The translations under genes and the position numbers were made by a program. DNA of 64,000 nucleotides. Source: Planctomycetota bacterium. Its GTDB lineage: Bacteria > Planctomycetota > PLA2 > JAEUHO01. Under the pieces are notes generated by a model. That model was not told where the DNA came from and did not search any database. It worked only from the letters and a program-made list of their open reading frames with translations. Shown here one piece after another: positions 1 through 64,000 of this stretch (position 1 is the first letter of the stretch; each line of letters opens with the position of its first letter). The DNA lies in contig CBDCWP010000044.1 in assembly GCA_965223505.1 (NCBI GenBank), positions 128,001-192,000 of the forward strand. Direction: 5' to 3'.

Positions 1-86
1 GCGCTGGAACGTACCAAGGCCCGACGGCCGGACCTGATGCCGCCCTCCGACGATTCGGAGCGATAATCGGCGGCGAGGAGACGGAC

Positions 87-740
87 ATGTTCACCGGGAT
101 CGTCACCCATCGGGGCCGCGTCGTGAACGCCGAGACGGTCGGCGACGGCGACGCCGCGCTACGGCGCTTGACCCTGGACACGAAGACGCCGCTCGAAGGG
201 GTGGCGGTCGGTGACTCCATCGCCCTCGACGGCTGCTGCTTGACCGTGGTTCGGATCGACGGATCTCGGCTCGACTTCGAAGCGGTGCCGGAGACCCTGC
301 GGTTGACGACGCTCGGCGAGCGCAGCGCGGGCGACGAGGTGAACCTCGAGACCGCCCTCAAGGCGGGGGACGTCATGGGCGGGCACTGGGTCCAGGGACA
401 CGTCGACGGAACCGGCCGCATCACCGAGGTCCGGCAGGTCGGCGACGACGTCCGCATGGTGGTCGAAGTGCCGTCCCGACTGCACGAGGGGTTGATCGCG
501 AAGGGGTCCGTGACCGTCGACGGCGTGAGCCTCACCGTCGGCGAGGTGTGGCGGGAGGGCGGCGAGCACGCGCGCGCGGCCGGTTCAGCGTCTACCTCAT
601 TCCGCATACCCTTGCGGTGACGGGCCTCGGCGGGCGCGCGCCCGGGGATCGCGTGAACATCGAGGTCGATGTCGTCGGCCGCTGGGTGGCCCATCACGTA
701 CGCCGCGCGATGGAGGGCCTCGCACGGCCGACCGATGAGG
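87..740 (+). CDS. ribE: Riboflavin synthase (alpha chain), frameshifted near 575-590; 3' end approximate
   Basis: Starts MFTGIV; has GDSIALDGCCLTV, GGHWVQGHVDG and KGSVTVDGVSLTV. The C-terminal part (SVYLIPHTL...GDRVNIEVDVVGRWV) continues in the frame of ORF 548..1357. Confidence 0.9.
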
Positions 741-785
741 AGCGTAGGACGAAGGTGACGTCCGAGCCGGCGGGGGAGAGAGCGC

Positions 786-1388
786 ATGAGCACTTCGAAA
801 ACTGTCTACTTCCTGGCCTTGGTGGCCCTGGTCGGGCTCGGCACGGCGTGCCAGGGCGCAGGCTTCAGCAACCTGCCTGCGCGATCGGGCGCTACCGCCG
901 AACCGGACGTGACGTCTCAGCGATACCGACCTGCAGGGTGTGGATCAATACTTCGCCTCGGGTCCCCAGGGCGCGAACTCGCGCTGGATCCTCGGCGGAC
1001 AACGTCGAGATCGTCGCCAGCACCGAGTACTTCTCGAACATCCTGTCGCTGAACCGCGGCCATTTCGTCAATCGGACGACCCGCGTCGAAGGCAACGAGA
1101 CGGTCGAGACGTTGCGCTTCCTCGGTGCGCCAAACCAGCGCAGCGCCATGACGAGCCCGCGCGCCCAGATCGGTACGGGGCATCACGGTGACGGCGCGCG
1201 ACACGCTGACCGTGCGGATGACGAAGACCCAGGATCCGAACGTGCCCGTGCGCATCCGGATCACCGCGACCGGCAACGCGTCGCGCGGTCACAAGGACGA
1301 CGTCAAGCTGCGCGGCCCGCAGCTTGCGATGGGGGGCAACCTCGTCCGGCAGGGTGAGCGCTGGGTCTGGATGCCGATCGACGGGTAG
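786..1388 (+). CDS. Putative lipoprotein, broken by several frameshifts
   Basis: Lipobox-type signal MSTSKTVYFLALVALVGLGTA-C. Protein-like segments continue through ORFs 940+, 548+ (DNVEIVASTEYFSNIL...) and 1188..1388. Confidence 0.55.
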
Positions 1389-1406
1389 CGAGACGCGAGA
1401 CCCCGG

Positions 1407-2040
1407 TCAGGGCTGCGGGAACTCGTTCAGCCAGTCGTCGTACTCGTCCTTGAGACCGTCGTACTCGCGCGATCCCTGGGTGCGCAGGTATTCCATCCGC
1501 TCCTTTGGCCGATGCCAGGAACGCTTTGCGCGCCTTCGCGTAGCCCGCGTCGGCCTCGCCGGCGAGATGGCGCTCGCGCAGGACGTACAGGCGCGCGCGC
1601 TCGATGGTGGCCGGACTCGCCAGCGGCGGATCCAGCCGGCCGAGCAGCTCGAGCCGTTCCCGCTCGCGATCGAACAGCGCCGCCATGTGCGCGTGGTAGG
1701 TCGCGTCGTCGATCTCGGCGAGCTGGCGGCGCGCGACCCAGAAGCGGATTTCGATCCGCTCCACGTCACGCAACGACCCTTCGCCCGCCCGGTACGGCCG
1801 CGAGCGCGTCGCGCATGCGCACGGCGAGCTCGTTGCGCCGTTCGCCGCAGCGCGTTCCCGACGTCCGAAAACGGATCGTCGATCACGGAGAGCCCAATCG
1901 GCCGTCGCGCCCGGATCGGCGACGACGGGGTCGCGCGGCGGCGTCTCGAAGTCGATGAGCTCGACGGCGGTCGGCTGCCACAGCAGATAGCCGGCCACCC
2001 CGCAGACGATCAAGCCGAGAACGATGAGCAGCGCACGCAC
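1407..2040 (-). CDS. Hypothetical membrane-anchored protein, frameshifted
   Basis: N-terminal TM segment MRALLIVLGLIVCGVAGYLLW. Plausible C-terminus (ERMEYLRTQGSREYDGLKDEYDDWLNEFPQP) lies in the frame of ORF 1407..1886. Confidence 0.5.
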
Positions 2041-2116
2041 GGACGCAAGCTACCAGAGGGGCGAGCGCGCCGCAGGGGCGGGGCTCGACCCCGCCCCGCG
2101 AGGACCGGACGGCGAC

Positions 2117-2320
2117 CAACCCCTGCCGGTCACGAAGGATCGGGGAGGACGAGTTGCGCTCGACCCCCTCCAGTCACGCCGGATACGGTGCCAGGCCAGC
2201 GATCGTTTCGTTCTCGCATTCCCCGTTACCGACCACCGGAACGCCCGGTCCTTGGATCCGTGGCCGCGAAAACGCAACGATCGAGCCAGGCACCCTGCGC
2301 ACTCGTGCCGCGCGCGAACC
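2117..2320. repeat. Intergenic repeat element, copy 1 (imperfect inverted repeat, REP/MITE-like)
   Basis: Arms 2187-2217 (ggtgccaggccagcgatcgtttcgttctcgc) and 2266-2294 (gcgaaaacgcaacgatcgagccaggcacc), preceded by two c(a/g)acccc..cc(a/g)gtcacg units. A closely similar copy is at 6687-6896. Confidence 0.75.
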
Positions 2321-2355
2321 ATGAACAGCGGCGCGCGACGGACTACGATCGGAGG

Positions 2356-3355
2356 ATGCCTGGAACCGTCACGATCCACACGTTCGAGAGCAAACGCCCT
2401 GAAGGGCAACGCACTCGAAGATCCGCACGTTCGGCGCGTGCCCGTCTACCTGCCCCCCGGCTACGACGACGGCGATGCACGCTATCCCGTTCTCTACGCA
2501 CTCGCCGGCTTCACCGGTAGTGGGCTCTCGTACTTGAACTACGACTGGTATCAGGAAAACCTGCCCGACCGGATGGACCGGCTCATCGAACAGGAGGGCA
2601 TGCCGCCGGCCGTCGTCGTCATGGTCGACGGCATGACCTCGATCGGCGGGAACCAGTACATCGACTCCTCGGCCGTGGGTTCCTACGCGACGCACGTCAA
2701 CACCGAGCTCGTGCCCTGGGCCGAGTCGACGTTTCGACTGCGCGAAGGCCGCGATCACCGCGGCTGCTTCGGCAAGTCCAGCGGCGGCTACGGCTCGATG
2801 ATGATGGCGCTCGAGCACGCGGACGTGTTCGCCGCGGCCGCGAGCCACTCCGGCGACTGCTACTTCGAGTACTGCTACGCACCGGACTTCCCCGCCGCGG
2901 CGGACGGGCTGCGGCGCGAAGGCGGCCTCTCGACGTTCCTAGAGAAGCTGAAGTCCAAGGCGTGGCCGAAATTCCCTCCGAGTTTGTTCCACACGCTGAA
3001 CGTCGTGGCGATGGCGCACTTCTACGGGCCGAACCCCGACGCACGACACGGCTTCGATCTTCCCTTCGACGAGCGGACGGGGGAGCGCCGCGACGACGTC
3101 ATGGCGCGTTGGAAGCAACGCGATCCGGCGGCGCTCGTCGAGAAGCACGCCGAGGCGCTGCGCTCGTTGAAGCTGCTCTGGATCGAGTGCGGCGACCACG
3201 ACGAGTGGAAGCTCCACCACGGCGCGCGGATCGTGCGCGAGCGGCTGCGGGACGCGGGTGTCGATCACGTCTACGAAGAGTTCGACGACGACCACAAGTC
3301 GCTGAACTATCGGTACGATCGGACGATTCCGGCGCTGGTGCGCGCTTTGTCGTAG
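2356..3355 (+). CDS. Putative esterase (enterochelin-esterase-like alpha/beta hydrolase); frameshift near 2392
   Basis: GGAGG then ATG at 2356 (MPGTVTIHTFES). Has VYLPPGYD..RYPVLY, nucleophile motif GKSSGG and EEFDDDH. Confidence 0.85.
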
Positions 3356-3465
3356 TTCAGGCCGGACCGGGGCGGAAGGTCTCTCACCCTGTGCCTACGA
3401 CCGGTGTTTTCCGGGGCCTTGGGATAGACTGGAAGCTGCTTCGGTCCTTCCCTGAGGTACCCGCC

Positions 3466-5019
3466 ATGCCCGCATGCTTCGACCTTCGCCGCGCACTCCT
3501 GCTGCTGGCTGTCTTCGCCCTGTTCGCCTGCCTCGCGTCGGGCCAGCCCCAGACGGCGTTCGCCGAGGAGAAGAAACCGGATGGCGAGGAGAAGGACGGC
3601 GAGGACGACGGGAACGAGCCGGGGGCGAACCTCGGCGAGCGCGACGTCTCCTTCATGAAGAAGGTCAACTGGGCGATCGAGTACGGCGTCAACTGGCTGA
3701 AGGCGAAGCCCGCGATCTTCGAGATGAAGAAGGGCGACGAGGCCGCGCACTGGGGCCTGGTGAAGGGCACGCGGATCTACGGCGGCGGCCAGGGTCCGCA
3801 GTACCGGCACCCGGCCGGTCCGACGGCGCTCGCGCTCTACACGCTGCTCAAGTGCGGCGTCGACCCGAAGGATCCCGTGATCGTCAAGGGCTTCAACTGG
3901 CTCAAGCTCTTGCATCGCGTCACGCCGAAATACGACGGCGTGGACGCGGGCGGAAAGTCGTGGACGCACACGCAGGCGGCGGGCTCGTACGAGTACTCCG
4001 TGATGATCCTCGCGCTGACGGCGAAGTGGGACCAGTACAAGAAGTCGTCGGCGAGCAAGACGGCGCAGCGCAAGGGCAAGCTCAAGATTCGCGACCGCGA
4101 AGACAAGGAGTGGTTGATCGAGCTCGTCGAGGGCCTGGTCGCGCGGCGCGGGCTCCCGGACGGCACGGGCGGCTCCGACGGAGCGCACGGCTGGCGGTAC
4201 AACGTTCCCAAGCTCACGCTGAGCGGCGGCAACCAGACCTGGACCCGCAACTCCGGCATGGGGCACATTGCCAATCAGGATCTCTCGAGCACGCAGCTCG
4301 CCGCGCTGGCGCTGTCGAGCGCGCACCGCTTCGGCGTGAAACCGAAGACCGCCGACGTCTGGATCGACATCGTCAAGTTCACGTTGGACCACCAGGAGCC
4401 GAAGGGGCCCGAGCACGAGCGCCACGATCCGGTGTACGACGGCAACAAGTACGCCAAGCCGATGGATCACGCGCGCGGCTTCTGCTACATCAAGGACAGC
4501 CCGGAAGGCAGTGAAGGCAAGGCGACGGGCTCGATGACGGCGTGCGGCGTGACGAACCTCTTGATCGCCGCGGAGATCTTGAGCACCGACAAGAAGTACA
4601 AGAAGACGTGGGAGAAGGCGATGCTCTCGCGCAAGGTGAACAAGGGCATCTGGGACGGCATTGCCTGGCTGGACAAGCACTGGACGAAGTTCGAGAACCC
4701 GTACAGCAAGTACGGCTACCACATCTACTACTGGTACGCGATCGAGCGTGCGATGGACATCCTCAACAAGAAGCTCTGTGGTTCGCACCTCTGGTACAAG
4801 ACCGGCGCGGAGGCGTTGCTGGCCAACCAGAACCCGGTGCGGGTGAAGGTGCGGGTCGGCAAGAAGCAGAAGCTCGAGGAGGTCGACGGGACGTTCTGGC
4901 AGACGAACTCGACGCACGAGCCGAAGGACGTGATCGACACGTGCTTCGCGTTGCTGTTCCTGAAGCGCGCGACGCGGGGCTTCCTGCCGACACCGGGACC
5001 GGTGGTGACGGGGGAGTAG
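3466..5019 (+). CDS. Secreted prenyltransferase/squalene-oxidase repeat (alpha/alpha toroid) protein
   Basis: Signal peptide; motifs AIEYGVNWL, GPTALALYTLL, GWRY, DLSSTQLAALAL, GSMTACG, YYWYAIERA, TCFALLFLKRAT. Confidence 0.7.
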   Translation: MPACFDLRRALLLLAVFALFACLASGQPQTAFAEEKKPDGEEKDGEDDGNEPGANLGERDVSFMKKVNWAIEYGVNWLKAKPAIFEMKKGDEAAHWGLVKGTRIYGGGQGPQYRHPAGPTALALYTLLKCGVDPKDPVIVKGFNWLKLLHRVTPKYDGVDAGGKSWTHTQAAGSYEYSVMILALTAKWDQYKKSSASKTAQRKGKLKIRDREDKEWLIELVEGLVARRGLPDGTGGSDGAHGWRYNVPKLTLSGGNQTWTRNSGMGHIANQDLSSTQLAALALSSAHRFGVKPKTADVWIDIVKFTLDHQEPKGPEHERHDPVYDGNKYAKPMDHARGFCYIKDSPEGSEGKATGSMTACGVTNLLIAAEILSTDKKYKKTWEKAMLSRKVNKGIWDGIAWLDKHWTKFENPYSKYGYHIYYWYAIERAMDILNKKLCGSHLWYKTGAEALLANQNPVRVKVRVGKKQKLEEVDGTFWQTNSTHEPKDVIDTCFALLFLKRATRGFLPTPGPVVTGE

Positions 5020-5025
5020 CTTCCT

Positions 5026-5103
5026 CGCGGCCTTCGGCCGCGACCGTTCCCTCGCTCCGCTCGGACCTCGGGCTTCGCCCTCGGTAGACCCGCGCTTCGC
5101 GCG
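5026..5103. repeat. Cluster of short GC hairpins with TTCG-type loops (REP-like)
   Basis: cgcggccttcggccgcg (5026-5042), gggcttcgccc (5070-5080), cgcgcttcgcgcg (5091-5103). Confidence 0.55.
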
Positions 5104-5144
5104 TGTCCGAACTGGAAGCTTCTTCTTCAAGGGGGGCATGGCCC

Positions 5145-6594
5145 CATCGCCGTCAATTTAGGCCGCTGGTTGCGCTAATTCTGGCCTGATTCAACTCCGA
5201 TCCCTCAGGTGAGGAGGGCGCGGTGGCGAAGGCCAATCGAGATGATCAAGTCGATCTCGTCTGCGTGGCCGAGCTGCTCCATGAGCACCTGAACGGGTCG
5301 CTGGTGGCGGCTGCGTTCGAGGATCTCCGAGATGGCGAGCGCGAGCGCGTCTGGACGCTGCAACAGATGGTGGCGTTCTGGACAGCTGTGATCTTGCGGG
5401 CGCCTGAGTCGCTCAGCCAAGCGCTTCGAGAGGCGGCTGGGGATCGGTCGTCCGGATACCCGCCGGTGGAAACCTCCAACCAGGCGTTCTTCCAGCGCTG
5501 TGGCAACCTGCGATGGGAGTTCTTCGCGAAGGTGTTTCGGGCCTTCGTTGAGAGTGTGAGCTCTTCGGAGCCGGCTCGGTTTGCCCAACGCCACCAGGAT
5601 GTTGCTGAGCGCTTCGACCGCATCCTGATCCTGGATGGCTCGAACCTCGATCCCGTAGCGCGGCGTTTGAAGATCACGTGGGAGGATACGGCAACGCCGA
5701 TCCCCGGTTCGATGCTCGCGTGCTACGACCTCATGCGAGGCAGCCTGGCCGATCTGCGCTACTCCCATACGTTGAAGAAAGGCGAGCTGATTTCCGCTCG
5801 CGAGGTGCTCGGGCAGCTTCCCAAGGGCAGCCTGGTTCTCGGGGACCGTCTGTACGGAACACCGAAGTTTCTCTCAGAAGCCCAAGAAGCTAGCCTTTAC
5901 GGGGTGTTTCGGCGCCAGCGACATGCTCATGTGGAGGTGCAGGAGGACTTGGGCAGTTGCGCCTACGGCGGGGGCACGCTCCAGGACAAAGCCGTCACGT
6001 TCGGCAAGCAAGCCAGGCTTGCGGCTCGGCTGATTCGGCTCTCGCTGGGAGAGAAGACCTACGAGTTCGCAACCAACGTCCTGGATCCCGAGCGCCTATC
6101 CGCAGCGGAGATCGCAGAGCTGTACGCCGATCGCTGGGAGGTCGAGCGCATGTTCTACGACCTCAAGGAGGTACTCAACCTCCATCGCTTCTACTGCGGC
6201 AACGCGAACGCGATCGCGATGCAACTCTATGCGTCCGCGATCGTGCACACCGCGATGCGCATAGCCCAGGGCCGAATCGCGCACGAAGCTGCTGTCGAGC
6301 CGGAAGACATCTCCGAGGCGAAGCTCTTTCCGCTCCTCGGCGCCACCTCAGCCACCCTGGTGACCCTCGAGATGGGGTTCTTGCTCACCGAGCGCGCCAA
6401 CCCCGGAGTGAAGCTGCGCAAGCCCGACTGGCATGACGCCTGCTGCCTCCAAGTGCCACTTTGGAGGATCCTCGCCGACAAGACCCGCGGCAACCGACCC
6501 CGCGACACCTGCCGGCCGGACTGGCGGGGACGATGGAGGGAACTGCCGCCACCACCAGGTGCCCCGCGGGGGCCTCCTTAAGTTGACGGCGATG
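5145..6594 (+). mobile_element. Complete IS4-family insertion sequence (1450 bp)
   Basis: IRL catcgccgtcaatttagg (5145-5162) and IRR reverse complement catcgccgtcaacttaag (6577-6594), 16/18 identical. 11-bp direct repeat gggcatggccc at 5134-5144 and 6595-6605. Confidence 0.92.
5223..6581 (+). CDS. IS4-family DDE transposase
   Basis: ILILDGS, LVLGDRLY, and the Y-x2-R-x3-E-x6-K signature YADRWEVERMFYDLK. Stop codon lies within IRR. Confidence 0.92.
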   Translation: MAKANRDDQVDLVCVAELLHEHLNGSLVAAAFEDLRDGERERVWTLQQMVAFWTAVILRAPESLSQALREAAGDRSSGYPPVETSNQAFFQRCGNLRWEFFAKVFRAFVESVSSSEPARFAQRHQDVAERFDRILILDGSNLDPVARRLKITWEDTATPIPGSMLACYDLMRGSLADLRYSHTLKKGELISAREVLGQLPKGSLVLGDRLYGTPKFLSEAQEASLYGVFRRQRHAHVEVQEDLGSCAYGGGTLQDKAVTFGKQARLAARLIRLSLGEKTYEFATNVLDPERLSAAEIAELYADRWEVERMFYDLKEVLNLHRFYCGNANAIAMQLYASAIVHTAMRIAQGRIAHEAAVEPEDISEAKLFPLLGATSATLVTLEMGFLLTERANPGVKLRKPDWHDACCLQVPLWRILADKTRGNRPRDTCRPDWRGRWRELPPPPGAPRGPP

Positions 6595-6686
6595 GGGCAT
6601 GGCCCCCCTTTCGGGCTCCGCTCCGCTACGCCCTATCCCCCTCTGTGGCGCCTGCGGCGCACCCGGGGTGCCGCCTGCCGGCAGCA

Positions 6687-6896
6687 CGACCCCTCTCCAG
6701 TCACGCGCGAACCGTGTGCGGGCCGGCGAACAACCCCTCTCCGGTCACGCCCGATACGGTGCCAGGCTAGCGATTGTCTCGTTTTCGCAGTACCTCCCCA
6801 ACCGTCCCACCACACCGCCATCCCCCGCAACTCAACAGCCGCGAAAACGCAACAATCGAGCCAGGCACCCTACGCGTATCGTCCCGCACGCGAACC
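6687..6896. repeat. Intergenic repeat element, copy 2
   Basis: Arms 6758-6788 (ggtgccaggctagcgattgtctcgttttcgc) and 6841-6869 (gcgaaaacgcaacaatcgagccaggcacc); upstream units at 6687 and 6731. Confidence 0.75.
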
Positions 6897-6992
6897 GCGC
6901 CCGGCGCGCGCAGTTCCGGGCCGTCGTTCGCTCAAAACAAGACGCCGCGATCCAGCGCCGTACGATCCCGCCAACGCCCCCCGGAGAAGCAC

Positions 6993-8149
<1,157 letters not shown>

Positions 8150-8153
<4 letters not shown>

Positions 8154-9124
8154 GCATTCTCGTCGGCAAGAACACACGCGTCGTCACGCAGGGCATCACC
8201 GGCGAGTTCGGGATGCTGCACACGCTCGCCTGCAAGAAGTACGGCACGAACATCGTCGCCGGCTGTACGCCGGGCAAAGGCGGCAAGAAGGTCAAGGGGA
8301 TTCCGGTCTACGACACGATGTCGGAGGCGGTCGAGCGGTCGGGCGCCAACACGAGCATGATCTTCGTGCCGGCGCCGTTCGCCGCGGACGCGGTCGAGGA
8401 GGCCGTCGACGCCGGCATCGAGCTGATCGTCTGCATCACCGAGGGCGTCCCCGCGCTCGACGAGGTACGCATGAAGCTCGTCGTCGAGGCGGCCGGCGCG
8501 CGCATGATCGGCCCCAACTGCCCCGGGGTGATCAGCCCGCGCGAACGCGCGAAGGTCGGCATCATGCCGGGCGACATCCACAAGCCCGGCAAGGTCGGCG
8601 TCGTCTCGCGCTCCGGTACGCTCACCTACGAAGCGGTCTGGCAGCTCTCCGAGCTCGGCCTTGGTCAGAGCACTTGCATCGGCATCGGCGGCGATCCCGT
8701 CATCGGGACGACGCACACGGACGTGCTCGCGATGTTCCAGGAAGACAAGGGCACCGAGGCGATCGTCATGATCGGCGAGATCGGCGGCACCGCGGAAGAG
8801 GAGGCGGCCGCCTTCATCAAGGCCAACGTCGACAAGCCGGTCGTCGGCTTCGTCGCCGGCGCGACGGCGCCGCCCGGCAAGCGCATGGGGCACGCCGGCG
8901 CGATCATCGCGGGCGGCAAGGGCACGGCGGCCGAGAAGAAGGACGCATTGCGCGCGGCCGGCATCTACGTGGCGGAGAGCCCGGCGGAGATGGGATCGAC
9001 GATGGTCGAGGCGTTGCGCACGTTCCGCAAGCGCAAGCGCGCTTCGAAGAAGCGCGCCGGATCTCGCAAGAAGACCGCGCGCAAGAAGACGGCCAAGAAG
9101 AGGTCGCGCGCGAAGGCACGGTAG
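8150..9124 (+). CDS. sucD: Succinyl-CoA ligase alpha subunit with a Lys/Arg-rich C-terminal tail
   Basis: GTGA overlap with the sucC stop; [35 protein letters not shown]. Confidence 0.97.
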
Positions 9125-9134
9125 ACTTCGGCGC

Positions 9135-9908
9135 ATGCCGCGCCTCGTCGACTGTCCCGGCCACGTCCGCTTGACGGCGGGCTGTTTTGCGCTGCTCATC
9201 CTCGGCTTCGGGTTGCTCGCCCAGGTCAACCTCTGGGTGCAGGACGGCGGAGGCTCGGCGCCGGGCCCCGAGCAGATCCTCTGGAAGTACAACGGCAAAC
9301 CGGACAGCACGAAGCTGCACATGGTGCTCGACCCCGCGTTGCCCGAGGACGACGATCACGCGATGTGGCCGTTCCTGGGCGCGACGCCCGCGGAGATCGA
9401 GACGCGCCGGAAACAGATTTTCGACTGGATCGACGCGGGCGCGCCCAACGACGACGTCTTCAAGAGCACGTTGCGACCGATCTTCGCCGGCGAGGAGACG
9501 TGCGGACAGTGCCACGCGCCCGACGGCACCATGGCGAGCCTGCCGTTCGAGTACTACGACGAGGTGCTCGTCGTCGCGCAGCCGGACCGCGGCATGCCGC
9601 TCGGGCAGCTGACGATCAGCGCGCACAACCATCTCTTCGGCTTCGCGGTCATGGCGTTGCTGCTCTCCCTCGGCCTGTGCATGACCCGGGTCGGTGGGCG
9701 CCTGCGGACCGTGCTCATCCTCGCGGCCTTCGTCGGCCCTGCGTTGGACATCGGCTCGTGGTTCCTCACCAAGTACGTCGGCGCGCCGTTCCATCTCACG
9801 GTGATGGCGGGCGGCGCGCTCTTCGGGCTCTCGACCATGGCCATGGCGCTGTTGATCCTGGCGGACGCGCTGCGCCTGCGGTCGGACGGGGGAAATGACG
9901 ACGCGTAG
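9135..9908 (+). CDS. Membrane protein with a single heme c-binding motif
   Basis: N-terminal TM, soluble domain with CGQCH, then about 3 TM helices (SAHNHLFGFAVM...). Confidence 0.65.
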   Translation: MPRLVDCPGHVRLTAGCFALLILGFGLLAQVNLWVQDGGGSAPGPEQILWKYNGKPDSTKLHMVLDPALPEDDDHAMWPFLGATPAEIETRRKQIFDWIDAGAPNDDVFKSTLRPIFAGEETCGQCHAPDGTMASLPFEYYDEVLVVAQPDRGMPLGQLTISAHNHLFGFAVMALLLSLGLCMTRVGGRLRTVLILAAFVGPALDIGSWFLTKYVGAPFHLTVMAGGALFGLSTMAMALLILADALRLRSDGGNDDA

Positions 9909-11676
9909 ACCCGGTCTGGTCGTGGTCCTCGTCGCCGTGGGGTTGGCGTGCGCCGTCGGACTGCCGGGCGTTTGCGCGGGCGAGAAGCTCACGCCGCCGC
10001 CGCCGCCCGATCGCGGCTTCTACGTGCAGCATCTCGCGGCGTGGGTCGAGGACAAGTGCATGGACTGCCATCGCGGCGGCGGGGGCGCGCTTCGATTCGA
10101 CAAGCCTCGCGCGGGGCAGAGCGAGCTCGAGCGGCGGCGCTCGGACTTCGAACGCATCCGCGCGTTCGTCAATCCCAACGTGCCGTGGGAGAGCCGGCTG
10201 TACCTCAAGCTCTTGCATCCCGCGGACGGTGGCGACCCGCACGTCGGCGGTCCGTTCGTCGGCGTCGACGACGAGGAGCACGACACGCTGCTCGACTTCG
10301 TGTCCGGTGCGACGCTGAGCAATCTGCCGCCCGAGGTCTACCTGGGGGAGACGAGCATTCTCGCCAAACCGGGTGAGGAGGTCGTCATCGACGGCCGCGA
10401 CTCCTACGACCGCGATCGCGAGGACATGGACAAGCTCGTGTACTGGTGGGAGCTGTACGCGAAACCCCCGGGCTCGAGCGCACAGCTGCCCGACAAGCGC
10501 GCTTCGCGGTTCGTCTTCGAGCCCGACATGGGCGGCAGCTACGTGTTCCGATTGCGCGTGAGCGACGGCAAGGTCTGGAGCGCGCCCCGCGACGTCGCGG
10601 TCGAGGTCTTCCACCACGTCCATGCCGAGAAACGGGACCCGGGGGGCATCTCCGGGCTCGAGAAGCTCGATGTCGGTCGATTGCAGAGGATTCGCCGCTT
10701 GTATCTCGACGTCTACGGGCGCGGCCCGACGCCCAGCGAGGCGATCACCGAGAGCGGCAACGGCATCAAGCTGCTGGTGAGCACGATCCTCGTGCGGGCG
10801 GAGTCGGGTCGCGCCTGGTACCAGGCGCTGACGGCGCGCTACGGGCTCTACGGCGACCACCGCCCCGTCAGCGACGAGGCGATCGCGCTCCCGTTGCGCA
10901 TTCCGGCCGAGGTCACGCCGCCGGCCGTCGCCGAAGCGGTGTTGTTGCGCGACCCCGCGTTCCTGCGCAGACATCCCCCCGGCCGCGCCTTGGCGCATGC
11001 GCTCATCGGCCTGGGCCTCGGTCGCCCGCCGTCGGACGCGGAGGTGGCCGCGGCGATCGAGCTGGCGAACGAACGCGAGACCGAGATGCCGGGCCTCGGC
11101 CGCGTCGTGTCGTCGCGCGACTGGATCGAGAAGGTGCTGGCCTCGCCCGCGTTCGAGCACGCCGCGGTCGTGCGCCGCCTCGGCCGCTTCCTCGACAGCG
11201 GCGACGCGGCCTCCCGTTCCGGCGCGGCGCTGACCGCGATCCAGACCGGCGGCGGCGCCTGGCGCGCGTTCCAGGAGAAGATCCTGCTCTCGGAGGCGTA
11301 CCTCGGTCGCAAGCGCCTGCGTCCCAAGGACGACCTCACGTTCGTGCGCAGCCTCTTCTACGACCTCCTCGAACGCAAGCCGACCGACCGCGAGCTCGCC
11401 GCCATGCTGCACGCGGTCGGCCAGCTGCCCGGCCGCGGCGCCCCGCTCGCCGCGCTCGCGAAGGTGATGATCGACTCGGGCGACGTGCCGCTGCCGCTGT
11501 TGGTTCACATCAAGGACGCGCCGCGCTGGATCAAGGATCGTTTCCTGCGCTACCTCGGCCGGCCGCCGCGGGCGAAGGAGCTCGAGGCGTACGGGAAGGC
11601 GCTGCTGCATCCGTCCGGTGGGCCCTGGTTGGTCCTGCAAGGGTTGCTCACCACGCCGGAGTACGCGTGCCGATGA
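9895..11676 (+). CDS. Secreted cytochrome c / PKD-like / DUF1553-like protein
   Basis: Signal peptide; CMDCH heme motif; PKD-like IDGRDSYDRD...GSYVFRLRVSDG; repeated RRLYLDVYGRGPT / SLFYDLLERKPT / FLRYLGRPP helical motifs. Confidence 0.6.
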   Translation: MTTRRPGLVVVLVAVGLACAVGLPGVCAGEKLTPPPPPDRGFYVQHLAAWVEDKCMDCHRGGGGALRFDKPRAGQSELERRRSDFERIRAFVNPNVPWESRLYLKLLHPADGGDPHVGGPFVGVDDEEHDTLLDFVSGATLSNLPPEVYLGETSILAKPGEEVVIDGRDSYDRDREDMDKLVYWWELYAKPPGSSAQLPDKRASRFVFEPDMGGSYVFRLRVSDGKVWSAPRDVAVEVFHHVHAEKRDPGGISGLEKLDVGRLQRIRRLYLDVYGRGPTPSEAITESGNGIKLLVSTILVRAESGRAWYQALTARYGLYGDHRPVSDEAIALPLRIPAEVTPPAVAEAVLLRDPAFLRRHPPGRALAHALIGLGLGRPPSDAEVAAAIELANERETEMPGLGRVVSSRDWIEKVLASPAFEHAAVVRRLGRFLDSGDAASRSGAALTAIQTGGGAWRAFQEKILLSEAYLGRKRLRPKDDLTFVRSLFYDLLERKPTDRELAAMLHAVGQLPGRGAPLAALAKVMIDSGDVPLPLLVHIKDAPRWIKDRFLRYLGRPPRAKELEAYGKALLHPSGGPWLVLQGLLTTPEYACR

Positions 11677-12806
11677 CCGTTCGCCGCCGCCAACCCTGGA
11701 TCGTCGTCGCGTTGCTGCTGGCGCTTTGCGGCGTGCCGCCCGCGGCGGACGACGCGCAGCCCGCGTACGTCATCGTCGTGATCTTCGGCGGCGGCGTGCG
11801 TCAGCAAGAGCTGCTCGACGAGAAGCTCATGCCGAACGTCGCCGCGTTGGCTGCGCAAGGCGTTGTCGTGGATCGCGTGCGCTGCGACGCGAGCAGCGCG
11901 TACGACGGCGCGACGCGCATCCTCACCGGCCGTGACGACGGCATGCCCGCCGCCAACCAACACCCCACGCAGCCGACGCTCATGGAATACGTCCGCGTCG
12001 CGACCGGGGTCGGACCGGAGAAGGTGTGGTTCGTGTCCTTCGAAGGCGAAGACCAGTTGCGACTCGCGCACTCGCTGCACACGGACTTCGGCCCGGCCGT
12101 GGGTCCCTCCGTCACGCACGGCATGGGGCCGTTCGGGCAGCCGCTGACCGGCTTCCTGGATCGCATGGGTCGGCCGGACCCGATGCCGGACGACGCGTGG
12201 ACGCTTTTGCGCGCGTTGCGTGCCGACAACCGCCGCTTTGTCGCACGTTGGCTGCCGCGCGAGGTGCGCGCCGGCACGCCGGCGTCGGAGCGCGTCGAGC
12301 GCTCGCTGCTGCGCGAGATCGACCGGCGCTCGCTGCTGGTGCGCGGTCCGAACCCGCGCGACGAGCGTGCGTGGCGCTGTGCACTGACGGTCATCGGCGT
12401 GCACCAGCCGAAGCTCACCGTCATTCGACTCGGGGAAGCGGAGCAAGCCCAGAGCGGCGTCGCGGCGTATCGCAAGGTGTTGCGCGCCAACGACGGCGGC
12501 CTGGGCCGGGTTCGCCAGATCGTGGCGGCCGATCCGAAGATGGCCGACCGAACCCTCTGGGTGCTCACGGCCGATCACGGCCGCAACGAGAAGCCGAATG
12601 CGCGCGGCGGCTTCGACGCCGACGACGACAGCAAGAGCCACCGCGAGCTCTCCGTCGTGCTGAGCGGTCCGGGCTTGAAACCCCGCGGACGCATGAAGGG
12701 CAAGCGTCGGCTCGAAGACCTGTGCGCGACGGTCGCCGCGCTGATGGGGGTGCCGACGCCGCACGCGCAGGGCGCCGCGTGGACGCCGATCTTCGCGAAG
12801 CGCTAG
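11673..12806 (+). CDS. Secreted alkaline-phosphatase-superfamily-like protein
   Basis: ATGA overlap; signal peptide; VIVVIFGGGVR, LMPNV, TLWVLTADHGRN, DLCATVAALMG. Confidence 0.6.
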   Translation: MTVRRRQPWIVVALLLALCGVPPAADDAQPAYVIVVIFGGGVRQQELLDEKLMPNVAALAAQGVVVDRVRCDASSAYDGATRILTGRDDGMPAANQHPTQPTLMEYVRVATGVGPEKVWFVSFEGEDQLRLAHSLHTDFGPAVGPSVTHGMGPFGQPLTGFLDRMGRPDPMPDDAWTLLRALRADNRRFVARWLPREVRAGTPASERVERSLLREIDRRSLLVRGPNPRDERAWRCALTVIGVHQPKLTVIRLGEAEQAQSGVAAYRKVLRANDGGLGRVRQIVAADPKMADRTLWVLTADHGRNEKPNARGGFDADDDSKSHRELSVVLSGPGLKPRGRMKGKRRLEDLCATVAALMGVPTPHAQGAAWTPIFAKR

Positions 12807-12971
12807 GCGCTCTCTATCGAACCGAGCCCAGGCTCTGGACAGCCGGCCGCTGTCCACAGCGCGACCTACCATCTGCGAGGAACGATTCCCCTCGGGACGC
12901 GACGGCGCGCGGCGCTTGGCGTGCGCGTGGCGCTCTCGACTCGGGTACGATCGTCCCGAGAGAGAGTCACG

Positions 12972-15716
12972 ATGAAGCTCACCCTCCCCGACAGCGTGGC
13001 CGGAACCCAGGATGCGATCTTCATCATGGAGGTCGAGTTCCCGATCGCCACGGTCGAGCGCAGCGTCGAGGTGACGACGTCCGGTCCGATCGAGGCCATG
13101 GATCTGCAAGGCAGCAAGGCCGGCGGGTCGTACCAGGTGCCGGTCGGTCTCGAGCGCTTGCACGTGCCGTTGCGCGTCGCCGCGTCCGGCGGAGCGGACG
13201 CATCCGTGCACGTGCGTTGCACCGAGGGACCCGAGGCGGGACAAGCCGCGTCACGTCCCGTACGACTCGAGGCGATCGCGGCCGCGCAGGGGAAGAGCAA
13301 GGGCGCGAAGGTGGCGCTCGCCGTCTTGTTGCTCGCGGCGCTCGGCGTCGGCGGCTTCGTGCTCGGGCCGAAGCTGCTCGGCGGTGCGCACGAGGTGCCC
13401 GAGGTGCAGGGCCGGTCGTTGGCCGAGGCGCGTCTGGCCATGTCGAAGGCCGGCTATCTGGTCAAGGCGACGCTGGAAACGGTGGACGACGCGAAGATGC
13501 ACGGCCGCGTGCTGCGAACGATCCCGTCGTCCGGCACGGGTCTCGACCGCGGCAAGACGGTCGAGGTCGTCGTCGGTCGATCGGGCGACGTGCTCGTCCG
13601 CGTTCCGAGCGTGGTCGGACTCGCGGACCGCGCCGCGGAGAACGCGATCACGACCGTCGGACTCCAGGCCGACGTCAAGTACGACCCTGCGCCTTCCGAC
13701 GCGATGGTGGACAAGGTCTTCAAGACCACGCCCGCCGCGGGCAAGTACGTCGCGCGCGGCGCGTCGGTCGAGCTCTGGGTCGGCACGAAACCGACCGGTA
13801 CGACGGAACCCGTGACGATTCCCGATGTGCCGGATCCGGGTGCGACCGATCCGGGTGCGACCGATCCGGGTGCGACCGATCCGGGTGCGACCGATCCGGG
13901 TGCGACCGATCCGGGTGCGACCGATCCGGGCACGACCGATCCGGGTGCGACCGATCCGGGTGCGACCGATCCGGGGACGACGGATCCGGGGATGGGCGCG
14001 CCGCTGGAGGGACAGGTCGAGGTGCCCGACCTCACCGGTCTCGAGCGCGAGCAGGCCGAAAAGGACCTCGTGCGTATCGGGCTCTACGCGATCGTCGATT
14101 ACGAAGAAGCGCCGGATGCCGCCATGACGGGCCGGGTGCTTCGCCAGTCGCCGGCGGCGGGAACGATGATCGACCCGACGGAGCAGGTGTTCCTGACCGT
14201 CGGCACCAAGCCCGACGACGGCGGCATGGAAGACCCCGCCAAGCCGGATCCGGGTACGACCGACCCGGGTGCGACCGATCCGGGCACGACGGATCCGGGT
14301 GCGACGGATCCGGGTGCGACGGATCCGGGTGCGACGGATCCGGGTGCGACGGATCCGGGTGCGACGGATCCGGGTGCGACGGATCCGGGTGCGACGGATC
14401 CGGGTGCGACGGATCCGGGTACGACCGATCCGGGTGCGACCGATCCGGGTGCGACGGATCCGGGAACGGCCGATCCGGGCAAGCCGGATTCCGGTACGAG
14501 CGATCCGGGGACGACCGAACCGAACCCCTGGGACGTACCCGCGCCCGGCGCGGGGACCACCGATCCGAGCGTCGAGGATCCGGGAACGACCGATCCGGGA
14601 ACCACGGATTCAGGTTCCACGGATCCGGGCGCCGGCGATCCGGGCGCGACCGCGCCCGGCGTCGCCGATCCCGACGACGGACCGAGCGAGAACACGGCGC
14701 CGGTTCCCGACCTCGTGGCCCTGAACCGGGACGAAGCCGAGGGCATCGTGCGGCGTGCGGGCTTCGAGGCCCGGATCCTGCTCGAGACCAACGACGACGT
14801 GGACGACGGCATCGTGCTCAGCCAGAACCCCGGCGCCGGCGAGCGCCTCGCGTTGGGTGAAGAGGTGGAAATCATCGTCGCGCGGCAACCGCCCGCCGAC
14901 GGCGTCTCGGTGCCCGACGTCATCGGGCTGACGCGCACCGATGCCGAGCGGCGCCTGCGCAAGCAGGGCTTTCTCGTGCGCGTGAGCTACGGGGGCGGCG
15001 GTACGCAGCCGCCGGGTCACGTCGATGCGCAGGCGCCCGAGCCCGGCGCTTCGGCCGAGCGGCGAACGTGGGTCGAGCTCGTCGTCATTCAGCGTGACGG
15101 GGGCGCGCCGCGCATTCCCACCGGCGGCCCGCCGCCGCGGATCGCGTCGGGGGAGGCCGCAGGCACGCCGCCCGCGCCGGACCCCGACGCCCTCGTGCGG
15201 CCGCCCGCCGTCGGAGACGGGGCCGCACGCGTGCCCGCGCCGACGCCGCGCGGCAACGCCGAACGCGCCGTGCGCCTCCCGCCGCGCGACGCGCCCAAGA
15301 CCGTGACCGTGCCGCACCTCGTCGACATGGAGGCGGAGACGGCGATCACCCTGGCGCTCGAAGCGGGGTTGATCCCCATCATCCAGGTCGATCGGACGAG
15401 CGAAGCGCCGCAGGGTCAGATCACGCGCCAACGACCCGCCTCGGAGACGATGGCGCTCCCGGGGGATCTGCTACGCCTGCGCGTCGGGATCGGTGACGGC
15501 GTCCTGGAGCGCATGGTCGACCTTCCGACGGTCGCCATGGTCAAGTTGACCACCGCGAAGCGCATGCTCGCGCGCCTGGGCGTTCGGGTGAACGTCGTCG
15601 AGATCGCCAACAAGAAGCACCCCTACGCCGGCACCAAGCGCGTCGCCGCGCAGTACCCGGTCTCGCTCGTACCGCGTTCGGCAGGCAACACGGTCACGCT
15701 CTGGATCGTCGAGTAG
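12972..15716 (+). CDS. Membrane-anchored multi-PASTA protein with TDPG(A/T) repeats
   Basis: TM segment VALAVLLLAALGVGGFVLG, then about 7 PASTA-like units (VPEVQGRS, VPSVVGLA, VPDLTGLE, VPDLVALN, VPDVIGLT, VPHLVDME, LPTVAMVK). Confidence 0.8.
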   Translation: MKLTLPDSVAGTQDAIFIMEVEFPIATVERSVEVTTSGPIEAMDLQGSKAGGSYQVPVGLERLHVPLRVAASGGADASVHVRCTEGPEAGQAASRPVRLEAIAAAQGKSKGAKVALAVLLLAALGVGGFVLGPKLLGGAHEVPEVQGRSLAEARLAMSKAGYLVKATLETVDDAKMHGRVLRTIPSSGTGLDRGKTVEVVVGRSGDVLVRVPSVVGLADRAAENAITTVGLQADVKYDPAPSDAMVDKVFKTTPAAGKYVARGASVELWVGTKPTGTTEPVTIPDVPDPGATDPGATDPGATDPGATDPGATDPGATDPGTTDPGATDPGATDPGTTDPGMGAPLEGQVEVPDLTGLEREQAEKDLVRIGLYAIVDYEEAPDAAMTGRVLRQSPAAGTMIDPTEQVFLTVGTKPDDGGMEDPAKPDPGTTDPGATDPGTTDPGATDPGATDPGATDPGATDPGATDPGATDPGATDPGATDPGTTDPGATDPGATDPGTADPGKPDSGTSDPGTTEPNPWDVPAPGAGTTDPSVEDPGTTDPGTTDSGSTDPGAGDPGATAPGVADPDDGPSENTAPVPDLVALNRDEAEGIVRRAGFEARILLETNDDVDDGIVLSQNPGAGERLALGEEVEIIVARQPPADGVSVPDVIGLTRTDAERRLRKQGFLVRVSYGGGGTQPPGHVDAQAPEPGASAERRTWVELVVIQRDGGAPRIPTGGPPPRIASGEAAGTPPAPDPDALVRPPAVGDGAARVPAPTPRGNAERAVRLPPRDAPKTVTVPHLVDMEAETAITLALEAGLIPIIQVDRTSEAPQGQITRQRPASETMALPGDLLRLRVGIGDGVLERMVDLPTVAMVKLTTAKRMLARLGVRVNVVEIANKKHPYAGTKRVAAQYPVSLVPRSAGNTVTLWIVE
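13833..13991 (+). repeat. Coding 15-bp tandem repeat (gatccgggtgcgacc), about 11 units
   Basis: Directly visible; encodes (DPGAT)n. Confidence 0.95.
14247..14480 (+). repeat. Coding 15-bp tandem repeat (gatccgggtgcgacg/c), about 16 units, degenerate copies to about 14645
   Basis: Directly visible; encodes (DPGAT/DPGTT)n. Confidence 0.95.
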
Positions 15717-15762
15717 CGTCGTCCTTGCTGCGGCGCACGAGCATCCGCCGGACGAGCCGGAC

Positions 15763-15978
15763 CTACTCGTCGGACTTGCTTCGCAGTCCGGCGGTCGCCT
15801 GCATGACGCCGACCGCGAGCGCGCAGAGGCCGACGAGCACGATGAACACCAGCCCCGCGACGTTCCACGCGCGGACCTCTTCGAGATCGCCGTAGAGGAG
15901 CAGTCCCAGCACGCCGCCGATCACGACGCTCAACACCGCGCAAATCCAGAGCATGCGCTTCGCAAGGTCGTTGGTCAT
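15763..15978 (-). CDS. Small two-TM membrane protein
   Basis: MTNDLAKRMLWICAVLSVVIGGVLGLLL...VAGLVFIVLVGLCALAVGV. Confidence 0.6.
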   Translation of the reverse strand: MTNDLAKRMLWICAVLSVVIGGVLGLLLYGDLEEVRAWNVAGLVFIVLVGLCALAVGVMQATAGLRSKSDE

Positions 15979-16075
15979 CTCGCGATCTCCGGTCTCGAGG
16001 TGCGAGAAGTGTAGCGCTTGCGCCCGTCGTGTTGGAGCGATTCGTTCACCTCGCGCAGTGGATCGGTTTGCGCCT

Positions 16076-17617
16076 TCACCTGTCTTCGGGGGGCGGAGGC
16101 GGAAGCCACGCACCGGCTTCGGGTCCCGCGGCCGCGTCCAGACCGCGACCTCCGCCGCGCCCGCGGCGTCCTCCGCGTCGGCGCCCGCGCCCGCCGCGAC
16201 GCCGGCCTCTCGGCTGCGGCCGTCGGGGTCCGCCCGGACGCGCCCCGGCCTCCTCGGCGCGCTTGCGCCAGGTCGAGGCCTCGTCGGTGCGCGCGTCCCG
16301 CGCCATGAGGTCGAGCTCGAACAGCTGCACCGCGTCGAAGAACGCCGGGCGGTGCAGCATCCGCCGTTGCGCCTGGGCCCGGTTGGGTGGATCGCGCAGC
16401 GATCCGAGCAGCCACAGCATCTCGCGCAGCCGCGCGGACACCGCGCGCGGGATGCTCATACGTTGCGCCACCGGACGGAACGTTTCCTCGACGTGGTCGT
16501 GGAAGGCGTTGAACCCCTGCCCGGGTGCTCGTCGCCACGTCTCGATCAGCCACGGGCCGAAGAGCACGGCGAGCGCAAGGGCGTCGGGCGCTTCGTGCGC
16601 TGCCAGTCCCCACCGATCCGCCGCGCCGAGCAGGTTCCACGTGGCGTGCGCCACGGTTGTCGTGACCGGCTCGCCCTTGCTGGCCTCCTCGTGGGTGCCG
16701 CCGCCGCGCCTCGGCCATTCCGCCGGCTCGTCCAGGTACGCGCACAGCTCGGGCAGCCAGTGGTCGAGCACCCCGAGGTCCCACAGCGCGCGCATCGTCT
16801 CGCGCGCGCTTCCGCGACCGAGGATCTTCGTCAGCTCGATGTACAGCCGCGCCTGGCTGGCGCGCTCGAGCAGTGCGGCGTGTTCGCGAATCGACGTCTC
16901 GAGCGAGGGCTCGATCTCGAAGTCCATTCGATGCGCGAAGTGAACCGCGCGCAACATGCGCACGGGATCCTCGTCGATGCGCACCTCGGGCACGCCGATG
17001 CAGCGCACGACCCCCGCATCGACGTCCGCGAGGCCGCCGACCCAATCGATCACCTCGTCGGCGACGGGGTCGTAGAAGAGCGCGTTGATCGTGAAGTCGC
17101 GCCGGTTGGCGTCTTCCGGCGCCGTGCCGAAGATGTTCTCGACGGAGTGCCGCCAGTCGCCGCGCCGGCCGTACGACGCATCGGCGTCGACGTCCTTCGC
17201 GTCGTGCTTGTCGGGATCGCCGCGAAACGTCGCGGTCTCCACGATGTAGTTGCCGGGAAAGAGGATGTGCGCGAGGCGGAAACGGCGTCCGATCACGCGC
17301 GCACTGCGGAACAGGCGCTTGATCCGGTTGGGCCGCGCGTCGGTTGCGACGTCGAAGTCCTTCGGTTCGAGCCCGGACAGCAGGTCGCGCACGCACCCGC
17401 CGACGAGATAGGCTTCGTGGCCGGACTGCTGTAGCCGGCGCACGACGAAGACGGCGCGGTCGTCGAGCAGCTTGCGGGGAATCAGCCCGGAGCGGACTTC
17501 GGGCTTCGAGGGCTCGTCCTCGTCCTTCCCGCCGTCCCCCGTGGCGTCAGCCGGCGGCTGGGCGTCCGTGTCGAGGTCCCTGTGCATGGAGCGACATGGT
17601 ATCCGCCGCGGCGCCAA
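16076..17617 (-). CDS. pcnB: Poly(A) polymerase I (PcnB); start uncertain
   Basis: AYLVGGCVRDLL, KDFDVATDA, PAP-specific IGRRFRLAH, RRDFTINALFY, EDPVRMLRA, Arg-rich C-terminus. Confidence 0.9.
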   Translation of the reverse strand: MAPRRIPCRSMHRDLDTDAQPPADATGDGGKDEDEPSKPEVRSGLIPRKLLDDRAVFVVRRLQQSGHEAYLVGGCVRDLLSGLEPKDFDVATDARPNRIKRLFRSARVIGRRFRLAHILFPGNYIVETATFRGDPDKHDAKDVDADASYGRRGDWRHSVENIFGTAPEDANRRDFTINALFYDPVADEVIDWVGGLADVDAGVVRCIGVPEVRIDEDPVRMLRAVHFAHRMDFEIEPSLETSIREHAALLERASQARLYIELTKILGRGSARETMRALWDLGVLDHWLPELCAYLDEPAEWPRRGGGTHEEASKGEPVTTTVAHATWNLLGAADRWGLAAHEAPDALALAVLFGPWLIETWRRAPGQGFNAFHDHVEETFRPVAQRMSIPRAVSARLREMLWLLGSLRDPPNRAQAQRRMLHRPAFFDAVQLFELDLMARDARTDEASTWRKRAEEAGARPGGPRRPQPRGRRRGGRGRRRGGRRGRGGGRGLDAAAGPEAGAWLPPPPPEDR

Positions 17618-17900
17618 CGGTCGGATCCGGACCGTCCGTTGGGTAGTGGGTCAGTTTGCAGATCCGCGCGGGCATGCGGCTTGCCGGATGCTCGACGGCG
17701 CGTCGCCGACCGCTCCGCTCTCGTCCTTGCGTGGACTCCCACGCGGCGTCCTCGTCGGCTTTGCGGCGGCATGCCGACCACGACCGAGCGCTCCCTGAGA
17801 CGACTTCCGGCGGAGCCGATCTACCGCTTCGTCGGAGTGCCCCACTACCGTCCGTTGCTGCCACTACCACCTTCACGGCCCAGGTCCTATCCTGACGCCC

Positions 17901-18440
17901 ATGAACGGCCTCCGGTTCGCGCTCTTGCTGTCCGTCGTCGCGCTCGGCGCATGCGCCACGGTGACGAGCCTCGACGAGGAGCATGCGGCCCTCAACTCCC
18001 AGGAGCGCACCCTCGTGCGCGAACAGGCCGCGAAGGCGATCGAGGCCGGCGAGTGGGAGGCGGCCTGGGATCAGGAAGTCCACGCCGGGGCCGATCGGGA
18101 CCGGCTCGAGGACATCGCGTTCGGCGCGTTGAAGGACGAGAGCGGCTACGCCGAGTCGATGTACGCGGAGCTGCGCCGCAAGTGGGGCCCGCTCTCCGCG
18201 CGGTCCCGTGCGGCGATCGACACGCTCGTCGTCGATACGGTGGCCGAGCGCAACTGGGAGCGCGCGATGGACATCGAGATCATGACGGCGGACGACCCGC
18301 CGAAGCCCGGTGATCCCGTGGAGCGTACGACCCTGAGCAAGGCATGGGCGCTCTACCGCGCCGCCCCGCCCAACAAGGCGTCCGACCTGCGCGAGATGAT
18401 CCAGGATGCCCGCGACGAGGCATTGGAATCGGACGAATAG
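17901..18440 (+). CDS. Putative lipoprotein
   Basis: Lipobox-type signal MNGLRFALLLSVVALGA-C; helical acidic body. Confidence 0.65.
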   Translation: MNGLRFALLLSVVALGACATVTSLDEEHAALNSQERTLVREQAAKAIEAGEWEAAWDQEVHAGADRDRLEDIAFGALKDESGYAESMYAELRRKWGPLSARSRAAIDTLVVDTVAERNWERAMDIEIMTADDPPKPGDPVERTTLSKAWALYRAAPPNKASDLREMIQDARDEALESDE

Positions 18441-18558
18441 TCGTCCGCGGCGGTGCTCGTGACGAACACGACGCATTCGCGCGGTACATCGACGCGTCGC
18501 GCACCCCCCGCGAGGAGACGACGTTGAACCGCCACGCGCCGCTCGCAATTCGAGGACT

Positions 18559-19539
18559 GTGTTGATCCGGCTGGCCGTCGCCGGCGCGGGGGATTGGGGA
18601 CGCAACCACGTTCGCGTGCTCGCCAACCTGCCGGGCGTACGACTGGATTGGATCGCCGATCCCGACGTGGGACGCTGGCCCGCGGCGCAGGCGCTCGCGC
18701 CGCGCGCGACGTGTGTCGGGGACGTCGGCGAGGCGCTGCACGACGACCGGCTCGATGGCGTGGTCGTCTCGAGTCCGGGCCCGACGCACGGCCGCGTGGC
18801 CCGTGCCGCGCTTCGCGCGGGCAAGCACGTGCTCGTCGAGAAACCGTTGACACCGACCGGCGAGGAGTCGTGGGACCTCGTGCGCCGGGCCCGCCGTGCG
18901 GACCGGCTGCTCGGCGTCGGGCACCTGCTTCTGTATCACCCGGCTGTGCGGGCGCTGAAGCGGGAGATCGACATCGGACGACTGGGTGCGGTTCGCTACA
19001 TGCACTGCCAGCGGACGAATCTGGGCCGAATCCGCCGCGACGAGGGCGCGCTGGTCAGCCTCGCGCCCCACGACATCAGCGTGATGGTGCACTTGCTCGG
19101 CGACTGGCCGGTGGGGGTGTCCGCAAGGGGCGCCGTCTGCGCCCAGCCGGAGTTCGAGGACATCGTGTTCGTCACCCTGCGCTTCGGCGGCGGCCGCCTG
19201 GGCAACATCCACCTCTCGTGGCTGGATCCCCTCAAGGTGCGCCGGATCAGTGTCGTGGGCGAGGGCCGCATGGCGGTCTTCGACGACATGAGCGACGACA
19301 AGCTGCGGGTCGTATCGCGCGTCGACGGAAGCGGCCCCATCCGCAACCGCGTCCGGCGTCCGCGGGTGTCGGCCGCCGAGCCGCTGCGCGAGGAGCTGCG
19401 TGCGTTCGTGAGCGCCATCCGCGACGGCGGGGACATGCCCACGCCCGGGGAAGACGGCGCCCGCGTCGTTCGCGTTTTGGAAGCCGCGCAGCGGTCGATC
19501 GACGCCGATGGGCGGGAGTTTCGGGTGCGAATCCGGTGA
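18559..19539 (+). CDS. Gfo/Idh/MocA-family oxidoreductase
   Basis: AVAGAGDWG, GKHVLVEKP, LAPHD, HLSWLDPLKVR. Confidence 0.9.
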   Translation: MLIRLAVAGAGDWGRNHVRVLANLPGVRLDWIADPDVGRWPAAQALAPRATCVGDVGEALHDDRLDGVVVSSPGPTHGRVARAALRAGKHVLVEKPLTPTGEESWDLVRRARRADRLLGVGHLLLYHPAVRALKREIDIGRLGAVRYMHCQRTNLGRIRRDEGALVSLAPHDISVMVHLLGDWPVGVSARGAVCAQPEFEDIVFVTLRFGGGRLGNIHLSWLDPLKVRRISVVGEGRMAVFDDMSDDKLRVVSRVDGSGPIRNRVRRPRVSAAEPLREELRAFVSAIRDGGDMPTPGEDGARVVRVLEAAQRSIDADGREFRVRIR

Positions 19540-19596
19540 TTCGGCCGCCACTTTTTGTGAAGATTCCAGAAGGGCGCGGGATACAGAGGCCCAAGC

Positions 19597-20838
19597 GTGA
19601 CGAAGGTCGCGCACCTTGAGGCCGACTTCAGGGCACCACACATGACGCTACCGGCTCACCGTTCGATTTCTCCCGGCGACCTGGCGGCGCCCGCGGCGGC
19701 GCTCGGTGTGCCGTTGATGGACCCCAGACGCATCTACGAGCAGTGGGGCCCGCAGGCCGAGGCCAGCATCGTCGAGATCCTCCGCAGCCACGCCTACGTC
19801 AAGGGGAAGCACGTCGCGGGGCTCGAAGAGGAGTTCTCTGCCTACGTCGGGACCCGGCACGCGGTGGCCGTGGACTCGTGCACCGACGCCCTCTATCTCG
19901 TCCTGCGCGCCGTGTTGCAGGGCCGGCCGAAGGACCAGCGCGAGGTGGTGCTGCCGACGTTCACCTTCGTCGCCACCGCCGGCGCGGTCGTGAACGCCGG
20001 CGGCCGACCCGTGTTCGCCGACGTCTGCCCCGAGACGCACAACATGGATCCCGAGTCGCTCGCGGCCCGTATGTCGCCGCGCACGGCCGCCGTGATTCCG
20101 GTGCACATCTTCGGCAACCCCATGGACGTGGACGCGCTGCGCGACGTCGTTCGCGGGGCGCCGGGACGGAACGGCTCGACCGGGGAAGACGTGTTCATGC
20201 TCGAGGACGCCGCCCAGGCCGTCCACGCCTCCGTTGCGGGCCGCAGAGCCGGCGCCCTGGCCGACGCGGGGACGTTCTCGTTCTATCCGTCGAAGAACGT
20301 GGCCGCGGCCGGCGACGGCGGCATCGTCACGACCGACGACGACGGCGTCGCCGACACCGTTCGCGCGCTGCGCGACCACGGTCAAACCCGCAAGCTCTAC
20401 GATCACGACTTCGTCGGCACCAACAGCCGCATGGACGAGATCCAGGCCGCCGTCATTCGCGTGAAGCTGCCGCTCGTCGACGAGTGGACTCGCCAGCGTC
20501 AGGCGATCGCACAGCGCTACGACGCCGCGTTCGAAGGGCTTCCGATTCGCCGGCAGCGCGTGGCGCCGCACGCGGCGTCGGCGTACCACCTCTACACGAT
20601 TCGCGTGGACGACCGCGACGAGGTGCGCGAGCGGCTCCGGCAACAGGGCATCGCGACCGGCGTCTACTACCCGATGCCCCTGCACCGGCAATCGTGCTTT
20701 GCGCGCTTCGCGCCGGACGATTGTCCGGAGGCCGACGCCCTCGCATCGGACGTATTGTCGCTGCCGTGTTTCCCCGGCCTCGCGGTGGACGAGCAGACGC
20801 GCGTCATCGAGGCCCTGCGCCGCGTTCTCGCGCGCTAG
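19597..20838 (+). CDS. DegT/DnrJ/EryC1/StrS-family PLP aminotransferase; start uncertain
   Basis: PTFTFVATA, EDAAQA, FSFYPSKN, GDGG, NSRMDEIQAA, YYPMPLH. Confidence 0.92.
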   Translation: MTKVAHLEADFRAPHMTLPAHRSISPGDLAAPAAALGVPLMDPRRIYEQWGPQAEASIVEILRSHAYVKGKHVAGLEEEFSAYVGTRHAVAVDSCTDALYLVLRAVLQGRPKDQREVVLPTFTFVATAGAVVNAGGRPVFADVCPETHNMDPESLAARMSPRTAAVIPVHIFGNPMDVDALRDVVRGAPGRNGSTGEDVFMLEDAAQAVHASVAGRRAGALADAGTFSFYPSKNVAAAGDGGIVTTDDDGVADTVRALRDHGQTRKLYDHDFVGTNSRMDEIQAAVIRVKLPLVDEWTRQRQAIAQRYDAAFEGLPIRRQRVAPHAASAYHLYTIRVDDRDEVRERLRQQGIATGVYYPMPLHRQSCFARFAPDDCPEADALASDVLSLPCFPGLAVDEQTRVIEALRRVLAR

Positions 20839-20971
20839 CGGCGTTCGCTCGTCCACGTTTTCGGACCCACGTCGAGATAAGTGAACGGCCCGGCGGCGGC
20901 GGGCGACGGCAAAGCCCTGATTCTTGCGGGTTGCGTCGAGGGCACGGTCCGTGCGAGGGAAGCGGACGAAC

Positions 20972-21340
20972 ATGCCCGTAGTCGAAGCTCATACTCCCGA
21001 GCGGCGGAGAGATCGCCGCATTCCCATGACCGCTCGCGTGCGGATTGCGCCGCGCGAAGCCGGGTCCGGACTGCAGGCCGAGCTCGTGGACGTGAGCGCC
21101 GGGGGTCTGCGCGCCCAATGCCGGCCGCCGCCGGCCCTCATGGCGGGCACCGAGGTCGAGGTGGAGATCCGGGTCCACGTGTCCCAGCGGGCGAAGCAGC
21201 AGCCCATGGTCAACCTGCGTGGGACGGGCGTGGTCGTTCGGATCGAGGCGGAAGAAGGCTCGGAGCCCTACGAAGCCGCGCTGCGTTTCACCGGCCCGCT
21301 GGAGCTCCGCGAGCCGTTCGCGCAACTGCTCCTGTTCTAG
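20972..21340 (+). CDS. PilZ domain protein
   Basis: ERRRDRR (RxxxR) and DVSAGG (DxSxxG). Confidence 0.85.
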   Translation: MPVVEAHTPERRRDRRIPMTARVRIAPREAGSGLQAELVDVSAGGLRAQCRPPPALMAGTEVEVEIRVHVSQRAKQQPMVNLRGTGVVVRIEAEEGSEPYEAALRFTGPLELREPFAQLLLF

Positions 21341-21380
21341 GGGCGCGGATCGTTCGGCCGCCGTCGGTCTCGACGAACCG

Positions 21381-22760
21381 CTACTGGCCGTTGTTGCCGC
21401 GGTTCTTCGCGAGGAGGCCGTACTTGCGCATCTTGTTGAACAGCGTCGTACGGTTGATCATCAACGCGGCCGCTGTCTCCTGACGGTTCCAGCCGTGGCT
21501 GCGCAGGGTCCGCTCGATGATCTCGCGCTCCGGGATCTCCAACGCCTTGCGCAACGGCAGCGTCTGTCCCGGTTCGGGCGCCGAGACCGAGCGCGTCATC
21601 TCCGGCGGCAGGTCGCGCGGCGTCAGCGCGTCCGTGCGGCAGAGAATCACGCCGCGCTCGATCACGTTCTCGAGCTCTCGAATGTTGCCGGGCCACGCGT
21701 GCGCCTGCAGGATCGTCATCGCGTTGTCGTCGATGTGCATCACCGGCTTGTTGTTGTCGTCCGCGAAACGGCGCAGGAAGTGCGCGGCCAACAGCGGGAT
21801 GTCGCCGAGCCGCTCGCGCAGCGGCGGCAGATGCACCGGCACGACACTGATCCGATAGAAGAGGTCGCGGCGGAACGAGCCGTCCTCGACCTTCGCTTCC
21901 AAGTCCTCGTTGGTCGCCAGCACGAGGCGCACGTCGACCTTCACGGTCTCTTCGCTGCCCACGGGCTCGAACGTGCGCTCCTGGATCACACGCAGCAACC
22001 GCACCTGCAGTGCCGGGCTGGCCGTTCCGATCTCATCGAGGAACAGCGTGCCGCCGTCCGCCGCCTGGAAACGACCCGAGCGTGAGCTCGTCGCTCCCGT
22101 GAACGCCCCCTTGGCGTGACCGAAGAGCTCGCTCTCGAGCAGGCCCTCGGGCAATGCGCCGCAGTTCACTTCGACGAACGGCTTTTCCGCGCGATTCGAT
22201 GCATCGTGCACCGCGCGCGCCACCATCGACTTGCCCGTCCCGCTCTCGCCCGTGATCAAGACGGTCGCCCGCGTGGCGGCGACCGCGTCCACGGTCTCGA
22301 AGAGCTTGACGAAATTGGGATCCTTGCCGACCGCCTCGCGCGGGCCCTTGGCATGGGCGAGCTGGGCGCGCAGGTCGGCGTTCTCGGTGCGCAGGCGAAC
22401 CGACTCCACGGCGCGATCGATCACGACGACCATCTCGTCGTCGAGCACCGGCTTGGTGACGTAGTCGAAGGCGCCTTCCTTCATGCCGCGCACGGCGTTC
22501 TCGATCGTGCCGTAGCCCGTGATGAGGATCACCTCGGTGTTCGGGTGCTCTTGCTTGACGCGGCGCAGCACCTCGAAACCGTCGGCGCCCGGCATGTTGA
22601 TGTCGGAGATGACCACGTCGAAGTCCTTCTCGCCCAGCTGACGCAGCGCCTCCTCGGCGTCGCTGGCGGCCTCGACCTCGTGACCGTGCTTGCGCAGCAG
22701 AATGCGCAGCGTGCGCGGCACCAGCGGATCGTCATCGACAATGAGAATGCGAGCGGACAC
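21381..22760 (-). CDS. Sigma54-dependent NtrC-family response regulator
   Basis: AGGAG + GTG start; REC domain, GESGTGK, GAFTGA, LDEIG, WPGNIRELEN, Fis-type HTH. Confidence 0.93.
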   Translation of the reverse strand: MSARILIVDDDPLVPRTLRILLRKHGHEVEAASDAEEALRQLGEKDFDVVISDINMPGADGFEVLRRVKQEHPNTEVILITGYGTIENAVRGMKEGAFDYVTKPVLDDEMVVVIDRAVESVRLRTENADLRAQLAHAKGPREAVGKDPNFVKLFETVDAVAATRATVLITGESGTGKSMVARAVHDASNRAEKPFVEVNCGALPEGLLESELFGHAKGAFTGATSSRSGRFQAADGGTLFLDEIGTASPALQVRLLRVIQERTFEPVGSEETVKVDVRLVLATNEDLEAKVEDGSFRRDLFYRISVVPVHLPPLRERLGDIPLLAAHFLRRFADDNNKPVMHIDDNAMTILQAHAWPGNIRELENVIERGVILCRTDALTPRDLPPEMTRSVSAPEPGQTLPLRKALEIPEREIIERTLRSHGWNRQETAAALMINRTTLFNKMRKYGLLAKNRGNNGQ

Positions 22761-22768
22761 GCGTACTC

Positions 22769-23914
22769 CTACAAGGCTTCCGTCAACGCCCGTTGCGCGG
22801 GCAGGGATACGGTGACGACGGTGCCGCCGTCCATGGGGCAATCCACGCGGATCGTTCCACCGAACTTCTCGATCAGTCGGGCCGAGATCGGCAGCCCGAG
22901 TCCCGTCCCCTTCCCGGGGTCCTTCGTCGTGAAGAAGGGCTCGAACACGCGCGGCAGGACGTCCTCTGCGATCCCCGGGCCGCGGTCGTGGACCTCGATC
23001 ACGAGCCGGTCGTCGTCACGCGATGCACGCACGGTGACCGGGCCGTCGCCGCCGCCCGCATCACACGCGTTGCGCAGCAAGTTCGTCAGCACCTGGTGCA
23101 GGCCGCGCGGGACCGGGATCTTCGAGACGTCACCGCGCAGGTCGCGCTCCATCTCCGGCGAGTCGTCGCCCAGCGCGAGCTGCACGGACGACACCGACTC
23201 ATCGACCAGCGTTTCGAGCGGCTGGGGCGCCTGCTCCACCGCGGCGTTGCGCGAGAAGGTCAACAGGCTCTGCACGATGTCGGCCATGCGCAGTAGGCCA
23301 GCGTGCGCCAGGTCCAGGTACTCGCTCGACTCGGCGTCGTCGTTCAGACGGTCCTGCGTCATGCGCACGCAGCGCAACACCGCGTCGAGGGGGTTGTTCA
23401 GCTCGTGCGCGACGCCGGCGGCGAGCTTGCCGATCATCGCGAGCTTCTCCTGCACCTGCAGGCGCTTGCGCAGATCCTGGTTGGCGTGCAGCGCGTTGTG
23501 GTGCTCGAGCGCCTTCTCGACGGTCGCCGTGATCTCGTCCGCGCGGCAGGGCTTGGTCAGCACGTCGAACGCGCCCAGGCGCATGAGCTCGACCGTGCGT
23601 TCGACCGTGCCGTAGCCGGTGAGCACCACGGGGACGATCGACGGCCAACTCTCGTGCAGCTTGGCGATGAGCTCCTGCCCGTTCATCGGGCTCATCTGCA
23701 TGTCGGTCAACACGACGTGCGGCGGGTTCTCCCGGCAGGCCGCGAGCGCCGTCTCTCCGCCGTCCGCGATCGTCACGCGGTGGCCGGCAATCTCGAGGAC
23801 CTCCCGAAGGAAGTCGCGAACGACCTGCTTGTCGTCCACGATGAGCACGTGCGTCGCACGCACGTCGGTCTCCGGAGGCTGGGCCGTGCCGTTGTTGGCG
23901 GGTTTCCCGTCCAT
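22769..23914 (-). CDS. Hybrid response regulator / histidine kinase
   Basis: REC (VLIVDD, LTDMQM), H-box AHELNNPL, N-box NLLRNA, DRGPGI, FEPFFTTK, GTGLGL. Confidence 0.9.
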   Translation of the reverse strand: MDGKPANNGTAQPPETDVRATHVLIVDDKQVVRDFLREVLEIAGHRVTIADGGETALAACRENPPHVVLTDMQMSPMNGQELIAKLHESWPSIVPVVLTGYGTVERTVELMRLGAFDVLTKPCRADEITATVEKALEHHNALHANQDLRKRLQVQEKLAMIGKLAAGVAHELNNPLDAVLRCVRMTQDRLNDDAESSEYLDLAHAGLLRMADIVQSLLTFSRNAAVEQAPQPLETLVDESVSSVQLALGDDSPEMERDLRGDVSKIPVPRGLHQVLTNLLRNACDAGGGDGPVTVRASRDDDRLVIEVHDRGPGIAEDVLPRVFEPFFTTKDPGKGTGLGLPISARLIEKFGGTIRVDCPMDGGTVVTVSLPAQRALTEAL

Positions 23915-24055
23915 CGAGTACGCCTGGTGAGAAGTTTGGACACGCACCTTTCGACCCGATGGCCCCTGGATCTTGAGGGAATGGGCCAGGTGGGCGTGAC
24001 GTGTCGTGAAGATTCGACTCGCCGGCGGACTTCGTACGCTGTTCGCCCGCGGGCG

Positions 24056-25522
24056 CTACCGGGTGCGAATTCGGTCCCGGCCGCTGTTCTTGGCCTCGTA
24101 GAGGGCCTCGTCGGCCGCTTTCAGCAGCTGATCGGCTTCCGTTCGGCCGGGGATCAGCGCGGCCATGCCGCCGGACACCGTGATCCGGGTGTGGGGCTGG
24201 CCGGGTCCCAGGGGGACGGTGCGCTGCGCGACCGCCCTGCGGGCCCGCTCCAGCGCCGCCAACGCCATCTCGGCGTGCCCGGCCGCGTTGCCGGGCAGCA
24301 GCACGGCGAACTCCTCTCCGCCCCAGCGGCAGACGAGGTCGGAGTCGCGGAACGCGGACGCGAGCCGCCGTGCCACGGCCACCAGGGCCAGGTCGCCCGC
24401 TTGATGCCCGAAGCGGTCGTTCAGGGCCTTGAAGTGATCGATGTCGATCAGGCCGACGACGAGCCCCGTGCCGGCGCGCGTCGCGCGCTCGAGCTCGCGG
24501 CCCAACGCGCGCTCGAACGCCCGGCGATTGGGCAGGCCGGTCAACTCGTCGCGCGCCGAGAGGTGCTCGGCGCGTCGGAGCCGGCGTGCGTTGTGCAGCG
24601 CGGTGCCGGCACGCCGGCACATGTGCGACCAGGCTGCCAGCGCGTCGGCGTCCGGGGGGCCGTCGTGCGGAAAGCCCGTGAGGTTCAGCACGCCCTCGAC
24701 CTGTCCGTCGCCGCCGAGGGGCAAGACGACGTACGCGGCGCCTGCGTACCCCCGCGCGCCGCCCTTCGAGCCGCGGCCGGTGAGGGCGCGACCCAACGCC
24801 GCCGCGCGGCCTGCGATGCCCGAGCCGATGCTGCAGCGGACCTTGCCGATCAGGGCGTCGTTCCAGCCGACGGCGGCGTCGAGACGCAGCGTGCTACGTC
24901 CGTGCTCGCGGACCATGAGGCTGGCGCGTGCCGCGTCGGACGCCTCGACGAGCGCGTCGAGGATGTACGTCGTCAGCGCCGCCGGGTCGGACATGCGCTG
25001 AAGGCAACCGTCGGTGAACGCTGCCGGGTCCGGGGCCGGATCCCGCGGTGTGCGCTCGATCGCGTCCGTTTCGACGTCCGCGCGCGGCAGCGGTGCCTGT
25101 GATCGAACGCTCTCGGTGGCGGGCGGCGGCAGCGCCGCGTCCGGGGGCGCCGGATCGACGACCGTGACCTCGAGGGCGCGCAACGCGCGGCGCACGGCCT
25201 TCGAGCGGGGAAACCCGAGCACGAGCAGCGCGGCGTCGCCTAGCGCGCGCCGCAGATTGCGAACGGCGGCCCGCGGACGATCGACCAACGCACTCGGCTC
25301 GACGAGGCACCCGTCGAACGCGTGCTGGCTCAGGGCGACGAGGGCGGCGTGCACGTCGTCGGCTTCGGTCACGTGCAGCGCGGCGTCGTGCGCGGCGCCG
25401 AGGCTCTTGCGCAACGACGTCGGCGCGTCGTCGATCCCGACGAGCAGCCAGCGCGCGGGCGCGGTCGGCGGCCGTCCCCTCGGGGTGTCGCCGATGAGAT
25501 GTGCCAACACGTCCGGCGTCAT
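24056..25522 (-). CDS. GAF + GGDEF diguanylate cyclase
   Basis: DELTGLPNRR, DIDHFKALND.FGH..GD, RDSD I-site, GGEEF, ADEALYEAKNSGRD. Confidence 0.9.
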   Translation of the reverse strand: MTPDVLAHLIGDTPRGRPPTAPARWLLVGIDDAPTSLRKSLGAAHDAALHVTEADDVHAALVALSQHAFDGCLVEPSALVDRPRAAVRNLRRALGDAALLVLGFPRSKAVRRALRALEVTVVDPAPPDAALPPPATESVRSQAPLPRADVETDAIERTPRDPAPDPAAFTDGCLQRMSDPAALTTYILDALVEASDAARASLMVREHGRSTLRLDAAVGWNDALIGKVRCSIGSGIAGRAAALGRALTGRGSKGGARGYAGAAYVVLPLGGDGQVEGVLNLTGFPHDGPPDADALAAWSHMCRRAGTALHNARRLRRAEHLSARDELTGLPNRRAFERALGRELERATRAGTGLVVGLIDIDHFKALNDRFGHQAGDLALVAVARRLASAFRDSDLVCRWGGEEFAVLLPGNAAGHAEMALAALERARRAVAQRTVPLGPGQPHTRITVSGGMAALIPGRTEADQLLKAADEALYEAKNSGRDRIRTR

Positions 25523-25530
25523 GGCGTTGC

Positions 25531-27108
25531 TCAGATCTGGTCGGGCGGAAGCGACAGGAGGCCGTCGACGGCCTTCTGGACGAATTGGGAGCCGGCGTTC
25601 GCGGCGATCTCGGCCAGCGCGTCCCGTTTCGAGCGGGACGGCCGGTAGGGCCGGGGGCTGATCATCGCGTCGTAGGCCTCGGCGACGCCGATGATGCCGG
25701 CGCCGAGCGGGATCTCGTCGCCGGAGAGGCCGTCGGGGTAGCCGCCGCCGTCGGGCCGCTCGCGGTGATGCCGCACGAATGCCGCGGCCTCGCCGAACGG
25801 GGCCAGGATCCGGGCGCCGACCACCGGATGCGACTGGACGACTTCGCGCTCGGCCGCCGTGAGCGGGCCGCTGCGCGACAGCACGTGATCGGGGATGCCC
25901 ACCTCGCCGACGTCGTGCAGGCGGGCGGCCGTGCGAATGACCGACCGCAGCCGGGGCGACAGCTCGAGCCGCTGCGCGATCCGATCGGCGATCCGCGCCA
26001 CGCGGTCGGAGTGACCGGGGTAGAAGCCGCCGCGGCCTTCCAGCGTGTCGACGATGCCCGCGGCGACGCGCAGCGCATTCGCTTCGGCCGCCTTGCGGTT
26101 GAGCTCCGACTCGATCGCCGCGCCGAGCGTTTGCGGCACGAGCGACAACAGGTATTCGTCGCCGGCGGCGTCGCAGGAATCCGACGCCGGACGCAGGATC
26201 GTGAGGCCGCCCATCGGCCGACCGGCGACGTCCACGGCCGCGGCCAACCCCTCCATCGGGGCGCCGAACCCGAGGACGAGGTCGCGCAGCACGCCGTTGG
26301 AACGGTTGCGCGCGCGCTGGAGCAGGTCCGGGCCCATGGTCGAGAGCACGCGGTCCGGCAGCGCCCCCGACTTGTGCTCGGCCACGTGGATGCCTTCGTT
26401 CAGATCGATTTCGATGCGCGTCAAGACGCCGCCGAACCGGCGCGACAGGATGCCGGCCGTCGTCTGCAGCACACGTTCGAGGTCGCGGTTGCGCGAGAGC
26501 AGATGCGACAGCTCGCGCAGGAACTGGAGATCACGCACGCGGCGTTCGAGATCCCGGCGGGACAGGCGCAGGTCTTCCTGCGCGCGCTCGAGCTCCTGCT
26601 CGGTCTGCCGGTGCCGGCGCCGCAGCGAGTCGGCCTCTTCACGCACGCGGTCGACCGCGTCCTTCTCGGTGCGCGCGATGCGCCGGGCGGTGAGCACGCG
26701 GCCCACGACGCTGCGCAGGTCCTCGAGGCCGAACGGCTTGGTGAGGTAGTCGTCGGCGCCGTAGCGCAGCGCCTGGACGGCCGTCTCGGTGGACGAGAAC
26801 GCGGTGATCAGGATGCTGCCGAGATCGGGGCGGATCTGCTTCGCCGACCGGATCAGATCGAGCCCGTTCATGCGCGGCATCTTGAGGTCGGTCAGCAGGA
26901 TGCTGACGTCCTGCTCGCGGATGTCCGCCAGCGCGGCGCGTCCGTCGGGGCGGACCGTGACGCGGTACCCTTCCCGGCGCAGCGCGGTCGAGACGAGCTC
27001 GCGGATCTGGGGTTCGTCGTCGACCACCAGGACGTGCGGGCCCGCGTCTTCACCACCCGGCCGGGGCGGGTTCGCAGGGGTTGCCTCGGCTTCGTCGTTC
27101 GGCCGCAT
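25531..27108 (-). CDS. Response regulator with HD-GYP phosphodiesterase domain
   Basis: REC (VLVVDDE, LTDLKMP), GHSDRV, LHDVG, HHRERPDGGGYPDG, YDAMISPRPYR. Confidence 0.9.
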   Translation of the reverse strand: MRPNDEAEATPANPPRPGGEDAGPHVLVVDDEPQIRELVSTALRREGYRVTVRPDGRAALADIREQDVSILLTDLKMPRMNGLDLIRSAKQIRPDLGSILITAFSSTETAVQALRYGADDYLTKPFGLEDLRSVVGRVLTARRIARTEKDAVDRVREEADSLRRRHRQTEQELERAQEDLRLSRRDLERRVRDLQFLRELSHLLSRNRDLERVLQTTAGILSRRFGGVLTRIEIDLNEGIHVAEHKSGALPDRVLSTMGPDLLQRARNRSNGVLRDLVLGFGAPMEGLAAAVDVAGRPMGGLTILRPASDSCDAAGDEYLLSLVPQTLGAAIESELNRKAAEANALRVAAGIVDTLEGRGGFYPGHSDRVARIADRIAQRLELSPRLRSVIRTAARLHDVGEVGIPDHVLSRSGPLTAAEREVVQSHPVVGARILAPFGEAAAFVRHHRERPDGGGYPDGLSGDEIPLGAGIIGVAEAYDAMISPRPYRPSRSKRDALAEIAANAGSQFVQKAVDGLLSLPPDQI

Positions 27109-27290
27109 ACCTCGCTGGATCGGCTCGGATCCTGTAGGACTTCGGCCTCTTTTGCCGCCTGGAATGGGGGCCAAAGCACCGCGGGAACGGACGATGGGCC
27201 CACGCCGGCGCGATTGGACCGTCCGGTCGGACGATCGGGCCGTTATAGGATGGTGGAGGCTTTGTTCCGGGCGCGGCTGGAGTTTCGTAG

Positions 27291-28151
27291 ATGCGCAAGA
27301 ATGTCCTGTTGATGAGCGTCCTGGCGCTCGGAATGGTCCTGACCCTGAGTCCCGGGCTCGCCTGGGGGTGAGGCTGAGGCGCCGGCGGCGGAGGGGGCGG
27401 TCGCTCCCCGTCCATCGGACCCTCGCCCGTCGGGCCGGGCGGTAGCCCGACGACACCCGGTGGATCCCCCTCGGGGCGCGGACGCAGCGTCGGCGCGGCG
27501 CCGCGGCTGACCCACTTCAAGTGGGACGTCGTCGAGATCGGCCCCATGCGCGCGGTCACCGGCGAAGAGGACGAAGAAGCCATCACGCCCGAGAAGCACC
27601 TGCGCAAGGTGCTCGGCTTCGACAAGGCCAGCCGCTACGGCGACAAGCGCCCGACGCTCGTCTACTTCCACTGGCCCCACGAGGACGGCAAGGAAGGCAA
27701 GATCTCCGAGAAGACGTGCCGGATCCTCGACGACGAGGAAGCCGCGCGCTGGTCGCTGTTGTTCCGTTGCGTGCAGATCGACATGGGCACCTCCAAGGAG
27801 GAGTTCACCGAGCTGCTCGGCGCGAAGGACAAGCCGTCGTTCGCCATGATGGACGCCGAGGCCAACATCGTCTTCGAGTTCCCCGCCCACAAGAGCGCGC
27901 GCAAGGTCTCGCAGTCGCTCGAGCAGGGACTGAAGAAGTTCCCCGCGTACTACAAGAAGGTGAAGGCGGACCTGAAGCAGCAGACCAAGTGGATGGCGGA
28001 AGCCAAGAAGCTGCAGAAGGCGAAGAAGCACAAGGAAGCGCTCACCCTCATCGACAAGGTGCGCTTCTCGAACCTGCGGGTCGGCGACGAGTTCGACAAG
28101 GCGCAGGACGTCGGCCGCACGCTCGCCGCGAAGATCTCGCGCCAGAGCTAG
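27291..28151 (+). CDS. Candidate secreted selenoprotein: signal peptide, G-U-G-U-G, Gly/Pro/Ser linker, degenerate thioredoxin-like domain
   Basis: GGAG + ATG 27291 gives MRKNVLLMSVLALGMVLTLSPGLAWG, then TGA(27369)-GGC-TGA(27375). The frame stays open into ORF 27546..28151. A GGTC-loop hairpin follows. Confidence 0.7.
27387..27412 (+). promoter_or_regulatory. Candidate SECIS hairpin
   Basis: ggcg-(ga)-gggggc GGTC gctccc-cgtc; loop begins 21 nt after the second TGA and 27 nt after the first. Confidence 0.6.
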
Positions 28152-28173
28152 GGCTCTTCTCAAATCAGCACGC

Positions 28174-29307
28174 CTACCCCGTCAAGGGTAGGCGTAGCGC
28201 CAGCACGGCGCCCTCGTCCGTGGCCCGAACGGCGAGGTTGCCGCCGTGCCCCGCGGCGACCGCGTCGGCGAGCGCGAGCCCCGGGTAGGGCAGGCGCGTC
28301 TCTTCGTGGCTCCAGATGACCGTGCGGCGGTAGTCCGCCAGCTCGCGCTCGTTCAGCATCACGCCGCGGCCGCGAAGCGCTGCCTCGAGCAGGGGCCGGG
28401 ACGATCCGGGCGCGCGTTGCGGCGGCAACGTCCGGACCCGGCCCTCCACCTTCACCGGCGCGTCGCTCGACTGGGCGGCGAGGAAGGTGAGGGCGCTGCC
28501 GAACGCGCCGGTCACCTGTTCCGCGTCCACCGGCAACGGCGGGCCGTCTTCCGGCGGCAGGCCCGTCGTCTGTACCGTGCCGGCGTCGACGGCGGCGTCG
28601 AGCGAGCCGCGCAGCAGCGGGCCGAGCGAGGTCTCGGTCTTCTGCGGCGTCCCCAGGTAGCCGAAGTCGCCGAGGATGTCGACCACGTCGCGCACGCGTC
28701 GCACCTCCGCCTGTAGCTTGTCCCGGTGCGCCTGCGGCACGTCGCCCTCGCCGAGCAGGGACAGCACCTGAAGCGGGTTGTTGACCGCGTGGGAGACCTC
28801 CGAGGCGAGACGCGAGAGCGCTCCGGTGTCCGTCGCGGGCGCTGCCGCCGCGGGCGCGGGAACCAGCAACCGGCGCGCGACGAGCGTGAGCTCCTTGTCG
28901 TAGAACGGCAGGTGAACGTAGGCGTCGGCGCCCGCGGTGAGCGCGCGCAGGGCGGCCCGGCGCTCGCCCTCGGGCATCAGCAGCAGGATGCGCGTGTGTG
29001 GGGCGCGCTTGCGGACCGTCGAGACGAACCCCGCGTCGCGGCGGCGGAAGTTCTCGAGGGAGAGCACGACCAGGTCGCTCGGCTGCTCCACGAATCGCGC
29101 CGTGCCCTCGTACGGCTCGCGCGCTGCCCGCACCGTGCACCCGGCGCGCCGCAGCGCCCGCGCGGCGCTCTTGCGGCCGGGACCCTTGCCCATGACGAGC
29201 AGGGCCGTGTACGGCGTCTCCGACGAGGGCGAGGGGGTGGGAGCCAAGCGTGCATCCAGGCCGGACGGGTGGTGCGGACCCCGCCCATTCTTTGAATCGT
29301 CGCACAT
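28174..29307 (-). CDS. Receiver-like + degenerate histidine kinase protein; start uncertain
   Basis: Receiver-like region (ALTAGADAY), H-box SHAVNNPL, degenerate ATP-binding motifs (GLALA...HGG). Confidence 0.6.
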   Translation of the reverse strand: MCDDSKNGRGPHHPSGLDARLAPTPSPSSETPYTALLVMGKGPGRKSAARALRRAGCTVRAAREPYEGTARFVEQPSDLVVLSLENFRRRDAGFVSTVRKRAPHTRILLLMPEGERRAALRALTAGADAYVHLPFYDKELTLVARRLLVPAPAAAAPATDTGALSRLASEVSHAVNNPLQVLSLLGEGDVPQAHRDKLQAEVRRVRDVVDILGDFGYLGTPQKTETSLGPLLRGSLDAAVDAGTVQTTGLPPEDGPPLPVDAEQVTGAFGSALTFLAAQSSDAPVKVEGRVRTLPPQRAPGSSRPLLEAALRGRGVMLNERELADYRRTVIWSHEETRLPYPGLALADAVAAGHGGNLAVRATDEGAVLALRLPLTG

Positions 29308-29435
29308 GATGCGGCACTGAGGGGACTCTCCGGCCGCCGGATCGCCGGTTCCTTCGAACCGGACCGGACGGCTGGAAGCCGCAGCCCTACAATCCGCGGG
29401 CCCTTTTCGACGAACCCGCCCCGGGAGACCTGCCG

Positions 29436-30791
<1,356 letters not shown>

Positions 30792-30867
30792 GCGGGCGTC
30801 GCCCTGCCGGACCCGACCCGGGCTACCGCGGGACGTCTCCCGAGACGTCTCCCGCCTCCCGCGGCTC

Positions 30868-33045
30868 CTAGAACTCAGCCCCGAAAGCAACGACGATCTG
30901 CCGTCCGGGCTCGTTCTGCCCCGACCCGTGAATGCGGTAGTTCTCGTCGAACAGGTTCTCGACCCCCAGCGTCACGAACCGCCCCTCTCGAAGCAAGTAG
31001 CCGGCGCGGACGTTGAAGACGCTCCACGACGGCGTTCCCCCCGGAGGGATCCGGCGCGAGTCCGTCTCGTCGCGGAACGAGAGCTTGTCCGCCTTCGCCG
31101 AGTACAGCCACTCCGCCTGGCCCCACAACCGCGAAGTCGGACGCCCGTAGCGAACGGCCAGCGTGCTCGCGAACGGCATGTTGCGGCTGAGCGGGCGCTT
31201 CACGAGATTGCCGGCGGTGTCGAGCTGATCGACCTCGCTGTCCATCCACGTCGCGTTGGCGAACGCCATCCAACAGCAGTGGAATCGCCACGCGACCTCT
31301 GCCTCGAAGCCCCATGCGTACCCGTCGCCGATGTTGTCCTTGCGCACCTCCGGAACGCCCATGATCGACGCGCCGGTGGGGGAGCGAATGATCGCGTCGT
31401 CGAGCACCGTGTACCAGAGGGCCGTGTAGCCGCTGATCGCCGGGTAGTCCCACTTCACGCCGGCTTCGAACGACAGGTACTTCTCCGACGAGAGGCCCGG
31501 CGCCGGCGTCTCCACGACGCTCGTCGAGTCCAGCGCCGTCAGGTCGTGCAACGTCGGCGCACGGAACGCCTGGGACACCCCGCCGAAGACGTTCACCCGA
31601 CGGTTGATGTGATAGATCGCCCGCAGGCTCGCGACGAAGTCGGTCCAATCGTTCGAGACCGAGATGATGTTGCCCGGTGTTGCCGGGTCGTTGCCCGCCA
31701 CCGCCGGATCGTCGACGCGGTCCGCCGACGCTACGGCGTGGGTCAGGCGCCCGCCCAGGAAGACGTCGAGGAAGCCGAAGCTCATCTGGTCCTGCAGGTA
31801 GACGCCCAGCAGGTCGTACGTGCCGTCATCGCCGAGCGGCCCCTGGACGTGCGAGAGCGTCGGAACCCCGGCCACCAAGTCGTCCCGGAACGTTCGGACC
31901 TCGTCGTGATAGAACTCCGCGCCGTACGTGAGCCGGCCGAAGCGCGTCGGGCTCTCGAGCTGGACTTGGACGCCGTACTGATCGACCTCGAAACCGCTCA
32001 GATCGCGCCGGTCGCCCGTGCGTTCCCGGTCGCGTTCCTCCGCCTGCCGGTGCCAGCTGACGGCGATGTGACCGCGGGAGATCGGCCGGCAACACGCACC
32101 GCCGTCGAACGAGAGTCGCGCGTAGGCGAGGTCGCGCTCCTGATCGAAGTCCCGCTCGAGCTCCGATCCGACGGCCGTGCCCGCGAAGGGCACACTGAAG
32201 ACCGTGCGCTCCGTGCGCGGCGCGTCGAACTGGCGCACCCGCTGGTACGCGAAGGTCAACTCCCACGGCCGGGACAGCCGAATGTCGACGCGTGCATCCA
32301 TTGCCCAGTCGTCGATGTCTCCGGTCTCGGGCTGCCGGCCGGCCCCGCTGGTGATGTCGCCGAAGTGCTTGTACGTGACGCCCGCGGCCCAGCCGATGTT
32401 GTCGAGATTGCCTTCGACCTGCGAGCGGACCGCGACGGCGTTCTCGGCGGACGCGTACCGCGAGTAGACGGCGCCGCCGACGTGCAGGCCGCGGCGGAAC
32501 GAGGTGCGCCGCCACGGGATCACGTTCACCGTGCCGCCGACGGCGTCACTGCCGTACAACACGGAGTGGGGACCTCGTACGACCTCGAGGTCGGCGATCG
32601 AGTAGGGGTCGATCGTGCTCCAGTACTGATTCGGGCCGGCTCGGAACGCCGAGTTGTTGAGTCGGATGCCGTCGATGAGCATCAAGTTTTGGTAGGCGGT
32701 GAACCCGCGGATGAACGGTGAGCTCTGGTGGGGCGCGGTCTTCTGGACCATGACGCCCGGCAGCGCCTTGAGGGCATCGGGTAGGGAGCGCGGGGCGCGG
32801 CGTCGCAGGATCTCGTCCTGATCCAGGACGGTGACGGCGGCGGGGGTGTCGAAGACGCGCTCCGCGCGACGAAGCGTCGTCGTGCCGTATGCGACACCTG
32901 TGCCGTGGATCCGGGGCGCCACGACCTCGATGGGGGGCAGCGACTCGAGCGGCGGCGGCTCCGGCGCGTCCGGTTCGTCTTCGGCAAAGGCGCCGGACGC
33001 CGTCGCAGCGAGCCCCAGCACCACAGCGAACGCGAACCGCAACAC
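30868..33045 (-). CDS. TonB-dependent outer membrane receptor
   Basis: GGGAGG + GTG; signal peptide; plug motifs PGV, PFIRGF, IDGIRLN, EVVRGPHSVLYGSDAVGG; ENLFDENY; terminal Phe. Confidence 0.92.
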   Translation of the reverse strand: MLRFAFAVVLGLAATASGAFAEDEPDAPEPPPLESLPPIEVVAPRIHGTGVAYGTTTLRRAERVFDTPAAVTVLDQDEILRRRAPRSLPDALKALPGVMVQKTAPHQSSPFIRGFTAYQNLMLIDGIRLNNSAFRAGPNQYWSTIDPYSIADLEVVRGPHSVLYGSDAVGGTVNVIPWRRTSFRRGLHVGGAVYSRYASAENAVAVRSQVEGNLDNIGWAAGVTYKHFGDITSGAGRQPETGDIDDWAMDARVDIRLSRPWELTFAYQRVRQFDAPRTERTVFSVPFAGTAVGSELERDFDQERDLAYARLSFDGGACCRPISRGHIAVSWHRQAEERDRERTGDRRDLSGFEVDQYGVQVQLESPTRFGRLTYGAEFYHDEVRTFRDDLVAGVPTLSHVQGPLGDDGTYDLLGVYLQDQMSFGFLDVFLGGRLTHAVASADRVDDPAVAGNDPATPGNIISVSNDWTDFVASLRAIYHINRRVNVFGGVSQAFRAPTLHDLTALDSTSVVETPAPGLSSEKYLSFEAGVKWDYPAISGYTALWYTVLDDAIIRSPTGASIMGVPEVRKDNIGDGYAWGFEAEVAWRFHCCWMAFANATWMDSEVDQLDTAGNLVKRPLSRNMPFASTLAVRYGRPTSRLWGQAEWLYSAKADKLSFRDETDSRRIPPGGTPSWSVFNVRAGYLLREGRFVTLGVENLFDENYRIHGSGQNEPGRQIVVAFGAEF

Positions 33046-33148
33046 GGAGCCCTCCCACGCCTTCCCGTGAGGAACGACGATGGTGCCAGGGGGTTCGGCC
33101 AAAACAACGCGGAAAGCGACCGTATGCTGTCCACGGAGGCGCACTCGC

Positions 33149-33328
33149 ATGAACGACGAATACCGGGTCGAGCTCAAACCTCGGCAGTGGGCCTATCTCG
33201 AGGAGATGGCCGAGAAGCACGGGTTGCCGGACGTGTCGAAGGCGCTGCGTTGCCTGGTGAATTTCGCGGTGGAAGAGCCCGACCGCGAAGGCGACATCTT
33301 CCAGGAGATCCGCTGCAGCGACTGCTAG
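33149..33328 (+). CDS. Small hypothetical protein (ribbon-helix-helix-like, C-terminal CxxC)
   Basis: GGAGG + ATG; MNDEYRVELKPRQWAYLEEMAEKHGLPDVSKALRCLVNFA...IRCSDC*. Confidence 0.65.
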   Translation: MNDEYRVELKPRQWAYLEEMAEKHGLPDVSKALRCLVNFAVEEPDREGDIFQEIRCSDC

Positions 33329-33384
33329 CGGCGGTCCAGGGATCCGCGCCGTCGTCGAGCGGTCACCTTCTGCCTTCGATCGCC

Positions 33385-33425
33385 AAAAAACGAAAAAGAC
33401 CCCCGGCGACGAATCGCCGGGGGCC
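33385..33425 (-). terminator. Intrinsic terminator downstream of the thioredoxin-family gene
   Basis: Minus strand: cccccggcga-ttcg-tcgccggggg followed by tctttttcgtttttt. Confidence 0.85.
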
Positions 33426-33453
33426 TCGAAATGGTCAGGCGTGAACGAGGGGT

Positions 33454-34548
33454 CTACTTGCCGCCACCCATCCCGTCGTCGTCACCGCCGTCGTCGTCTT
33501 CGCCGTCATCCTCGTCGTCGTCGTCCTCGTCTTCTTCTTCGTCCTCGCCGCCCTTCTCGAGCTGCGCGGCGACGCCGTCGACGTAGGCCTGGGCCTGCGG
33601 ATTGTTCTTGTAGAGATCGTCCTGCTTGACGCGCTCGATCATCGCCTTGGCGTCGTCGATGCGCTCGCCCTTGGCAAGCCACTGCGCAACCGCCACGCCG
33701 ACACCGACGAACATACGGCCCGAGAGGTGCTTGCTGGCCATGAGCGCCTCGTGGATCTTCGCGAATTCTGCGTCCGTGGGCGGACGCTGTTCCTTCGGGA
33801 AGAGCGCCTTGAGCTTCTCTTCTTCCTCGACACGCAGGCGACGCTCACGCTCCGCCGCGACCTTCTCCTTCAAGCCCAACGAGCCGTCCGGATCCGCCTT
33901 GTCGGCGGCATCGAGAACCCAGTCGAACGCCGGGTAGCCCAGCAGGTTGTTGTCGGCGAGCACAGGGAAGGCGGCCTTGAGCGCCTCGAGGTCCTTGTGC
34001 TCCGTGTCCGCGATCAGCTTCTTGACCGCGGCGCCGCCCTCCTGCAGCTCGTCGAGATGCTTGAGGTAGGCCTCGGGGCCGCCCGCCTTGTAGCCGGTGC
34101 GCCCGTAGGGCGTGCCGTCGGCGGTCGTGACCATGATGGTCGGGTAGCCGGCGCAGCTGTATTCCTTGAACAAGCGGTCGCGAAGCTCGGGGTCGACGAC
34201 CGCCTTCTTGAGCTCTTCGCTGTTCGGTTTGTCCATGAACACGAAGACGAACTTCTTCGTCGCCGCATCCACGAACTCCTTGTGCATGAACACCTCTTTG
34301 TCGAGGCGAATGCACCAACCGCACCAGTCGCTGCCGGTGAAGTTGATCACGAGATCCTTGTTCTCGGCCTTCGCCTGGGCGGTGGCCTTGGTGAAGTCCA
34401 TGACCCAGGGAAGGTGGGCCTCTTCGGTCTCGGCTTCGCCCTCTTCTTCCTCGGCGAAAGCCAGGCTGCCGGTGGTGACGGGCAGCGCCAGCGCGGCGAG
34501 CAGCCCGAAGAGCACGGCCCAGCGTCCGCGCAGAAGGTGATGCGTCAT
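33454..34548 (-). CDS. Secreted thioredoxin-family protein with acidic tail
   Basis: Signal peptide; FTGSDWCGWC, GYPT cis-Pro motif, D/E-rich C-terminus. Confidence 0.88.
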   Translation of the reverse strand: MTHHLLRGRWAVLFGLLAALALPVTTGSLAFAEEEEGEAETEEAHLPWVMDFTKATAQAKAENKDLVINFTGSDWCGWCIRLDKEVFMHKEFVDAATKKFVFVFMDKPNSEELKKAVVDPELRDRLFKEYSCAGYPTIMVTTADGTPYGRTGYKAGGPEAYLKHLDELQEGGAAVKKLIADTEHKDLEALKAAFPVLADNNLLGYPAFDWVLDAADKADPDGSLGLKEKVAAERERRLRVEEEEKLKALFPKEQRPPTDAEFAKIHEALMASKHLSGRMFVGVGVAVAQWLAKGERIDDAKAMIERVKQDDLYKNNPQAQAYVDGVAAQLEKGGEDEEEDEDDDDEDDGEDDDGGDDDGMGGGK

Positions 34549-34731
34549 GATTGCTCCTTGGATGTGAATGCGGCTCCCCGAGCCAATCGAAGGACGCCGG
34601 GGGGTTGGCCGATGTTTCCCTGCTCTCGCGGGGCCGCGAGGGGGCAGGGGCCTCGGTCCTTTTCCGCTGAAGCCCACGATATCCTCGGACCGGCCAACGG
34701 ACGAAACGCGCTTCGAAGAATCAGCGCGCCC

Positions 34732-34998
34732 TCAGAACGTCCGCGACAGCAGCCAGAGGAGCGCGGCGCCGCCGACCCCTACGATCAGGGAGCCCGGCGC
34801 CCCGAAGAGAACGTAGCCGCCGACGACCGCGGCCATCCAGACGGCGCTCGCCACGACCTGGACGGCGCGCCAGAACGGATCGCGCAGTCCTGGGACCGGG
34901 GTGGCCTTCCCACAGCCCGGGCAGTTGACGTAGCCCCCCGTCAGGTGTGCTTCGACGGTGAAGAAGTGTCCGCACGAACAACGGACCGGCACCGCCAC
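34732..34998 (-). CDS. Small zinc-ribbon membrane protein
   Basis: CSCG...CPGCG followed by two TM segments. Confidence 0.7.
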   Translation of the reverse strand: MAVPVRCSCGHFFTVEAHLTGGYVNCPGCGKATPVPGLRDPFWRAVQVVASAVWMAAVVGGYVLFGAPGSLIVGVGGAALLWLLSRTF

Positions 34999-35005
34999 CG
35001 GCCCG

Positions 35006-35584
35006 TCAGTTCTGCCGGCCTTCGATGGCCGCGATCAAGACGGCGGCACCCCAGACGAGCCGCCGGTCGATCGTGCATGCCGGCCGGATCGAGACGTCGA
35101 GCTTGTGCACGAACGGGTTGAAGCGCTGGCTCAGCACCGCGAGCTCGTTGCCGCCCTCGTCCTTCAGGTGAAACGTCTGTGGAATGAGGTTCGTGAGAAA
35201 GCGGCGCAGGAACGCGAGGCCGCCGCTGTCTTCCTCCAGCTTCGCCACCGGGACGTCGTTCTCGTCCAGCAGCTCCCACGCGTCACGCAAGATCGACTTG
35301 AACCCCTTGCGGCGCGCCGCGCCGACCTTGGTTCCCGCCTGCGCATCGATGATGTCGTACGCCGCGGAGAAGTCGATGATCTGCCGCGCGTGAATGGTCA
35401 AGAGCTCTTGCGTTGCCGACTCGTCGGCATAGAGCCGAATGTCCTCCTTGAGCTTGAACGCCTTCTGCTTGCTGAAGCCGACGACGTTGCCGTCGGGATC
35501 GTAGACGTGAAAACTCGCGCCGAAGACCTTGAGGAACTTGCGGCGAATCATGAACTCCGACAGCTCGAAGGGACTGGACGTCAC
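35006..35584 (-). CDS. LURP-one/scramblase-like protein
   Basis: KQKAFKLKEDIRLY, IHARQIIDFSAAYD, RRKGFKSILRDAW, AAIEGRQ. Confidence 0.75.
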   Translation of the reverse strand: MTSSPFELSEFMIRRKFLKVFGASFHVYDPDGNVVGFSKQKAFKLKEDIRLYADESATQELLTIHARQIIDFSAAYDIIDAQAGTKVGAARRKGFKSILRDAWELLDENDVPVAKLEEDSGGLAFLRRFLTNLIPQTFHLKDEGGNELAVLSQRFNPFVHKLDVSIRPACTIDRRLVWGAAVLIAAIEGRQN

Positions 35585-35664
35585 GATGGCACTCCGTTGA
35601 CCGGCAACACTGTAATTCCGATCCTCGCACGGATCACGTGTCGCACGTCGAGTTCGATTCGGCG

Positions 35665-36438
35665 TCAACGGCTCGTCATCATCGCTTCGACGCTGCGCGG
35701 GGCCAGGTGAAGCGCGACGTCGCCTCCCCGCAGGAGGTCCACCGCCTGCATGACTGCGGTTCCCGACCAGAAGGGCCGCATGCCGCGAAGCAATACGACG
35801 AACACCTCTTGACCGTACGCGTCGATGAGCGCGCCGAGCAACGTGCCCGCATCGTGGCGCTCGGGCAGCACGGGCAGGCGGCGGCGGTCGACGGTGAGGC
35901 ACATGCCGTCTTCGACCTCTTCGAACGACGCGCAGAACGGGGTGGCCTGCCGGTCCCGGCCCGCGCAGACGATGGCGCTCGTTCCGCGATCCTGGTCGTC
36001 CGGCTCCGCCTGCGTATCCTCGTCGGACTCCGTGTCGACGAAGTGCCCGCCGGCCGGAAGATCGAGTCCGAGGAACCCGACCTCTTCGTCGGTCAGGGCC
36101 GTCCGCAACGTGCAGCCGATTTCGACGAAGTCGCCGCGCGTGTCGGCGCGACCGACACGCACCAGTCGAAGCCCCTTGCTCACGAGCGTGCCGAGCAGCT
36201 CGTAGTGGAACGACGCGACCACGACGTCGCCGAGACACTCGGTCACCTGACGACCGATCTCGGCCAGCGACCGCTCGGATCCGAGACCGATCTCCTCCAG
36301 TGGAATCGCCAGCCCGACACCGATGCGGCTGAGGTCGACGGTGGTCGCATGGACGGTACGGGCGCCGACCCGCAGCCTCACGGGAAGGCGGCAGGAAATG
36401 CGGGGTGCGCGACGGCGGTCTTCAGGCCGGCTCTGCAT
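35665..36438 (-). CDS. PilZ domain protein
   Basis: DRRRAPR and DLSRIG motifs at the N-terminus. Confidence 0.75.
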   Translation of the reverse strand: MQSRPEDRRRAPRISCRLPVRLRVGARTVHATTVDLSRIGVGLAIPLEEIGLGSERSLAEIGRQVTECLGDVVVASFHYELLGTLVSKGLRLVRVGRADTRGDFVEIGCTLRTALTDEEVGFLGLDLPAGGHFVDTESDEDTQAEPDDQDRGTSAIVCAGRDRQATPFCASFEEVEDGMCLTVDRRRLPVLPERHDAGTLLGALIDAYGQEVFVVLLRGMRPFWSGTAVMQAVDLLRGGDVALHLAPRSVEAMMTSR

Positions 36439-36806
36439 CTGGGACTCCTTGCGAGCCCCCCTGACGATGATTGCGCCGGAAAACGGGTCCCTTCCCTTCG
36501 ACCGTTCCGGTTGCCGAACTGCAGGGAAAAACAGGCCGCCCGGCCCTTCAAACAGCCTCTTCATGCCGTTTGGGGGGGGCGAGGCCCCGCTCTTGACTTC
36601 TCCTTGGCGTTCGCGTTGCGCTGTGGGGGCCCCCGGTCGCAGAATCCTCGCTGAGATGGGCTCCGCCGACGCGGAGTCGTGGCGCCGCGGGACCCCAGGG
36701 GTGGGAGGGGCTTCCGGCCCCTGCGGACGATTCTGGCGTTTCGGATAACGAGCATGTGCGATCAAAGCGGCCTCACTCGGGCTAGGCCCCATAGAGAAAC
36801 CCAACC

Positions 36807-37628
36807 GTGAGTCCCCGCGGCTGCGTGGGCGTCGGAGCAGAGGACGTCGGCGTCCTCCCGCTCGGCGCGGCGCTGCGTGCGCTGTGTCGGCGGATCAACG
36901 ATGACCGGTATGCGGCGGCGCGAGACGTCGACGCGTATCGCGCGGGCGTGTTCACGGGGCACGAGGAGGACGAGGCTCTTCGCGAGCTGTGGGAGCGTTG
37001 CGCGCAAGCGTTGACGGAACTCATCAGCGACGCGCTGCGGAAACGACGACAGCTTCGGCTGTTCGCGCTCCAGTTGAATTGGGATGCGGAACAGCTCGCT
37101 ACGAACGCGCTGCCCTACATGTTCGAACGAGGTGGCGCGCGGGTGGCGCGCATGTGCATCAAGCGTGAACGGCTCGGTGAGACGTATGCCCAGAACTGGG
37201 CGTTGCAAATCGTTCAACAGCGCGCACAACGCGAGCTCGAGCAATTGCGCACATGTCGACAGTACGAGCAGAAAGCGGGCGAAAGACGCGTTTTGGGCGC
37301 TCCGGACGAGTTTGTCGATTCGTCGCACGCGTCACTCATTGCCGAAGGCATCATTGCTACTCTCACGGACGAGCAGAGAGCGGTGTTTCGGACCTATTCG
37401 TTGTACGAGTTCGACGATTCGGGCCGGCGGTCCGGCGAACACGTTTCGATACGGAAGGCCGCGCAGCTCCTGACCGATACGACGGGAGAGTCGTGGACGT
37501 TTCATCGAGTCCGAAACGGTCATTCGCAGATCTTGAACCTGCTACGCGCGCACTTGCCGCCGGATCGTCCGGCACTCGTTCTCGAGGTGTACGCGAGAGT
37601 CGCCGCGGGAGTGCTCTCGCGACGTTAG
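36807..37628 (+). CDS. Divergent sigma-factor-like (region 4 HTH) protein
   Basis: C-terminal LTDEQRAVF...SIRKAAQLL...HRVRNGHSQILNLLR resembles sigma70 region 4; codon usage more AT-rich than neighbours. Confidence 0.45.
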   Translation: MSPRGCVGVGAEDVGVLPLGAALRALCRRINDDRYAAARDVDAYRAGVFTGHEEDEALRELWERCAQALTELISDALRKRRQLRLFALQLNWDAEQLATNALPYMFERGGARVARMCIKRERLGETYAQNWALQIVQQRAQRELEQLRTCRQYEQKAGERRVLGAPDEFVDSSHASLIAEGIIATLTDEQRAVFRTYSLYEFDDSGRRSGEHVSIRKAAQLLTDTTGESWTFHRVRNGHSQILNLLRAHLPPDRPALVLEVYARVAAGVLSRR

Positions 37629-37638
37629 GGGCGGGCGG

Positions 37639-38046
37639 ATGAGCCCCCCGGTCGTGCCCGGTTCCCTGTATCACTGGCCGGGCGGTGGGGAAGATCGTTG
37701 GGTCCTGCCGCTCGAGGTGGACCACGAGCGGTTGTTGTTGTGCCTGTACGACGACGTCATGGAGGCGCGCAAGGAAGACGTGCTGCTGCTCAAAGGGGAG
37801 GCGCTCCCGGAGAAGAGTCTCTTCGGCATCCCCGCCCTTGCGACGCAGGGCATGCTCCCTGTGGGAACACGTCCCGTCGGCTGCGTGCAGCGCGACATGT
37901 TGGAGCTCGTCCAGCACGACGTGGCGGCGGCGCGCCGCGCCCCGCAACACAGCGCATCGCTGGCGGCCCGCGGACGCTTCGGCCTACGGGCGGCGCGCGA
38001 TGCCTCGACGCTGCGGTCCGGTGGGGGTCCCTACGAGCGTAGCTAG
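37639..38046 (+). CDS. Hypothetical protein
   Basis: Coherent ORF 10 nt downstream of the sigma-like gene. Confidence 0.55.
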   Translation: MSPPVVPGSLYHWPGGGEDRWVLPLEVDHERLLLCLYDDVMEARKEDVLLLKGEALPEKSLFGIPALATQGMLPVGTRPVGCVQRDMLELVQHDVAAARRAPQHSASLAARGRFGLRAARDASTLRSGGGPYERS

Positions 38047-38076
38047 ACGCTCGCGACGCGGATGGGAGGTCGTCGC

Positions 38077-38364
38077 ATGCCCGGTACGCAGTCTAAGCGC
38101 ATCCGTGCCTTCGTCACCGGCCGCGTGCAGGGGGTCTGGTTCCGCAAGTCCACCCGCGACGAGGCGACGCGCCTGGGCCTCTCGGGCTGGGTGCGCAACC
38201 GGTCCGACGGGCGCGTCGAGCTGGTGGCGGAGGGCGTGCCCGACGCCGTGGATCGCCTGATTCGCTGGGCGCACGACGGGCCCCGGGATGCGCGCGTCGA
38301 CGACGTCGCGTGCGAGGAGGAGCCGGTGTCGGGCGCGGAGCCTCCGTTCGAGGTGCGGTACTGA
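38077..38364 (+). CDS. acyP: Acylphosphatase
   Basis: VTGRVQGVWFR, GWVRN..DGRVE..AEG, GP..ARV. Confidence 0.95.
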   Translation: MPGTQSKRIRAFVTGRVQGVWFRKSTRDEATRLGLSGWVRNRSDGRVELVAEGVPDAVDRLIRWAHDGPRDARVDDVACEEEPVSGAEPPFEVRY

Positions 38365-38506
38365 ATTGCGCGTATCCCGGTGGGCGGCTCGCGCGATGTG
38401 ACCTGTGGGGGGGCCCGCGACCACGGCACGCACCGCTGCATTCCCGCCGATGCGGCAGCGGTTTCGTGACCTTGCGTCCGTACCGTCGCGCCGGGAGGTA
38501 CGCCGC

Positions 38507-41167
38507 ATGATCCGAAGGCTCGCGCACACCCTCGCGTGCCTTGCGTGCATCTGGTGCGCCGCACCGGCGCCGGCCTCGGCCGACGGCACGGTCGAAGGCT
38601 GGATTCGCGATCTCGCATCGTCCGACCCCGAGCGCGTTCGCGACGCTCAGGATGCGATCGGTGACATGGGCACCTCAGCCCTGCTTGCAGTCGAACGGAT
38701 GCTTCGCGCGCCCGAGCCGCTCGACCGCATCAACGCGCTCGGCGCGGTCGCGCGCTTCGGTGTCGAGGCGGCGCCGATCTTCAACGCCGTCTACGCCGCA
38801 CTCGACGATCGCAGCCCCGGCGTGCAACGCGAGGCGCTGCGCGCCATCGGCGCCCTCGGGCCGCACGCGGCCGAGGCGGAGAAGCGGCTCGCGCTCGTTC
38901 GCACGGTGGCGCGCCGGCAGCACCGCATCCTGCGCGAAGCCCCGCCCGACGGCACACCCGACTACGCCAATCGCATTCACGACGCCGCGCTGCGTTGGGT
39001 CCGAAGCGACGAGGCGCTGCACGCCATTGCCGAACAGACGGTCTTCGGCGACCTGGAAGACCCGGCGCGCTCGGGCCGCAGGGTGACCGCATGGATCGAC
39101 CGCCTCGTCGCCCGCTGGCGTGCGGACGCGTCGTCGCGGCACTTCGTCATCGAGGGCTCGCTCAACCTTCCGGCGCACATGCACTTGCCGTTCGCCGACG
39201 GACGCGAGATTCGCATCTCCCGGTTCCTGCACTTCGTCGGTGCGCTCGACGTCGCCCACGAGCTGCTCGACGGACCGCCGGACGGCGCGCCGTGGTCCGC
39301 GGCGCCCGGCTGGAATGCGCTGCGGGGCGCACCGGCGCGCATCGCCATCCCGCACCTGTTGCGGCGGCTGCGGATGCAGCTGCGCATCTTCGAGCTCGAC
39401 GTGCGTGACGGGAGCATCGTCGATCTGCATCCGCAGCTGGCCGTGCTGATCGCGTCCTGGGGCACGGTCGCCGTGCCGTTGCTCGACGCGGCGCTCGCCA
39501 AGGGCATCGAACGCGGCGACAGACACCTTCTCGCGGCCGTGTGTCTGGCGATCGCCGCGCTTCGTTGCGACTGCAAGGCCCTCGTCCCCAACCTGGTCCG
39601 CGTTGCCATGGCGCGGATCGGTCGCTCGAGGTCGTACGCGATGCGGCTCCTGGCCCGTGTGGGTCCGGCCGCCGACGGGGCGGTCGCGCCACTGGTGGCT
39701 TCGTGGAACCGCGGCGATCCGGTGGAGAAGTGGGTCGCGCTCTACGCCCTCGCCGGGCTCGGCACGGCATCGAAGTGCGTCGTGCCGGACATCGAGGCCA
39801 TGCTCGCCACCGGCAAGCAGCGCTTCTTCTTGTTGGAAGCATCGTGGTTGCGCGTCGTCGCGCACCGCGTTCGACACGGCGCCGCTGGTTTCAGCGCGGC
39901 GCTACGCGACCCGGAAGCGCGCCTGGCCGCCTTGAGCTGGCTCGCAGCGGAGCGTCATCGAATGCGGTTGCCGTTCGACGCGCTGCTCGAAGTCGTCCGT
40001 CGCGCACCCGGCGACGAAGCGGCGCTCGCGGCCAGGCTGTTGCTGCGCGGTGGACCCGATGCCGTGCAGCAGCTGCGCGCGAAGGCGACGACGAAGTCCG
40101 CCCTTGCGGCCGTCGCCGCCGCCGCGGCCCCCGCCTGGCATCGACCGACGACCGCGCGATGGGGCCTTTCCGAGATCTTCGAGGGCGCCGGTCTCGAACC
40201 GCCGAGCGCGCGCACGGTATGGGAGGTGCGCGCGCCGCTGCGCGTAGCGTTGGATGCGCCGGACCCGGTGGTCGCAAGCGACGCGGCGGCGGCGCTCGCG
40301 CGTCTCGATCATCCGACCGACGAGATCGCCGAACCCTTGGTCGCGCTGCTCGATGCCGCATCGCCGCTCGTTCGCGGCGCCGCGGCGCTCGCGCTCGGCC
40401 GCCATGCGGCACGGGACGACGAAACGCTCGAGGCGCTGCGCGCGCGTCTCGACGATCCCGAGCTCGACGTGCGCGTCGCGGTCGTGCACGCGTTGAGCCG
40501 CGCGGGTGATGCCGCCGCCGCGGACGTTCCACGCATGTTCGCGTCCCTCGATCAAGGACTCGCGCGGTTCGTCGAGGCCCACGAGCACCATGCCGGCGAC
40601 GCCGATCTTTCGTTCGACGAAGCGGGCGGCCTCTCGGAGTGGGTCGACCGCGGCGGCCCCGGTTTCGACGCCCTGCTCGACGGGCTTGCGCACCGCACGC
40701 GTTGGGTGCGCGTTCTCGTGGCCACGGCGCTGGCGCGCGCGACGCGGCCGAACCGGCGCAGCGTGGAGGCGCTGCTGGGCCAGATCGACGACGCGGACGA
40801 CCTCGCCTGGGACCGCTTCGGCTGGGCGCTCCAACAGATCGCCCCGCGGGTCCCCGGGGGGGTGCGCCGCATCGCGCAGGAGCTCGGGAGCCCGAACAAC
40901 CGCTCGCAGACACGCGCGGCCGAGCTGCTTCGATGGCTCGGGCCCGACGCGCGTCCGGCCGTCGACGAGCTGACCACCGCGCTCGAGGATCCGGTCGTAC
41001 GGGTGCGCCGGCTCGCGGCCGAGACGCTCGGCCGCATCGGCTATCCCGCGCGCGGCTCGCTGCTCGCGCTGCAGACGACAGCGCTCGATCCGGTCGGCGA
41101 GGTGCGTAGCGAGGCGCGGCGCGCCGTTCGCGCGATTCGCGGCGCCGTGCTCGATCCGTACTACTGA
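38507..41167 (+). CDS. Secreted HEAT-repeat protein
   Basis: GGAGG + ATG; signal peptide; repeated L.D....VR..AA.ALG.IG units. Confidence 0.8.
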   Translation: MIRRLAHTLACLACIWCAAPAPASADGTVEGWIRDLASSDPERVRDAQDAIGDMGTSALLAVERMLRAPEPLDRINALGAVARFGVEAAPIFNAVYAALDDRSPGVQREALRAIGALGPHAAEAEKRLALVRTVARRQHRILREAPPDGTPDYANRIHDAALRWVRSDEALHAIAEQTVFGDLEDPARSGRRVTAWIDRLVARWRADASSRHFVIEGSLNLPAHMHLPFADGREIRISRFLHFVGALDVAHELLDGPPDGAPWSAAPGWNALRGAPARIAIPHLLRRLRMQLRIFELDVRDGSIVDLHPQLAVLIASWGTVAVPLLDAALAKGIERGDRHLLAAVCLAIAALRCDCKALVPNLVRVAMARIGRSRSYAMRLLARVGPAADGAVAPLVASWNRGDPVEKWVALYALAGLGTASKCVVPDIEAMLATGKQRFFLLEASWLRVVAHRVRHGAAGFSAALRDPEARLAALSWLAAERHRMRLPFDALLEVVRRAPGDEAALAARLLLRGGPDAVQQLRAKATTKSALAAVAAAAAPAWHRPTTARWGLSEIFEGAGLEPPSARTVWEVRAPLRVALDAPDPVVASDAAAALARLDHPTDEIAEPLVALLDAASPLVRGAAALALGRHAARDDETLEALRARLDDPELDVRVAVVHALSRAGDAAAADVPRMFASLDQGLARFVEAHEHHAGDADLSFDEAGGLSEWVDRGGPGFDALLDGLAHRTRWVRVLVATALARATRPNRRSVEALLGQIDDADDLAWDRFGWALQQIAPRVPGGVRRIAQELGSPNNRSQTRAAELLRWLGPDARPAVDELTTALEDPVVRVRRLAAETLGRIGYPARGSLLALQTTALDPVGEVRSEARRAVRAIRGAVLDPYY

Positions 41168-41198
41168 TCCGCGCCGACCGCGCCCGTATGCTGCGGGC

Positions 41199-41969
41199 AT
41201 GAAGGTACTTCTCTGGGTCGGGTTGGGGATCATCCTGGTCATCGGCGTCGCCGTGTTCGGGTTCTTTGGTGTCTACTCGTCGACCAAGGCGGAGCTGCAG
41301 CCGTTGGCGGAGGCGTTCCTGGAGGACGTGCGTGACGGCGAGTTCGACGACGCGTACGCGCGCACGTCGAGCATCTTCCGCGCCGCAACGACCCAGCAAG
41401 GCTTGCAGGGCTACATGGCCTATCGCGAGCAGCTGCTCGGCGCGTACAAGAGCATCGTCGACGTCAAGGGGTTTCAGCGCAGCGCGGGAACGGGTCAGAA
41501 GTCGATCGGCAGCATCACCGTCGACATCGAGTTCGAGAAGGGGGTCGCGGAGGGCGAGTTCCAGTTCCAGAAGGAGGGCGGGGCTTGGATGCTCAACAAG
41601 GTGTCCATCCTCGTCCCGGACGCGCTCGCGCCCGAACCGGACGAGAGCATGATCGCGTCGTCGGTCAAGGCCAACCTCTCGCGGTACAACGAACGCAAGT
41701 TCGCCAACATGCACGCGAACTTCACGAAGGAGGCGCGCAAGCGGGAGTCGGTCAAGGACTTCGAGAAGCGCATGCGGGCGGTCCGGGACGGCACCGACGT
41801 CGTCGAACGCTGGCAGCTGACCGACGAGGTGGTCAGTGACGACCGTCGCGAACGCCGCCTGACGTACCTCGTCTTCTTCAAGGACGGGAAGAAGACGACC
41901 CTCGAGATCAAGCTCGTCTGGCGCAACGCGTTCTGGCAGACCGAAGCGCTCTCGATCAATCCTGTCTAG
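41199..41969 (+). CDS. Membrane-anchored hypothetical protein (DUF4019/NTF2-like, duplicated)
   Basis: N-terminal TM; AEAFL..V..GEFDDAY motif and a second related half. Confidence 0.6.
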   Translation: MKVLLWVGLGIILVIGVAVFGFFGVYSSTKAELQPLAEAFLEDVRDGEFDDAYARTSSIFRAATTQQGLQGYMAYREQLLGAYKSIVDVKGFQRSAGTGQKSIGSITVDIEFEKGVAEGEFQFQKEGGAWMLNKVSILVPDALAPEPDESMIASSVKANLSRYNERKFANMHANFTKEARKRESVKDFEKRMRAVRDGTDVVERWQLTDEVVSDDRRERRLTYLVFFKDGKKTTLEIKLVWRNAFWQTEALSINPV

Positions 41970-41998
41970 CGCCTCGCTCGGTTGCGTGTAGCGCCTCG

Positions 41999-43729
41999 CT
42001 ATTTGGGCGCCCTGCCCGAGATCGCCGGCTTCGTGGTGCGCTTGAGGAAGAGCAACGCAAGGCACGTCGCCACGATCTCGCTCTCGGCCTCGAGCGACGC
42101 CGGCGCGGTCCACGCCCCGTTCTCGCGCTGGCGGGCGAGGAGCTGCGCCGCGCCCTCGAAGTACCAGTCCTTCCCGCCCACACGCCGCACCCGGTCGAGC
42201 ATCGCGGCCCGCTCGAGGCTGTAGAGCGCGTAGTAGAACCACTTGCCACCGGGCTGCCCCGCGTGACGGTCCATCGTCCACCTGGCGTCCAGCCACGCCC
42301 AGCCACCGAGCATCATGTCCTCGATCTCGCGTTCCACCTTCGGCGTCAGCTTCTTGCTCTTCCGCAGCCGCAGCTGCTCGCGCGCGATGGCCAGGCACGT
42401 GATCGCGGCCGACGTCATCGAGGCGCGTGGGATGCGGTACTGCTCCGGCGTCCCGTAGCGGAACCCGGCGACGCGCGCCACGATCGACTCGGGTTCCGCC
42501 GATCGCCCGTTCGCCAGGATGCCCTCGCCGACGTGCGTGAGGTGAACGCGACCCTTCGGTCCCTTCGGTTCGCACAGCAGCTTGCAGTGACGAATCACGC
42601 CGAGCCAATGCGACGCTTCGACGTCCAGACCGATCTGCGACGCCGCGCGCAGCGCCAGCACGGCGTACTGCGTGTTCGAACCGTCGAACTTCAGCATCAG
42701 GGAGCTGGAGGGATAGCCCCAGGAGCCCGGCGACGCGTGGCTGGTCATCAGCTGCAGCGCGGCCTTCTCGCACCACCAGAAGCGCGCGTCCGGCATCTCG
42801 CGCTTCGTCTCCTCGAGCGACTTCGGCGGATACGCGGCCTCGAACGCGAGGATGCCGAGCGCGGCGTCGTAGGTGCTTCGCGGCACCTGGCGCTCCAACC
42901 ACGCCAGCGCCTTCTCGATCGCGGGATCCGTGTTCGGTACGCCGCAAGCTGCGAGCGTGAGCACCGCCAGCGCCGTCGTGCCCAACCGATGCTTGTCGTG
43001 CGGTCGATAGGAGCCCGGCGCCAGCTGGTTCTCCGGGGCCTGCAGGGTCCGCAGGTGCGCGACGCCCTTCTCGATGGCCTCGTCGACCTCCTTCTCGAAT
43101 CCGTCGTATCCATACGCGCACGCCTTCGACAACGAGAGGTCGTACGTCGTCGCGATCTTGCGCGGCCGCTCGCCGGGCTCCGCATCGAGCTTCTTCAGCG
43201 TGTAGGCGAGCGCCACACGAGCCTCGAGGACGCGGCCCGCGTCCGCGTCGAACCGCGTTCGAACGGTCGCCTCGCCCTTGGTGACGGCATGAACCGCGTC
43301 GCGGCCGGCCTTCCCGCGGCTGGCGAACGTGTAGGCGCCTTCGAGGGTCAAGATCGCGCCGTCCCGCGACGTCGCGGCGAGCGTGCCCTTGATGCGCACA
43401 CCGGTGACCGTGTGCAGCGGCAGGTCCAGCTTCACGCGCTCGCTGTCCTTCTCCGTCGTCGGCAGGCGCAGTCCGAGCACGGCCGGCAGATCGCGGCGCA
43501 CCGGATGCAGCGGCAGGTACTGGCCGTCGTCGCGCAGGTCGTGGCCGTACACCGTCACCAGAGATGCCGGGCCGAAGGTCGCCTCGTTCTTCTCCAGCGT
43601 GACCGTGCGCAGGTCGTAGCGCAGCATGTCGGACGGGCCGAGCCTCCAGCGAACGCTCGGCTCGCCGGCGCCGGCGCCGGCCACGCAGATCAGCAAGAGC
43701 GACGAAGCAACGAGGAGGCGCGTTCGCAT
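41999..43729 (-). CDS. Secreted prenyltransferase/squalene-oxidase repeat protein
   Basis: Signal peptide; AIEKGVAHL, GTTALAVLTL, GSWGY, DGSNTQYAVLAL, ASMTSAA, YYALYSLERA, TCLALLFLKRTT. Confidence 0.7.
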   Translation of the reverse strand: MRTRLLVASSLLLICVAGAGAGEPSVRWRLGPSDMLRYDLRTVTLEKNEATFGPASLVTVYGHDLRDDGQYLPLHPVRRDLPAVLGLRLPTTEKDSERVKLDLPLHTVTGVRIKGTLAATSRDGAILTLEGAYTFASRGKAGRDAVHAVTKGEATVRTRFDADAGRVLEARVALAYTLKKLDAEPGERPRKIATTYDLSLSKACAYGYDGFEKEVDEAIEKGVAHLRTLQAPENQLAPGSYRPHDKHRLGTTALAVLTLAACGVPNTDPAIEKALAWLERQVPRSTYDAALGILAFEAAYPPKSLEETKREMPDARFWWCEKAALQLMTSHASPGSWGYPSSSLMLKFDGSNTQYAVLALRAASQIGLDVEASHWLGVIRHCKLLCEPKGPKGRVHLTHVGEGILANGRSAEPESIVARVAGFRYGTPEQYRIPRASMTSAAITCLAIAREQLRLRKSKKLTPKVEREIEDMMLGGWAWLDARWTMDRHAGQPGGKWFYYALYSLERAAMLDRVRRVGGKDWYFEGAAQLLARQRENGAWTAPASLEAESEIVATCLALLFLKRTTKPAISGRAPK

Positions 43730-43797
43730 CGGCGGGATTGTAGGGGCGTTGGCGTCGCAGCGATGTCGCGTAGCATGGGCGCCCCGGAGGAGGGGTC

Positions 43798-44652
43798 GTG
43801 CAGCGCATCTTCGTTCTGAGCCTGGTCTTCGCCCTGGCCGCCTGCGGGGGCGGCGGTGGGACCGACACGCCCGGCGCTCCGGGGGCAGGCAACGGCACGC
43901 CCCCGGGCCTCCCAGGCGGCGGAGGGGGGAACCTGACGCCCAACCCGGGCCCGCAGGTCGCCCTGCTCGTCGTGAGCGGTCATGCATTCGGCGTCGCCCC
44001 GACCTACCTCGACACCACGGCCGGTCCGTTCCTCACGCAGGCCCTGACGAACGCCGGCTTCACGGTCGAGACGACCTACTACGAGGACGGCGGCGGCGCG
44101 GCGATCGGGTACGTGGCGTTGCTCGAGCGCTTGCGGTTCATCCGCGACAACTGGATCGAGAACCGTTCGAATCCGACGCAGATCATCCTGGTGGCGCACA
44201 GTCACGGCGGCCCCTGGAGCCACGGCGCCACACGCGACGTCCCCGACGCGCCGGTGCGTCTGCAGGTCGACCTGGACACGAGCTCGAACGGCTTCGCGCT
44301 CGTCCACACGGCCGGCGAGGTCAACCAGCTCGGCGGCACGCCCGAGGAGGCGTACAACATCCCGCTCAACGTGACCTGTCCGGTGTCGAACCACCCGTCA
44401 CAGGCGGGTTTCAGCTACGACCTCGAAGACGTCGTCTTTCCCAGCGTCGAGAAGCATCTCGAGGTGCGCTCCGGGGACATCGTCCTCAACCCGCTCAACA
44501 TCGAAGAGTACGACGAGCGCTGGAACGCGCGGCTCGACGCGACGACGACCGATCTGGCGTGCCACTTCTCGGGCACCAATCACAGCGAGGTGCACGCACC
44601 GCTGGGCACGACGATGCCGTTCGTGCGCGACTGGATCCTGCGAGAGCTGTAG
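43798..44652 (+). CDS. Lipoprotein, alpha/beta-hydrolase-like
   Basis: Lipobox ALAA-C, Gly/Pro linker, nucleophile elbow AHSHGG, C-terminal His (NHSEVH). Confidence 0.7.
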   Translation: MQRIFVLSLVFALAACGGGGGTDTPGAPGAGNGTPPGLPGGGGGNLTPNPGPQVALLVVSGHAFGVAPTYLDTTAGPFLTQALTNAGFTVETTYYEDGGGAAIGYVALLERLRFIRDNWIENRSNPTQIILVAHSHGGPWSHGATRDVPDAPVRLQVDLDTSSNGFALVHTAGEVNQLGGTPEEAYNIPLNVTCPVSNHPSQAGFSYDLEDVVFPSVEKHLEVRSGDIVLNPLNIEEYDERWNARLDATTTDLACHFSGTNHSEVHAPLGTTMPFVRDWILREL

Positions 44653-44667
44653 GGACCGGGCCCGACG

Positions 44668-45228
44668 TCAGGGGCTCGCGCGCCAAACCGCGGAAACGGG
44701 CTTGATCGGCATCGGCTCGCCGCCGGGGCCGTCCAGATACAGCTGCCAGTACCCGACGTCGTGCCACAGGCCGAACTTGTAGCCGACCTGTGTGAACGCG
44801 CCCGCGCGCAGGAAGCCCATCGACTCGTGCAGACCCACGCTCGGCTCGTTCGGCAGCGCGATGCCCGCCAGGACCGTGTGGTAGCCCTGCGATCGGAGCG
44901 TCGGCAGCAGCCGCTCGTACAGCGCGCGGCCCACGCCGCCGCCGTGATGGGACGGATGTACGTAGACGGCGATCTCGACCGTGAACGCGTAGGCGCAGCG
45001 ACCCCGATGGCGGTGAGCGCGGGCGAAGCCCACTGTCGTTTCGCCCCGCCGGGCGACCAGCCAGGGGTGCGTTTCGGCCAACGACGCCCACTCGTCCTGC
45101 ACGTCGCGCGGCGCGCGCGGCGCCTCGTGGAAGTTCGCCGCCGTGTGCTCGATGGCCCAGTTCTCGATGGCCGTGATCGCTTCGATGTCGCCGGCGGTGA
45201 CGAGGTCGATGGTGAGCGGCTCGTTCAT
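44668..45228 (-). CDS. GNAT N-acetyltransferase (phosphinothricin acetyltransferase-like)
   Basis: VYVHPSHHGGGVGRALY, LPNEPSVGLHESMGF, VGYKFGLWHDVGYWQ. Confidence 0.9.
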   Translation of the reverse strand: MNEPLTIDLVTAGDIEAITAIENWAIEHTAANFHEAPRAPRDVQDEWASLAETHPWLVARRGETTVGFARAHRHRGRCAYAFTVEIAVYVHPSHHGGGVGRALYERLLPTLRSQGYHTVLAGIALPNEPSVGLHESMGFLRAGAFTQVGYKFGLWHDVGYWQLYLDGPGGEPMPIKPVSAVWRASP

Positions 45229-45377
45229 CCGCACAAGGGTACCGGCCGGCGTGCATGTCCGTGTGAACGACCACAATCTCGCGACCGATCAACAGAGGTA
45301 GCAACGCCCTTTCGCACTGGACGCACGCCATCTCATTTCGCCGCGTCATCATCCTCGCGACCGGGCTCGGGCTTTTC

Positions 45378-46598
45378 GTGGCGCTCTTCGGCGCTCTGAG
45401 GCCCTCGCCCGTCGCCTATTGCGCCGATGCGCTCTCGCAGGACGCGTACGTCTGGCAACGACGGTGGGACGATCCGGTGCGGGACGCCGTTTCGCGACAC
45501 GGCGGCGCATTCGAGCGCCTGCTCCTGCTGGGCGCGGAGATCCGCTGGTGCGACGCCGGGCCGGAGGTCGTGGAGGTTCCCGTCGACTTCGCGTCGGTGC
45601 CCCGGTCGGCCGGCCTCGCGCTGCGTATCGGGCCCTACCGAGGCCGCTTCGCGAGCAACGACGCCGCGGCGCGGCGGATCGGCGACACGGCCGAGCGACT
45701 CGTGCGCGGCGCCCGGTCTGCGGGCATCGAGCCCCGCGAGCTCCAGCTCGACTTCGACGCCGCGACCCGACAGCTGGATGGCTATCGGCGCTGGATCGAG
45801 GCGTTGCGTGCGCGGCTCGACGTGCCGATCACCGTGACGGCGCTGCCCGCCTGGCTGGGGTACGCGGCCTTTCGCCGGCTCGTTCGCGACGTCGACGGCT
45901 TCGTGCTCCAGGTGCACTCCTTGGAGCGGCCGTCGGGGCCGTCATCGCCGGTCGTGCTGTGCGACACGGAGCGCGCGCGCACCTGGGTGCACGACGCCGC
46001 GACCTACGGCGTTCCCTTTCGCGTCGCGTTGCCGACCTACGGCTACGTCGTCGCGTTCGACGCGGACGGGCGGTTCAGCGGCCTCGCCGCGGAGGGCGCG
46101 CCGCGGAGCTGGCCGCCCGGCACGAAGCTTCGCGCCGTGCGTTCGGATCCGGCCGCGCTCGCGGCGCTCGTCGACGGCTGGATGCGCCGACATCCGGCGC
46201 TGCTGACGGGCCTCATCTGGTATCGGCTGCCTACGGCGCGCGACGAGCTCAACTGGCGCTTCGCGACGCTGGCTGCGGTCATGCGAGGCCGGACGCCGGC
46301 GCCACGGCGCCGCGTCGCGAAGCGAATGTCGGGCGAGGGACTCGTGGAGCTGGAGCTCGTCAACGAAGGCGACGCCGACGCGTCGCCCTACGTGACGATC
46401 GACGTTCGAACGCCGGGCGACGCGCTGTGCGATGCGCGGGCCGGGTTCCGATGGACGCGAAGCGGCGCCACGATCCGCTTCGAAGCCGTGCCCGAGATGG
46501 CCTTGCGCAGGCTGGCGCCCGGGGAGCGCCGGCTCGTCGGTTGGATTCGCGCGGATCACGCGGCCAAGTGGAGGGTGGATGTCGTCGATCGTGACTAG
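45378..46598 (+). CDS. DUF3142-like protein; start uncertain
   Basis: AYVWQRRW, LQLDFDA, TALPAWL, VLQVHS, PFRVALPTYG, IWYRLP..RDELNW. Confidence 0.65.
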   Translation: MALFGALRPSPVAYCADALSQDAYVWQRRWDDPVRDAVSRHGGAFERLLLLGAEIRWCDAGPEVVEVPVDFASVPRSAGLALRIGPYRGRFASNDAAARRIGDTAERLVRGARSAGIEPRELQLDFDAATRQLDGYRRWIEALRARLDVPITVTALPAWLGYAAFRRLVRDVDGFVLQVHSLERPSGPSSPVVLCDTERARTWVHDAATYGVPFRVALPTYGYVVAFDADGRFSGLAAEGAPRSWPPGTKLRAVRSDPAALAALVDGWMRRHPALLTGLIWYRLPTARDELNWRFATLAAVMRGRTPAPRRRVAKRMSGEGLVELELVNEGDADASPYVTIDVRTPGDALCDARAGFRWTRSGATIRFEAVPEMALRRLAPGERRLVGWIRADHAAKWRVDVVDRD

Positions 46599-48573
46599 GT
46601 GGCTCGGACTCCTGCTGCTCGCGGCGGCCGTGACCCAGACGTCGGGCAGCGTCCGCGCGTGCGGCCCGCACTTCCCCAACAGCGTCATCGTCGAGGGCGA
46701 CGGCTTCGTGACCTCGGCGCCGGCCGCCGGGTTCCGCTCGCTTGTCGAGCGCATCGTGATTCCCACGCCCCGGTTCCGTGCGAACAGGGTGTGGCCGGTC
46801 GAGCAACAGGCGTTCACCGACCGCACCGGCCGCCGGGAGCTGCTCGCCCGGCTTCGAGCGCTGAAGGTGCCGGCCGGGGTCCGCGAGGACGTGTTGTTCT
46901 CGCACGCGGACTTCCGCACCGCGCTCCGGCAGCGCAGGACCGGCGACCACGAGGGGCCGCTACCGACACTGCACGCGCGCATGCCCGCCGAGTTCTCGCT
47001 CTATCTGCGCGGCGCTGCCGCGTACCACGCCGACGATCGGGCGGGCGCGCGCGCTCACTGGGAGCGGATCCTGGCGCTCCCTGCCTCCGAGCGCCGTTAC
47101 CGCTCGGTGTGGGCGGCGTACATGATCGGACGCAGCCTCGTCGAGGACCGTCCCGGCGAGGCCCCTGCGTGGTTCGAGCGCGCTCGCACGTTTGCGCGCT
47201 CGGGGTTCCACGACCGTACGGCGTTGGCGGCGGCGAGCTACGGCTGGGAGGCGCGCGCCGCGCTGAACCACCAGGACGTTGCGCGGGCGTTGGAGCTGTA
47301 CCTGTTCCAGTACGCCACCGGTGACGACAGCGGGCTCACGTCGATGCGCATGGCGGCCGCCCAGGCGCTCGCCGCCGACGACGAGCGGCTCGCGGCGGTC
47401 GCGCGCAATCGCATCGCGCGCGAGATCGTGAACGCGGAGGTACTGGCCTGGCACAGCGCGTTCCTGGAGTGGGGGCACGCCTCGAAGAAGAGCATGCTGC
47501 GCTGGCTGGCGGCCGTCGAAGCGCACGGTCCGGCCGACATGCGCGACGCGGATCGGCTCGCGTGGGCCGCGTACCGCGTGGGCGCGGACGACGTCGCGGC
47601 GCGCTGGCTGGCCAAGGCAGAGCCGACATCGGTGATCGCGAGCTGGATTCGCGCGAAGCTCCTCCTTCGCGACGGCCGCATCGACGAGGCGGCGACGTTG
47701 CTGTCGACCGTCGTGCGTTCCTTCGAGTCCGGTGCGGGCGCGGACGTCGAGCTCGTCTGGCCGTCCCTCGAGGAGCGGCAAGACACTGCCGACAAGGCGC
47801 GCGGTGAGCTGGCGGCGCTGCGCCTCTCGCGAGGGGAGGCCGTTCAGGCGCTCGACGTCCTGGTCCGTTGCGAGCGTCACTGGATCGATGCGGCGTACAT
47901 CGCCGAGCTCGTGCTGACGCCGGACGAGCTCGCCGCGTTCGTGGAGCGCGTTCCGACGGAGAGCCGCCACGCGGACGCGCTTCGATCGCTTTGCGCGCGG
48001 CGTTTCATGCGCCGCGATCGCTACGACGACGCGCTGGCCGTCGTCGGCGAGCAGCGCGCATGGATCCAGTCGTTCGTCGACGCCGTGCGGCTGGGCCGTG
48101 ACGCGTCCATGCCGGCGACCGAGCGCGGGCTCGCGCTCTGGGCCGCGGCACGGACGATGCGAAAGCACGGCATGGAGATTCGCGGCACCGAGCTCGCGCC
48201 GGACTTCGCCATCTGGAACGGCGCCTACGAGTGGCCGGACCTGCGTTCGATTCGGTTGGACAACGACGGTCCGCTGACCAAGCCAACACCGGACGAACGG
48301 CTGCGCCTGAAGCAGCGCACCGACACCGTGCCCAATCGGCGCTACCACTACCGGTTCGTCGCCGCGGACCTCGGATGGGAGGCGGCCGCGTTGATGCCGG
48401 ACGAAAGCGAAGCGACGGCGAGGGTTCTCTGCACGGCCGGATCCTGGATCAAGATCGCCGATCCCGACTGGGCCGACCGTTTCTTCCAGGCCCTCGTGCG
48501 CCGGTGCGGCACGACGAAGCTCGGCGCCGAGGCGGCGCGGCTCAAGTGGTTTCCGAAGATCGAGAGCGACTAG
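46579..48573 (+). CDS. Secreted TPR-like helical protein coupled to the DUF3142-like gene
   Basis: Overlaps the upstream stop; signal peptide then ACGPHFP; helical repeats; HGMEIRGTELAPD. Confidence 0.65.
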   Translation: MSSIVTRWLGLLLLAAAVTQTSGSVRACGPHFPNSVIVEGDGFVTSAPAAGFRSLVERIVIPTPRFRANRVWPVEQQAFTDRTGRRELLARLRALKVPAGVREDVLFSHADFRTALRQRRTGDHEGPLPTLHARMPAEFSLYLRGAAAYHADDRAGARAHWERILALPASERRYRSVWAAYMIGRSLVEDRPGEAPAWFERARTFARSGFHDRTALAAASYGWEARAALNHQDVARALELYLFQYATGDDSGLTSMRMAAAQALAADDERLAAVARNRIAREIVNAEVLAWHSAFLEWGHASKKSMLRWLAAVEAHGPADMRDADRLAWAAYRVGADDVAARWLAKAEPTSVIASWIRAKLLLRDGRIDEAATLLSTVVRSFESGAGADVELVWPSLEERQDTADKARGELAALRLSRGEAVQALDVLVRCERHWIDAAYIAELVLTPDELAAFVERVPTESRHADALRSLCARRFMRRDRYDDALAVVGEQRAWIQSFVDAVRLGRDASMPATERGLALWAAARTMRKHGMEIRGTELAPDFAIWNGAYEWPDLRSIRLDNDGPLTKPTPDERLRLKQRTDTVPNRRYHYRFVAADLGWEAAALMPDESEATARVLCTAGSWIKIADPDWADRFFQALVRRCGTTKLGAEAARLKWFPKIESD

Positions 48574-48613
48574 ACGAGTCGCAAGCCCGGGGAGACCGAT
48601 GCGAGCTCGCGTC

Positions 48614-49048
48614 TCATGAACGCAGGTCGACGTGCGCGCCGGGCGACGGGAAGTCCGTCAGGTCGGGGGGCACGTATCCGTAGCGCGCGTCCGCGGACAT
48701 GATCCGCTCGCGAGAGTAGAACGTCAGCAGTCCGAACTTGTGCAGCAGGTAGCCGTGCCGCTCGAAGAACGCGTCGGCGCCGTCCAGCGCGCCATGGGCG
48801 CGCATCAACCCGTCCATGTATCGCAGCCAGGCCTGCGTGACCGTCTCGTGGTAGCCCATGTCGGGCCCCGTCGGAATGCCGTTGTGGGCGTTGAACGCCT
48901 GGATGCCCGCGCGCATCTTGTCGATGGCGTCCTCCAGCGGATGGGTCCGCAGATAGGTGTACGCCACCGTGAGGTGCGCCCGGTGGTTCCACTCGTCCAG
49001 CGGCAGGGTCAGGGACTCGAATCCCGCAAACAGCTCCGCCGGGTCCAT
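48614..49048 (-). CDS. Conserved hypothetical protein
   Basis: FE..TLP..EWNHRAHL.VA, GYHETVT..W, YSRERIMS..AR..YVPPDL. Confidence 0.7.
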   Translation of the reverse strand: MDPAELFAGFESLTLPLDEWNHRAHLTVAYTYLRTHPLEDAIDKMRAGIQAFNAHNGIPTGPDMGYHETVTQAWLRYMDGLMRAHGALDGADAFFERHGYLLHKFGLLTFYSRERIMSADARYGYVPPDLTDFPSPGAHVDLRS

Positions 49049-49114
49049 TGCAACCGCTTCCTCTCTCGCCGAACGGTATGATCGCACGCGTTGGACGACA
49101 CTCGGAGCGACATC

Positions 49115-50203
49115 ATGCGCATCGCCGCGACCCTTTCTCTCGCAGCCGCCCTCGCCTTCCTGCCGGGAAGCGTGACGGCCGACGAGGAGCACCGCATCGA
49201 CAACATGTCGATGGGCACCTACTGGTACGGCGCCAAGATCGAAAAGGAGGACCTCGTCGGAACGGTGGTGCTGCTCGAGATCTGGGGGTCGTGAGTAGGC
49301 TGCAAGGCGATCACGCCTCACTTGGTCAGTTTGGCCAAGCGTCTCGAAGACCGGCCCTTCCACCTCATCGCGTCCCACTGTCAGAACAACCCGAAGTCGG
49401 AGGTCGTGGCGTACATCAAGAAGCAAGGCGTCGCCGCTGACGCGCCGAACTTCACGGTCACGAGCCAGGCGCGGCACCCCGACGTCCAGGGCAACGGCCA
49501 CGTGCCGTACTACATCGTGTTCGACCACCGCGGGAAGCTGGTCCATCACCACATGTGCGGCGCCTACCACGGCGGGGACGGGCTCAAGATGATCGAGTGG
49601 GTCGATCAACTGCTCGAGGACGCGCCGGACCTGTACCTCGGCGAAGAGCCCTTCGAGCACGTCCCCGACCTCGCGGAGCGCATCGCGTTCAAGAAGGGCT
49701 TCGCGAAGGCCGTCGCCGAGGTGGAAGCCGGACTCGAGGACGAGAGCGTGGATGCCGGCAAGAAACAGGAGCTGCAGCGGCTCGCGGACGCCGTTCGCGC
49801 GTACTACGTCGCCGGCGAGAAGCGCGCGGACCGCGTTGCGGCGAGCAAGCCCAATCAGCTCGTGGCGCTGCTCAAGGAACAACGCAAGGAGCTCAAGGGC
49901 ACGAAGCTCGGCGCGAAGCTCGACGAGAAGATCGCCGAGGCGTCGAAGTCCAAGCACCTCAAGGCCGCGATCGCCGTGCAGAAGAAGTTGGACAAGATCC
50001 TGCGCGGGCTCGAGAAGCGCAAGCCGTGCAAGACGTGCAAGCGCGCGGGGCACGAGGGCGTCAATCTCGACTGCCCCGCTTGCCGCAAGGACAACGCGAG
50101 CGCGATCGAGAAGGCGGTCGAGAAGCTCGAGAAGCTCGCCGAGGAAGCGGACGGCCTGCCCATCGCGCAGGCCGTTCAGGACGCGCTTGCCGGCGTGAAG
50201 TAG
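49115..50203 (+). CDS. Secreted TlpA/redoxin-like selenoprotein (UVGC) with C-terminal CxxC..CxxC
   Basis: ORFs 49091..49294 and 49322..50203 are in frame; read-through gives GTVVLLEIWGS-U-VGC-KAITPHL. Later HVPYYIVFDHRGK and CKTC...CPAC. Confidence 0.85.
49305..49339 (+). promoter_or_regulatory. Candidate SECIS hairpin(s)
   Basis: cttggtca-GTT-tggccaag (49321-49339, loop 34 nt after TGA); alternative aggcg-atca-cgcct (49305-49318). Confidence 0.45.
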
Positions 50204-50244
50204 ACCTCCGCCGCGGGTAGGCTGGCGCGCCCTCGGAGCGCGGC

Positions 50245-51890
50245 GTGCAGGCACTCATCCAGCAGCTGAACGACATCCCCCTGGCGGGGTTGATGTTGGT
50301 CCGTCGCCCTCGGCTTCACGGTCGGCCGCCTCGCGTGGCGCGGCATGACGATCGGGCCCTCCGGCGGGACCCTGGCCATCGCGTTGGTGCTGGGCAACCT
50401 CGGGCTCGACTTCGAGGCCTTGTACGGCGGCGTCGAGCCGGCGCTGACGGTGGGCGCCTTCGGGTTCGCGTTGTTCATCTACTCCGTCGGCTTCGAGGCC
50501 GGGCCGCGCTTCTTCTCGAGCCTCATGGGCGGCCCCGGCTGGCGATTCGTGATGATCGGGACGACGGTCAACGTGCTCGCCGTCGTCTGCGCGATCGTCG
50601 GGGGGAAGCTCTGCGGGCTCAGCGCGTCGATCACCGCGGGCTTGCTCTCCGGCGCGTTGACGAGCGCGCCGACGTACGCCGCGGCCGTCGAGGTGGGGGA
50701 CGACCCCACGGCACTGGCGGTGAGCTTCGCGCTCGCGTTTCCCGTCGGGCTCGTCGGGCTCGTTCTGTTGATCCAGTTCGTGCCGCGGTTGATGGGCGAC
50801 GATCTCTCGGCCGAGCTCGACGAGAGCGAGGAGGACGGCGGCGGGCGTGAGAGCGCGCTCGAGTTCATGCGCGCGTTCGAGGTGCAGAAGGAAGAGGTCA
50901 TCGGCCGCACGCTTCGCGAGCTCGATCTCACGCACAAGACCGGCACGTACATCACGATGGTGCACCGCGGCAGCGAGGTCTTCGCCGCCGCCGCCGACAC
51001 GGAGCTGCGCGAACAGGACCACCTGTTGGTGCGCGGCCGCCTCGACGAGCTGCACAAGTTCGAGCAGACGGTCGGTCCGGAGGTGCTGGACCAGGAGCTG
51101 CACAACCGCATGCCGGCGCCGCGGCGGATCGTCGTGCTGGACCGCGACACCGTCGGCAAGACCCTGGCGGAGCTCGACTGGGCGCGCAAGCACCGCTGTC
51201 TCGTCGTGGGGATCTCGCGCGGCGGCGTCGAGATCGAGCCGAGCAGCGAAGCGCACGTCGATCGGGGCGACATCCTCAAGGTCGTGGGGCGGCGCGGTGA
51301 CGTGCGGGCGCTCGCCCAACGCGTCGGCCGGTACGAGCGCCCGACGAACGAGACCGACATCGCGGTGTACGCGGGCGGGATCTTCCTCGGCCTGTTGCTC
51401 GGCCGGCTCAGCTTCGAGGCCGCCGGCATCGACTTCGCGCTCGGCACGGCCGGCGGGCTCCCTGCTCGCGGGCATCCTCCTGGGCCGCTTCCGGACGATC
51501 GGAACGATGCACACGAACGTCCCACAGGCCGCACGGCAGCTCGTGCGCGACCTGGGGATCCTGCTGTTCATCGCCGAGACGGGCGTCAAGGCGGGCGGCA
51601 GCTCCCTCGAGGGGCTGCGCGGGATGCTCTGGCCGACGCTCGGCGTGGCCGGCGCGGCGACGCTGATCTCGGTCGTCGGCGCCGTATGGATCGCCCGCAA
51701 GATTCTGCGGATGCGCGCCGTGGACGCGTGGGGCAGCGTCGGCGGCGGCATGACCTCCTCGGCGGCGCTCGTCGCGGTGCGGCGCGCGGCGGAGAGCAAC
51801 GAGCCGGCGCTCAGCTACGCCGCCGCGTACGCCGTCGCGAGCGTGCTGGTCACCGTCGCCGGGCGCCTCGTCATCCTCTTCATGCAGTGA
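50245..51890 (+). CDS. AspT/YidE/YbjL-family transporter with two TrkA-C domains; frameshifts near 50300 and 51460
   Basis: GFALFIYSVGFEAGP, GALTSAP, two RCK-C-like domains, GGGMTSSAAL, YAAAYAVASV. Confidence 0.85.
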
Positions 51891-51945
51891 CGCCGCCCGA
51901 TCGGTATGCTGTCGGGCCCGACCGAGTCAGCCAAGGGAGATGTCG

Positions 51946-52338
51946 ATGAGCGACGAGAGCGGCGAGAAAGAGTTCTTCGAGGAGAAGAGTGACGGCGGCG
52001 CGAGCAAGGAAACGCGCACCTGGGCGATGTGGCTGCATCTGTCGATGCTGTCGGGCTTCATCGTCCCGTTCGCGGGACTGGTCGTTCCCATCGTGCTCTG
52101 GCAGATCAAGAAGGAAGAGCTGCCGGGCATCGATCCGCACGGCAAGAACGCCGTGAACTGGCTCATCTCGTACGTGATCTACGCCGCCGTGGCATTCGCG
52201 CTGGTCTTCCTCTTCATCGGGTTCATCCTGCTTCCGATCATCGGCATCATCGGGATCGTGTTCCCGATCATCGCGGGCATCAAGGCGAACGAGGGCAAGA
52301 TCTGGACCTACCCGCTGTCGATCAAGTTCATCAGCTGA
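51946..52338 (+). CDS. DUF4870-family membrane protein
   Basis: WAMWLHLS, PIVLWQIKK, HGKNAVNW, IIAGIKANEG..YPLSIKF. Confidence 0.85.
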   Translation: MSDESGEKEFFEEKSDGGASKETRTWAMWLHLSMLSGFIVPFAGLVVPIVLWQIKKEELPGIDPHGKNAVNWLISYVIYAAVAFALVFLFIGFILLPIIGIIGIVFPIIAGIKANEGKIWTYPLSIKFIS

Positions 52339-52341
52339 CCG

Positions 52342-52948
52342 CTACTCGCCGTCGGTCCCGTTGCTTCGAGACGGAGCGTTGCACGCCGTCTGCAGCGCCT
52401 TGAGCACGTTCGGCCACGCCTTGTCGAAGTAGGCGCGCACGTCCTGCCACTTGCCGCCCTCGCCGAACCCGAGGTGGTCGAGCTCCACGCGCGTTTGGCC
52501 GTCGTCCGCGTCGTGCAGCGTGATCACGACCCACGTGCGCTTCGCGCGCTCCGCCGCCAGGTGCGGCGGTGCGTTCCAGGAGAACGACACCATCTTCCCC
52601 GGCACGTAGCTGAGGAATTGGCAACCCTCGGAGCCGCGCTTGCCCGCGTGCTGGGGCGGGAGGAAATACCATTCCCATGGGGCCGCCGATGCGCAGCGCA
52701 ACGTTGCTCTCGATGCGCAGGAAGCCCTTGATGCCCGCCGACGTCGTCCACTTGTCGAAGACGGCGTCGCGGGTGCCGTGGACCACGATCTCGTGATGGA
52801 GTCCGGGGCCCGGCTTTCCCTCGGCGACGAACAAGGACGTGTCGATCGCCGCGGGCGCGTCCTCTTCGGCGTCGAGCAGACCGGCGGATGCGATGCAAAC
52901 GGCCAATGCCGCCACGAGCAGGACGCACTGGTTGCGCAACGAGGTCAT
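52342..52948 (-). CDS. Secreted SRPBCC/AHSA1-like protein; frameshift near 52680
   Basis: Signal peptide; VFDKWTT, LRIGGP / WEWYF, GSEGC, SFSWNAPP, TRVELDHLGFG, YFDKAWPNVL. Confidence 0.8.
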
Positions 52949-52980
52949 CTTCTTCTCGCTTTCTCGCCGACGGCCGGGCG

Positions 52981-54045
52981 CTACTTCCCGGTGAGGCGCT
53001 TCTTCACGTAGTCGAACAGCGTGTCGTACGCCGCGGCGGCGTCCTTGTCTTCCTTGTCCTTTGCGACCATCTTGCCGGCCTTCGAGAGCCACTCGATCTT
53101 GCCTTCCCAGTCGACGAGGATCGTCGGGCTCTCGACGCCCTTGGGGTAGCCCATCTTGCGAACCGCCGCCAGCAGCTCGCCGTCGGCGTCGATCATCAAC
53201 GGGCCCTTCCACTTGAGCGCCTTGGCCGCCTCCGCGACCTTGGCCTCGTCGACGGCTTCGCCTTCCTTCGACGGCCGGACCGCGATAATCAGGTTGAACT
53301 TCTTCGACTTGTACTTCTTGTGCAGCTTGATCATGGACTCGAGCGTCGCCGTGTCGTCCTCGGAGTCGATGCACCACCAGCGCACGGCGGTGATCGCGAA
53401 CTTGGAAAAGACGCGGTCCTTGCTCTTCTTGTCCAGCCACTTCGTGTCGTCTGGGATCTCCGGGAACGGCTGCTTGAGCATGCCGACGCCGTCCGCGGCG
53501 TCTTGCGCGAGCTTGTCGATCAACGTGACGAGCTTGTCGTGCTCGATCAGGAAGTCGTTGGCGCGCACGACACCCTGCGGGTCGATGACGATCATCCACG
53601 GCGTGCCCTGCGTCTTGTAGCGCTCGAGGACGTTGGAGCGTTTGCCGTCCGTGCCCGGGTCGTGGCCGACCGGGATCTTCAGCTCGAACTTGTCCGCGAC
53701 GGCCTTCGCGGCTTCGGCGGTGTTGGTCTCGAACCCCTCGAAGACCGTCTGGATCGTGACGAATTGAACGGCTTCGTTGCCCTTGTAGTGCTCGATCAGC
53801 TTCTGCAGCGCGGGGAACCCCCGCGAGTGGCAGCCGGGTCACCACGACTGATAGTTGTAGAGCATGAGAACGCGGCCGCGGAAGTCGCTGATCTCGAGCT
53901 TCTGCTTCCCGTCCGGAAGGTTGAACCACTTGTCGATGTCCCACTTCGGCGCATCGTTACCTTCGATGCCCTTGCCGAACGCGTCCTCGCTCGTCACGGG
54001 CATGAGGAGGAAGATGGCCAGTGCGGCCAGCGCCAGAACTCTCAT
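52981..54045 (-). CDS. Secreted peroxiredoxin/redoxin-like selenoprotein (UPGC) with a second degenerate Trx domain
   Basis: ORFs 53839..54045 and 52981..53595 are in frame; read-through gives GRVLMLYNYQSW-U-PGCHSRGFP...IQTVFEGF...GTPWMIVIDPQG. Confidence 0.9.
53809..53825 (-). promoter_or_regulatory. Candidate SECIS hairpin
   Basis: cgcgggg-GTT-ccccgcg; loop 20 nt after TGA (53841-53839). Confidence 0.65.
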
Positions 54046-54110
54046 GGTTTGCTCCCGGGTGGAGCGCCGATCTTACCGGCGGTGGCGGCTTGGAGCACGG
54101 GCTCAAGGGA

Positions 54111-55427
54111 CTATCGCATCTGTTCCCAGAGGGGGGCGCCTACGTACACATTGTCCCAGGGGGGCACCCTCAGCGCGTCCTCCTTCCGCTCGACGTCGCT
54201 GTCGCGAAGGTGCAGCGTCTGGATGCCGTCGACGTTCTGGAATCGCGCGATGTCGGCACGCGTGGCGTAGGACCCCATGTACGTGTGGTTGATGCCGTTC
54301 ATCGCGAAGTTCGATGCCGGATGGAGGAAGCGGCCCTTCACGTAGATGTGGTTGATTCCGTTCACCTCGAAGGTCCCCGCGACGTCCACGTCGACGACGA
54401 CGGTACTCTGCCCCTGGAGCTTCACGCGCCCGTTCAAGTTGCCCATGACCCGCAGGCGTCCCATCCCTGGGACGACCACGGTGCCGTCGAGGTCCCCTTC
54501 GACGAGGATGATGCCGCTGCTGGCCTCCACCACGGCGCCGGCCGCGACGTCCCCGCGCACGAACACCCCCAAGCCCGGCCCCTTGATGTTCGTTCGGAGC
54601 GTCCCCTCGACGATGAGCTGCGCCGGTCGCTTGAACTCGAGATCTGAGGTCGGCGGCGAGACGGCCATGACGTGGCTCTGCACCGTACCGCCGCGCACGG
54701 GAATCGAACCCGGAGCGGTCAGGAGTCCGGTGATGCGCTCGATCTCGTCGGCGCCGACGACGTTGCCCTGGACGGTGTCGGGAATGCGCAGCTTGCCGCC
54801 GCCCTCCGTCGACGGCACGGACGCGTAGCGAAGCGTCACCGTGCGCCGAAGCGCCTGGGCGTCCTGGCTCGTCGCAATCACCGCGACCTTGTAGACGGTG
54901 CCCGTTGCCGACCGCGCGAACACGAGCCCGAAGTAGCGGTCGTGCACGGGCTTGGTGGGGGAGAGCTCGAAGGTGGCAGGTTCGAACGTCGCCGGCGCGT
55001 CCACCGCGTAGCCGAAGCACTCGGCGCCCGTCGGAACGTCCTCACGCGTGAGCAGCGGCAACACCGCGCGCGCGGCCCCGTTCGGAAACGCGAGCGTCGT
55101 CAACGTCCGGATGTCCAGGCAGGCGACGTCCGCCGCGCCGCCGTCTTGCCGCGCATGTTCCTCGCCGAACACGTAGTCCTCGCCGATGCGCAGCACGGCG
55201 GTGCCGGGCGCGAACGGCTCGCTGGATTTGTCCGTGCCGCGGAGCTTCGGCGCGCGGGGAGACGCCTCGAGCATCTCGCGCGGGACGTCCGAGGAAGACG
55301 CAGCCGGACCGGCCGCGCTCGTTCCGGCGGGCTCGGTACGGGGGCCGGGCCGCTCTGGCTTCCAGAGCAACCAGGCACCCGCCGCCAGCAAGACGCCGAC
55401 AACGATGCCGGCCACGAATCGTCGCAC
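54111..55427 (-). CDS. Membrane-anchored hypothetical protein with C-terminal beta-helix-like repeats
   Basis: N-terminal TM; repeated (I/V)xVxGxLxG units (IVEGTL, FVRGDV, LVEGDLDG, RVMGNLNG). Confidence 0.55.
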   Translation of the reverse strand: MRRFVAGIVVGVLLAAGAWLLWKPERPGPRTEPAGTSAAGPAASSSDVPREMLEASPRAPKLRGTDKSSEPFAPGTAVLRIGEDYVFGEEHARQDGGAADVACLDIRTLTTLAFPNGAARAVLPLLTREDVPTGAECFGYAVDAPATFEPATFELSPTKPVHDRYFGLVFARSATGTVYKVAVIATSQDAQALRRTVTLRYASVPSTEGGGKLRIPDTVQGNVVGADEIERITGLLTAPGSIPVRGGTVQSHVMAVSPPTSDLEFKRPAQLIVEGTLRTNIKGPGLGVFVRGDVAAGAVVEASSGIILVEGDLDGTVVVPGMGRLRVMGNLNGRVKLQGQSTVVVDVDVAGTFEVNGINHIYVKGRFLHPASNFAMNGINHTYMGSYATRADIARFQNVDGIQTLHLRDSDVERKEDALRVPPWDNVYVGAPLWEQMR

Positions 55428-55507
55428 GTTGCCTCCGCTCCCAGTGACGCATCGCGACGTCTGGATCTTCCCGCCCACCTTCAGCGTGGATCGTACGATG
55501 GGCGCGT

Positions 55508-56209
55508 ATGAACTACCTCTCGCACGCCCGCAATCACCTCGGCCGGCCCTATGCGCTGGCCGGAACGGGCGCGCCCGACTGGATGCGCGTCTCCGACCGA
55601 CGGGCGCGCGTCGTCGTCGAAGACCTGCCCCTTCCCACCCGTGACGACGACTCCGACGAGGCGGAGCTGATCCGTGGGATGCACCGGCACTTCGTCGACG
55701 ACAAGTGGTTTCATCAAACCAAGGTGTTTCGCGGGCTGATGCGAACGATGCGCGACCGCCTGCGCGAACGGCACGGGTATCCGCGCGGACTGCGCCCGGT
55801 CTTCCGTGCGCACATCCTGATCGAGGTGTTGCTCGATGCGCACCTCATCCAGCAAAGGCCCGACGTCGTCGACCGCTACTACGACGAGCTCGGCGCCGTC
55901 GATCCGGAGCTCGTCGCGACCACGATCAACACCCACGCGACCCGACCCAACAACGGCCTCGCCGCGTTCATTCGGGGATACCGGACCTATCAGTTCCTGC
56001 GTTCCTACGTGGATGACGCGGAGGTCGTGAAGCGACTCGACCAGGTGGGCGGCCGTGTCGGCCTGCCGCGGCTCCCGCGCGGCTTCGTCGACGACGTCAC
56101 GTGGGCCCGACGTCTGGTGTCCCGCAACGCGGAGGCGCTGCTCGAACCGCCCCCGCACGTCACGGCCGACCTACAATGGCGTCATGACCCGCGAACGACT
56201 GACGCGTAG
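55508..56209 (+). CDS. ACP phosphodiesterase (AcpH)-like HD-type protein
   Basis: MNYLSHA, PD, GMHRHFVDDKWFH, HILIEVLLD. Confidence 0.6.
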   Translation: MNYLSHARNHLGRPYALAGTGAPDWMRVSDRRARVVVEDLPLPTRDDDSDEAELIRGMHRHFVDDKWFHQTKVFRGLMRTMRDRLRERHGYPRGLRPVFRAHILIEVLLDAHLIQQRPDVVDRYYDELGAVDPELVATTINTHATRPNNGLAAFIRGYRTYQFLRSYVDDAEVVKRLDQVGGRVGLPRLPRGFVDDVTWARRLVSRNAEALLEPPPHVTADLQWRHDPRTTDA

Positions 56210-57065
56210 GACCGTACTCAAGGGCGCGGCCGCGGCCGCCGCGCTCGGCGCCGTCGCGCCGGACGCGCTCGCCGAAGAGCCGAAAGCGCGAACGATCGAG
56301 CGCGCGCCCGCGGGCTTCGTCGGGCACGGTTCGCCGATGCTCGCCCTCGACGCCAAGAAGGGCGGTGAGCTCTCGAAGTGGACCGCCGCATTCTCGAAGC
56401 CGGTGGCCGTACTCGTCGTCTCCGCGCACTTCCAGAAGTCGCCGATCACCGTCGGCGCAGTGACCAAGCGGCCGTTGGTCTACGACTTCTCGAACTTCCC
56501 CAAGCGTCTGTATCGGCTGACCTACGATGCGCCGCCTGCGCCCAAGCTCGGGAAGCGAGTCGCCGACGTGTTGAAGCCACTCGGCGCCGTGCGCTCCGAT
56601 CCCCGTCGCGGCCACGATCACGGCACGTGGGTGCCCCTGCGCTGGATGTACGCGGACGCGGACGTACCCGTGCTCTCTCTCTCCCTTCCGTCGCACGATC
56701 CGAAGCAGCTGTGGCGGATCGGACGCGCGCTGCGCCCGTTGCGTGACGAAGGCGTGTTCGTCCTCGGCAGCGGCAACGTGACGCACAATCTGCGCAAGCT
56801 CGGTCGCGCGGGAAGCAAGACCCCCGCGTGGGCGGCGGACTTCGATGCCTGGTGCGAGCAGCGTCTCGTTCGCAACGACAAGGACGCCTTGTTGGACTGG
56901 CAGCGCAAGGCGCCGGCAGCACGCACGAACCATCCGACGGTCGAGCACTTCGTCCCGTTGCTCATCGCCGCGGGCGCCCGCTACGAGGGCGAACGCGCGA
57001 CGTTTCCCGTCGAGGGATTCGAGGCGGCGAGTGTCTCCCGCCGGTGCGTGCAGTTCGGCGCGTAG
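56184..57065 (+). CDS. DODA/YgiD-type class III extradiol dioxygenase with Tat signal
   Basis: TRRTVLKG signal; GHGSPM, SAH, YDFSNFP, DHGTW, GSGNVTHNL, HPTVEHFVPL. Confidence 0.88.
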   Translation: MTRERLTRRTVLKGAAAAAALGAVAPDALAEEPKARTIERAPAGFVGHGSPMLALDAKKGGELSKWTAAFSKPVAVLVVSAHFQKSPITVGAVTKRPLVYDFSNFPKRLYRLTYDAPPAPKLGKRVADVLKPLGAVRSDPRRGHDHGTWVPLRWMYADADVPVLSLSLPSHDPKQLWRIGRALRPLRDEGVFVLGSGNVTHNLRKLGRAGSKTPAWAADFDAWCEQRLVRNDKDALLDWQRKAPAARTNHPTVEHFVPLLIAAGARYEGERATFPVEGFEAASVSRRCVQFGA

Positions 57066-57185
57066 TGGAGCGCGACGATCGACCGAACCGCCACTGACAA
57101 CGCACAGACGTTTTGACCGCTTCGATGTGTTTTGGTCCAATCCCGGCTACTCGGGTCGTGAGACCCCATGGGTGGGAGGTGCTAG

Positions 57186-57675
57186 GTGGCCAGCTTCATC
57201 GACTTTCGCTACTTGAAGAAGAAGGGATCGATGCCCGGTCCCAACAAGGTCAAGGTCCAGGCGCAGAAGGTGCATGATCCCAATGTGGGTGGTGTCCAGA
57301 ACATCGATGTGGCCCAGAGCGGCAACATCGTCGAAGTTCACTCGCCGGAGCAGACGAGCTGGGCCGACGGCGTGGTGTGGGTCAAGGGCGGCGGCACGAC
57401 CGTGTGGGGCAACTGTCCGAACTGGAACCGCCTCGTGGTGCGGGTCATGAGCGCCGCCGGACAGGACGTCGGCGCGTTCGTCATCAGTCGCGACATGGCG
57501 CACCCCAACGCGGAACGCGCGTCGCTGTGCATCCTCGACGGGGGGACGGAGGCCTACACGATCGCTTCGACCACTGGCACGCCGAGCGCAGGACGTCCGG
57601 CAGGCGCCGGTCGAAGCGGGCACGTTTGTGGATCCGCCCAACATGTCTTCGAAGTTCATCCAGAAGCAGCAATAG
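57186..57675 (+). CDS. Small beta-rich hypothetical protein; frameshift near 57585 falsely fuses it to the next gene
   Basis: GGAGG + GTG. A shifted frame gives AQDVRQAPVEAGTFVDPPNMSSKFIQKQQ and TAG at 57673-57675. Confidence 0.5.
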
Positions 57676-57701
57676 GGCCGCGCGGGCGGCGTGGGGAAAC
57701 A

Positions 57702-60699
57702 GTGAGAACGCGGCGAGGCTGCTCGGTCCTGCTCTTGCTTTGGATCGTGTCGACGCCGTGGGCCGCGCCGCTGCGTGCCGACGACGAGGCGGCGCCGGCG
57801 CTGAGCACCATGGCTGCGGAGGTGCTCGCGGCCGCGAAGAAGTCGGACACGGACGCGCTCGCCAAGCTCGTCGAGAACGGGGACTTCGATCCGTGGCAGA
57901 TCGCGCACGAGCTGCTCGTCCACCGGCAAGGCGACGCGGCGTGGGCTTATTGCAACGCGACGAAACGTCCCGATCTCGAGCCGCTCACGCGGTACGTCCG
58001 CACCCACCGCCGCAAGCTGCTGTCGGTCGCGACGTGGAAGCACGTGCTGCGTCTCTCCGAGCTGAGCGGCGAGGAAAAGTGGTTCGACATGCTCGCGTAC
58101 ATCGACGAGCAGCGCGTCGACGTCGCGTCCGAAACCGTCGGCGTCGCGCGCGTTCTCTACTACCGGGGTTGGGCGCAATACCACCTCGAGAAGCCCGCGG
58201 ACGCGTCCCGGACCTGGTGGCGCGCCGGCGAGATCGCCACCGCCCTCGGCTGGCACGCCGGCGAGTGCGAGTCGCTGCGGCTGACGTTCAACGCGGCGCA
58301 GGACGCGTTCGACTTCCAGCTCGTCGTTCGGAGCCAGAAGGCGCTTGCGGAGTTGTTTGCCCGTATCGGTGATCGCCACCAAGCCGCCGCCGAGATCATC
58401 GATCTCGGAAGTGTCTACGGACAGATGGGCGACTATCACAGCGCGCTCTCGAACTACGAGTCGGCGCTGCGCAGCTACCAAGACGTCTTGTCGCCCTCGG
58501 TGCGAGCCCAGACGCTCGACAACGCCGCGTTGGCGTGCCTGCGGTTGGGTGACTACGCGCAGGCGAGGGGGTACGCCACGGATGCGCTCGCCGCCGCGCC
58601 CGAGGCGTCGCAGATCCAGACCGGCTTTCCCACGATCACGCTGGCGTTGATCGACACCGAGATCGGCGCGTACGACGACGCCCGCGCGCATCTCGATGCC
58701 GCCAGATCGATGTTCGAGAGCATGCCCGTGCCGCAAACCAATCCGGAGGAGGCCGCTTACTACGAACGCCTGAAGACCAAGGCGCTCGCGCAGGTGCAGG
58801 CCAGCCTCGGCGAGGTCGATCTGCTCGAGGCGAAGTACGAGGCGGCGCTGGCCAACATGCAGAAGGCGCTCGCGATCTTCGAGGAGCTCGAGGAGGAGCG
58901 CTTCGTCGTTCGGGCGCGCGGCACGATCGCAGTCATCACGGGCCGCATGGGCGATCGGCGCAAGGCGCTTCGCGAGCTCCAGGCCCGTGCGCGAAACGCA
59001 AGAGCGCATTCGCGACCGCGAGGGGCTGTGCGGTACGCTCGGCGAGATCGCGGAGCTGCAGCGCGCCGCCCAGAAGCCGCAGCTCGCGCTCTCGACACGC
59101 ACGGAGCAGCTCGCCGTCGCCGTCGACATGGGCTCGCTCGGCTTCGAAGCGGAGGCGTTGGCCCAGCTCGCCAAGCTGTATGTCGACCGCGGCGACTACG
59201 CGAAGGCGCTCGACCACGCCGACCGCTCGATCCAGCAGCTGCGACTCGCGTTCGACTCGCTCCCGCCGCGCCAGGCGGCGCTGGCCCGGCATCGAACCGC
59301 CGACGCGTCCGCCGTCGGCCTGGCGGCGTCGCTCGGGCTCGCCGCTGAGGACCCCGCGGCCCTCGCGGCGGTCTGCCGCCATCTCGAGGCGGAACGCTCC
59401 GCCGTGCTGCTCACGCAGGTGGAAGGACGGCGCGCGATCGGTCGGGCGAAAGTGAGCCCCGAGCTGCTCGAGCGCCAGGACGAGGCGCGCGCGGCCGAGG
59501 CGATCGCGCGCGCGGAGCTCCAGGCGGCGCACGAGAACGGCAACCTGCAGAAGCAACGCGACGCCCGCGCGCGCATGGAAGCCGAGCAGTCGAAGCGCAT
59601 CAAGGCGATCGACAGCATCCATCTCGAGCGCGGTCTCGCGGCGGACCTGCTCTACCCCGAACCAGCCGCGATCGAAGCGATCCAAGGAGCCCTGCGACCC
59701 GACGAAGCCATGGTGCTGTACGGAACGAACGCAGGCGAGACGATCGCGCTCGTGTTGACCACGACGCGTCGCGAGCTTCGCGAGTTGGGGCCGTGGGATG
59801 CCGTCGCGGCAGCGTGCGCCAAGGCCGCCGAAGATCCGAAGCACCCCGAACAGACGCAGCGCTTCGAAGCGCTGGGCAAGCTCCTCGCGACGCCGCTGAA
59901 GCTCGACACGTCGATCCGGCGCGTGCTGGTGTCGCCCAAGGGTATGCTCTCGTATCAGCCCTTTTCGATGCTCTTCCAGGACCGCGAGGTCACACACGTC
60001 TCGTCCGGCACCATCTATGCGCATCTCAACAAGCGCACGCCCATCGAATCCGGCGACGTGCTGGCCTTCGGCGACCCCGACTACGCGAAGTCGGAGAAGG
60101 GCACCACCGTCGTGTCGGAATACCGCGGTCGAAGACTTCGTTCCTTGCCCGGTTCCGCCGAAGAGGCGCGGCGTGTCGGCACCGTCGTACGCCTGCGAGG
60201 CGAGGCCAACGAAACGCGCGTGCGCGCCGACATCGCGAAACACGCGCCGCTACGCGGGCTGCACTTCGCGGCACATGGGCTGGTCGACGAACACCGACTC
60301 AGCCGGTCCGCCGTGGCGCTGACCCCGACGGAGGGCGAGGACGGCCGGCTCTTCGCATACGAGCTCAACCTCATGGACGTGGCGGCGGATCTGGTGGTCG
60401 TTTCCGCGTGCGCATCGGGCCGCGCGGGATTCGCGCAGGCCGAGGGCATCGTCGGACTGACCATGGCGTTCTTCGTGGCCGGTGCCCGGCGCGTGATCGT
60501 CAGCTCGTGGTCCGTCGACGACGAGGCCACGCGCGAGCTGATGATCAAGTTCCACGAGCTTTGGAATCACGAGAACCCGGAAGAGCGGCTGAGCGCGGGC
60601 GCGGCGCTCAAGGCCGCGCAGGAACACGTCAAGGCGCAGCCGAAGTGGTCCCACCCGCAGTTCTGGGGCGCCTGGCAGCTGTGGGGGCCGGCCGACTGA
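57702..60699 (+). CDS. TPR + CHAT (caspase-like) protease; frameshift near 58985
   Basis: Signal-peptide-like start, TPR repeats, CHAT motifs AFGDPDY, LPGSAEEA, LHFAAHG (His), VVSACASG (Cys), SSWSVDD, HPQFWGAW. Confidence 0.88.
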
Positions 60700-60708
60700 C
60701 GCCGCGCT

Positions 60709-61074
60709 TCAACGCGGGCTCAACGGAAGAGCGCGCGAATCTCCGCGCTCGTCGCGACTCACCACGGCCTTGCCGTTGCGCAGGATGACCGGGCGCCGCA
60801 ACAAGTTCGGCTCCTTCAGCGCCGCCGCCTTGAAGGCGGACTTCGAAGGCGGCTTGTCCTTCCAGCCGTTCTCCTTCGCGACCCTGTGCCGGGTGTTCAT
60901 CACGTCCTCGACGCTCGCGCCCTTCAGGATCGCGTCGAGTTCGCGCCGCGTCAGCGACTCCTTGGCGTAGTTGCGTTCGACGACGTCGGGGTCGAGCTCG
61001 CGCACGAGACCGCGCGCGGGACGGCAATCGCTTCAGGTGCTCTTCCAGAAGAAGATCGTCTCGGGGTTCGGCAT
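60709..61074 (-). CDS. ArsC/Spx-family selenoprotein (USDC); possible frameshift near the 3' end
   Basis: ATG 61074: MPNPETIFFWKST-U-SDC-RPARGL..., in frame with ORF 60709..61005 (ERNYAKESL, EPNLLRRPV). Confidence 0.85.
60999..61018 (-). promoter_or_regulatory. Candidate SECIS hairpin
   Basis: cgcgcgcg-GTCT-cgtgcgcg; loop 22 nt after TGA (61035-61033). Confidence 0.65.
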
Positions 61075-61084
61075 GCGCGGGAGT

Positions 61085-62680
61085 CTACTCGCGGTCTTTC
61101 GTCGCGCGTACGCGAAGTTCCAGGGTCAGCGCGCGGCCGTCGGCGAGGTTCCCGGCGGAGAGCCGTCTCGGTTCGTCGAAACCGACGACGACGTCGGCCC
61201 GAACGGTCGGACGGGCGAGCACCGGCAGGTCGACCGCGCCGTCGGGCAGGATGCGCGTCGAGACGTCGGTCTGCTGCAGCTCGGACGTGAGCTCCACGAC
61301 GACCTGCTTGCCGCCCGGCGCGATGCGCGCCAGCGCCGTGGTGAGCCATCCGTCGAAGTAGACGCCCATCCAGGGCGCCGAGATGGTCATGCCTCAGGCA
61401 ACCTCCGCGTCGACGTCGCGCAGAAATCTCCGATCGATGCCGATGCGCGCCGACGCCGGCCGTCCGTCCAGTGCCGGCAGGCGAACCGAGGCGATGCGTT
61501 CACTGCCCGCGCGCAGCTCCAGCTCGATGACGACCGCCGTCGCCGTGCTGCGGCCCAGCTCGGCGATGAGGTCACGCACGGCGCGCTGATCCGCCAACGA
61601 TGCGCCGACGAAGAGCCTGCCGTTCGCATCGAGCGCGAACTTGGCGCGCGGCGCCCGGCTCACGAGCGTCTCGGCCACGAACGCGGGCGCTGCGAGGGGC
61701 GCCATGAATGCGACGCCCGGGCGCATCAGCTGGGGGTCGTGGTCTCCCTCCTCGGGTCGGGGAAGGGCGAACCACGAGTCCAGTGCGAAGAACGACAGGT
61801 CGTAGCAGCGCAGCGTCCCGCGTTTCCCGGTCGCAGGCTGCGGCCCCGTGCGGCGGGGCGTCAGGCGAACCGTGTACGTGTCGTCACCGAGCGCCACGCG
61901 GCTCTCGATGGTCTCGTTCGGCATCGCGCGGCCCGAGACGCATGCAAGCGCGCCGCGGTACGCGGTCCGGTCGAACGTTCCGAGTCGGTGGATGTGCGTC
62001 GTTTCCACGCGCGCCGGCGCGAATGCGCCCGTCTGACAGATCGCCTCGAGGGCGATCCGGCCGCCGGGTTCGATGTCATAGGCGCGCACGTCGACCGAGA
62101 CGCCGTCGAACACGCGCGCGACCACCGGATTTCCCATGGCCGACGGCATGTTGCCGTCGCCGGCGATCTCGACGCCGTAGTCCGCAACGACGTCGCGCCC
62201 GGTCACGCGCTGGAAGTTGCCGCGGCCGCCCGTTGCGACCTGGATCTGTCCAGTGGTGCGCGTGCCGTCGGCGCGAATCACCTCGACGTCGACCTCGATG
62301 CGCCGCGCGACGTCGACGGCCAGCCGGGCGAGCTCGGTGCGCCGATCGCTCGCCGCGGCGCCCGGGACGTAGAACACCTCGTCGCCGAGGGCGAGGATGC
62401 GCTCCGCGCCCAGCACTTCCTCCAGCCAGGGAAGGACCGAGTCGAACTCCGCGCGAATCTCGTCGGTTTCGTTCCACGCTCGGGTCTCCTCGATCGCCCC
62501 GAGCAGGTACAGATCGTCGTGTGCGATGAGACCGAGCACCGGCCCCTGCACCTGCTGCGGGTCGCGGCGGAAGCTCTCGATTCGTACGAGCGCGCGCGGT
62601 TCTACGCCCGCATCCTCTGCGAAGGCCATGGCGGAGAGCGCGAACGACGCCGCGAACGCAAGGAGAAGCATCGAGCGCAC
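61085..62680 (-). CDS. Secreted secretin-like repeat protein with an in-frame TGA at 61396-61394
   Basis: ORFs 61394..62680 and 61085..61390 are in frame (…DAEVA-TGA-G-M-TISAPW…). The read-through segment aligns without gaps to DVEVAQDARIGDP...FEGW of the upstream paralog. Confidence 0.6.
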
Positions 62681-62683
62681 TGG

Positions 62684-64000
62684 CTAGTCTCCGATCGTGA
62701 CTTCGAGCTCGAGCCGCGTGGGGGGGCCGTCGCCGGCGACGGAGCCCACGTCGATCGACTTCGTGACGCCGAGCGTCAGCGTGAGCTCGCGCGCGATCTT
62801 CGCCCGCTTGATCTTCGGGAGCTCGATGGGGCCCGTCGCTTCGTTCTTCGGCCGCCGGACTTCGAACGGCGTGACGGCGTCCGTGAACTCGACATCGAAC
62901 GTGAGCATGACGTGCTTGCCGCCCGGCACCGCGTCGGCGCGCGCGTTCACGACCCAGCCCTCGAACAGGACGGCCGTGACGGGGTCGCCGATGCGCGCGT
63001 CCTGTGCGACCTCGACGTCCCAGTCCGCGACGTACGCGTGCTCGGTACCGCTCTGCGCGCAGCAGGAGCGTCCGAACGTCAGATCGAGCGCCGTTCGAGC
63101 GATCCGAACGCGCTCGCTCTCCGTTCGGCGCACCAACGCGACCTCGAGTCGCTTGCGCTGGAACAGCGATTCCTCGAGCGAACGCACCCAGGCGTTCGCC
63201 TTCCCCGCGGTGCCCGGCGTGCCGTCGGTCAGCAGCAGGGCCTCGACGACCTGGGCGTCCGCCTCGTTCCCGTCCCCGCGCAACTGCGCGACCAGCAGGT
63301 CTTCGACCTGGTCCGCGCGTGGAGCGTCCATCGGGGCCGTGCGCATCACGATGGGATGCGGGAACGGGACGCCGGTGTCGTGGTCCAACCGGATCGCGAA
63401 CGTCGAGGGAACGACGAGGAGCGCCCCGATGTCGATCGCGCGCAAGACCGCAGGTCCCGCGGCTGGTCGCACACCGCGCCGCGCCCGCAGGAGGACGATC
63501 GAGGTGCCGCCGTCGTCGTCGAACACCCAGGCCCGCGCCTCGTCCGCGCGCAGCCGCGTCGTCGTGGCGACGCGACGCACGTCCATGCGCGGTAGGTCGA
63601 CGGTGCCGACCGGCGGCGTCTCGAGCGGCAGGTCGCGCATGGGGGTGCTCAGGTCGCCTTGCTGAAACAGCGTCTCCATCGCGACGGCGCCGTCGTGCAG
63701 CACGAACGGACGAAGATCGAGGCTCCAGCCGTCGATCGCGACATCGACCATGGGATCGCCGATGACCGCCTCCTGGGCAATCTCGACGTTGAAGTCACCG
63801 ACATACGAGGTTCTGCGCGTCTGGCGGACGGCGGCGTGCACGTTCGGCCGGCATTCGGCCGACGCCGACGACACCCGGGCGCCGGCCCGGGTCGCCTCGA
63901 TCAGCAGCGTCGCCGCGCGCTCGGACGGGATGCCGCCCCGCCGGGCTTCGGATACCAGCTCGGCGACCTGCGCGCGCGCCTTCGCATCCAGATGCACCCA
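62684..64000 (-). CDS. Secretin-like repeat protein (5' end outside the window)
   Basis: Two repeats YVGDFNVEIAQEAVIGDP and YVADWDVEVAQDARIGDP, each followed by G.(V/I)(D/E)LP. Confidence 0.55.
   Translation of the reverse strand, partial: WVHLDAKARAQVAELVSEARRGGIPSERAATLLIEATRAGARVSSASAECRPNVHAAVRQTRRTSYVGDFNVEIAQEAVIGDPMVDVAIDGWSLDLRPFVLHDGAVAMETLFQQGDLSTPMRDLPLETPPVGTVDLPRMDVRRVATTTRLRADEARAWVFDDDGGTSIVLLRARRGVRPAAGPAVLRAIDIGALLVVPSTFAIRLDHDTGVPFPHPIVMRTAPMDAPRADQVEDLLVAQLRGDGNEADAQVVEALLLTDGTPGTAGKANAWVRSLEESLFQRKRLEVALVRRTESERVRIARTALDLTFGRSCCAQSGTEHAYVADWDVEVAQDARIGDPVTAVLFEGWVVNARADAVPGGKHVMLTFDVEFTDAVTPFEVRRPKNEATGPIELPKIKRAKIARELTLTLGVTKSIDVGSVAGDGPPTRLELEVTIGD

Follow-up and report, generated by a model that had tools for sequence, protein, structure and literature searches.

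A TGA-GGC-TGA motif behind a signal peptide indicates a family of exported thioredoxin-fold selenoproteins in uncultured Planctomycetota

In the window (the whole stretch of 64,000 nucleotides that was analyzed), a mechanical ORF assignment places the start of a gene at position 27546. Further upstream, the same reading frame contains an ATG at 27291, followed by two TGA codons which are separated by a single GGC codon. Does the gene start at 27546, with the upstream frame being an accident, or is this one gene in which both TGA codons are read as selenocysteine (Sec)? An earlier note on this DNA had argued that the start at 27546 is too late, that an ATG at 27291, preceded by a ribosome binding site, initiates a signal peptide ending in A-W-G, and that the frame is open from TGA-GGC-TGA into the downstream domain.

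The sequence bears out this gene model (all features are on the + strand). The ATG at 27291 is directly preceded by an in-frame TAG (27288-27290), and a Shine-Dalgarno-like GGAG (27279-27282) is located 8 nt upstream of it. Residues 1-26 (MRKNVLLMSVLALGMVLTLSPGLAWG, encoded at 27291-27368) represent the signal peptide with the terminal A-W-G, its cleavage site being deduced from the -3/-1 rule only. The first TGA (27369-27371) would code for Sec27 and the second (27375-27377) for Sec29, with GGC between them. From the second TGA, the frame is open to the TAG stop codon at 28149-28151. The full coding sequence (27291-28151) thus comprises 286 residues including Sec27 and Sec29, and 17 orthologous genes align with it from residue 1-5 to the end. 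The ORF assignment selected the ATG at 27546-27548 because there is no in-frame ATG, GTG, or TTG between 27378 and 27546; this codon specifies the internal Met86 and is not the true start. The gene stands alone in the window, with a divergently transcribed HD-GYP response regulator on one side and a convergent gene on the other.

Relatives were collected in two ways. A six-frame search which reads through stop codons, applied to 61 related genomes, found relatives in 20 of them. A profile search of all 29 genomes from the same taxonomic family resulted in 17 full-length genes from 16 genomes, with one additional copy being cut by a contig end. The layout of signal peptide, TGA, and open frame is repeated in all 17 full-length orthologues, each of which has an in-frame TGA at the site (two TGA codons in 11 genes, one in six), and a hydrophobic N-terminus is found in all 20 translated relatives. 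In the codon alignment, the first position is TGA in 11 genes, TGC in four, and TGT in two, while the second is TGA in 17 of 17; among these orthologues, the site never carries Gly or another residue. Judged from the alignment, we consider the alternation between Cys and Sec at the first position to be the signature of a Sec site. Three types of motif directly follow the signal peptide: A[WYFA]G-UGUG (10 genes, each from a distinct species, representing at least five genera), [GD]-CUG (six genes, with the exact G-C-U-G in five), and UENUG (one paralogue). Because the base of the UGU/CU clade is unresolved in a tree of 23 sequences, we make no claim as to which of these forms came first.

These data bear directly on the alternative that the 201-residue ORF from 27546 is a real cytoplasmic protein, with the upstream frame being an accident or a pseudogene remnant, or with TGA being reassigned to Gly or Trp. 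At 67% G+C, long ORFs frequently occur without being genes, and a word-indexed search retrieved 48 database proteins which all start 3' of the TGA codons. These proteins (195-254 residues, unnamed or annotated as "hypothetical") start at internal Met residues, and all 48 are devoid of signal peptide and Sec pair; from their sequences, we take them to be truncated selenoproteins. Against a start at Met86 stands that this residue is not conserved: the other 16 aligned genes have Ile, Leu, Phe, Gln, or Pro in this column, and none has Met. Conservation extends upstream of it, covering the signal peptide and the stretch PR[LM]TxFxW, which spans the region from linker to strand. The TGA codons are fixed in 17 of 17 genes, which argues against an accident or a remnant. 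Six of the 20 listed relatives end in TGA as a true stop codon; TGA has thus kept its terminating function in this group, which speaks against its reassignment. Finally, the machinery for Sec incorporation is complete (see below). We thus regard this alternative as hardly credible.

The TGA codons are also present in public sequencing data. Contigs from two DNA runs of one sample match the stretch with zero differences, one (X1) over all of it and the other (X2) over 27100-27552, while the contigs from two further runs (X3, X4) do not reach the TGA codons. As the window itself may be derived from X1, this agreement adds little; in our view, conservation in other species is the real control against sequencing error. 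An apparent contig joint at 27401-27857 was dismissed as a chance match to G-rich DNA of another organism (a 23-kb contig in which only 22-24 nt matched per side, with mismatches). Among the public runs listed for the stretch, none is an RNA run.

The source genome (5.15 Mb, 67% G+C, 92% complete) encodes selA (507 bits), selB (336 bits), and selD (338 bits) together with tRNA-Sec (69 bits), all four scoring above the curated cut-offs. Its selD gene carries an in-frame TGA of its own and is thus itself expected to encode a Sec-containing protein. Within the 64-kb window, ARAGORN detected no tRNA. In the taxonomic family, selA was detected in 27 of the 29 genomes, the two misses being a genome which is only 57% complete and G004, which does have the gene. 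Taken together, the evidence strongly supports a single gene at 27291-28151 which codes for an exported selenoprotein. We are highly confident that it is a real selenoprotein and consider it very probable that both UGA codons are read as Sec.

Which element would direct Sec insertion? The earlier note had pointed to a GC stem with a GGTC loop, 21 and 27 nt downstream of the TGA codons, and had considered that one such element may serve both of them. The stem-loop is confirmed. The core hairpin GGGGC[GGUC]GCUCC (27394-27407; 5 bp, also the RNAalifold consensus) has its loop at 27399-27402, with 21 nt between loop and second TGA and 27 nt between loop and first TGA. If the count runs from the U of UGA to the leading G of the loop, the second TGA has an offset of 24 nt and the first one of 30 nt. 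Among the UGU genes, the offset is 24 or 21 nt for the last TGA and 30 or 27 nt for the first; in the UENU paralogue the offsets are 21 and 30 nt, and in the CU genes the offset of the sole TGA is 20-24 nt. Work with bSECISearch has characterized the bacterial SECIS as a stem-loop with a G/U-containing apical loop about 16-37 nt after the UGA, and the loop of Escherichia coli fdhF is at 21. Both distances of the GGUC hairpin, 20-24 nt for the last UGA and 27-30 nt for the first, fall within this range.

The hairpin is conserved beyond its codons. RNAalifold reports a 5-bp consensus with compensatory changes in two of the five pairs. In an anchored alignment with 12 distinct rows, each of the five inner pairs is preserved in 11 or 12 of them, and three of the pairs show changes on both sides. 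The covariation score of 0.318 (shuffles: 0.180 +/- 0.037) was reached by none of 500 shuffled alignments, with GAGGC/GCCTC, CGGGC/GCCCG, and TCGGC/GCCGG among the covarying stem variants. The Gly codon in the loop is GGT in 14 of 17 genes, while GGT accounts for only 67 of the 507 Gly codons (13.2%) in the same genes overall; the Arg which follows is encoded by CGC in 16 of 16 cases. Fourteen of the 17 genes share the motif GGCGGTCGC with an identical codon phase. In one further gene (L032), the GGTC hairpin is kept in another codon phase, and in two more (L033 and L034), the stem comprises 6 bp and the loop contains GGGU. In the 5.15-Mb genome, 564 hairpins of the same kind (5 bp, G-U pairs allowed, GGTC loop) were counted over the two strands, corresponding to an expectation of about 5e-4 in any segment of 10 nt. 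The GGT codon bias, the phase-shifted hairpin, and the covariation support the view that this element would be under selection at the RNA level. Based on the sequence comparisons, we conclude that the TGA arrangement is not due to chance, given its presence in 17 of 17 orthologues, the lack of conservation of Met86, and the rarity of such hairpins.

Certain features are less distinctive, beginning with the shortness of the hairpin. Because the region is so G+C-rich, slid controls still pair in 39-69% of cells. The fold energy of the gene's own sequence is not better than that of shuffled sequences (z = 1.58). A possible extension of the lower stem (27386-27417) is seen in the minimum-free-energy fold of the own sequence only, and its two proposed outer pairs fail across the orthologues. 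No Rfam family reached its gathering score over the whole window, and searches around the hairpin returned only chance-level matches (E up to 10).

A second hairpin could not be accommodated at the same distance, and this is the only conserved one available to both TGA codons. Each of the two offsets also occurs alone in single-Sec genes of the same genome, with 30 nt in a paralogue (C30:300375) and 24 nt (C24:62874) and 25 nt (C30:72520) in two other candidate selenoprotein genes. The simplest reading is thus that one hairpin acts on both UGA codons, and we consider it likely that a single SECIS serves the pair, as the earlier note had suggested.

It might be argued that only the second UGA is efficiently decoded as Sec, while the first mostly acts as a stop or is subject to near-cognate read-through, which would make it a selenium-dependent throttle of expression. 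The second UGA is invariant and at the canonical distance from the loop, whereas the first is 27-30 nt away, compared to 20-24 nt for the sole UGA of the CU-type genes, and E. coli is reported to be strict with respect to UGA-to-SECIS spacing. However, the single-Sec gene C30:300375 from the same genome has a 30-nt offset with a similar hairpin (GGAGC[GGTC]GCTCC). In addition, some orthologues have a Cys codon in place of the first UGA, and the UGU form has been kept in the 10 species from at least five genera. We therefore judge a nonproductive first UGA to be quite improbable.

The earlier note had further described a Gly/Pro/Ser linker leading into a thioredoxin-like domain which lacks CxxC, and had proposed a two-Sec UxU motif on a flexible arm. 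An AlphaFold2 model computed from a 57-row alignment (mean pLDDT 84.7) is in accordance with this architecture. Residues 1-70 are disordered (pLDDT 45-56); within them, the Gly/Pro/Ser arm (residues 30-70, 27378-27500) is conserved in length and composition and variable in sequence. Confidence exceeds a pLDDT of 90 over residues 71-286. A short strand (residues 79-81) precedes the core of the thioredoxin-fold domain (residues 72-215, 27504-27935), the extent of which is based on the model, Foldseek, VIA-align, and the alignment. The beta-alpha-beta-alpha-beta-beta-alpha core is present, with strands at 122-127, 159-164, 183-187, and 193-198 and helices at 133-146, 170-175, and 203-214. It is followed by a Lys-rich C-terminal tail (residues 218-285, 27942-28145; pLDDT 97-99) which forms three helices (218-243, 247-258, and 266-285). 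The place of the former CxxC is occupied by F-H-W-P-H-[ED], with H-W-P-H-E-D as residues 127-132 of the protein itself. His127 (27669-27671) and His130 (27678-27680) are invariant in the 17 genes and are followed by Glu/Asp, and none of the 17 has Cys or Sec at the start of helix 1. Cys143 and Pro182, the latter at the cis-Pro position, are kept, and Cys160 is nearly always present. In structural comparisons with VIA-align, the model is closest to DsbD-gamma (1vrs_D, Z 12.2, rmsd 2.4 over 112 residues), and 3f9u_B (Z 11.3), an exported cytochrome-c-biogenesis-related domain, and DsbH (2ju5, Z 11.1) are likewise among the highest-scoring matches; about 50 thioredoxin-fold chains show Z values of 9-12. 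The best Foldseek matches are YbbN-type proteins (E 3e-4 to 1.5e-3, TM about 0.3), followed by many thioredoxins.

Since the TGA codons directly follow the signal peptide, signal-peptidase cleavage would leave Sec-Gly-Sec at, or a few residues from, the new N-terminus, and Sec27 may be residue 1 of the mature protein. In several CU-type orthologues, the -3/-1 rule fails at the Sec/Cys site, and cleavage is there likelier to occur a few residues earlier. The bacterial lipobox has the consensus [LVI][ASTVI][GAS]C. When inspected by eye, none of the sequences A-W-G-U, A-F-G-U, E-G-G-C, D-A-G-C, R-A-D-C, and F-A-Q-C fits this consensus. The proposal of a UxU motif on a flexible arm gains support from the position of the TGA codons, the disorder of residues 1-70, and the TGA or Cys codons in the homologues.

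The earlier note had not recognized the family, and no curated model in Pfam or NCBIfam matches it. Pfam models for the thioredoxin fold (Thioredoxin_7, Thioredoxin_2, DsbH families) did not match even at E up to 1. The NCBIfam selenoprotein models, including MbdU, TsoB, and NF041115, yielded only two chance-level matches to unrelated families (E 0.064 and 0.23). A pattern scan over one genome per species detected 16 loci, all from Planctomycetota MAGs. When the source genome was scanned for signal peptides followed by TGA, three more genes were found, which constitute a sister subfamily with shorter arms: two are in tandem on contig C30 (AEAG-UC) and one is on C34 (VG-CU). These three genes and L038-L040, which come from other families, can be aligned with the main family at 99.5% probability (E 2e-23), including the Sec pair. 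A relationship to other exported thioredoxin-like proteins (window 49115-50200, window 33454-34677, and C30:72520) was considered and rejected (hhalign probability 0.7-2.1%). In total, at least eight candidate thioredoxin-fold selenoprotein genes are present in the source genome. A profile search against 1.84 billion representative proteins returned 94 matches. Of the 11 which were read, three (P0062, P0070, P0120) are more distant relatives of full length, in which the signal peptide is immediately followed by a single Cys, corresponding to the second Sec site, and a run of Gly residues; two others of these 11 have a signal peptide without an adjoining Cys or Sec.

The occurrence of two Sec residues in one bacterial protein is not new, as a 2026 review tabulates, in its accessible part, several double selenoproteins with UxxU, CU, and UxxxxU motifs. 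Its main text has no occurrence of "UxU", "UGU", "Planctomycet", or "signal peptide". The families of Haft and Tolstoy (2025) were considered by the names given in this review, where their NF accessions show that the models are part of NCBIfam. A table of 87 prokaryotic families in a 2022 review, as far as accessible, lists neither a U-x-U family nor the same architecture. Within this scope (the lists from the 2022 and 2026 reviews, in their accessible parts, and the NCBIfam and Pfam models), the family was not found among published families. Its sequences indicate a genuine, clade-restricted, and previously undescribed selenoprotein family of uncultured Planctomycetota which has been misannotated.

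Gene neighborhoods do not help to assign a function. Across 14 loci (the own locus and 13 others, examined over up to 17 kb), no neighbor gene is conserved; clusters are formed solely by the gene and by the shadow ORFs on its antisense strand. The function was thus read from the protein itself. We propose that translation starts at the ATG at 27291, that both UGA codons, which are six nucleotides apart, are decoded as Sec, and that the single in-frame GGUC-loop hairpin would be the SelB-binding SECIS for both, at the usual distance of 24 nt from the second and 30 nt from the first. After cleavage, about 40 disordered residues would tether Sec-Gly-Sec to a DsbD-gamma-like fold without CxxC, which continues into the helical tail. 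The Sec/Sec pair, or Cys/Sec in sister genes, would be the reactive center. It may cycle between the selenolate form and a diselenide or selenenylsulfide and might thereby shuttle redox equivalents in the periplasm, comparable to the tail of thioredoxin reductase. The CxxC-less body could be a docking or partner-binding module.

A redox-active arm is favored by the occurrence of G-C-U-G in five orthologues, by the variable spacing or single Cys, and by the kinship of the fold to periplasmic electron carriers. The two members of the pair are spaced differently in different genes (UC, CU, UGU, UxxU), and some relatives keep just one Cys, which agrees better with a nucleophile whose resolving partner is dispensable than with a fixed chelate. 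Diselenides catalyze thiol oxidation, as is known from work on selenoglutathione, so that a role as an oxidase is as possible as one as a reductase. In the source genome, DsbB was not found (at 92% completeness), and one VKOR-DsbA fusion and two DsbD_TM membrane proteins (DsbD/CcdA-type) are already encoded; these findings do not discriminate between the proposed functions.

The same gene model would also accommodate a Sec pair which acts as a ligand for soft metals or metalloids such as Cu(I), Hg(II), As(III), or Cd, making the protein a periplasmic metallochaperone or a detoxifying binder. The ion would be captured by the arm, and His127, His130, and the acidic residues in place of CxxC may receive it or bind it jointly with the arm. 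The invariance of these two His residues in 17 of 17 genes, with Glu/Asp following, fits metal binding at least as well as redox chemistry, although both are not kept in the sister subfamily. The Cys-rich arm of the distant relative L038 (CxxCxC...C...CU) resembles a metal-binding peptide. Haft and Gwadz (10.1101/2022.07.06.499078), in the accessible part of their text, argue that CC/CU motifs in new selenoproteins mark heavy-metal sites, and the table of the 2026 review, as far as accessible, includes double selenoproteins, with UxxU and CU motifs, under the label "metal-binding". Against this stands that the distance within the pair is variable, that some relatives have only a single Cys, and that the 14 loci show no conserved neighbor of the metal transporter, mer, cop, or ars type. 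We consider metal binding to be the main rival of a redox arm, and a serious one, with a probability clearly below even. The redox-arm function, being deduced from the protein itself, is put forward tentatively, with the balance of evidence close to even. For the explanation as a whole, comprising both the gene model and the redox arm, we have moderate confidence. More speculative, and in our view possible but doubtful, is an extended version in which two SelB deliveries two codons apart, directed by one SECIS hairpin, generate an extracytoplasmic diselenide catalyst. In this protein, an N-terminal Sec-Gly-Sec on a 40-residue leash would replace the in-fold CxxC chemistry, and the UC, CU, and UxxU paralogues would be a toolkit of tuned redox potentials.

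The locus is of interest in several respects. It represents a candidate for an undescribed selenoprotein family which gene callers truncate. The reactive center would be placed in a new way, with Sec-x-Sec outside the fold, on the terminal arm of an exported protein. With a single loop at 21-24 nt from one UGA codon and at 27-30 nt from the other, these genes provide a natural test of the reach and the repeated action of a SECIS, and this reach bears on the engineering of proteins with multiple Sec residues. More generally, this uncultured group of Planctomycetota seems to supply its periplasm with a number of thioredoxin-fold selenoproteins, given the minimum of eight candidates in one genome.

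Several known systems share features with this protein. In the accessible parts of the 2022 and 2026 reviews, the UxxU Prx-like, the "mercuric reductase-like", the CU-type MbdU, and the TsoB (UxxxxU) proteins likewise have two UGA codons within a few codons; unlike the protein described here, the listed families have no U-x-U, and for none of them is the motif reported to be on an arm that follows a signal peptide. Carriers of the DsbD-gamma, Thioredoxin_7, and DsbH type are the best structural matches, are exported, and share the Pro of the cis-Pro loop (the invariant Pro182). They differ in that our protein has H-W-P-H-[ED] in place of CxxC, has no Pfam thioredoxin match, and carries its reactive pair outside the fold. 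E. coli YbbN/CnoX (3qou and 3qdn) is the top Foldseek match (E 3e-4 and 6e-4) and has the same order of parts, a thioredoxin fold without CxxC which is followed by a helical repeat tail (a TPR domain in YbbN). However, the overall superposition is weak (TM 0.28-0.30, rmsd 9-10 with Foldseek; Z 9.6, rmsd 8.7 for 3qdn with VIA-align), and YbbN is cytoplasmic and without a Sec arm.

Vertebrate selenoprotein P has UxU motifs in its Sec-rich C-terminus, depends on SECIS elements in the 3'-UTR, and functions in selenium transport. The Sec-x-Sec spacing and the extracellular location are common to both proteins, whereas selenoprotein P is eukaryotic, has its SECIS in the 3'-UTR and a role in transport, and is unrelated in sequence and fold. 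Mammalian thioredoxin reductase carries a C-terminal Gly-Cys-Sec-Gly arm. In contrast, the arm described here is N-terminal behind a signal peptide and is attached to a thioredoxin fold rather than to a flavoenzyme; there is no sequence relationship, and Sec-Gly-Sec in the gene from the window would form a diselenide rather than a selenenylsulfide. Common to both is a vicinal pair of chalcogens, flanked by Gly, on a flexible terminal arm, and the likeness extends to the exact G-C-U-G in five of the six CU-type orthologues.

The genome to which the window belongs (G000, Planctomycetota bacterium, GCA_965223505.1) carries selA directly followed by selD on the forward strand of its contig C8 (C8:36851-39232). 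The selD gene has an in-frame TGA of its own (..AGAGG-U-AAKV.., U being a TGA read as Sec), and the selenophosphate synthetase of this organism is therefore itself a selenoprotein.

The same genome encodes three paralogues of the exported Sec-Gly-Sec protein that have shorter arms and form a sister subfamily. Two are arranged in tandem on the reverse strand of contig C30 (C30:300375 and C30:301379; in locus coordinates L075:875-1657 and L075:1906-2667) and code for products of 261 and 254 residues. In both, the signal peptide ends in AEAG and is followed by U-C and a short arm; next come a Trx-like body, in which CDE(T/D)ExCEG occupies the place of the active site, and a coiled-coil tail. At C30:300375, a GGAGC[GGTC]GCTCC hairpin lies 30 nt 3' of the TGA. 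The third paralogue (C34:241238, forward strand; L076:252-1013) shows ..KTVG-C-U-G.. after the signal peptide.

Besides the studied gene, the window contains a second selenoprotein candidate, an exported thioredoxin-like protein (49115-50203, forward strand) with a TGA at 49292 in a canonical site (..EIWGS-U-VGC..). If the TGA is read through, the product has 362 residues, including a long helical tail; hhalign revealed no relationship between it and the studied family. Three further candidates with an in-frame TGA are encoded elsewhere in G000, all on the reverse strand: an exported protein at C30:72520 (L077:796-1713; ..HKDF-U-GRC..), a deiodinase- or peroxiredoxin-like protein at C24:62874 (..FGSYT-U-QPF..), and an exported protein at C31:81108 (L078:66-1268; ..FITGPAT-U-PGK..). 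GGTC-type hairpins are found 25 nt (C30:72520) and 24 nt (C24:62874) 3' of the TGA. At C30:22557 (reverse strand), a TGA separates open stretches of 403 and 1171 codons, and a GGTC-type hairpin follows this TGA at a distance of 21 nt. The locus encodes either one selenoprotein of very large size or a pair of separate proteins.

Genes for a TonB-dependent receptor (30868-33177) and a Thioredoxin_7/DsbH-like protein of 407 residues (33454-34677), both on the reverse strand, are located 3-6 kb downstream of the studied gene, and neither is retained as its neighbour in other genomes. DsbB was not found in G000; VKOR and DsbA domains share a single 481-codon open frame (C31:87556-88830, reverse strand), which is a fused disulfide-forming system.

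In L038, a distant relative that belongs to a different family of the phylum (contig C51 of the related genome G053), the arm is rich in Cys and reads C-x-x-C-x-C ... C ... C-U at about residues 20-50 of the product, ahead of the Gly run. This arm looks like a metal-binding peptide.

Follow-up and report, generated by a model that had tools for sequence, protein, structure and literature searches.

The window, the whole 64-kb stretch of DNA that was analysed, comes from an uncultured Planctomycetota MAG of about 5 Mb and 69% GC (92.5% complete, 44 contigs). Five genes within it, designated c1 to c5, contain in-frame TGA codons, at 27369 and 27375 (c1) and 49292 (c2) on the plus strand and at 53841 (c3), 61035 (c4) and 61396 (c5) on the minus strand. 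Read with TGA as selenocysteine (Sec), the features are as follows.

27291..28151, plus strand: c1, exported protein, 286 aa (translation)
27369..27377, plus strand: the two Sec codons of c1, TGA GGC TGA, 6 nt apart
27393..27408, plus strand: c1 SECIS hairpin, GGGGGC-GGTC-GCTCCC, a single hairpin for both UGAs
49115..50203, plus strand: c2, exported redoxin-like protein, 362 aa, motif EIWGS-U-VGC, K/E-rich helical C-terminus
49292..49294, plus strand: c2 Sec codon
49321..49339, plus strand: c2 SECIS hairpin, CTTGGTCA-GTT-TGGCCAAG
52981..54045, minus strand: c3, exported AhpC/TSA-redoxin, 354 aa, motif QSW-U-PGC
53839..53841, minus strand: c3 Sec codon
53809..53825, minus strand: c3 SECIS hairpin, CGCGGGG-GTT-CCCCGCG
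60709..61074, minus strand: c4, cytoplasmic ArsC/Spx-family protein, 121 aa, motif KST-U-SDC
61033..61035, minus strand: c4 Sec codon
60999..61018, minus strand: c4 SECIS hairpin, CGCGCGCG-GTCT-CGTGCGCG
61085..62680, minus strand: c5, exported protein, putatively of the secretin superfamily, 531 aa, two internal repeats
61394..61396, minus strand: c5 Sec codon (Sec429)
61361..61379, minus strand: c5 SECIS hairpin, GGCGCCC-TGGAT-GGGCGTC
62684..64000, minus strand: c5 paralog without Sec (Gln in that column), in tandem with c5 and running past the end of the window

The start of c4 lies 10 nt downstream of c5. An operon or island origin of the clustering of c1 to c5 was considered and rejected: the neighbouring genes are functionally unrelated, composition is even, and only c5 and c4 are adjacent.

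In-frame TGA codons and their downstream hairpins

A hairpin with a perfect stem lies 3' of each TGA, the loops in c1 to c5 being GGTC, GTT, GTT, GTCT and TGGAT, with GT present in four of the five. The spacing from codon to loop is 21, 34, 20, 22 and 21 nt, respectively; counted from the T of the TGA, the loop begins at +25 from the second TGA of c1 (+31 from the first) and at +38, +24, +26 and +25 in c2 to c5. An earlier, sequence-only reading of this DNA had given the same six TGA positions, the same five loops and spacings and the same share of GT loops, and in all of this it proved exact. Its central proposal, that the five genes are TGA-recoded, is upheld by the conservation of TGA in homologs, Cys counterparts, the GT-loop hairpins and the presence of Sec machinery.

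Candidates and controls were searched with one hairpin detector (stem of at least 6 bp, loop of 3-7 nt, loop start at +16 to +40). A hairpin follows all six candidate TGAs, and a GT loop follows five of them. True TGA stops of long coding ORFs gave a hairpin in 87/624 cases (13.9%) and a GT loop in 15/624 (2.4%), TGC sense codons 911/5535 and 174/5535 (3.1%), and out-of-frame TGAs within genes 1411/8000 and 247/8000 (3.1%). The hairpins are therefore far above chance, with GT loops enriched approximately 30-fold at candidate TGAs over true stops, and the possibility raised beforehand that similar hairpins might be just as frequent after true stops is not borne out. Coding potential is positive both 5' and 3' of the TGAs. 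Among the 40 genomes of the order all six TGAs are conserved, their columns coinciding in homologs at 30-60% identity (5 to 17 orthologs). Relatives of three genes, c3, c4 (Spx) and c5, have Cys at the Sec column, and compensatory stem changes are found in the c1 and c2 hairpins.

It could be argued that the TGAs are ordinary stops, belonging to pseudogenes, adjacent ORF pairs or assembly errors, and that the hairpins simply reflect the GC-richness of the coding sequence. In a genome of 69% GC long spurious ORFs and hairpins are indeed common, a hairpin of at least 6 bp being found at 13.9-17.6% of control positions, and 16 of the 21 extra read-through candidates in the genome-wide scan were two same-frame neighbouring genes. 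Against this stand the orthologous TGA columns, the Pfam domains that span the TGA in c2 and c3, the excess of GT loops over true stops and the relatives with Cys in place of Sec. This explanation is largely refuted by the comparative sequence data, and we regard it as highly improbable. It is just as improbable, in our view, that TGA is read here as Trp, Gly or Cys rather than Sec, whether genome-wide or through a suppressor tRNA. Some uncultured lineages do reassign TGA, but in this genome 661 long, confidently coding ORFs terminate in TGA, so that its normal use as a stop is retained, a tRNA-Sec (TCA) is found together with all of selA, selB and selD, and the in-frame TGAs fall at redox-Cys positions followed by SelB-type hairpins.

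Under the general bSECIS model as described in PMC13188914 the apical loop measures 3-9 nt and caps a stem of 4-16 bp; there is a G among the first two loop nucleotides, in most cases with G or U after it, and the distance from the UGA is 16-37 nt. All five hairpins lie within these limits on loop, stem, G position and spacing. They share with the bSECIS model and the E. coli fdhF hairpin a loop of 3-5 nt whose first or second base is G, in most cases with U as the next base, a stem of 6-8 bp, a spacing of 20-34 nt and a location inside the ORF; nothing essential differs, c1 having one hairpin for two UGAs. The sequence-only reading had envisaged a lineage-specific SECIS consensus, and it is conceivable that the Sec assignment is right while the hairpins form a planctomycete-specific class with a consensus of their own. 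Loops of the GGTC, GTC and GTT type predominate in this genome's Sec genes, and an Rfam scan of positions 27000-62000 (E <= 10) returned six weak, unrelated matches and no SECIS family. However, spacing varies from 20 to 34 nt, the stems have no common sequence between families, and the register of the hairpin shifts even within the c4 family. Because the five hairpins fit the general bacterial model, a lineage-specific consensus is not supported, and we think a separate class unlikely.

Sec machinery and the selenoproteome of the genome

Neither a sel gene nor a tRNA lies within the 64-kb window, as had been noted for the sel genes from the sequence alone, and the search that had been proposed located tRNA-Sec, selA, selB and selD elsewhere in the genome. 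A tRNA-Sec with anticodon TCA lies at C43:10939-11037, SelB and SelA are matched at 335.7 and 507 bits, and there is a SelD gene with one in-frame TGA of its own. The sel genes are on contigs other than that of c1 to c5. SelB is above cut-off in 39 of the 40 genomes of the order.

The explanation we favour is that each in-frame UGA would be decoded as selenocysteine by SelB and Sec-tRNA(Sec), SelB being recruited by a bacterial SECIS hairpin that lies 20-34 nt 3' of the codon and still within the coding sequence; the two UGAs of c1, 6 nt apart, would share one hairpin. Selenium incorporation at the UGAs of c1 to c5 is what we infer from these data. We have little doubt about the account as a whole, that is, that c1 to c5 are bona fide selenoprotein genes with SelB-decoded UGAs, canonical bSECIS elements and the protein roles proposed below.

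A genome-wide scan for in-frame TGAs, suggested earlier as a check, yielded 25 well-supported Sec genes and roughly twelve probable ones, and in 19 further genes the TGA falls inside a Pfam domain. Run-length scoring was adopted for this read-through scan because an earlier 50-codon coding-potential filter had missed c1, c2, c4 and c5. The 16 neighbouring-gene pairs mentioned above are left out of the count, as is one further candidate, L122, which looks spurious. Signal-peptide-like N-termini occur in 20/24 well-supported Sec genes and 901/2340 background genes, the calls being made by a crude heuristic that thus flags 38.5% of the background too. The products of c1 to c5 belong to this selenoproteome, which comprises at least 25 genes spread over the genome and is largely exported. 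The anticipated focus on the envelope is consistent with the export bias, and four of the five products in the window have signal-peptide-like N-termini, as predicted. The expectation of an unusually large selenoproteome holds in that the number is large, but it must be qualified, since the published maxima, 54-63 genes, are well above it.

It had also been suspected that gene callers fragment such genes, and in public records c5 is a 428-aa N-fragment while c1 and 52 relatives are N-truncated proteins of 195-259 aa. Standard annotation truncates the Sec genes of this order, so that functional inventories drawn up from its MAGs carry systematic errors at redox active sites. The only public label for the c1 family is that of N-truncated 'hypothetical proteins', and c5-type genes are recorded as N- and C-fragments.

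Proteins encoded by c1 to c5

Two of the five genes, c2 and c3, are of an already known kind, UxxC TlpA/redoxin-like. Like known redoxin/AhpC-TSA selenoproteins they are exported, with Sec in place of the leading Cys of CxxC and the SECIS a short way 3' of it, but they differ in having long C-terminal extensions, either K/E-rich or forming a second domain. The redoxin-type Pfam domain of c2 spans the TGA and scores 23.2 bits, below the 26.6 cut-off. Seventeen close homologs were matched in the order, each with one TGA, and the TGA is aligned in 12/12 rows. Seven pairs of the hairpin are unbroken in 12 sequences, the outer pair changing from UA to CG in 5/12. A related-locus search with c2 alone had no matches, and one with alignment A1 gave 19 loci, all in Planctomycetota MAGs. 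The AhpC-TSA domain of c3 scores 56.6 bits against a cut-off of 26 and spans U69; at the Sec column its homologs have TGA in four cases and Cys in three (WCPEC/WCPGC). Against the NCBIfam family WAxxUGC_long c3 reaches 20.7 bits, below the cut-off of 300. Both proteins probably act as exported thiol-disulfide oxidoreductases of the TlpA/redoxin type, with UxxC as the active site.

The c4 product is likewise of a known kind, an ArsC/Spx-like UxxC protein. It has an ArsC-family fold by Pfam (37.9 bits, cut-off 24), and its UxxC falls on the CxxC of Spx, U14 being aligned to the first Cys in solved Spx. All 16 of the other matches in the order have one TGA. Unlike ArsC and Spx themselves, c4 falls short of the NCBIfam cut-offs for arsC (TIGR00014, 40.5 against 106.05) and Spx (NF002459, 38.6 against 123), and NF041106 is absent among its NCBIfam matches at E <= 0.01. 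The main text of PMC13188914 names both arsenate reductase (TIGR00014, UxxS) and arsenate reductase-like (NF041106, UxxC) selenoproteins. Homologs of c4 have GU-loop hairpins of their own in two different registers, and RNAalifold for that reason gave no consensus hairpin for the family.

The c1 product begins with a signal peptide, after which come the motif U27-G-U29-G and some 40 residues of disordered Gly/Pro/Ser tether; these are followed by what is predicted to be a thioredoxin fold that lacks CxxC and then by a helical domain. It has no match to Pfam or NCBIfam. Other family members in the order include ten matches with two TGAs and seven with one. In an alignment of 12 rows, its own included, the UGUG column is present in 10/12, one of the others having GGCUG and one beginning past the motif. 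Cys at the Sec column was seen only in the C-U variant of relative L035. Across 11 loci the GGTC loop is invariant, five stem pairs are unbroken at every locus and two pairs show compensatory change. The AF2 model (pLDDT 80.9, residues 1-68 below 50) has an order of secondary structure that fits a thioredoxin fold plus a helical/TPR domain, and the best fold matches are E. coli YbbN followed by thioredoxins, with a probability of 1.00 but a TMq of 0.29 for 3qou. As predicted, the folded part would resemble E. coli YbbN/CnoX (3qou) in that a helical domain is joined to a CxxC-free thioredoxin fold; it differs in that c1 is exported and without a sequence-family match. Animal thioredoxin reductase has a GCUG redox tail, and c1 is similar in carrying its redox residues on a flexible terminal tail. 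PMC13188914 lists in its main text a metal-binding protein, NF041115, whose UxxU motif likewise places two Sec residues close together. In contrast to these systems, the tail of c1 is N-terminal, with U-G-U directly after the predicted signal-peptide cleavage site. The protein could be described as exported and YbbN/CnoX-like, with a flexible tether that displays U-G-U at what is predicted to be the N-terminus of the mature form, and we infer for U-G-U a role as a mobile diselenide redox arm.

The sequence of c5 itself has no Pfam match, including to the Secretin profile (PF00263), and a protein homology search returned only its own truncated record; relatives were recovered by exhaustive profile search. 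Pfam Secretin is matched in 3/19 of these (P0113, 42.9 bits; P0149, 36.6; P0041, 16.7; cut-off 27.5). The best 15 Foldseek matches are all secretins, with low TM-scores of 0.17-0.28. In the AF2 model (pLDDT 78, pTM 0.80) Sec429 is at the tip of a long beta-hairpin formed by strands 408-428 and 431-453. The signal peptide and long beta-hairpins are shared with secretins (GspD, PulD, PilQ, InvG, pIV; PF00263), which the predicted fold may also resemble, but c5 has a duplicated module and a Sec site, and no T2SS, T3SS or pilus genes were found within about 15 kb. All five full-length matches in other genomes of the order have one TGA, in the motif D.D.EVG-U-S.xIADP, and an equivalent of the hairpin is present in five homologs, the c5 loop, UGGAU, being without GU. 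In 20 aligned rows the Sec column has Gln in 13, and the relatives P0013 and P0014 have Cys there. The tip of the first hairpin is Cys in c5 homologs and Gly in the present genome, which makes a straightforward Cys-Sec pairing less likely in this copy. The neighbouring Sec-free paralog is 29% identical to c5 (VEVAQDARIGDP), and the tandem order recurs in G001 and G026.

A precedent exists for Sec in a known outer-membrane beta-barrel protein, with a fold and motif that, by description, are unrelated to c5. No secretin selenoprotein was found among the matches listed in a literature search, and the word 'secretin' is absent from the main text of PMC13188914. We suggest that c5 encodes an outer-membrane protein of secretin-like type, in which the Sec at the tip of a beta-hairpin may provide a redox- or metal-reactive site on a pore. 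For c5, as for c1, the biochemical role is proposed from sequence and predicted structure.

Possible selenium use outside the cytoplasm

Selenoprotein-rich bacteria described so far, according to the main texts of PMC13188914 and PMC5029168, are mostly anaerobes with largely cytoplasmic Sec enzymes. The string 'Planctomyc' is absent from the main texts of the recent surveys searched, and the one planctomycete study found reports six selenoprotein candidates in a single strain. Neither c1 nor c5 matches any family that a 2026 review names in its main text, and they look like selenoprotein types not listed before. The whole order, with SelB in 39 of 40 genomes, would carry dozens of Sec genes, most of them for exported proteins. 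It is possible, although we put this forward only tentatively, that a redox system based on selenium operates outside the cytoplasm in this order, one in which the c1-type diselenide tether and the c5-type Sec pore are without described counterpart. If so, c5 subunits assembled into a multimer would form a ring of selenols, able to gate the traffic through the pore or to act on it chemically, and the U-G-U of c1 would imply that two UGAs at a distance of 6 nt are routinely decoded with a single SECIS. The two genes may offer natural cases of closely spaced UGA decoding, and each places Sec in a new setting that can be tested, in the one a U-G-U pair on a tether and in the other the tip of a secretin-like hairpin in the outer membrane.

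Five recoded frames and their hairpins

Reading TGA as selenocysteine (Sec, U) gives five continuous frames, c1 to c5, with in-frame TGAs exactly where the sequence-only reading had placed them in the window, which occupies positions 128001-192000 of contig C44. The codon-usage score is positive over long ranges both 5' and 3' of these TGAs.

Sec-containing frames in the window
c1: 27291-28151, + strand; U27 and U29, motif LAWG-U-G-U-G
c2: 49115-50203, + strand; one Sec, motif EIWGS-U-VGC
c3: 52981-54045, - strand; U69, motif QSW-U-PGC
c4: 60709-61074, - strand; U14, motif KST-U-SDC
c5: 61085-62680, - strand; U429, motif AEVA-U-GMT

A perfect-stem hairpin lies 3' of each TGA, with precisely the loops and distances previously described. 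It had been conceded that such hairpins might be just as common after true stops. This is not the case, since with one detector applied alike to all sets (minimum stem 6 bp, 3-7 nt in the loop, loop beginning at +16 to +40) every candidate TGA has a hairpin, and the GT loop found after most of them is rare after true stops.

Hairpins by codon set (any hairpin; GT in loop)
Six candidate TGAs: 6/6; 5/6
True TGA stops of long coding ORFs: 87/624 (13.9%); 15/624 (2.4%)
TGC sense codons: 911/5535; 174/5535 (3.1%)
Out-of-frame TGA within genes: 1411/8000; 247/8000 (3.1%)

The proposal that these hairpins represent a lineage-specific SECIS consensus is not supported. The general model of the bacterial SECIS hairpin (bSECIS), as set out in PMC13188914, allows 3-9 nt for the loop, 4-16 bp for the stem and 16-37 nt from UGA to loop, and puts G at the first two loop positions, in most cases with G or U next. 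All five hairpins fit this model, and their shared geometry is therefore that of an ordinary SelB-binding hairpin. No SECIS family of Rfam matched the region of the five genes (27000-62000).

Within gene families the hairpins are conserved to different degrees. In c1 all 11 loci share the GGUC loop and the five stem pairs are unbroken throughout, with compensatory changes at two pairs. The loop of E. coli fdhF is also GGUC. Counted from the first and the second UGA, the c1 loop begins at +31 and +25 respectively, so that one element serves both. No pair of the c2 hairpin (7 bp; loop GUU, GGU or GGUCU) is broken in any of 12 sequences, five of which show a change from UA to CG at the outer pair; the c5 hairpin is present in all six loci with some positions broken. 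Homologs of c4 each have a GU-loop hairpin of their own, in two registers, so that the family has no consensus hairpin. Among these orthologs (loci L059-L068) a GTCT or CGTGTT loop at about +25 is found in some and a GTC loop at about +30 in others, which suggests that the SECIS element turned over within this gene family.

Sec machinery and conservation within the order

The assembly, from an uncultured planctomycete (5.15 Mb, 44 contigs, 92.5% complete, 1.7% contaminated), encodes tRNA-Sec with anticodon TCA on contig C43 (ARAGORN), SelB on C41 (335.7 bits), and SelA (507.2 bits) and SelD (338.1 bits) on C8, the SelD gene itself containing one in-frame TGA. The window has no tRNA and no tRNA-Sec, selA, selB or selD, the machinery being entirely elsewhere in the genome. 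Absence of tRNA-Sec and SelB, which the sequence-only reading had held would count against it, is thus not found, and all the components it had proposed to locate are accounted for. Of 40 species genomes from the order, 39 have a SelB that exceeds the curated cut-off. TGA is also an ordinary stop here, terminating 661 long coding ORFs. Confidently coding ORFs in the window, which has ~69% GC, end most often in TAG (29/43; TGA 13, TAA 1). This preference is unusual in a genome of 69% GC and may reflect avoidance of TGA under heavy Sec decoding. Planctomycete-specific PSD/PSCyt domains lie just beyond the window edge.

Each product was compared with the 40 genomes in six frames. Matches to c1 occur in 19 genomes; of its 20 match rows, its own included, 11 have two TGAs, seven have one and two have none, both of the latter being N-terminally partial. 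For c2 (24 genomes) all 17 close matches outside its own genome have one TGA, and for c4 (15 genomes) so do all 16 other match rows. Matches to c5 occur in 12 genomes, and the five full-length homologs (31-36% identity) have one TGA each. Four c3 homologs have the TGA, one of them with a second, distal TGA, and three others lack it and align Cys (WCPEC/WCPGC) with the Sec. The TGAs of the homologs share one alignment column, inside strongly conserved motifs. Taken with the GT-loop hairpins and the machinery in the genome, this supports the view that all five are selenoprotein genes, and Sec recoding here works by the ordinary bacterial mechanism.

Known and apparently unlisted Sec contexts

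Three of the five belong to recognisable families. The c3 product is an AhpC/TSA-redoxin protein, its Pfam domain (56.6 bits) spanning the Sec, while c2 has a weaker redoxin match of 23.2 bits, under the cut-off; both are of the same, already known kind as the UxxC 'thiol-disulfide isomerase-like' entry in PMC13188914. The c4 product is an ArsC-family protein (Pfam, 37.9 bits) whose U-x-x-C aligns on the CxxC of solved Spx, and it scores under the NCBIfam arsC and Spx cut-offs. Between c1 and c2, at 33454-34677 (- strand), is a Thioredoxin_7/DsbH-like protein of 407 aa without in-frame TGA, which belongs to the same exported redox class as a Cys-type member.

No Pfam or NCBIfam family matched c1. 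Its AF2 model (pLDDT 80.9) has residues 1-68 disordered, and the remainder combines a thioredoxin fold with a helical domain, with E. coli YbbN and thioredoxins as best structural matches and HWPHED at the usual CxxC position. Like the window's own record, the 52 relatives in the protein collection have lengths of 195-259 aa and cover 65-86% of the query, which indicates that they were called from a start 3' of the TGAs. They have no Pfam domain, and they are named 'hypothetical protein', with Planctomycetota as the taxon where one is stated, except for one JGI record ('predicted RNase H-like HicB family nuclease'). Of 401 genomes sampled from the phylum, 24 have the family, with one or two TGAs. 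A paralog (L110, C30:299671-300588) has A-G-U-C-GGGGS after its signal peptide and, as in c1, a GGTC loop at +31.

The c5 product likewise has no Pfam match of its own; of 19 relatives, three have a Pfam Secretin match, which in two is over the cut-off. Its AF2 model (pLDDT 78, pTM 0.80) shows an alpha-beta module in two repeats with long hairpins, Sec429 lying in the turn that joins strands 408-428 and 431-453, and all 15 Foldseek matches at E <= 1e-3 are secretins, with low TM-scores. In 20 aligned members the Sec column holds Gln in 13, Cys in two (P0013, P0014), Sec in two, and Glu, Thr and Asn in one each. At the corresponding tip in the first repeat, five Sec-type homologs have Cys and the copy studied here has Gly. 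A Gln-type paralog lies directly upstream of c5, a tandem seen in two other genomes, and the neighbourhood contains no secretion or pilus genes. The family profile recovers 1332 proteins at E <= 1e-3, and in the best 150 at least 11 stop at profile position 407, just 5' of the Sec, and at least seven are short C-terminal pieces starting just past it, as expected from fragmentation at the TGA. Together with the N-truncated c1 relatives, these pieces bear out the suspicion that gene callers fragment Sec genes.

A large, mostly exported selenoproteome

The genome was scanned for TGAs with coding sequence on both sides, followed by Pfam. This survey found 19 further genes with a Pfam domain across the TGA, among them DsbD, a deiodinase-like protein with EF-hands, DUF3179, two CMD/AhpD-like proteins, an FG-GAP protein, many redoxin/Thioredoxin_7 proteins, two UxxU redoxins and a WD40 protein with UxxU. 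Adding c1-c5 and SelD gives 25 well-supported Sec genes, and about 12 more are probable. Sixteen of 21 extra read-through candidates were rejected, each being two adjacent genes that share a frame.

Selected Sec loci and candidates elsewhere in the genome (contig:position)
L118, C7:820-1935: exported thioredoxin-fold, UxxU active site DPG-U-DT-U-HN; Pfam domain spans both TGAs
L120, C21:457996-459276: exported thioredoxin-fold, UxxU active site FR-U-EP-U-KDC; Pfam domain spans both TGAs
L121, C30:182703-183719: WD40 beta-propeller (an unusual fold for Sec), signal-peptide-like N-terminus; GKG-U-GP-U-VAS within a WD40 repeat
L119, C21:116145-117140: candidate, adjacent Sec-Sec GGAT-UU-SS; coding potential and 9-bp GGTCG-loop hairpin; no Pfam match
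L98, C39:7682-8830: candidate, TG-C-U-G close to C-terminus; coding potential; no Pfam match
L117, C44:234029-234791: GNAT frame that crosses one TGA and runs on as a short hydrophobic stretch ending PP-U-G-U-K, 7-bp GTC-loop hairpin; could be a small membrane selenoprotein 3' of a GNAT gene rather than one protein
L89, C11:5262-7667: DsbD, Sec in C-terminal thioredoxin domain
L91, C24:62473-63720: deiodinase-like Sec lipoprotein fused to EF-hands
L108, C12:91304-92389: DUF3179 protein, TY-U-VIC
L105 and L133, C21:433632-434864: CxxCH haem-binding frame through two widely spaced TGAs (TETS-U-TGT, RYG-U-GGA), 8-bp GGT-loop hairpin after the second; may be a two-Sec cytochrome-like protein

By a crude heuristic, signal-peptide-like N-termini occur in 20 of 24 well-supported and eight of 12 probable genes, against 901/2340 (38.5%) in the background. 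The suspected large, mostly exported selenoproteome is supported. About 0.25 Sec genes would be expected per 34 kb (by hand, from ~38 genes in 5.15 Mb) and five are observed; four more lie on the same contig, C44, outside the window. Because the neighbours are functionally unrelated, we regard the cluster as a loose regional enrichment and not an operon, except for c5 and c4, which lie 10 nt apart.

PMC13188914 tabulates more than 110 selenoprotein families and gives 57-63 genes for the largest selenoproteomes of bacteria, most of them in anaerobes; the visible rows of the top-10 table in PMC13326102 (BSepDB) range from 54 to 63, and PMC5029168 counts six or more genes as selenoprotein-rich. 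The terms 'planctomyc', 'secretin', 'UxU' and 'UGU' are absent from the main text of PMC13188914, as are 'planctomyc' from the main texts of PMC13326102 and PMC12013277 and 'Planctomycetes' from that of PMC5029168. Full-text searches combining selenoproteome or selenoprotein with Planctomycetota gave nothing relevant by title, and supplements or BSepDB entries may include c1-c5; selenocysteine with secretin, outer membrane and selenoprotein gave nothing relevant among the matches listed. The U-G-U tail of c1 and the secretin-like hairpin tip of c5 are thus apparently unlisted Sec contexts, the chemistry of which we infer. The interest of these genes lies in a selenoprotein-rich planctomycete order, in its bias towards export, and in these two apparently unlisted contexts for Sec.
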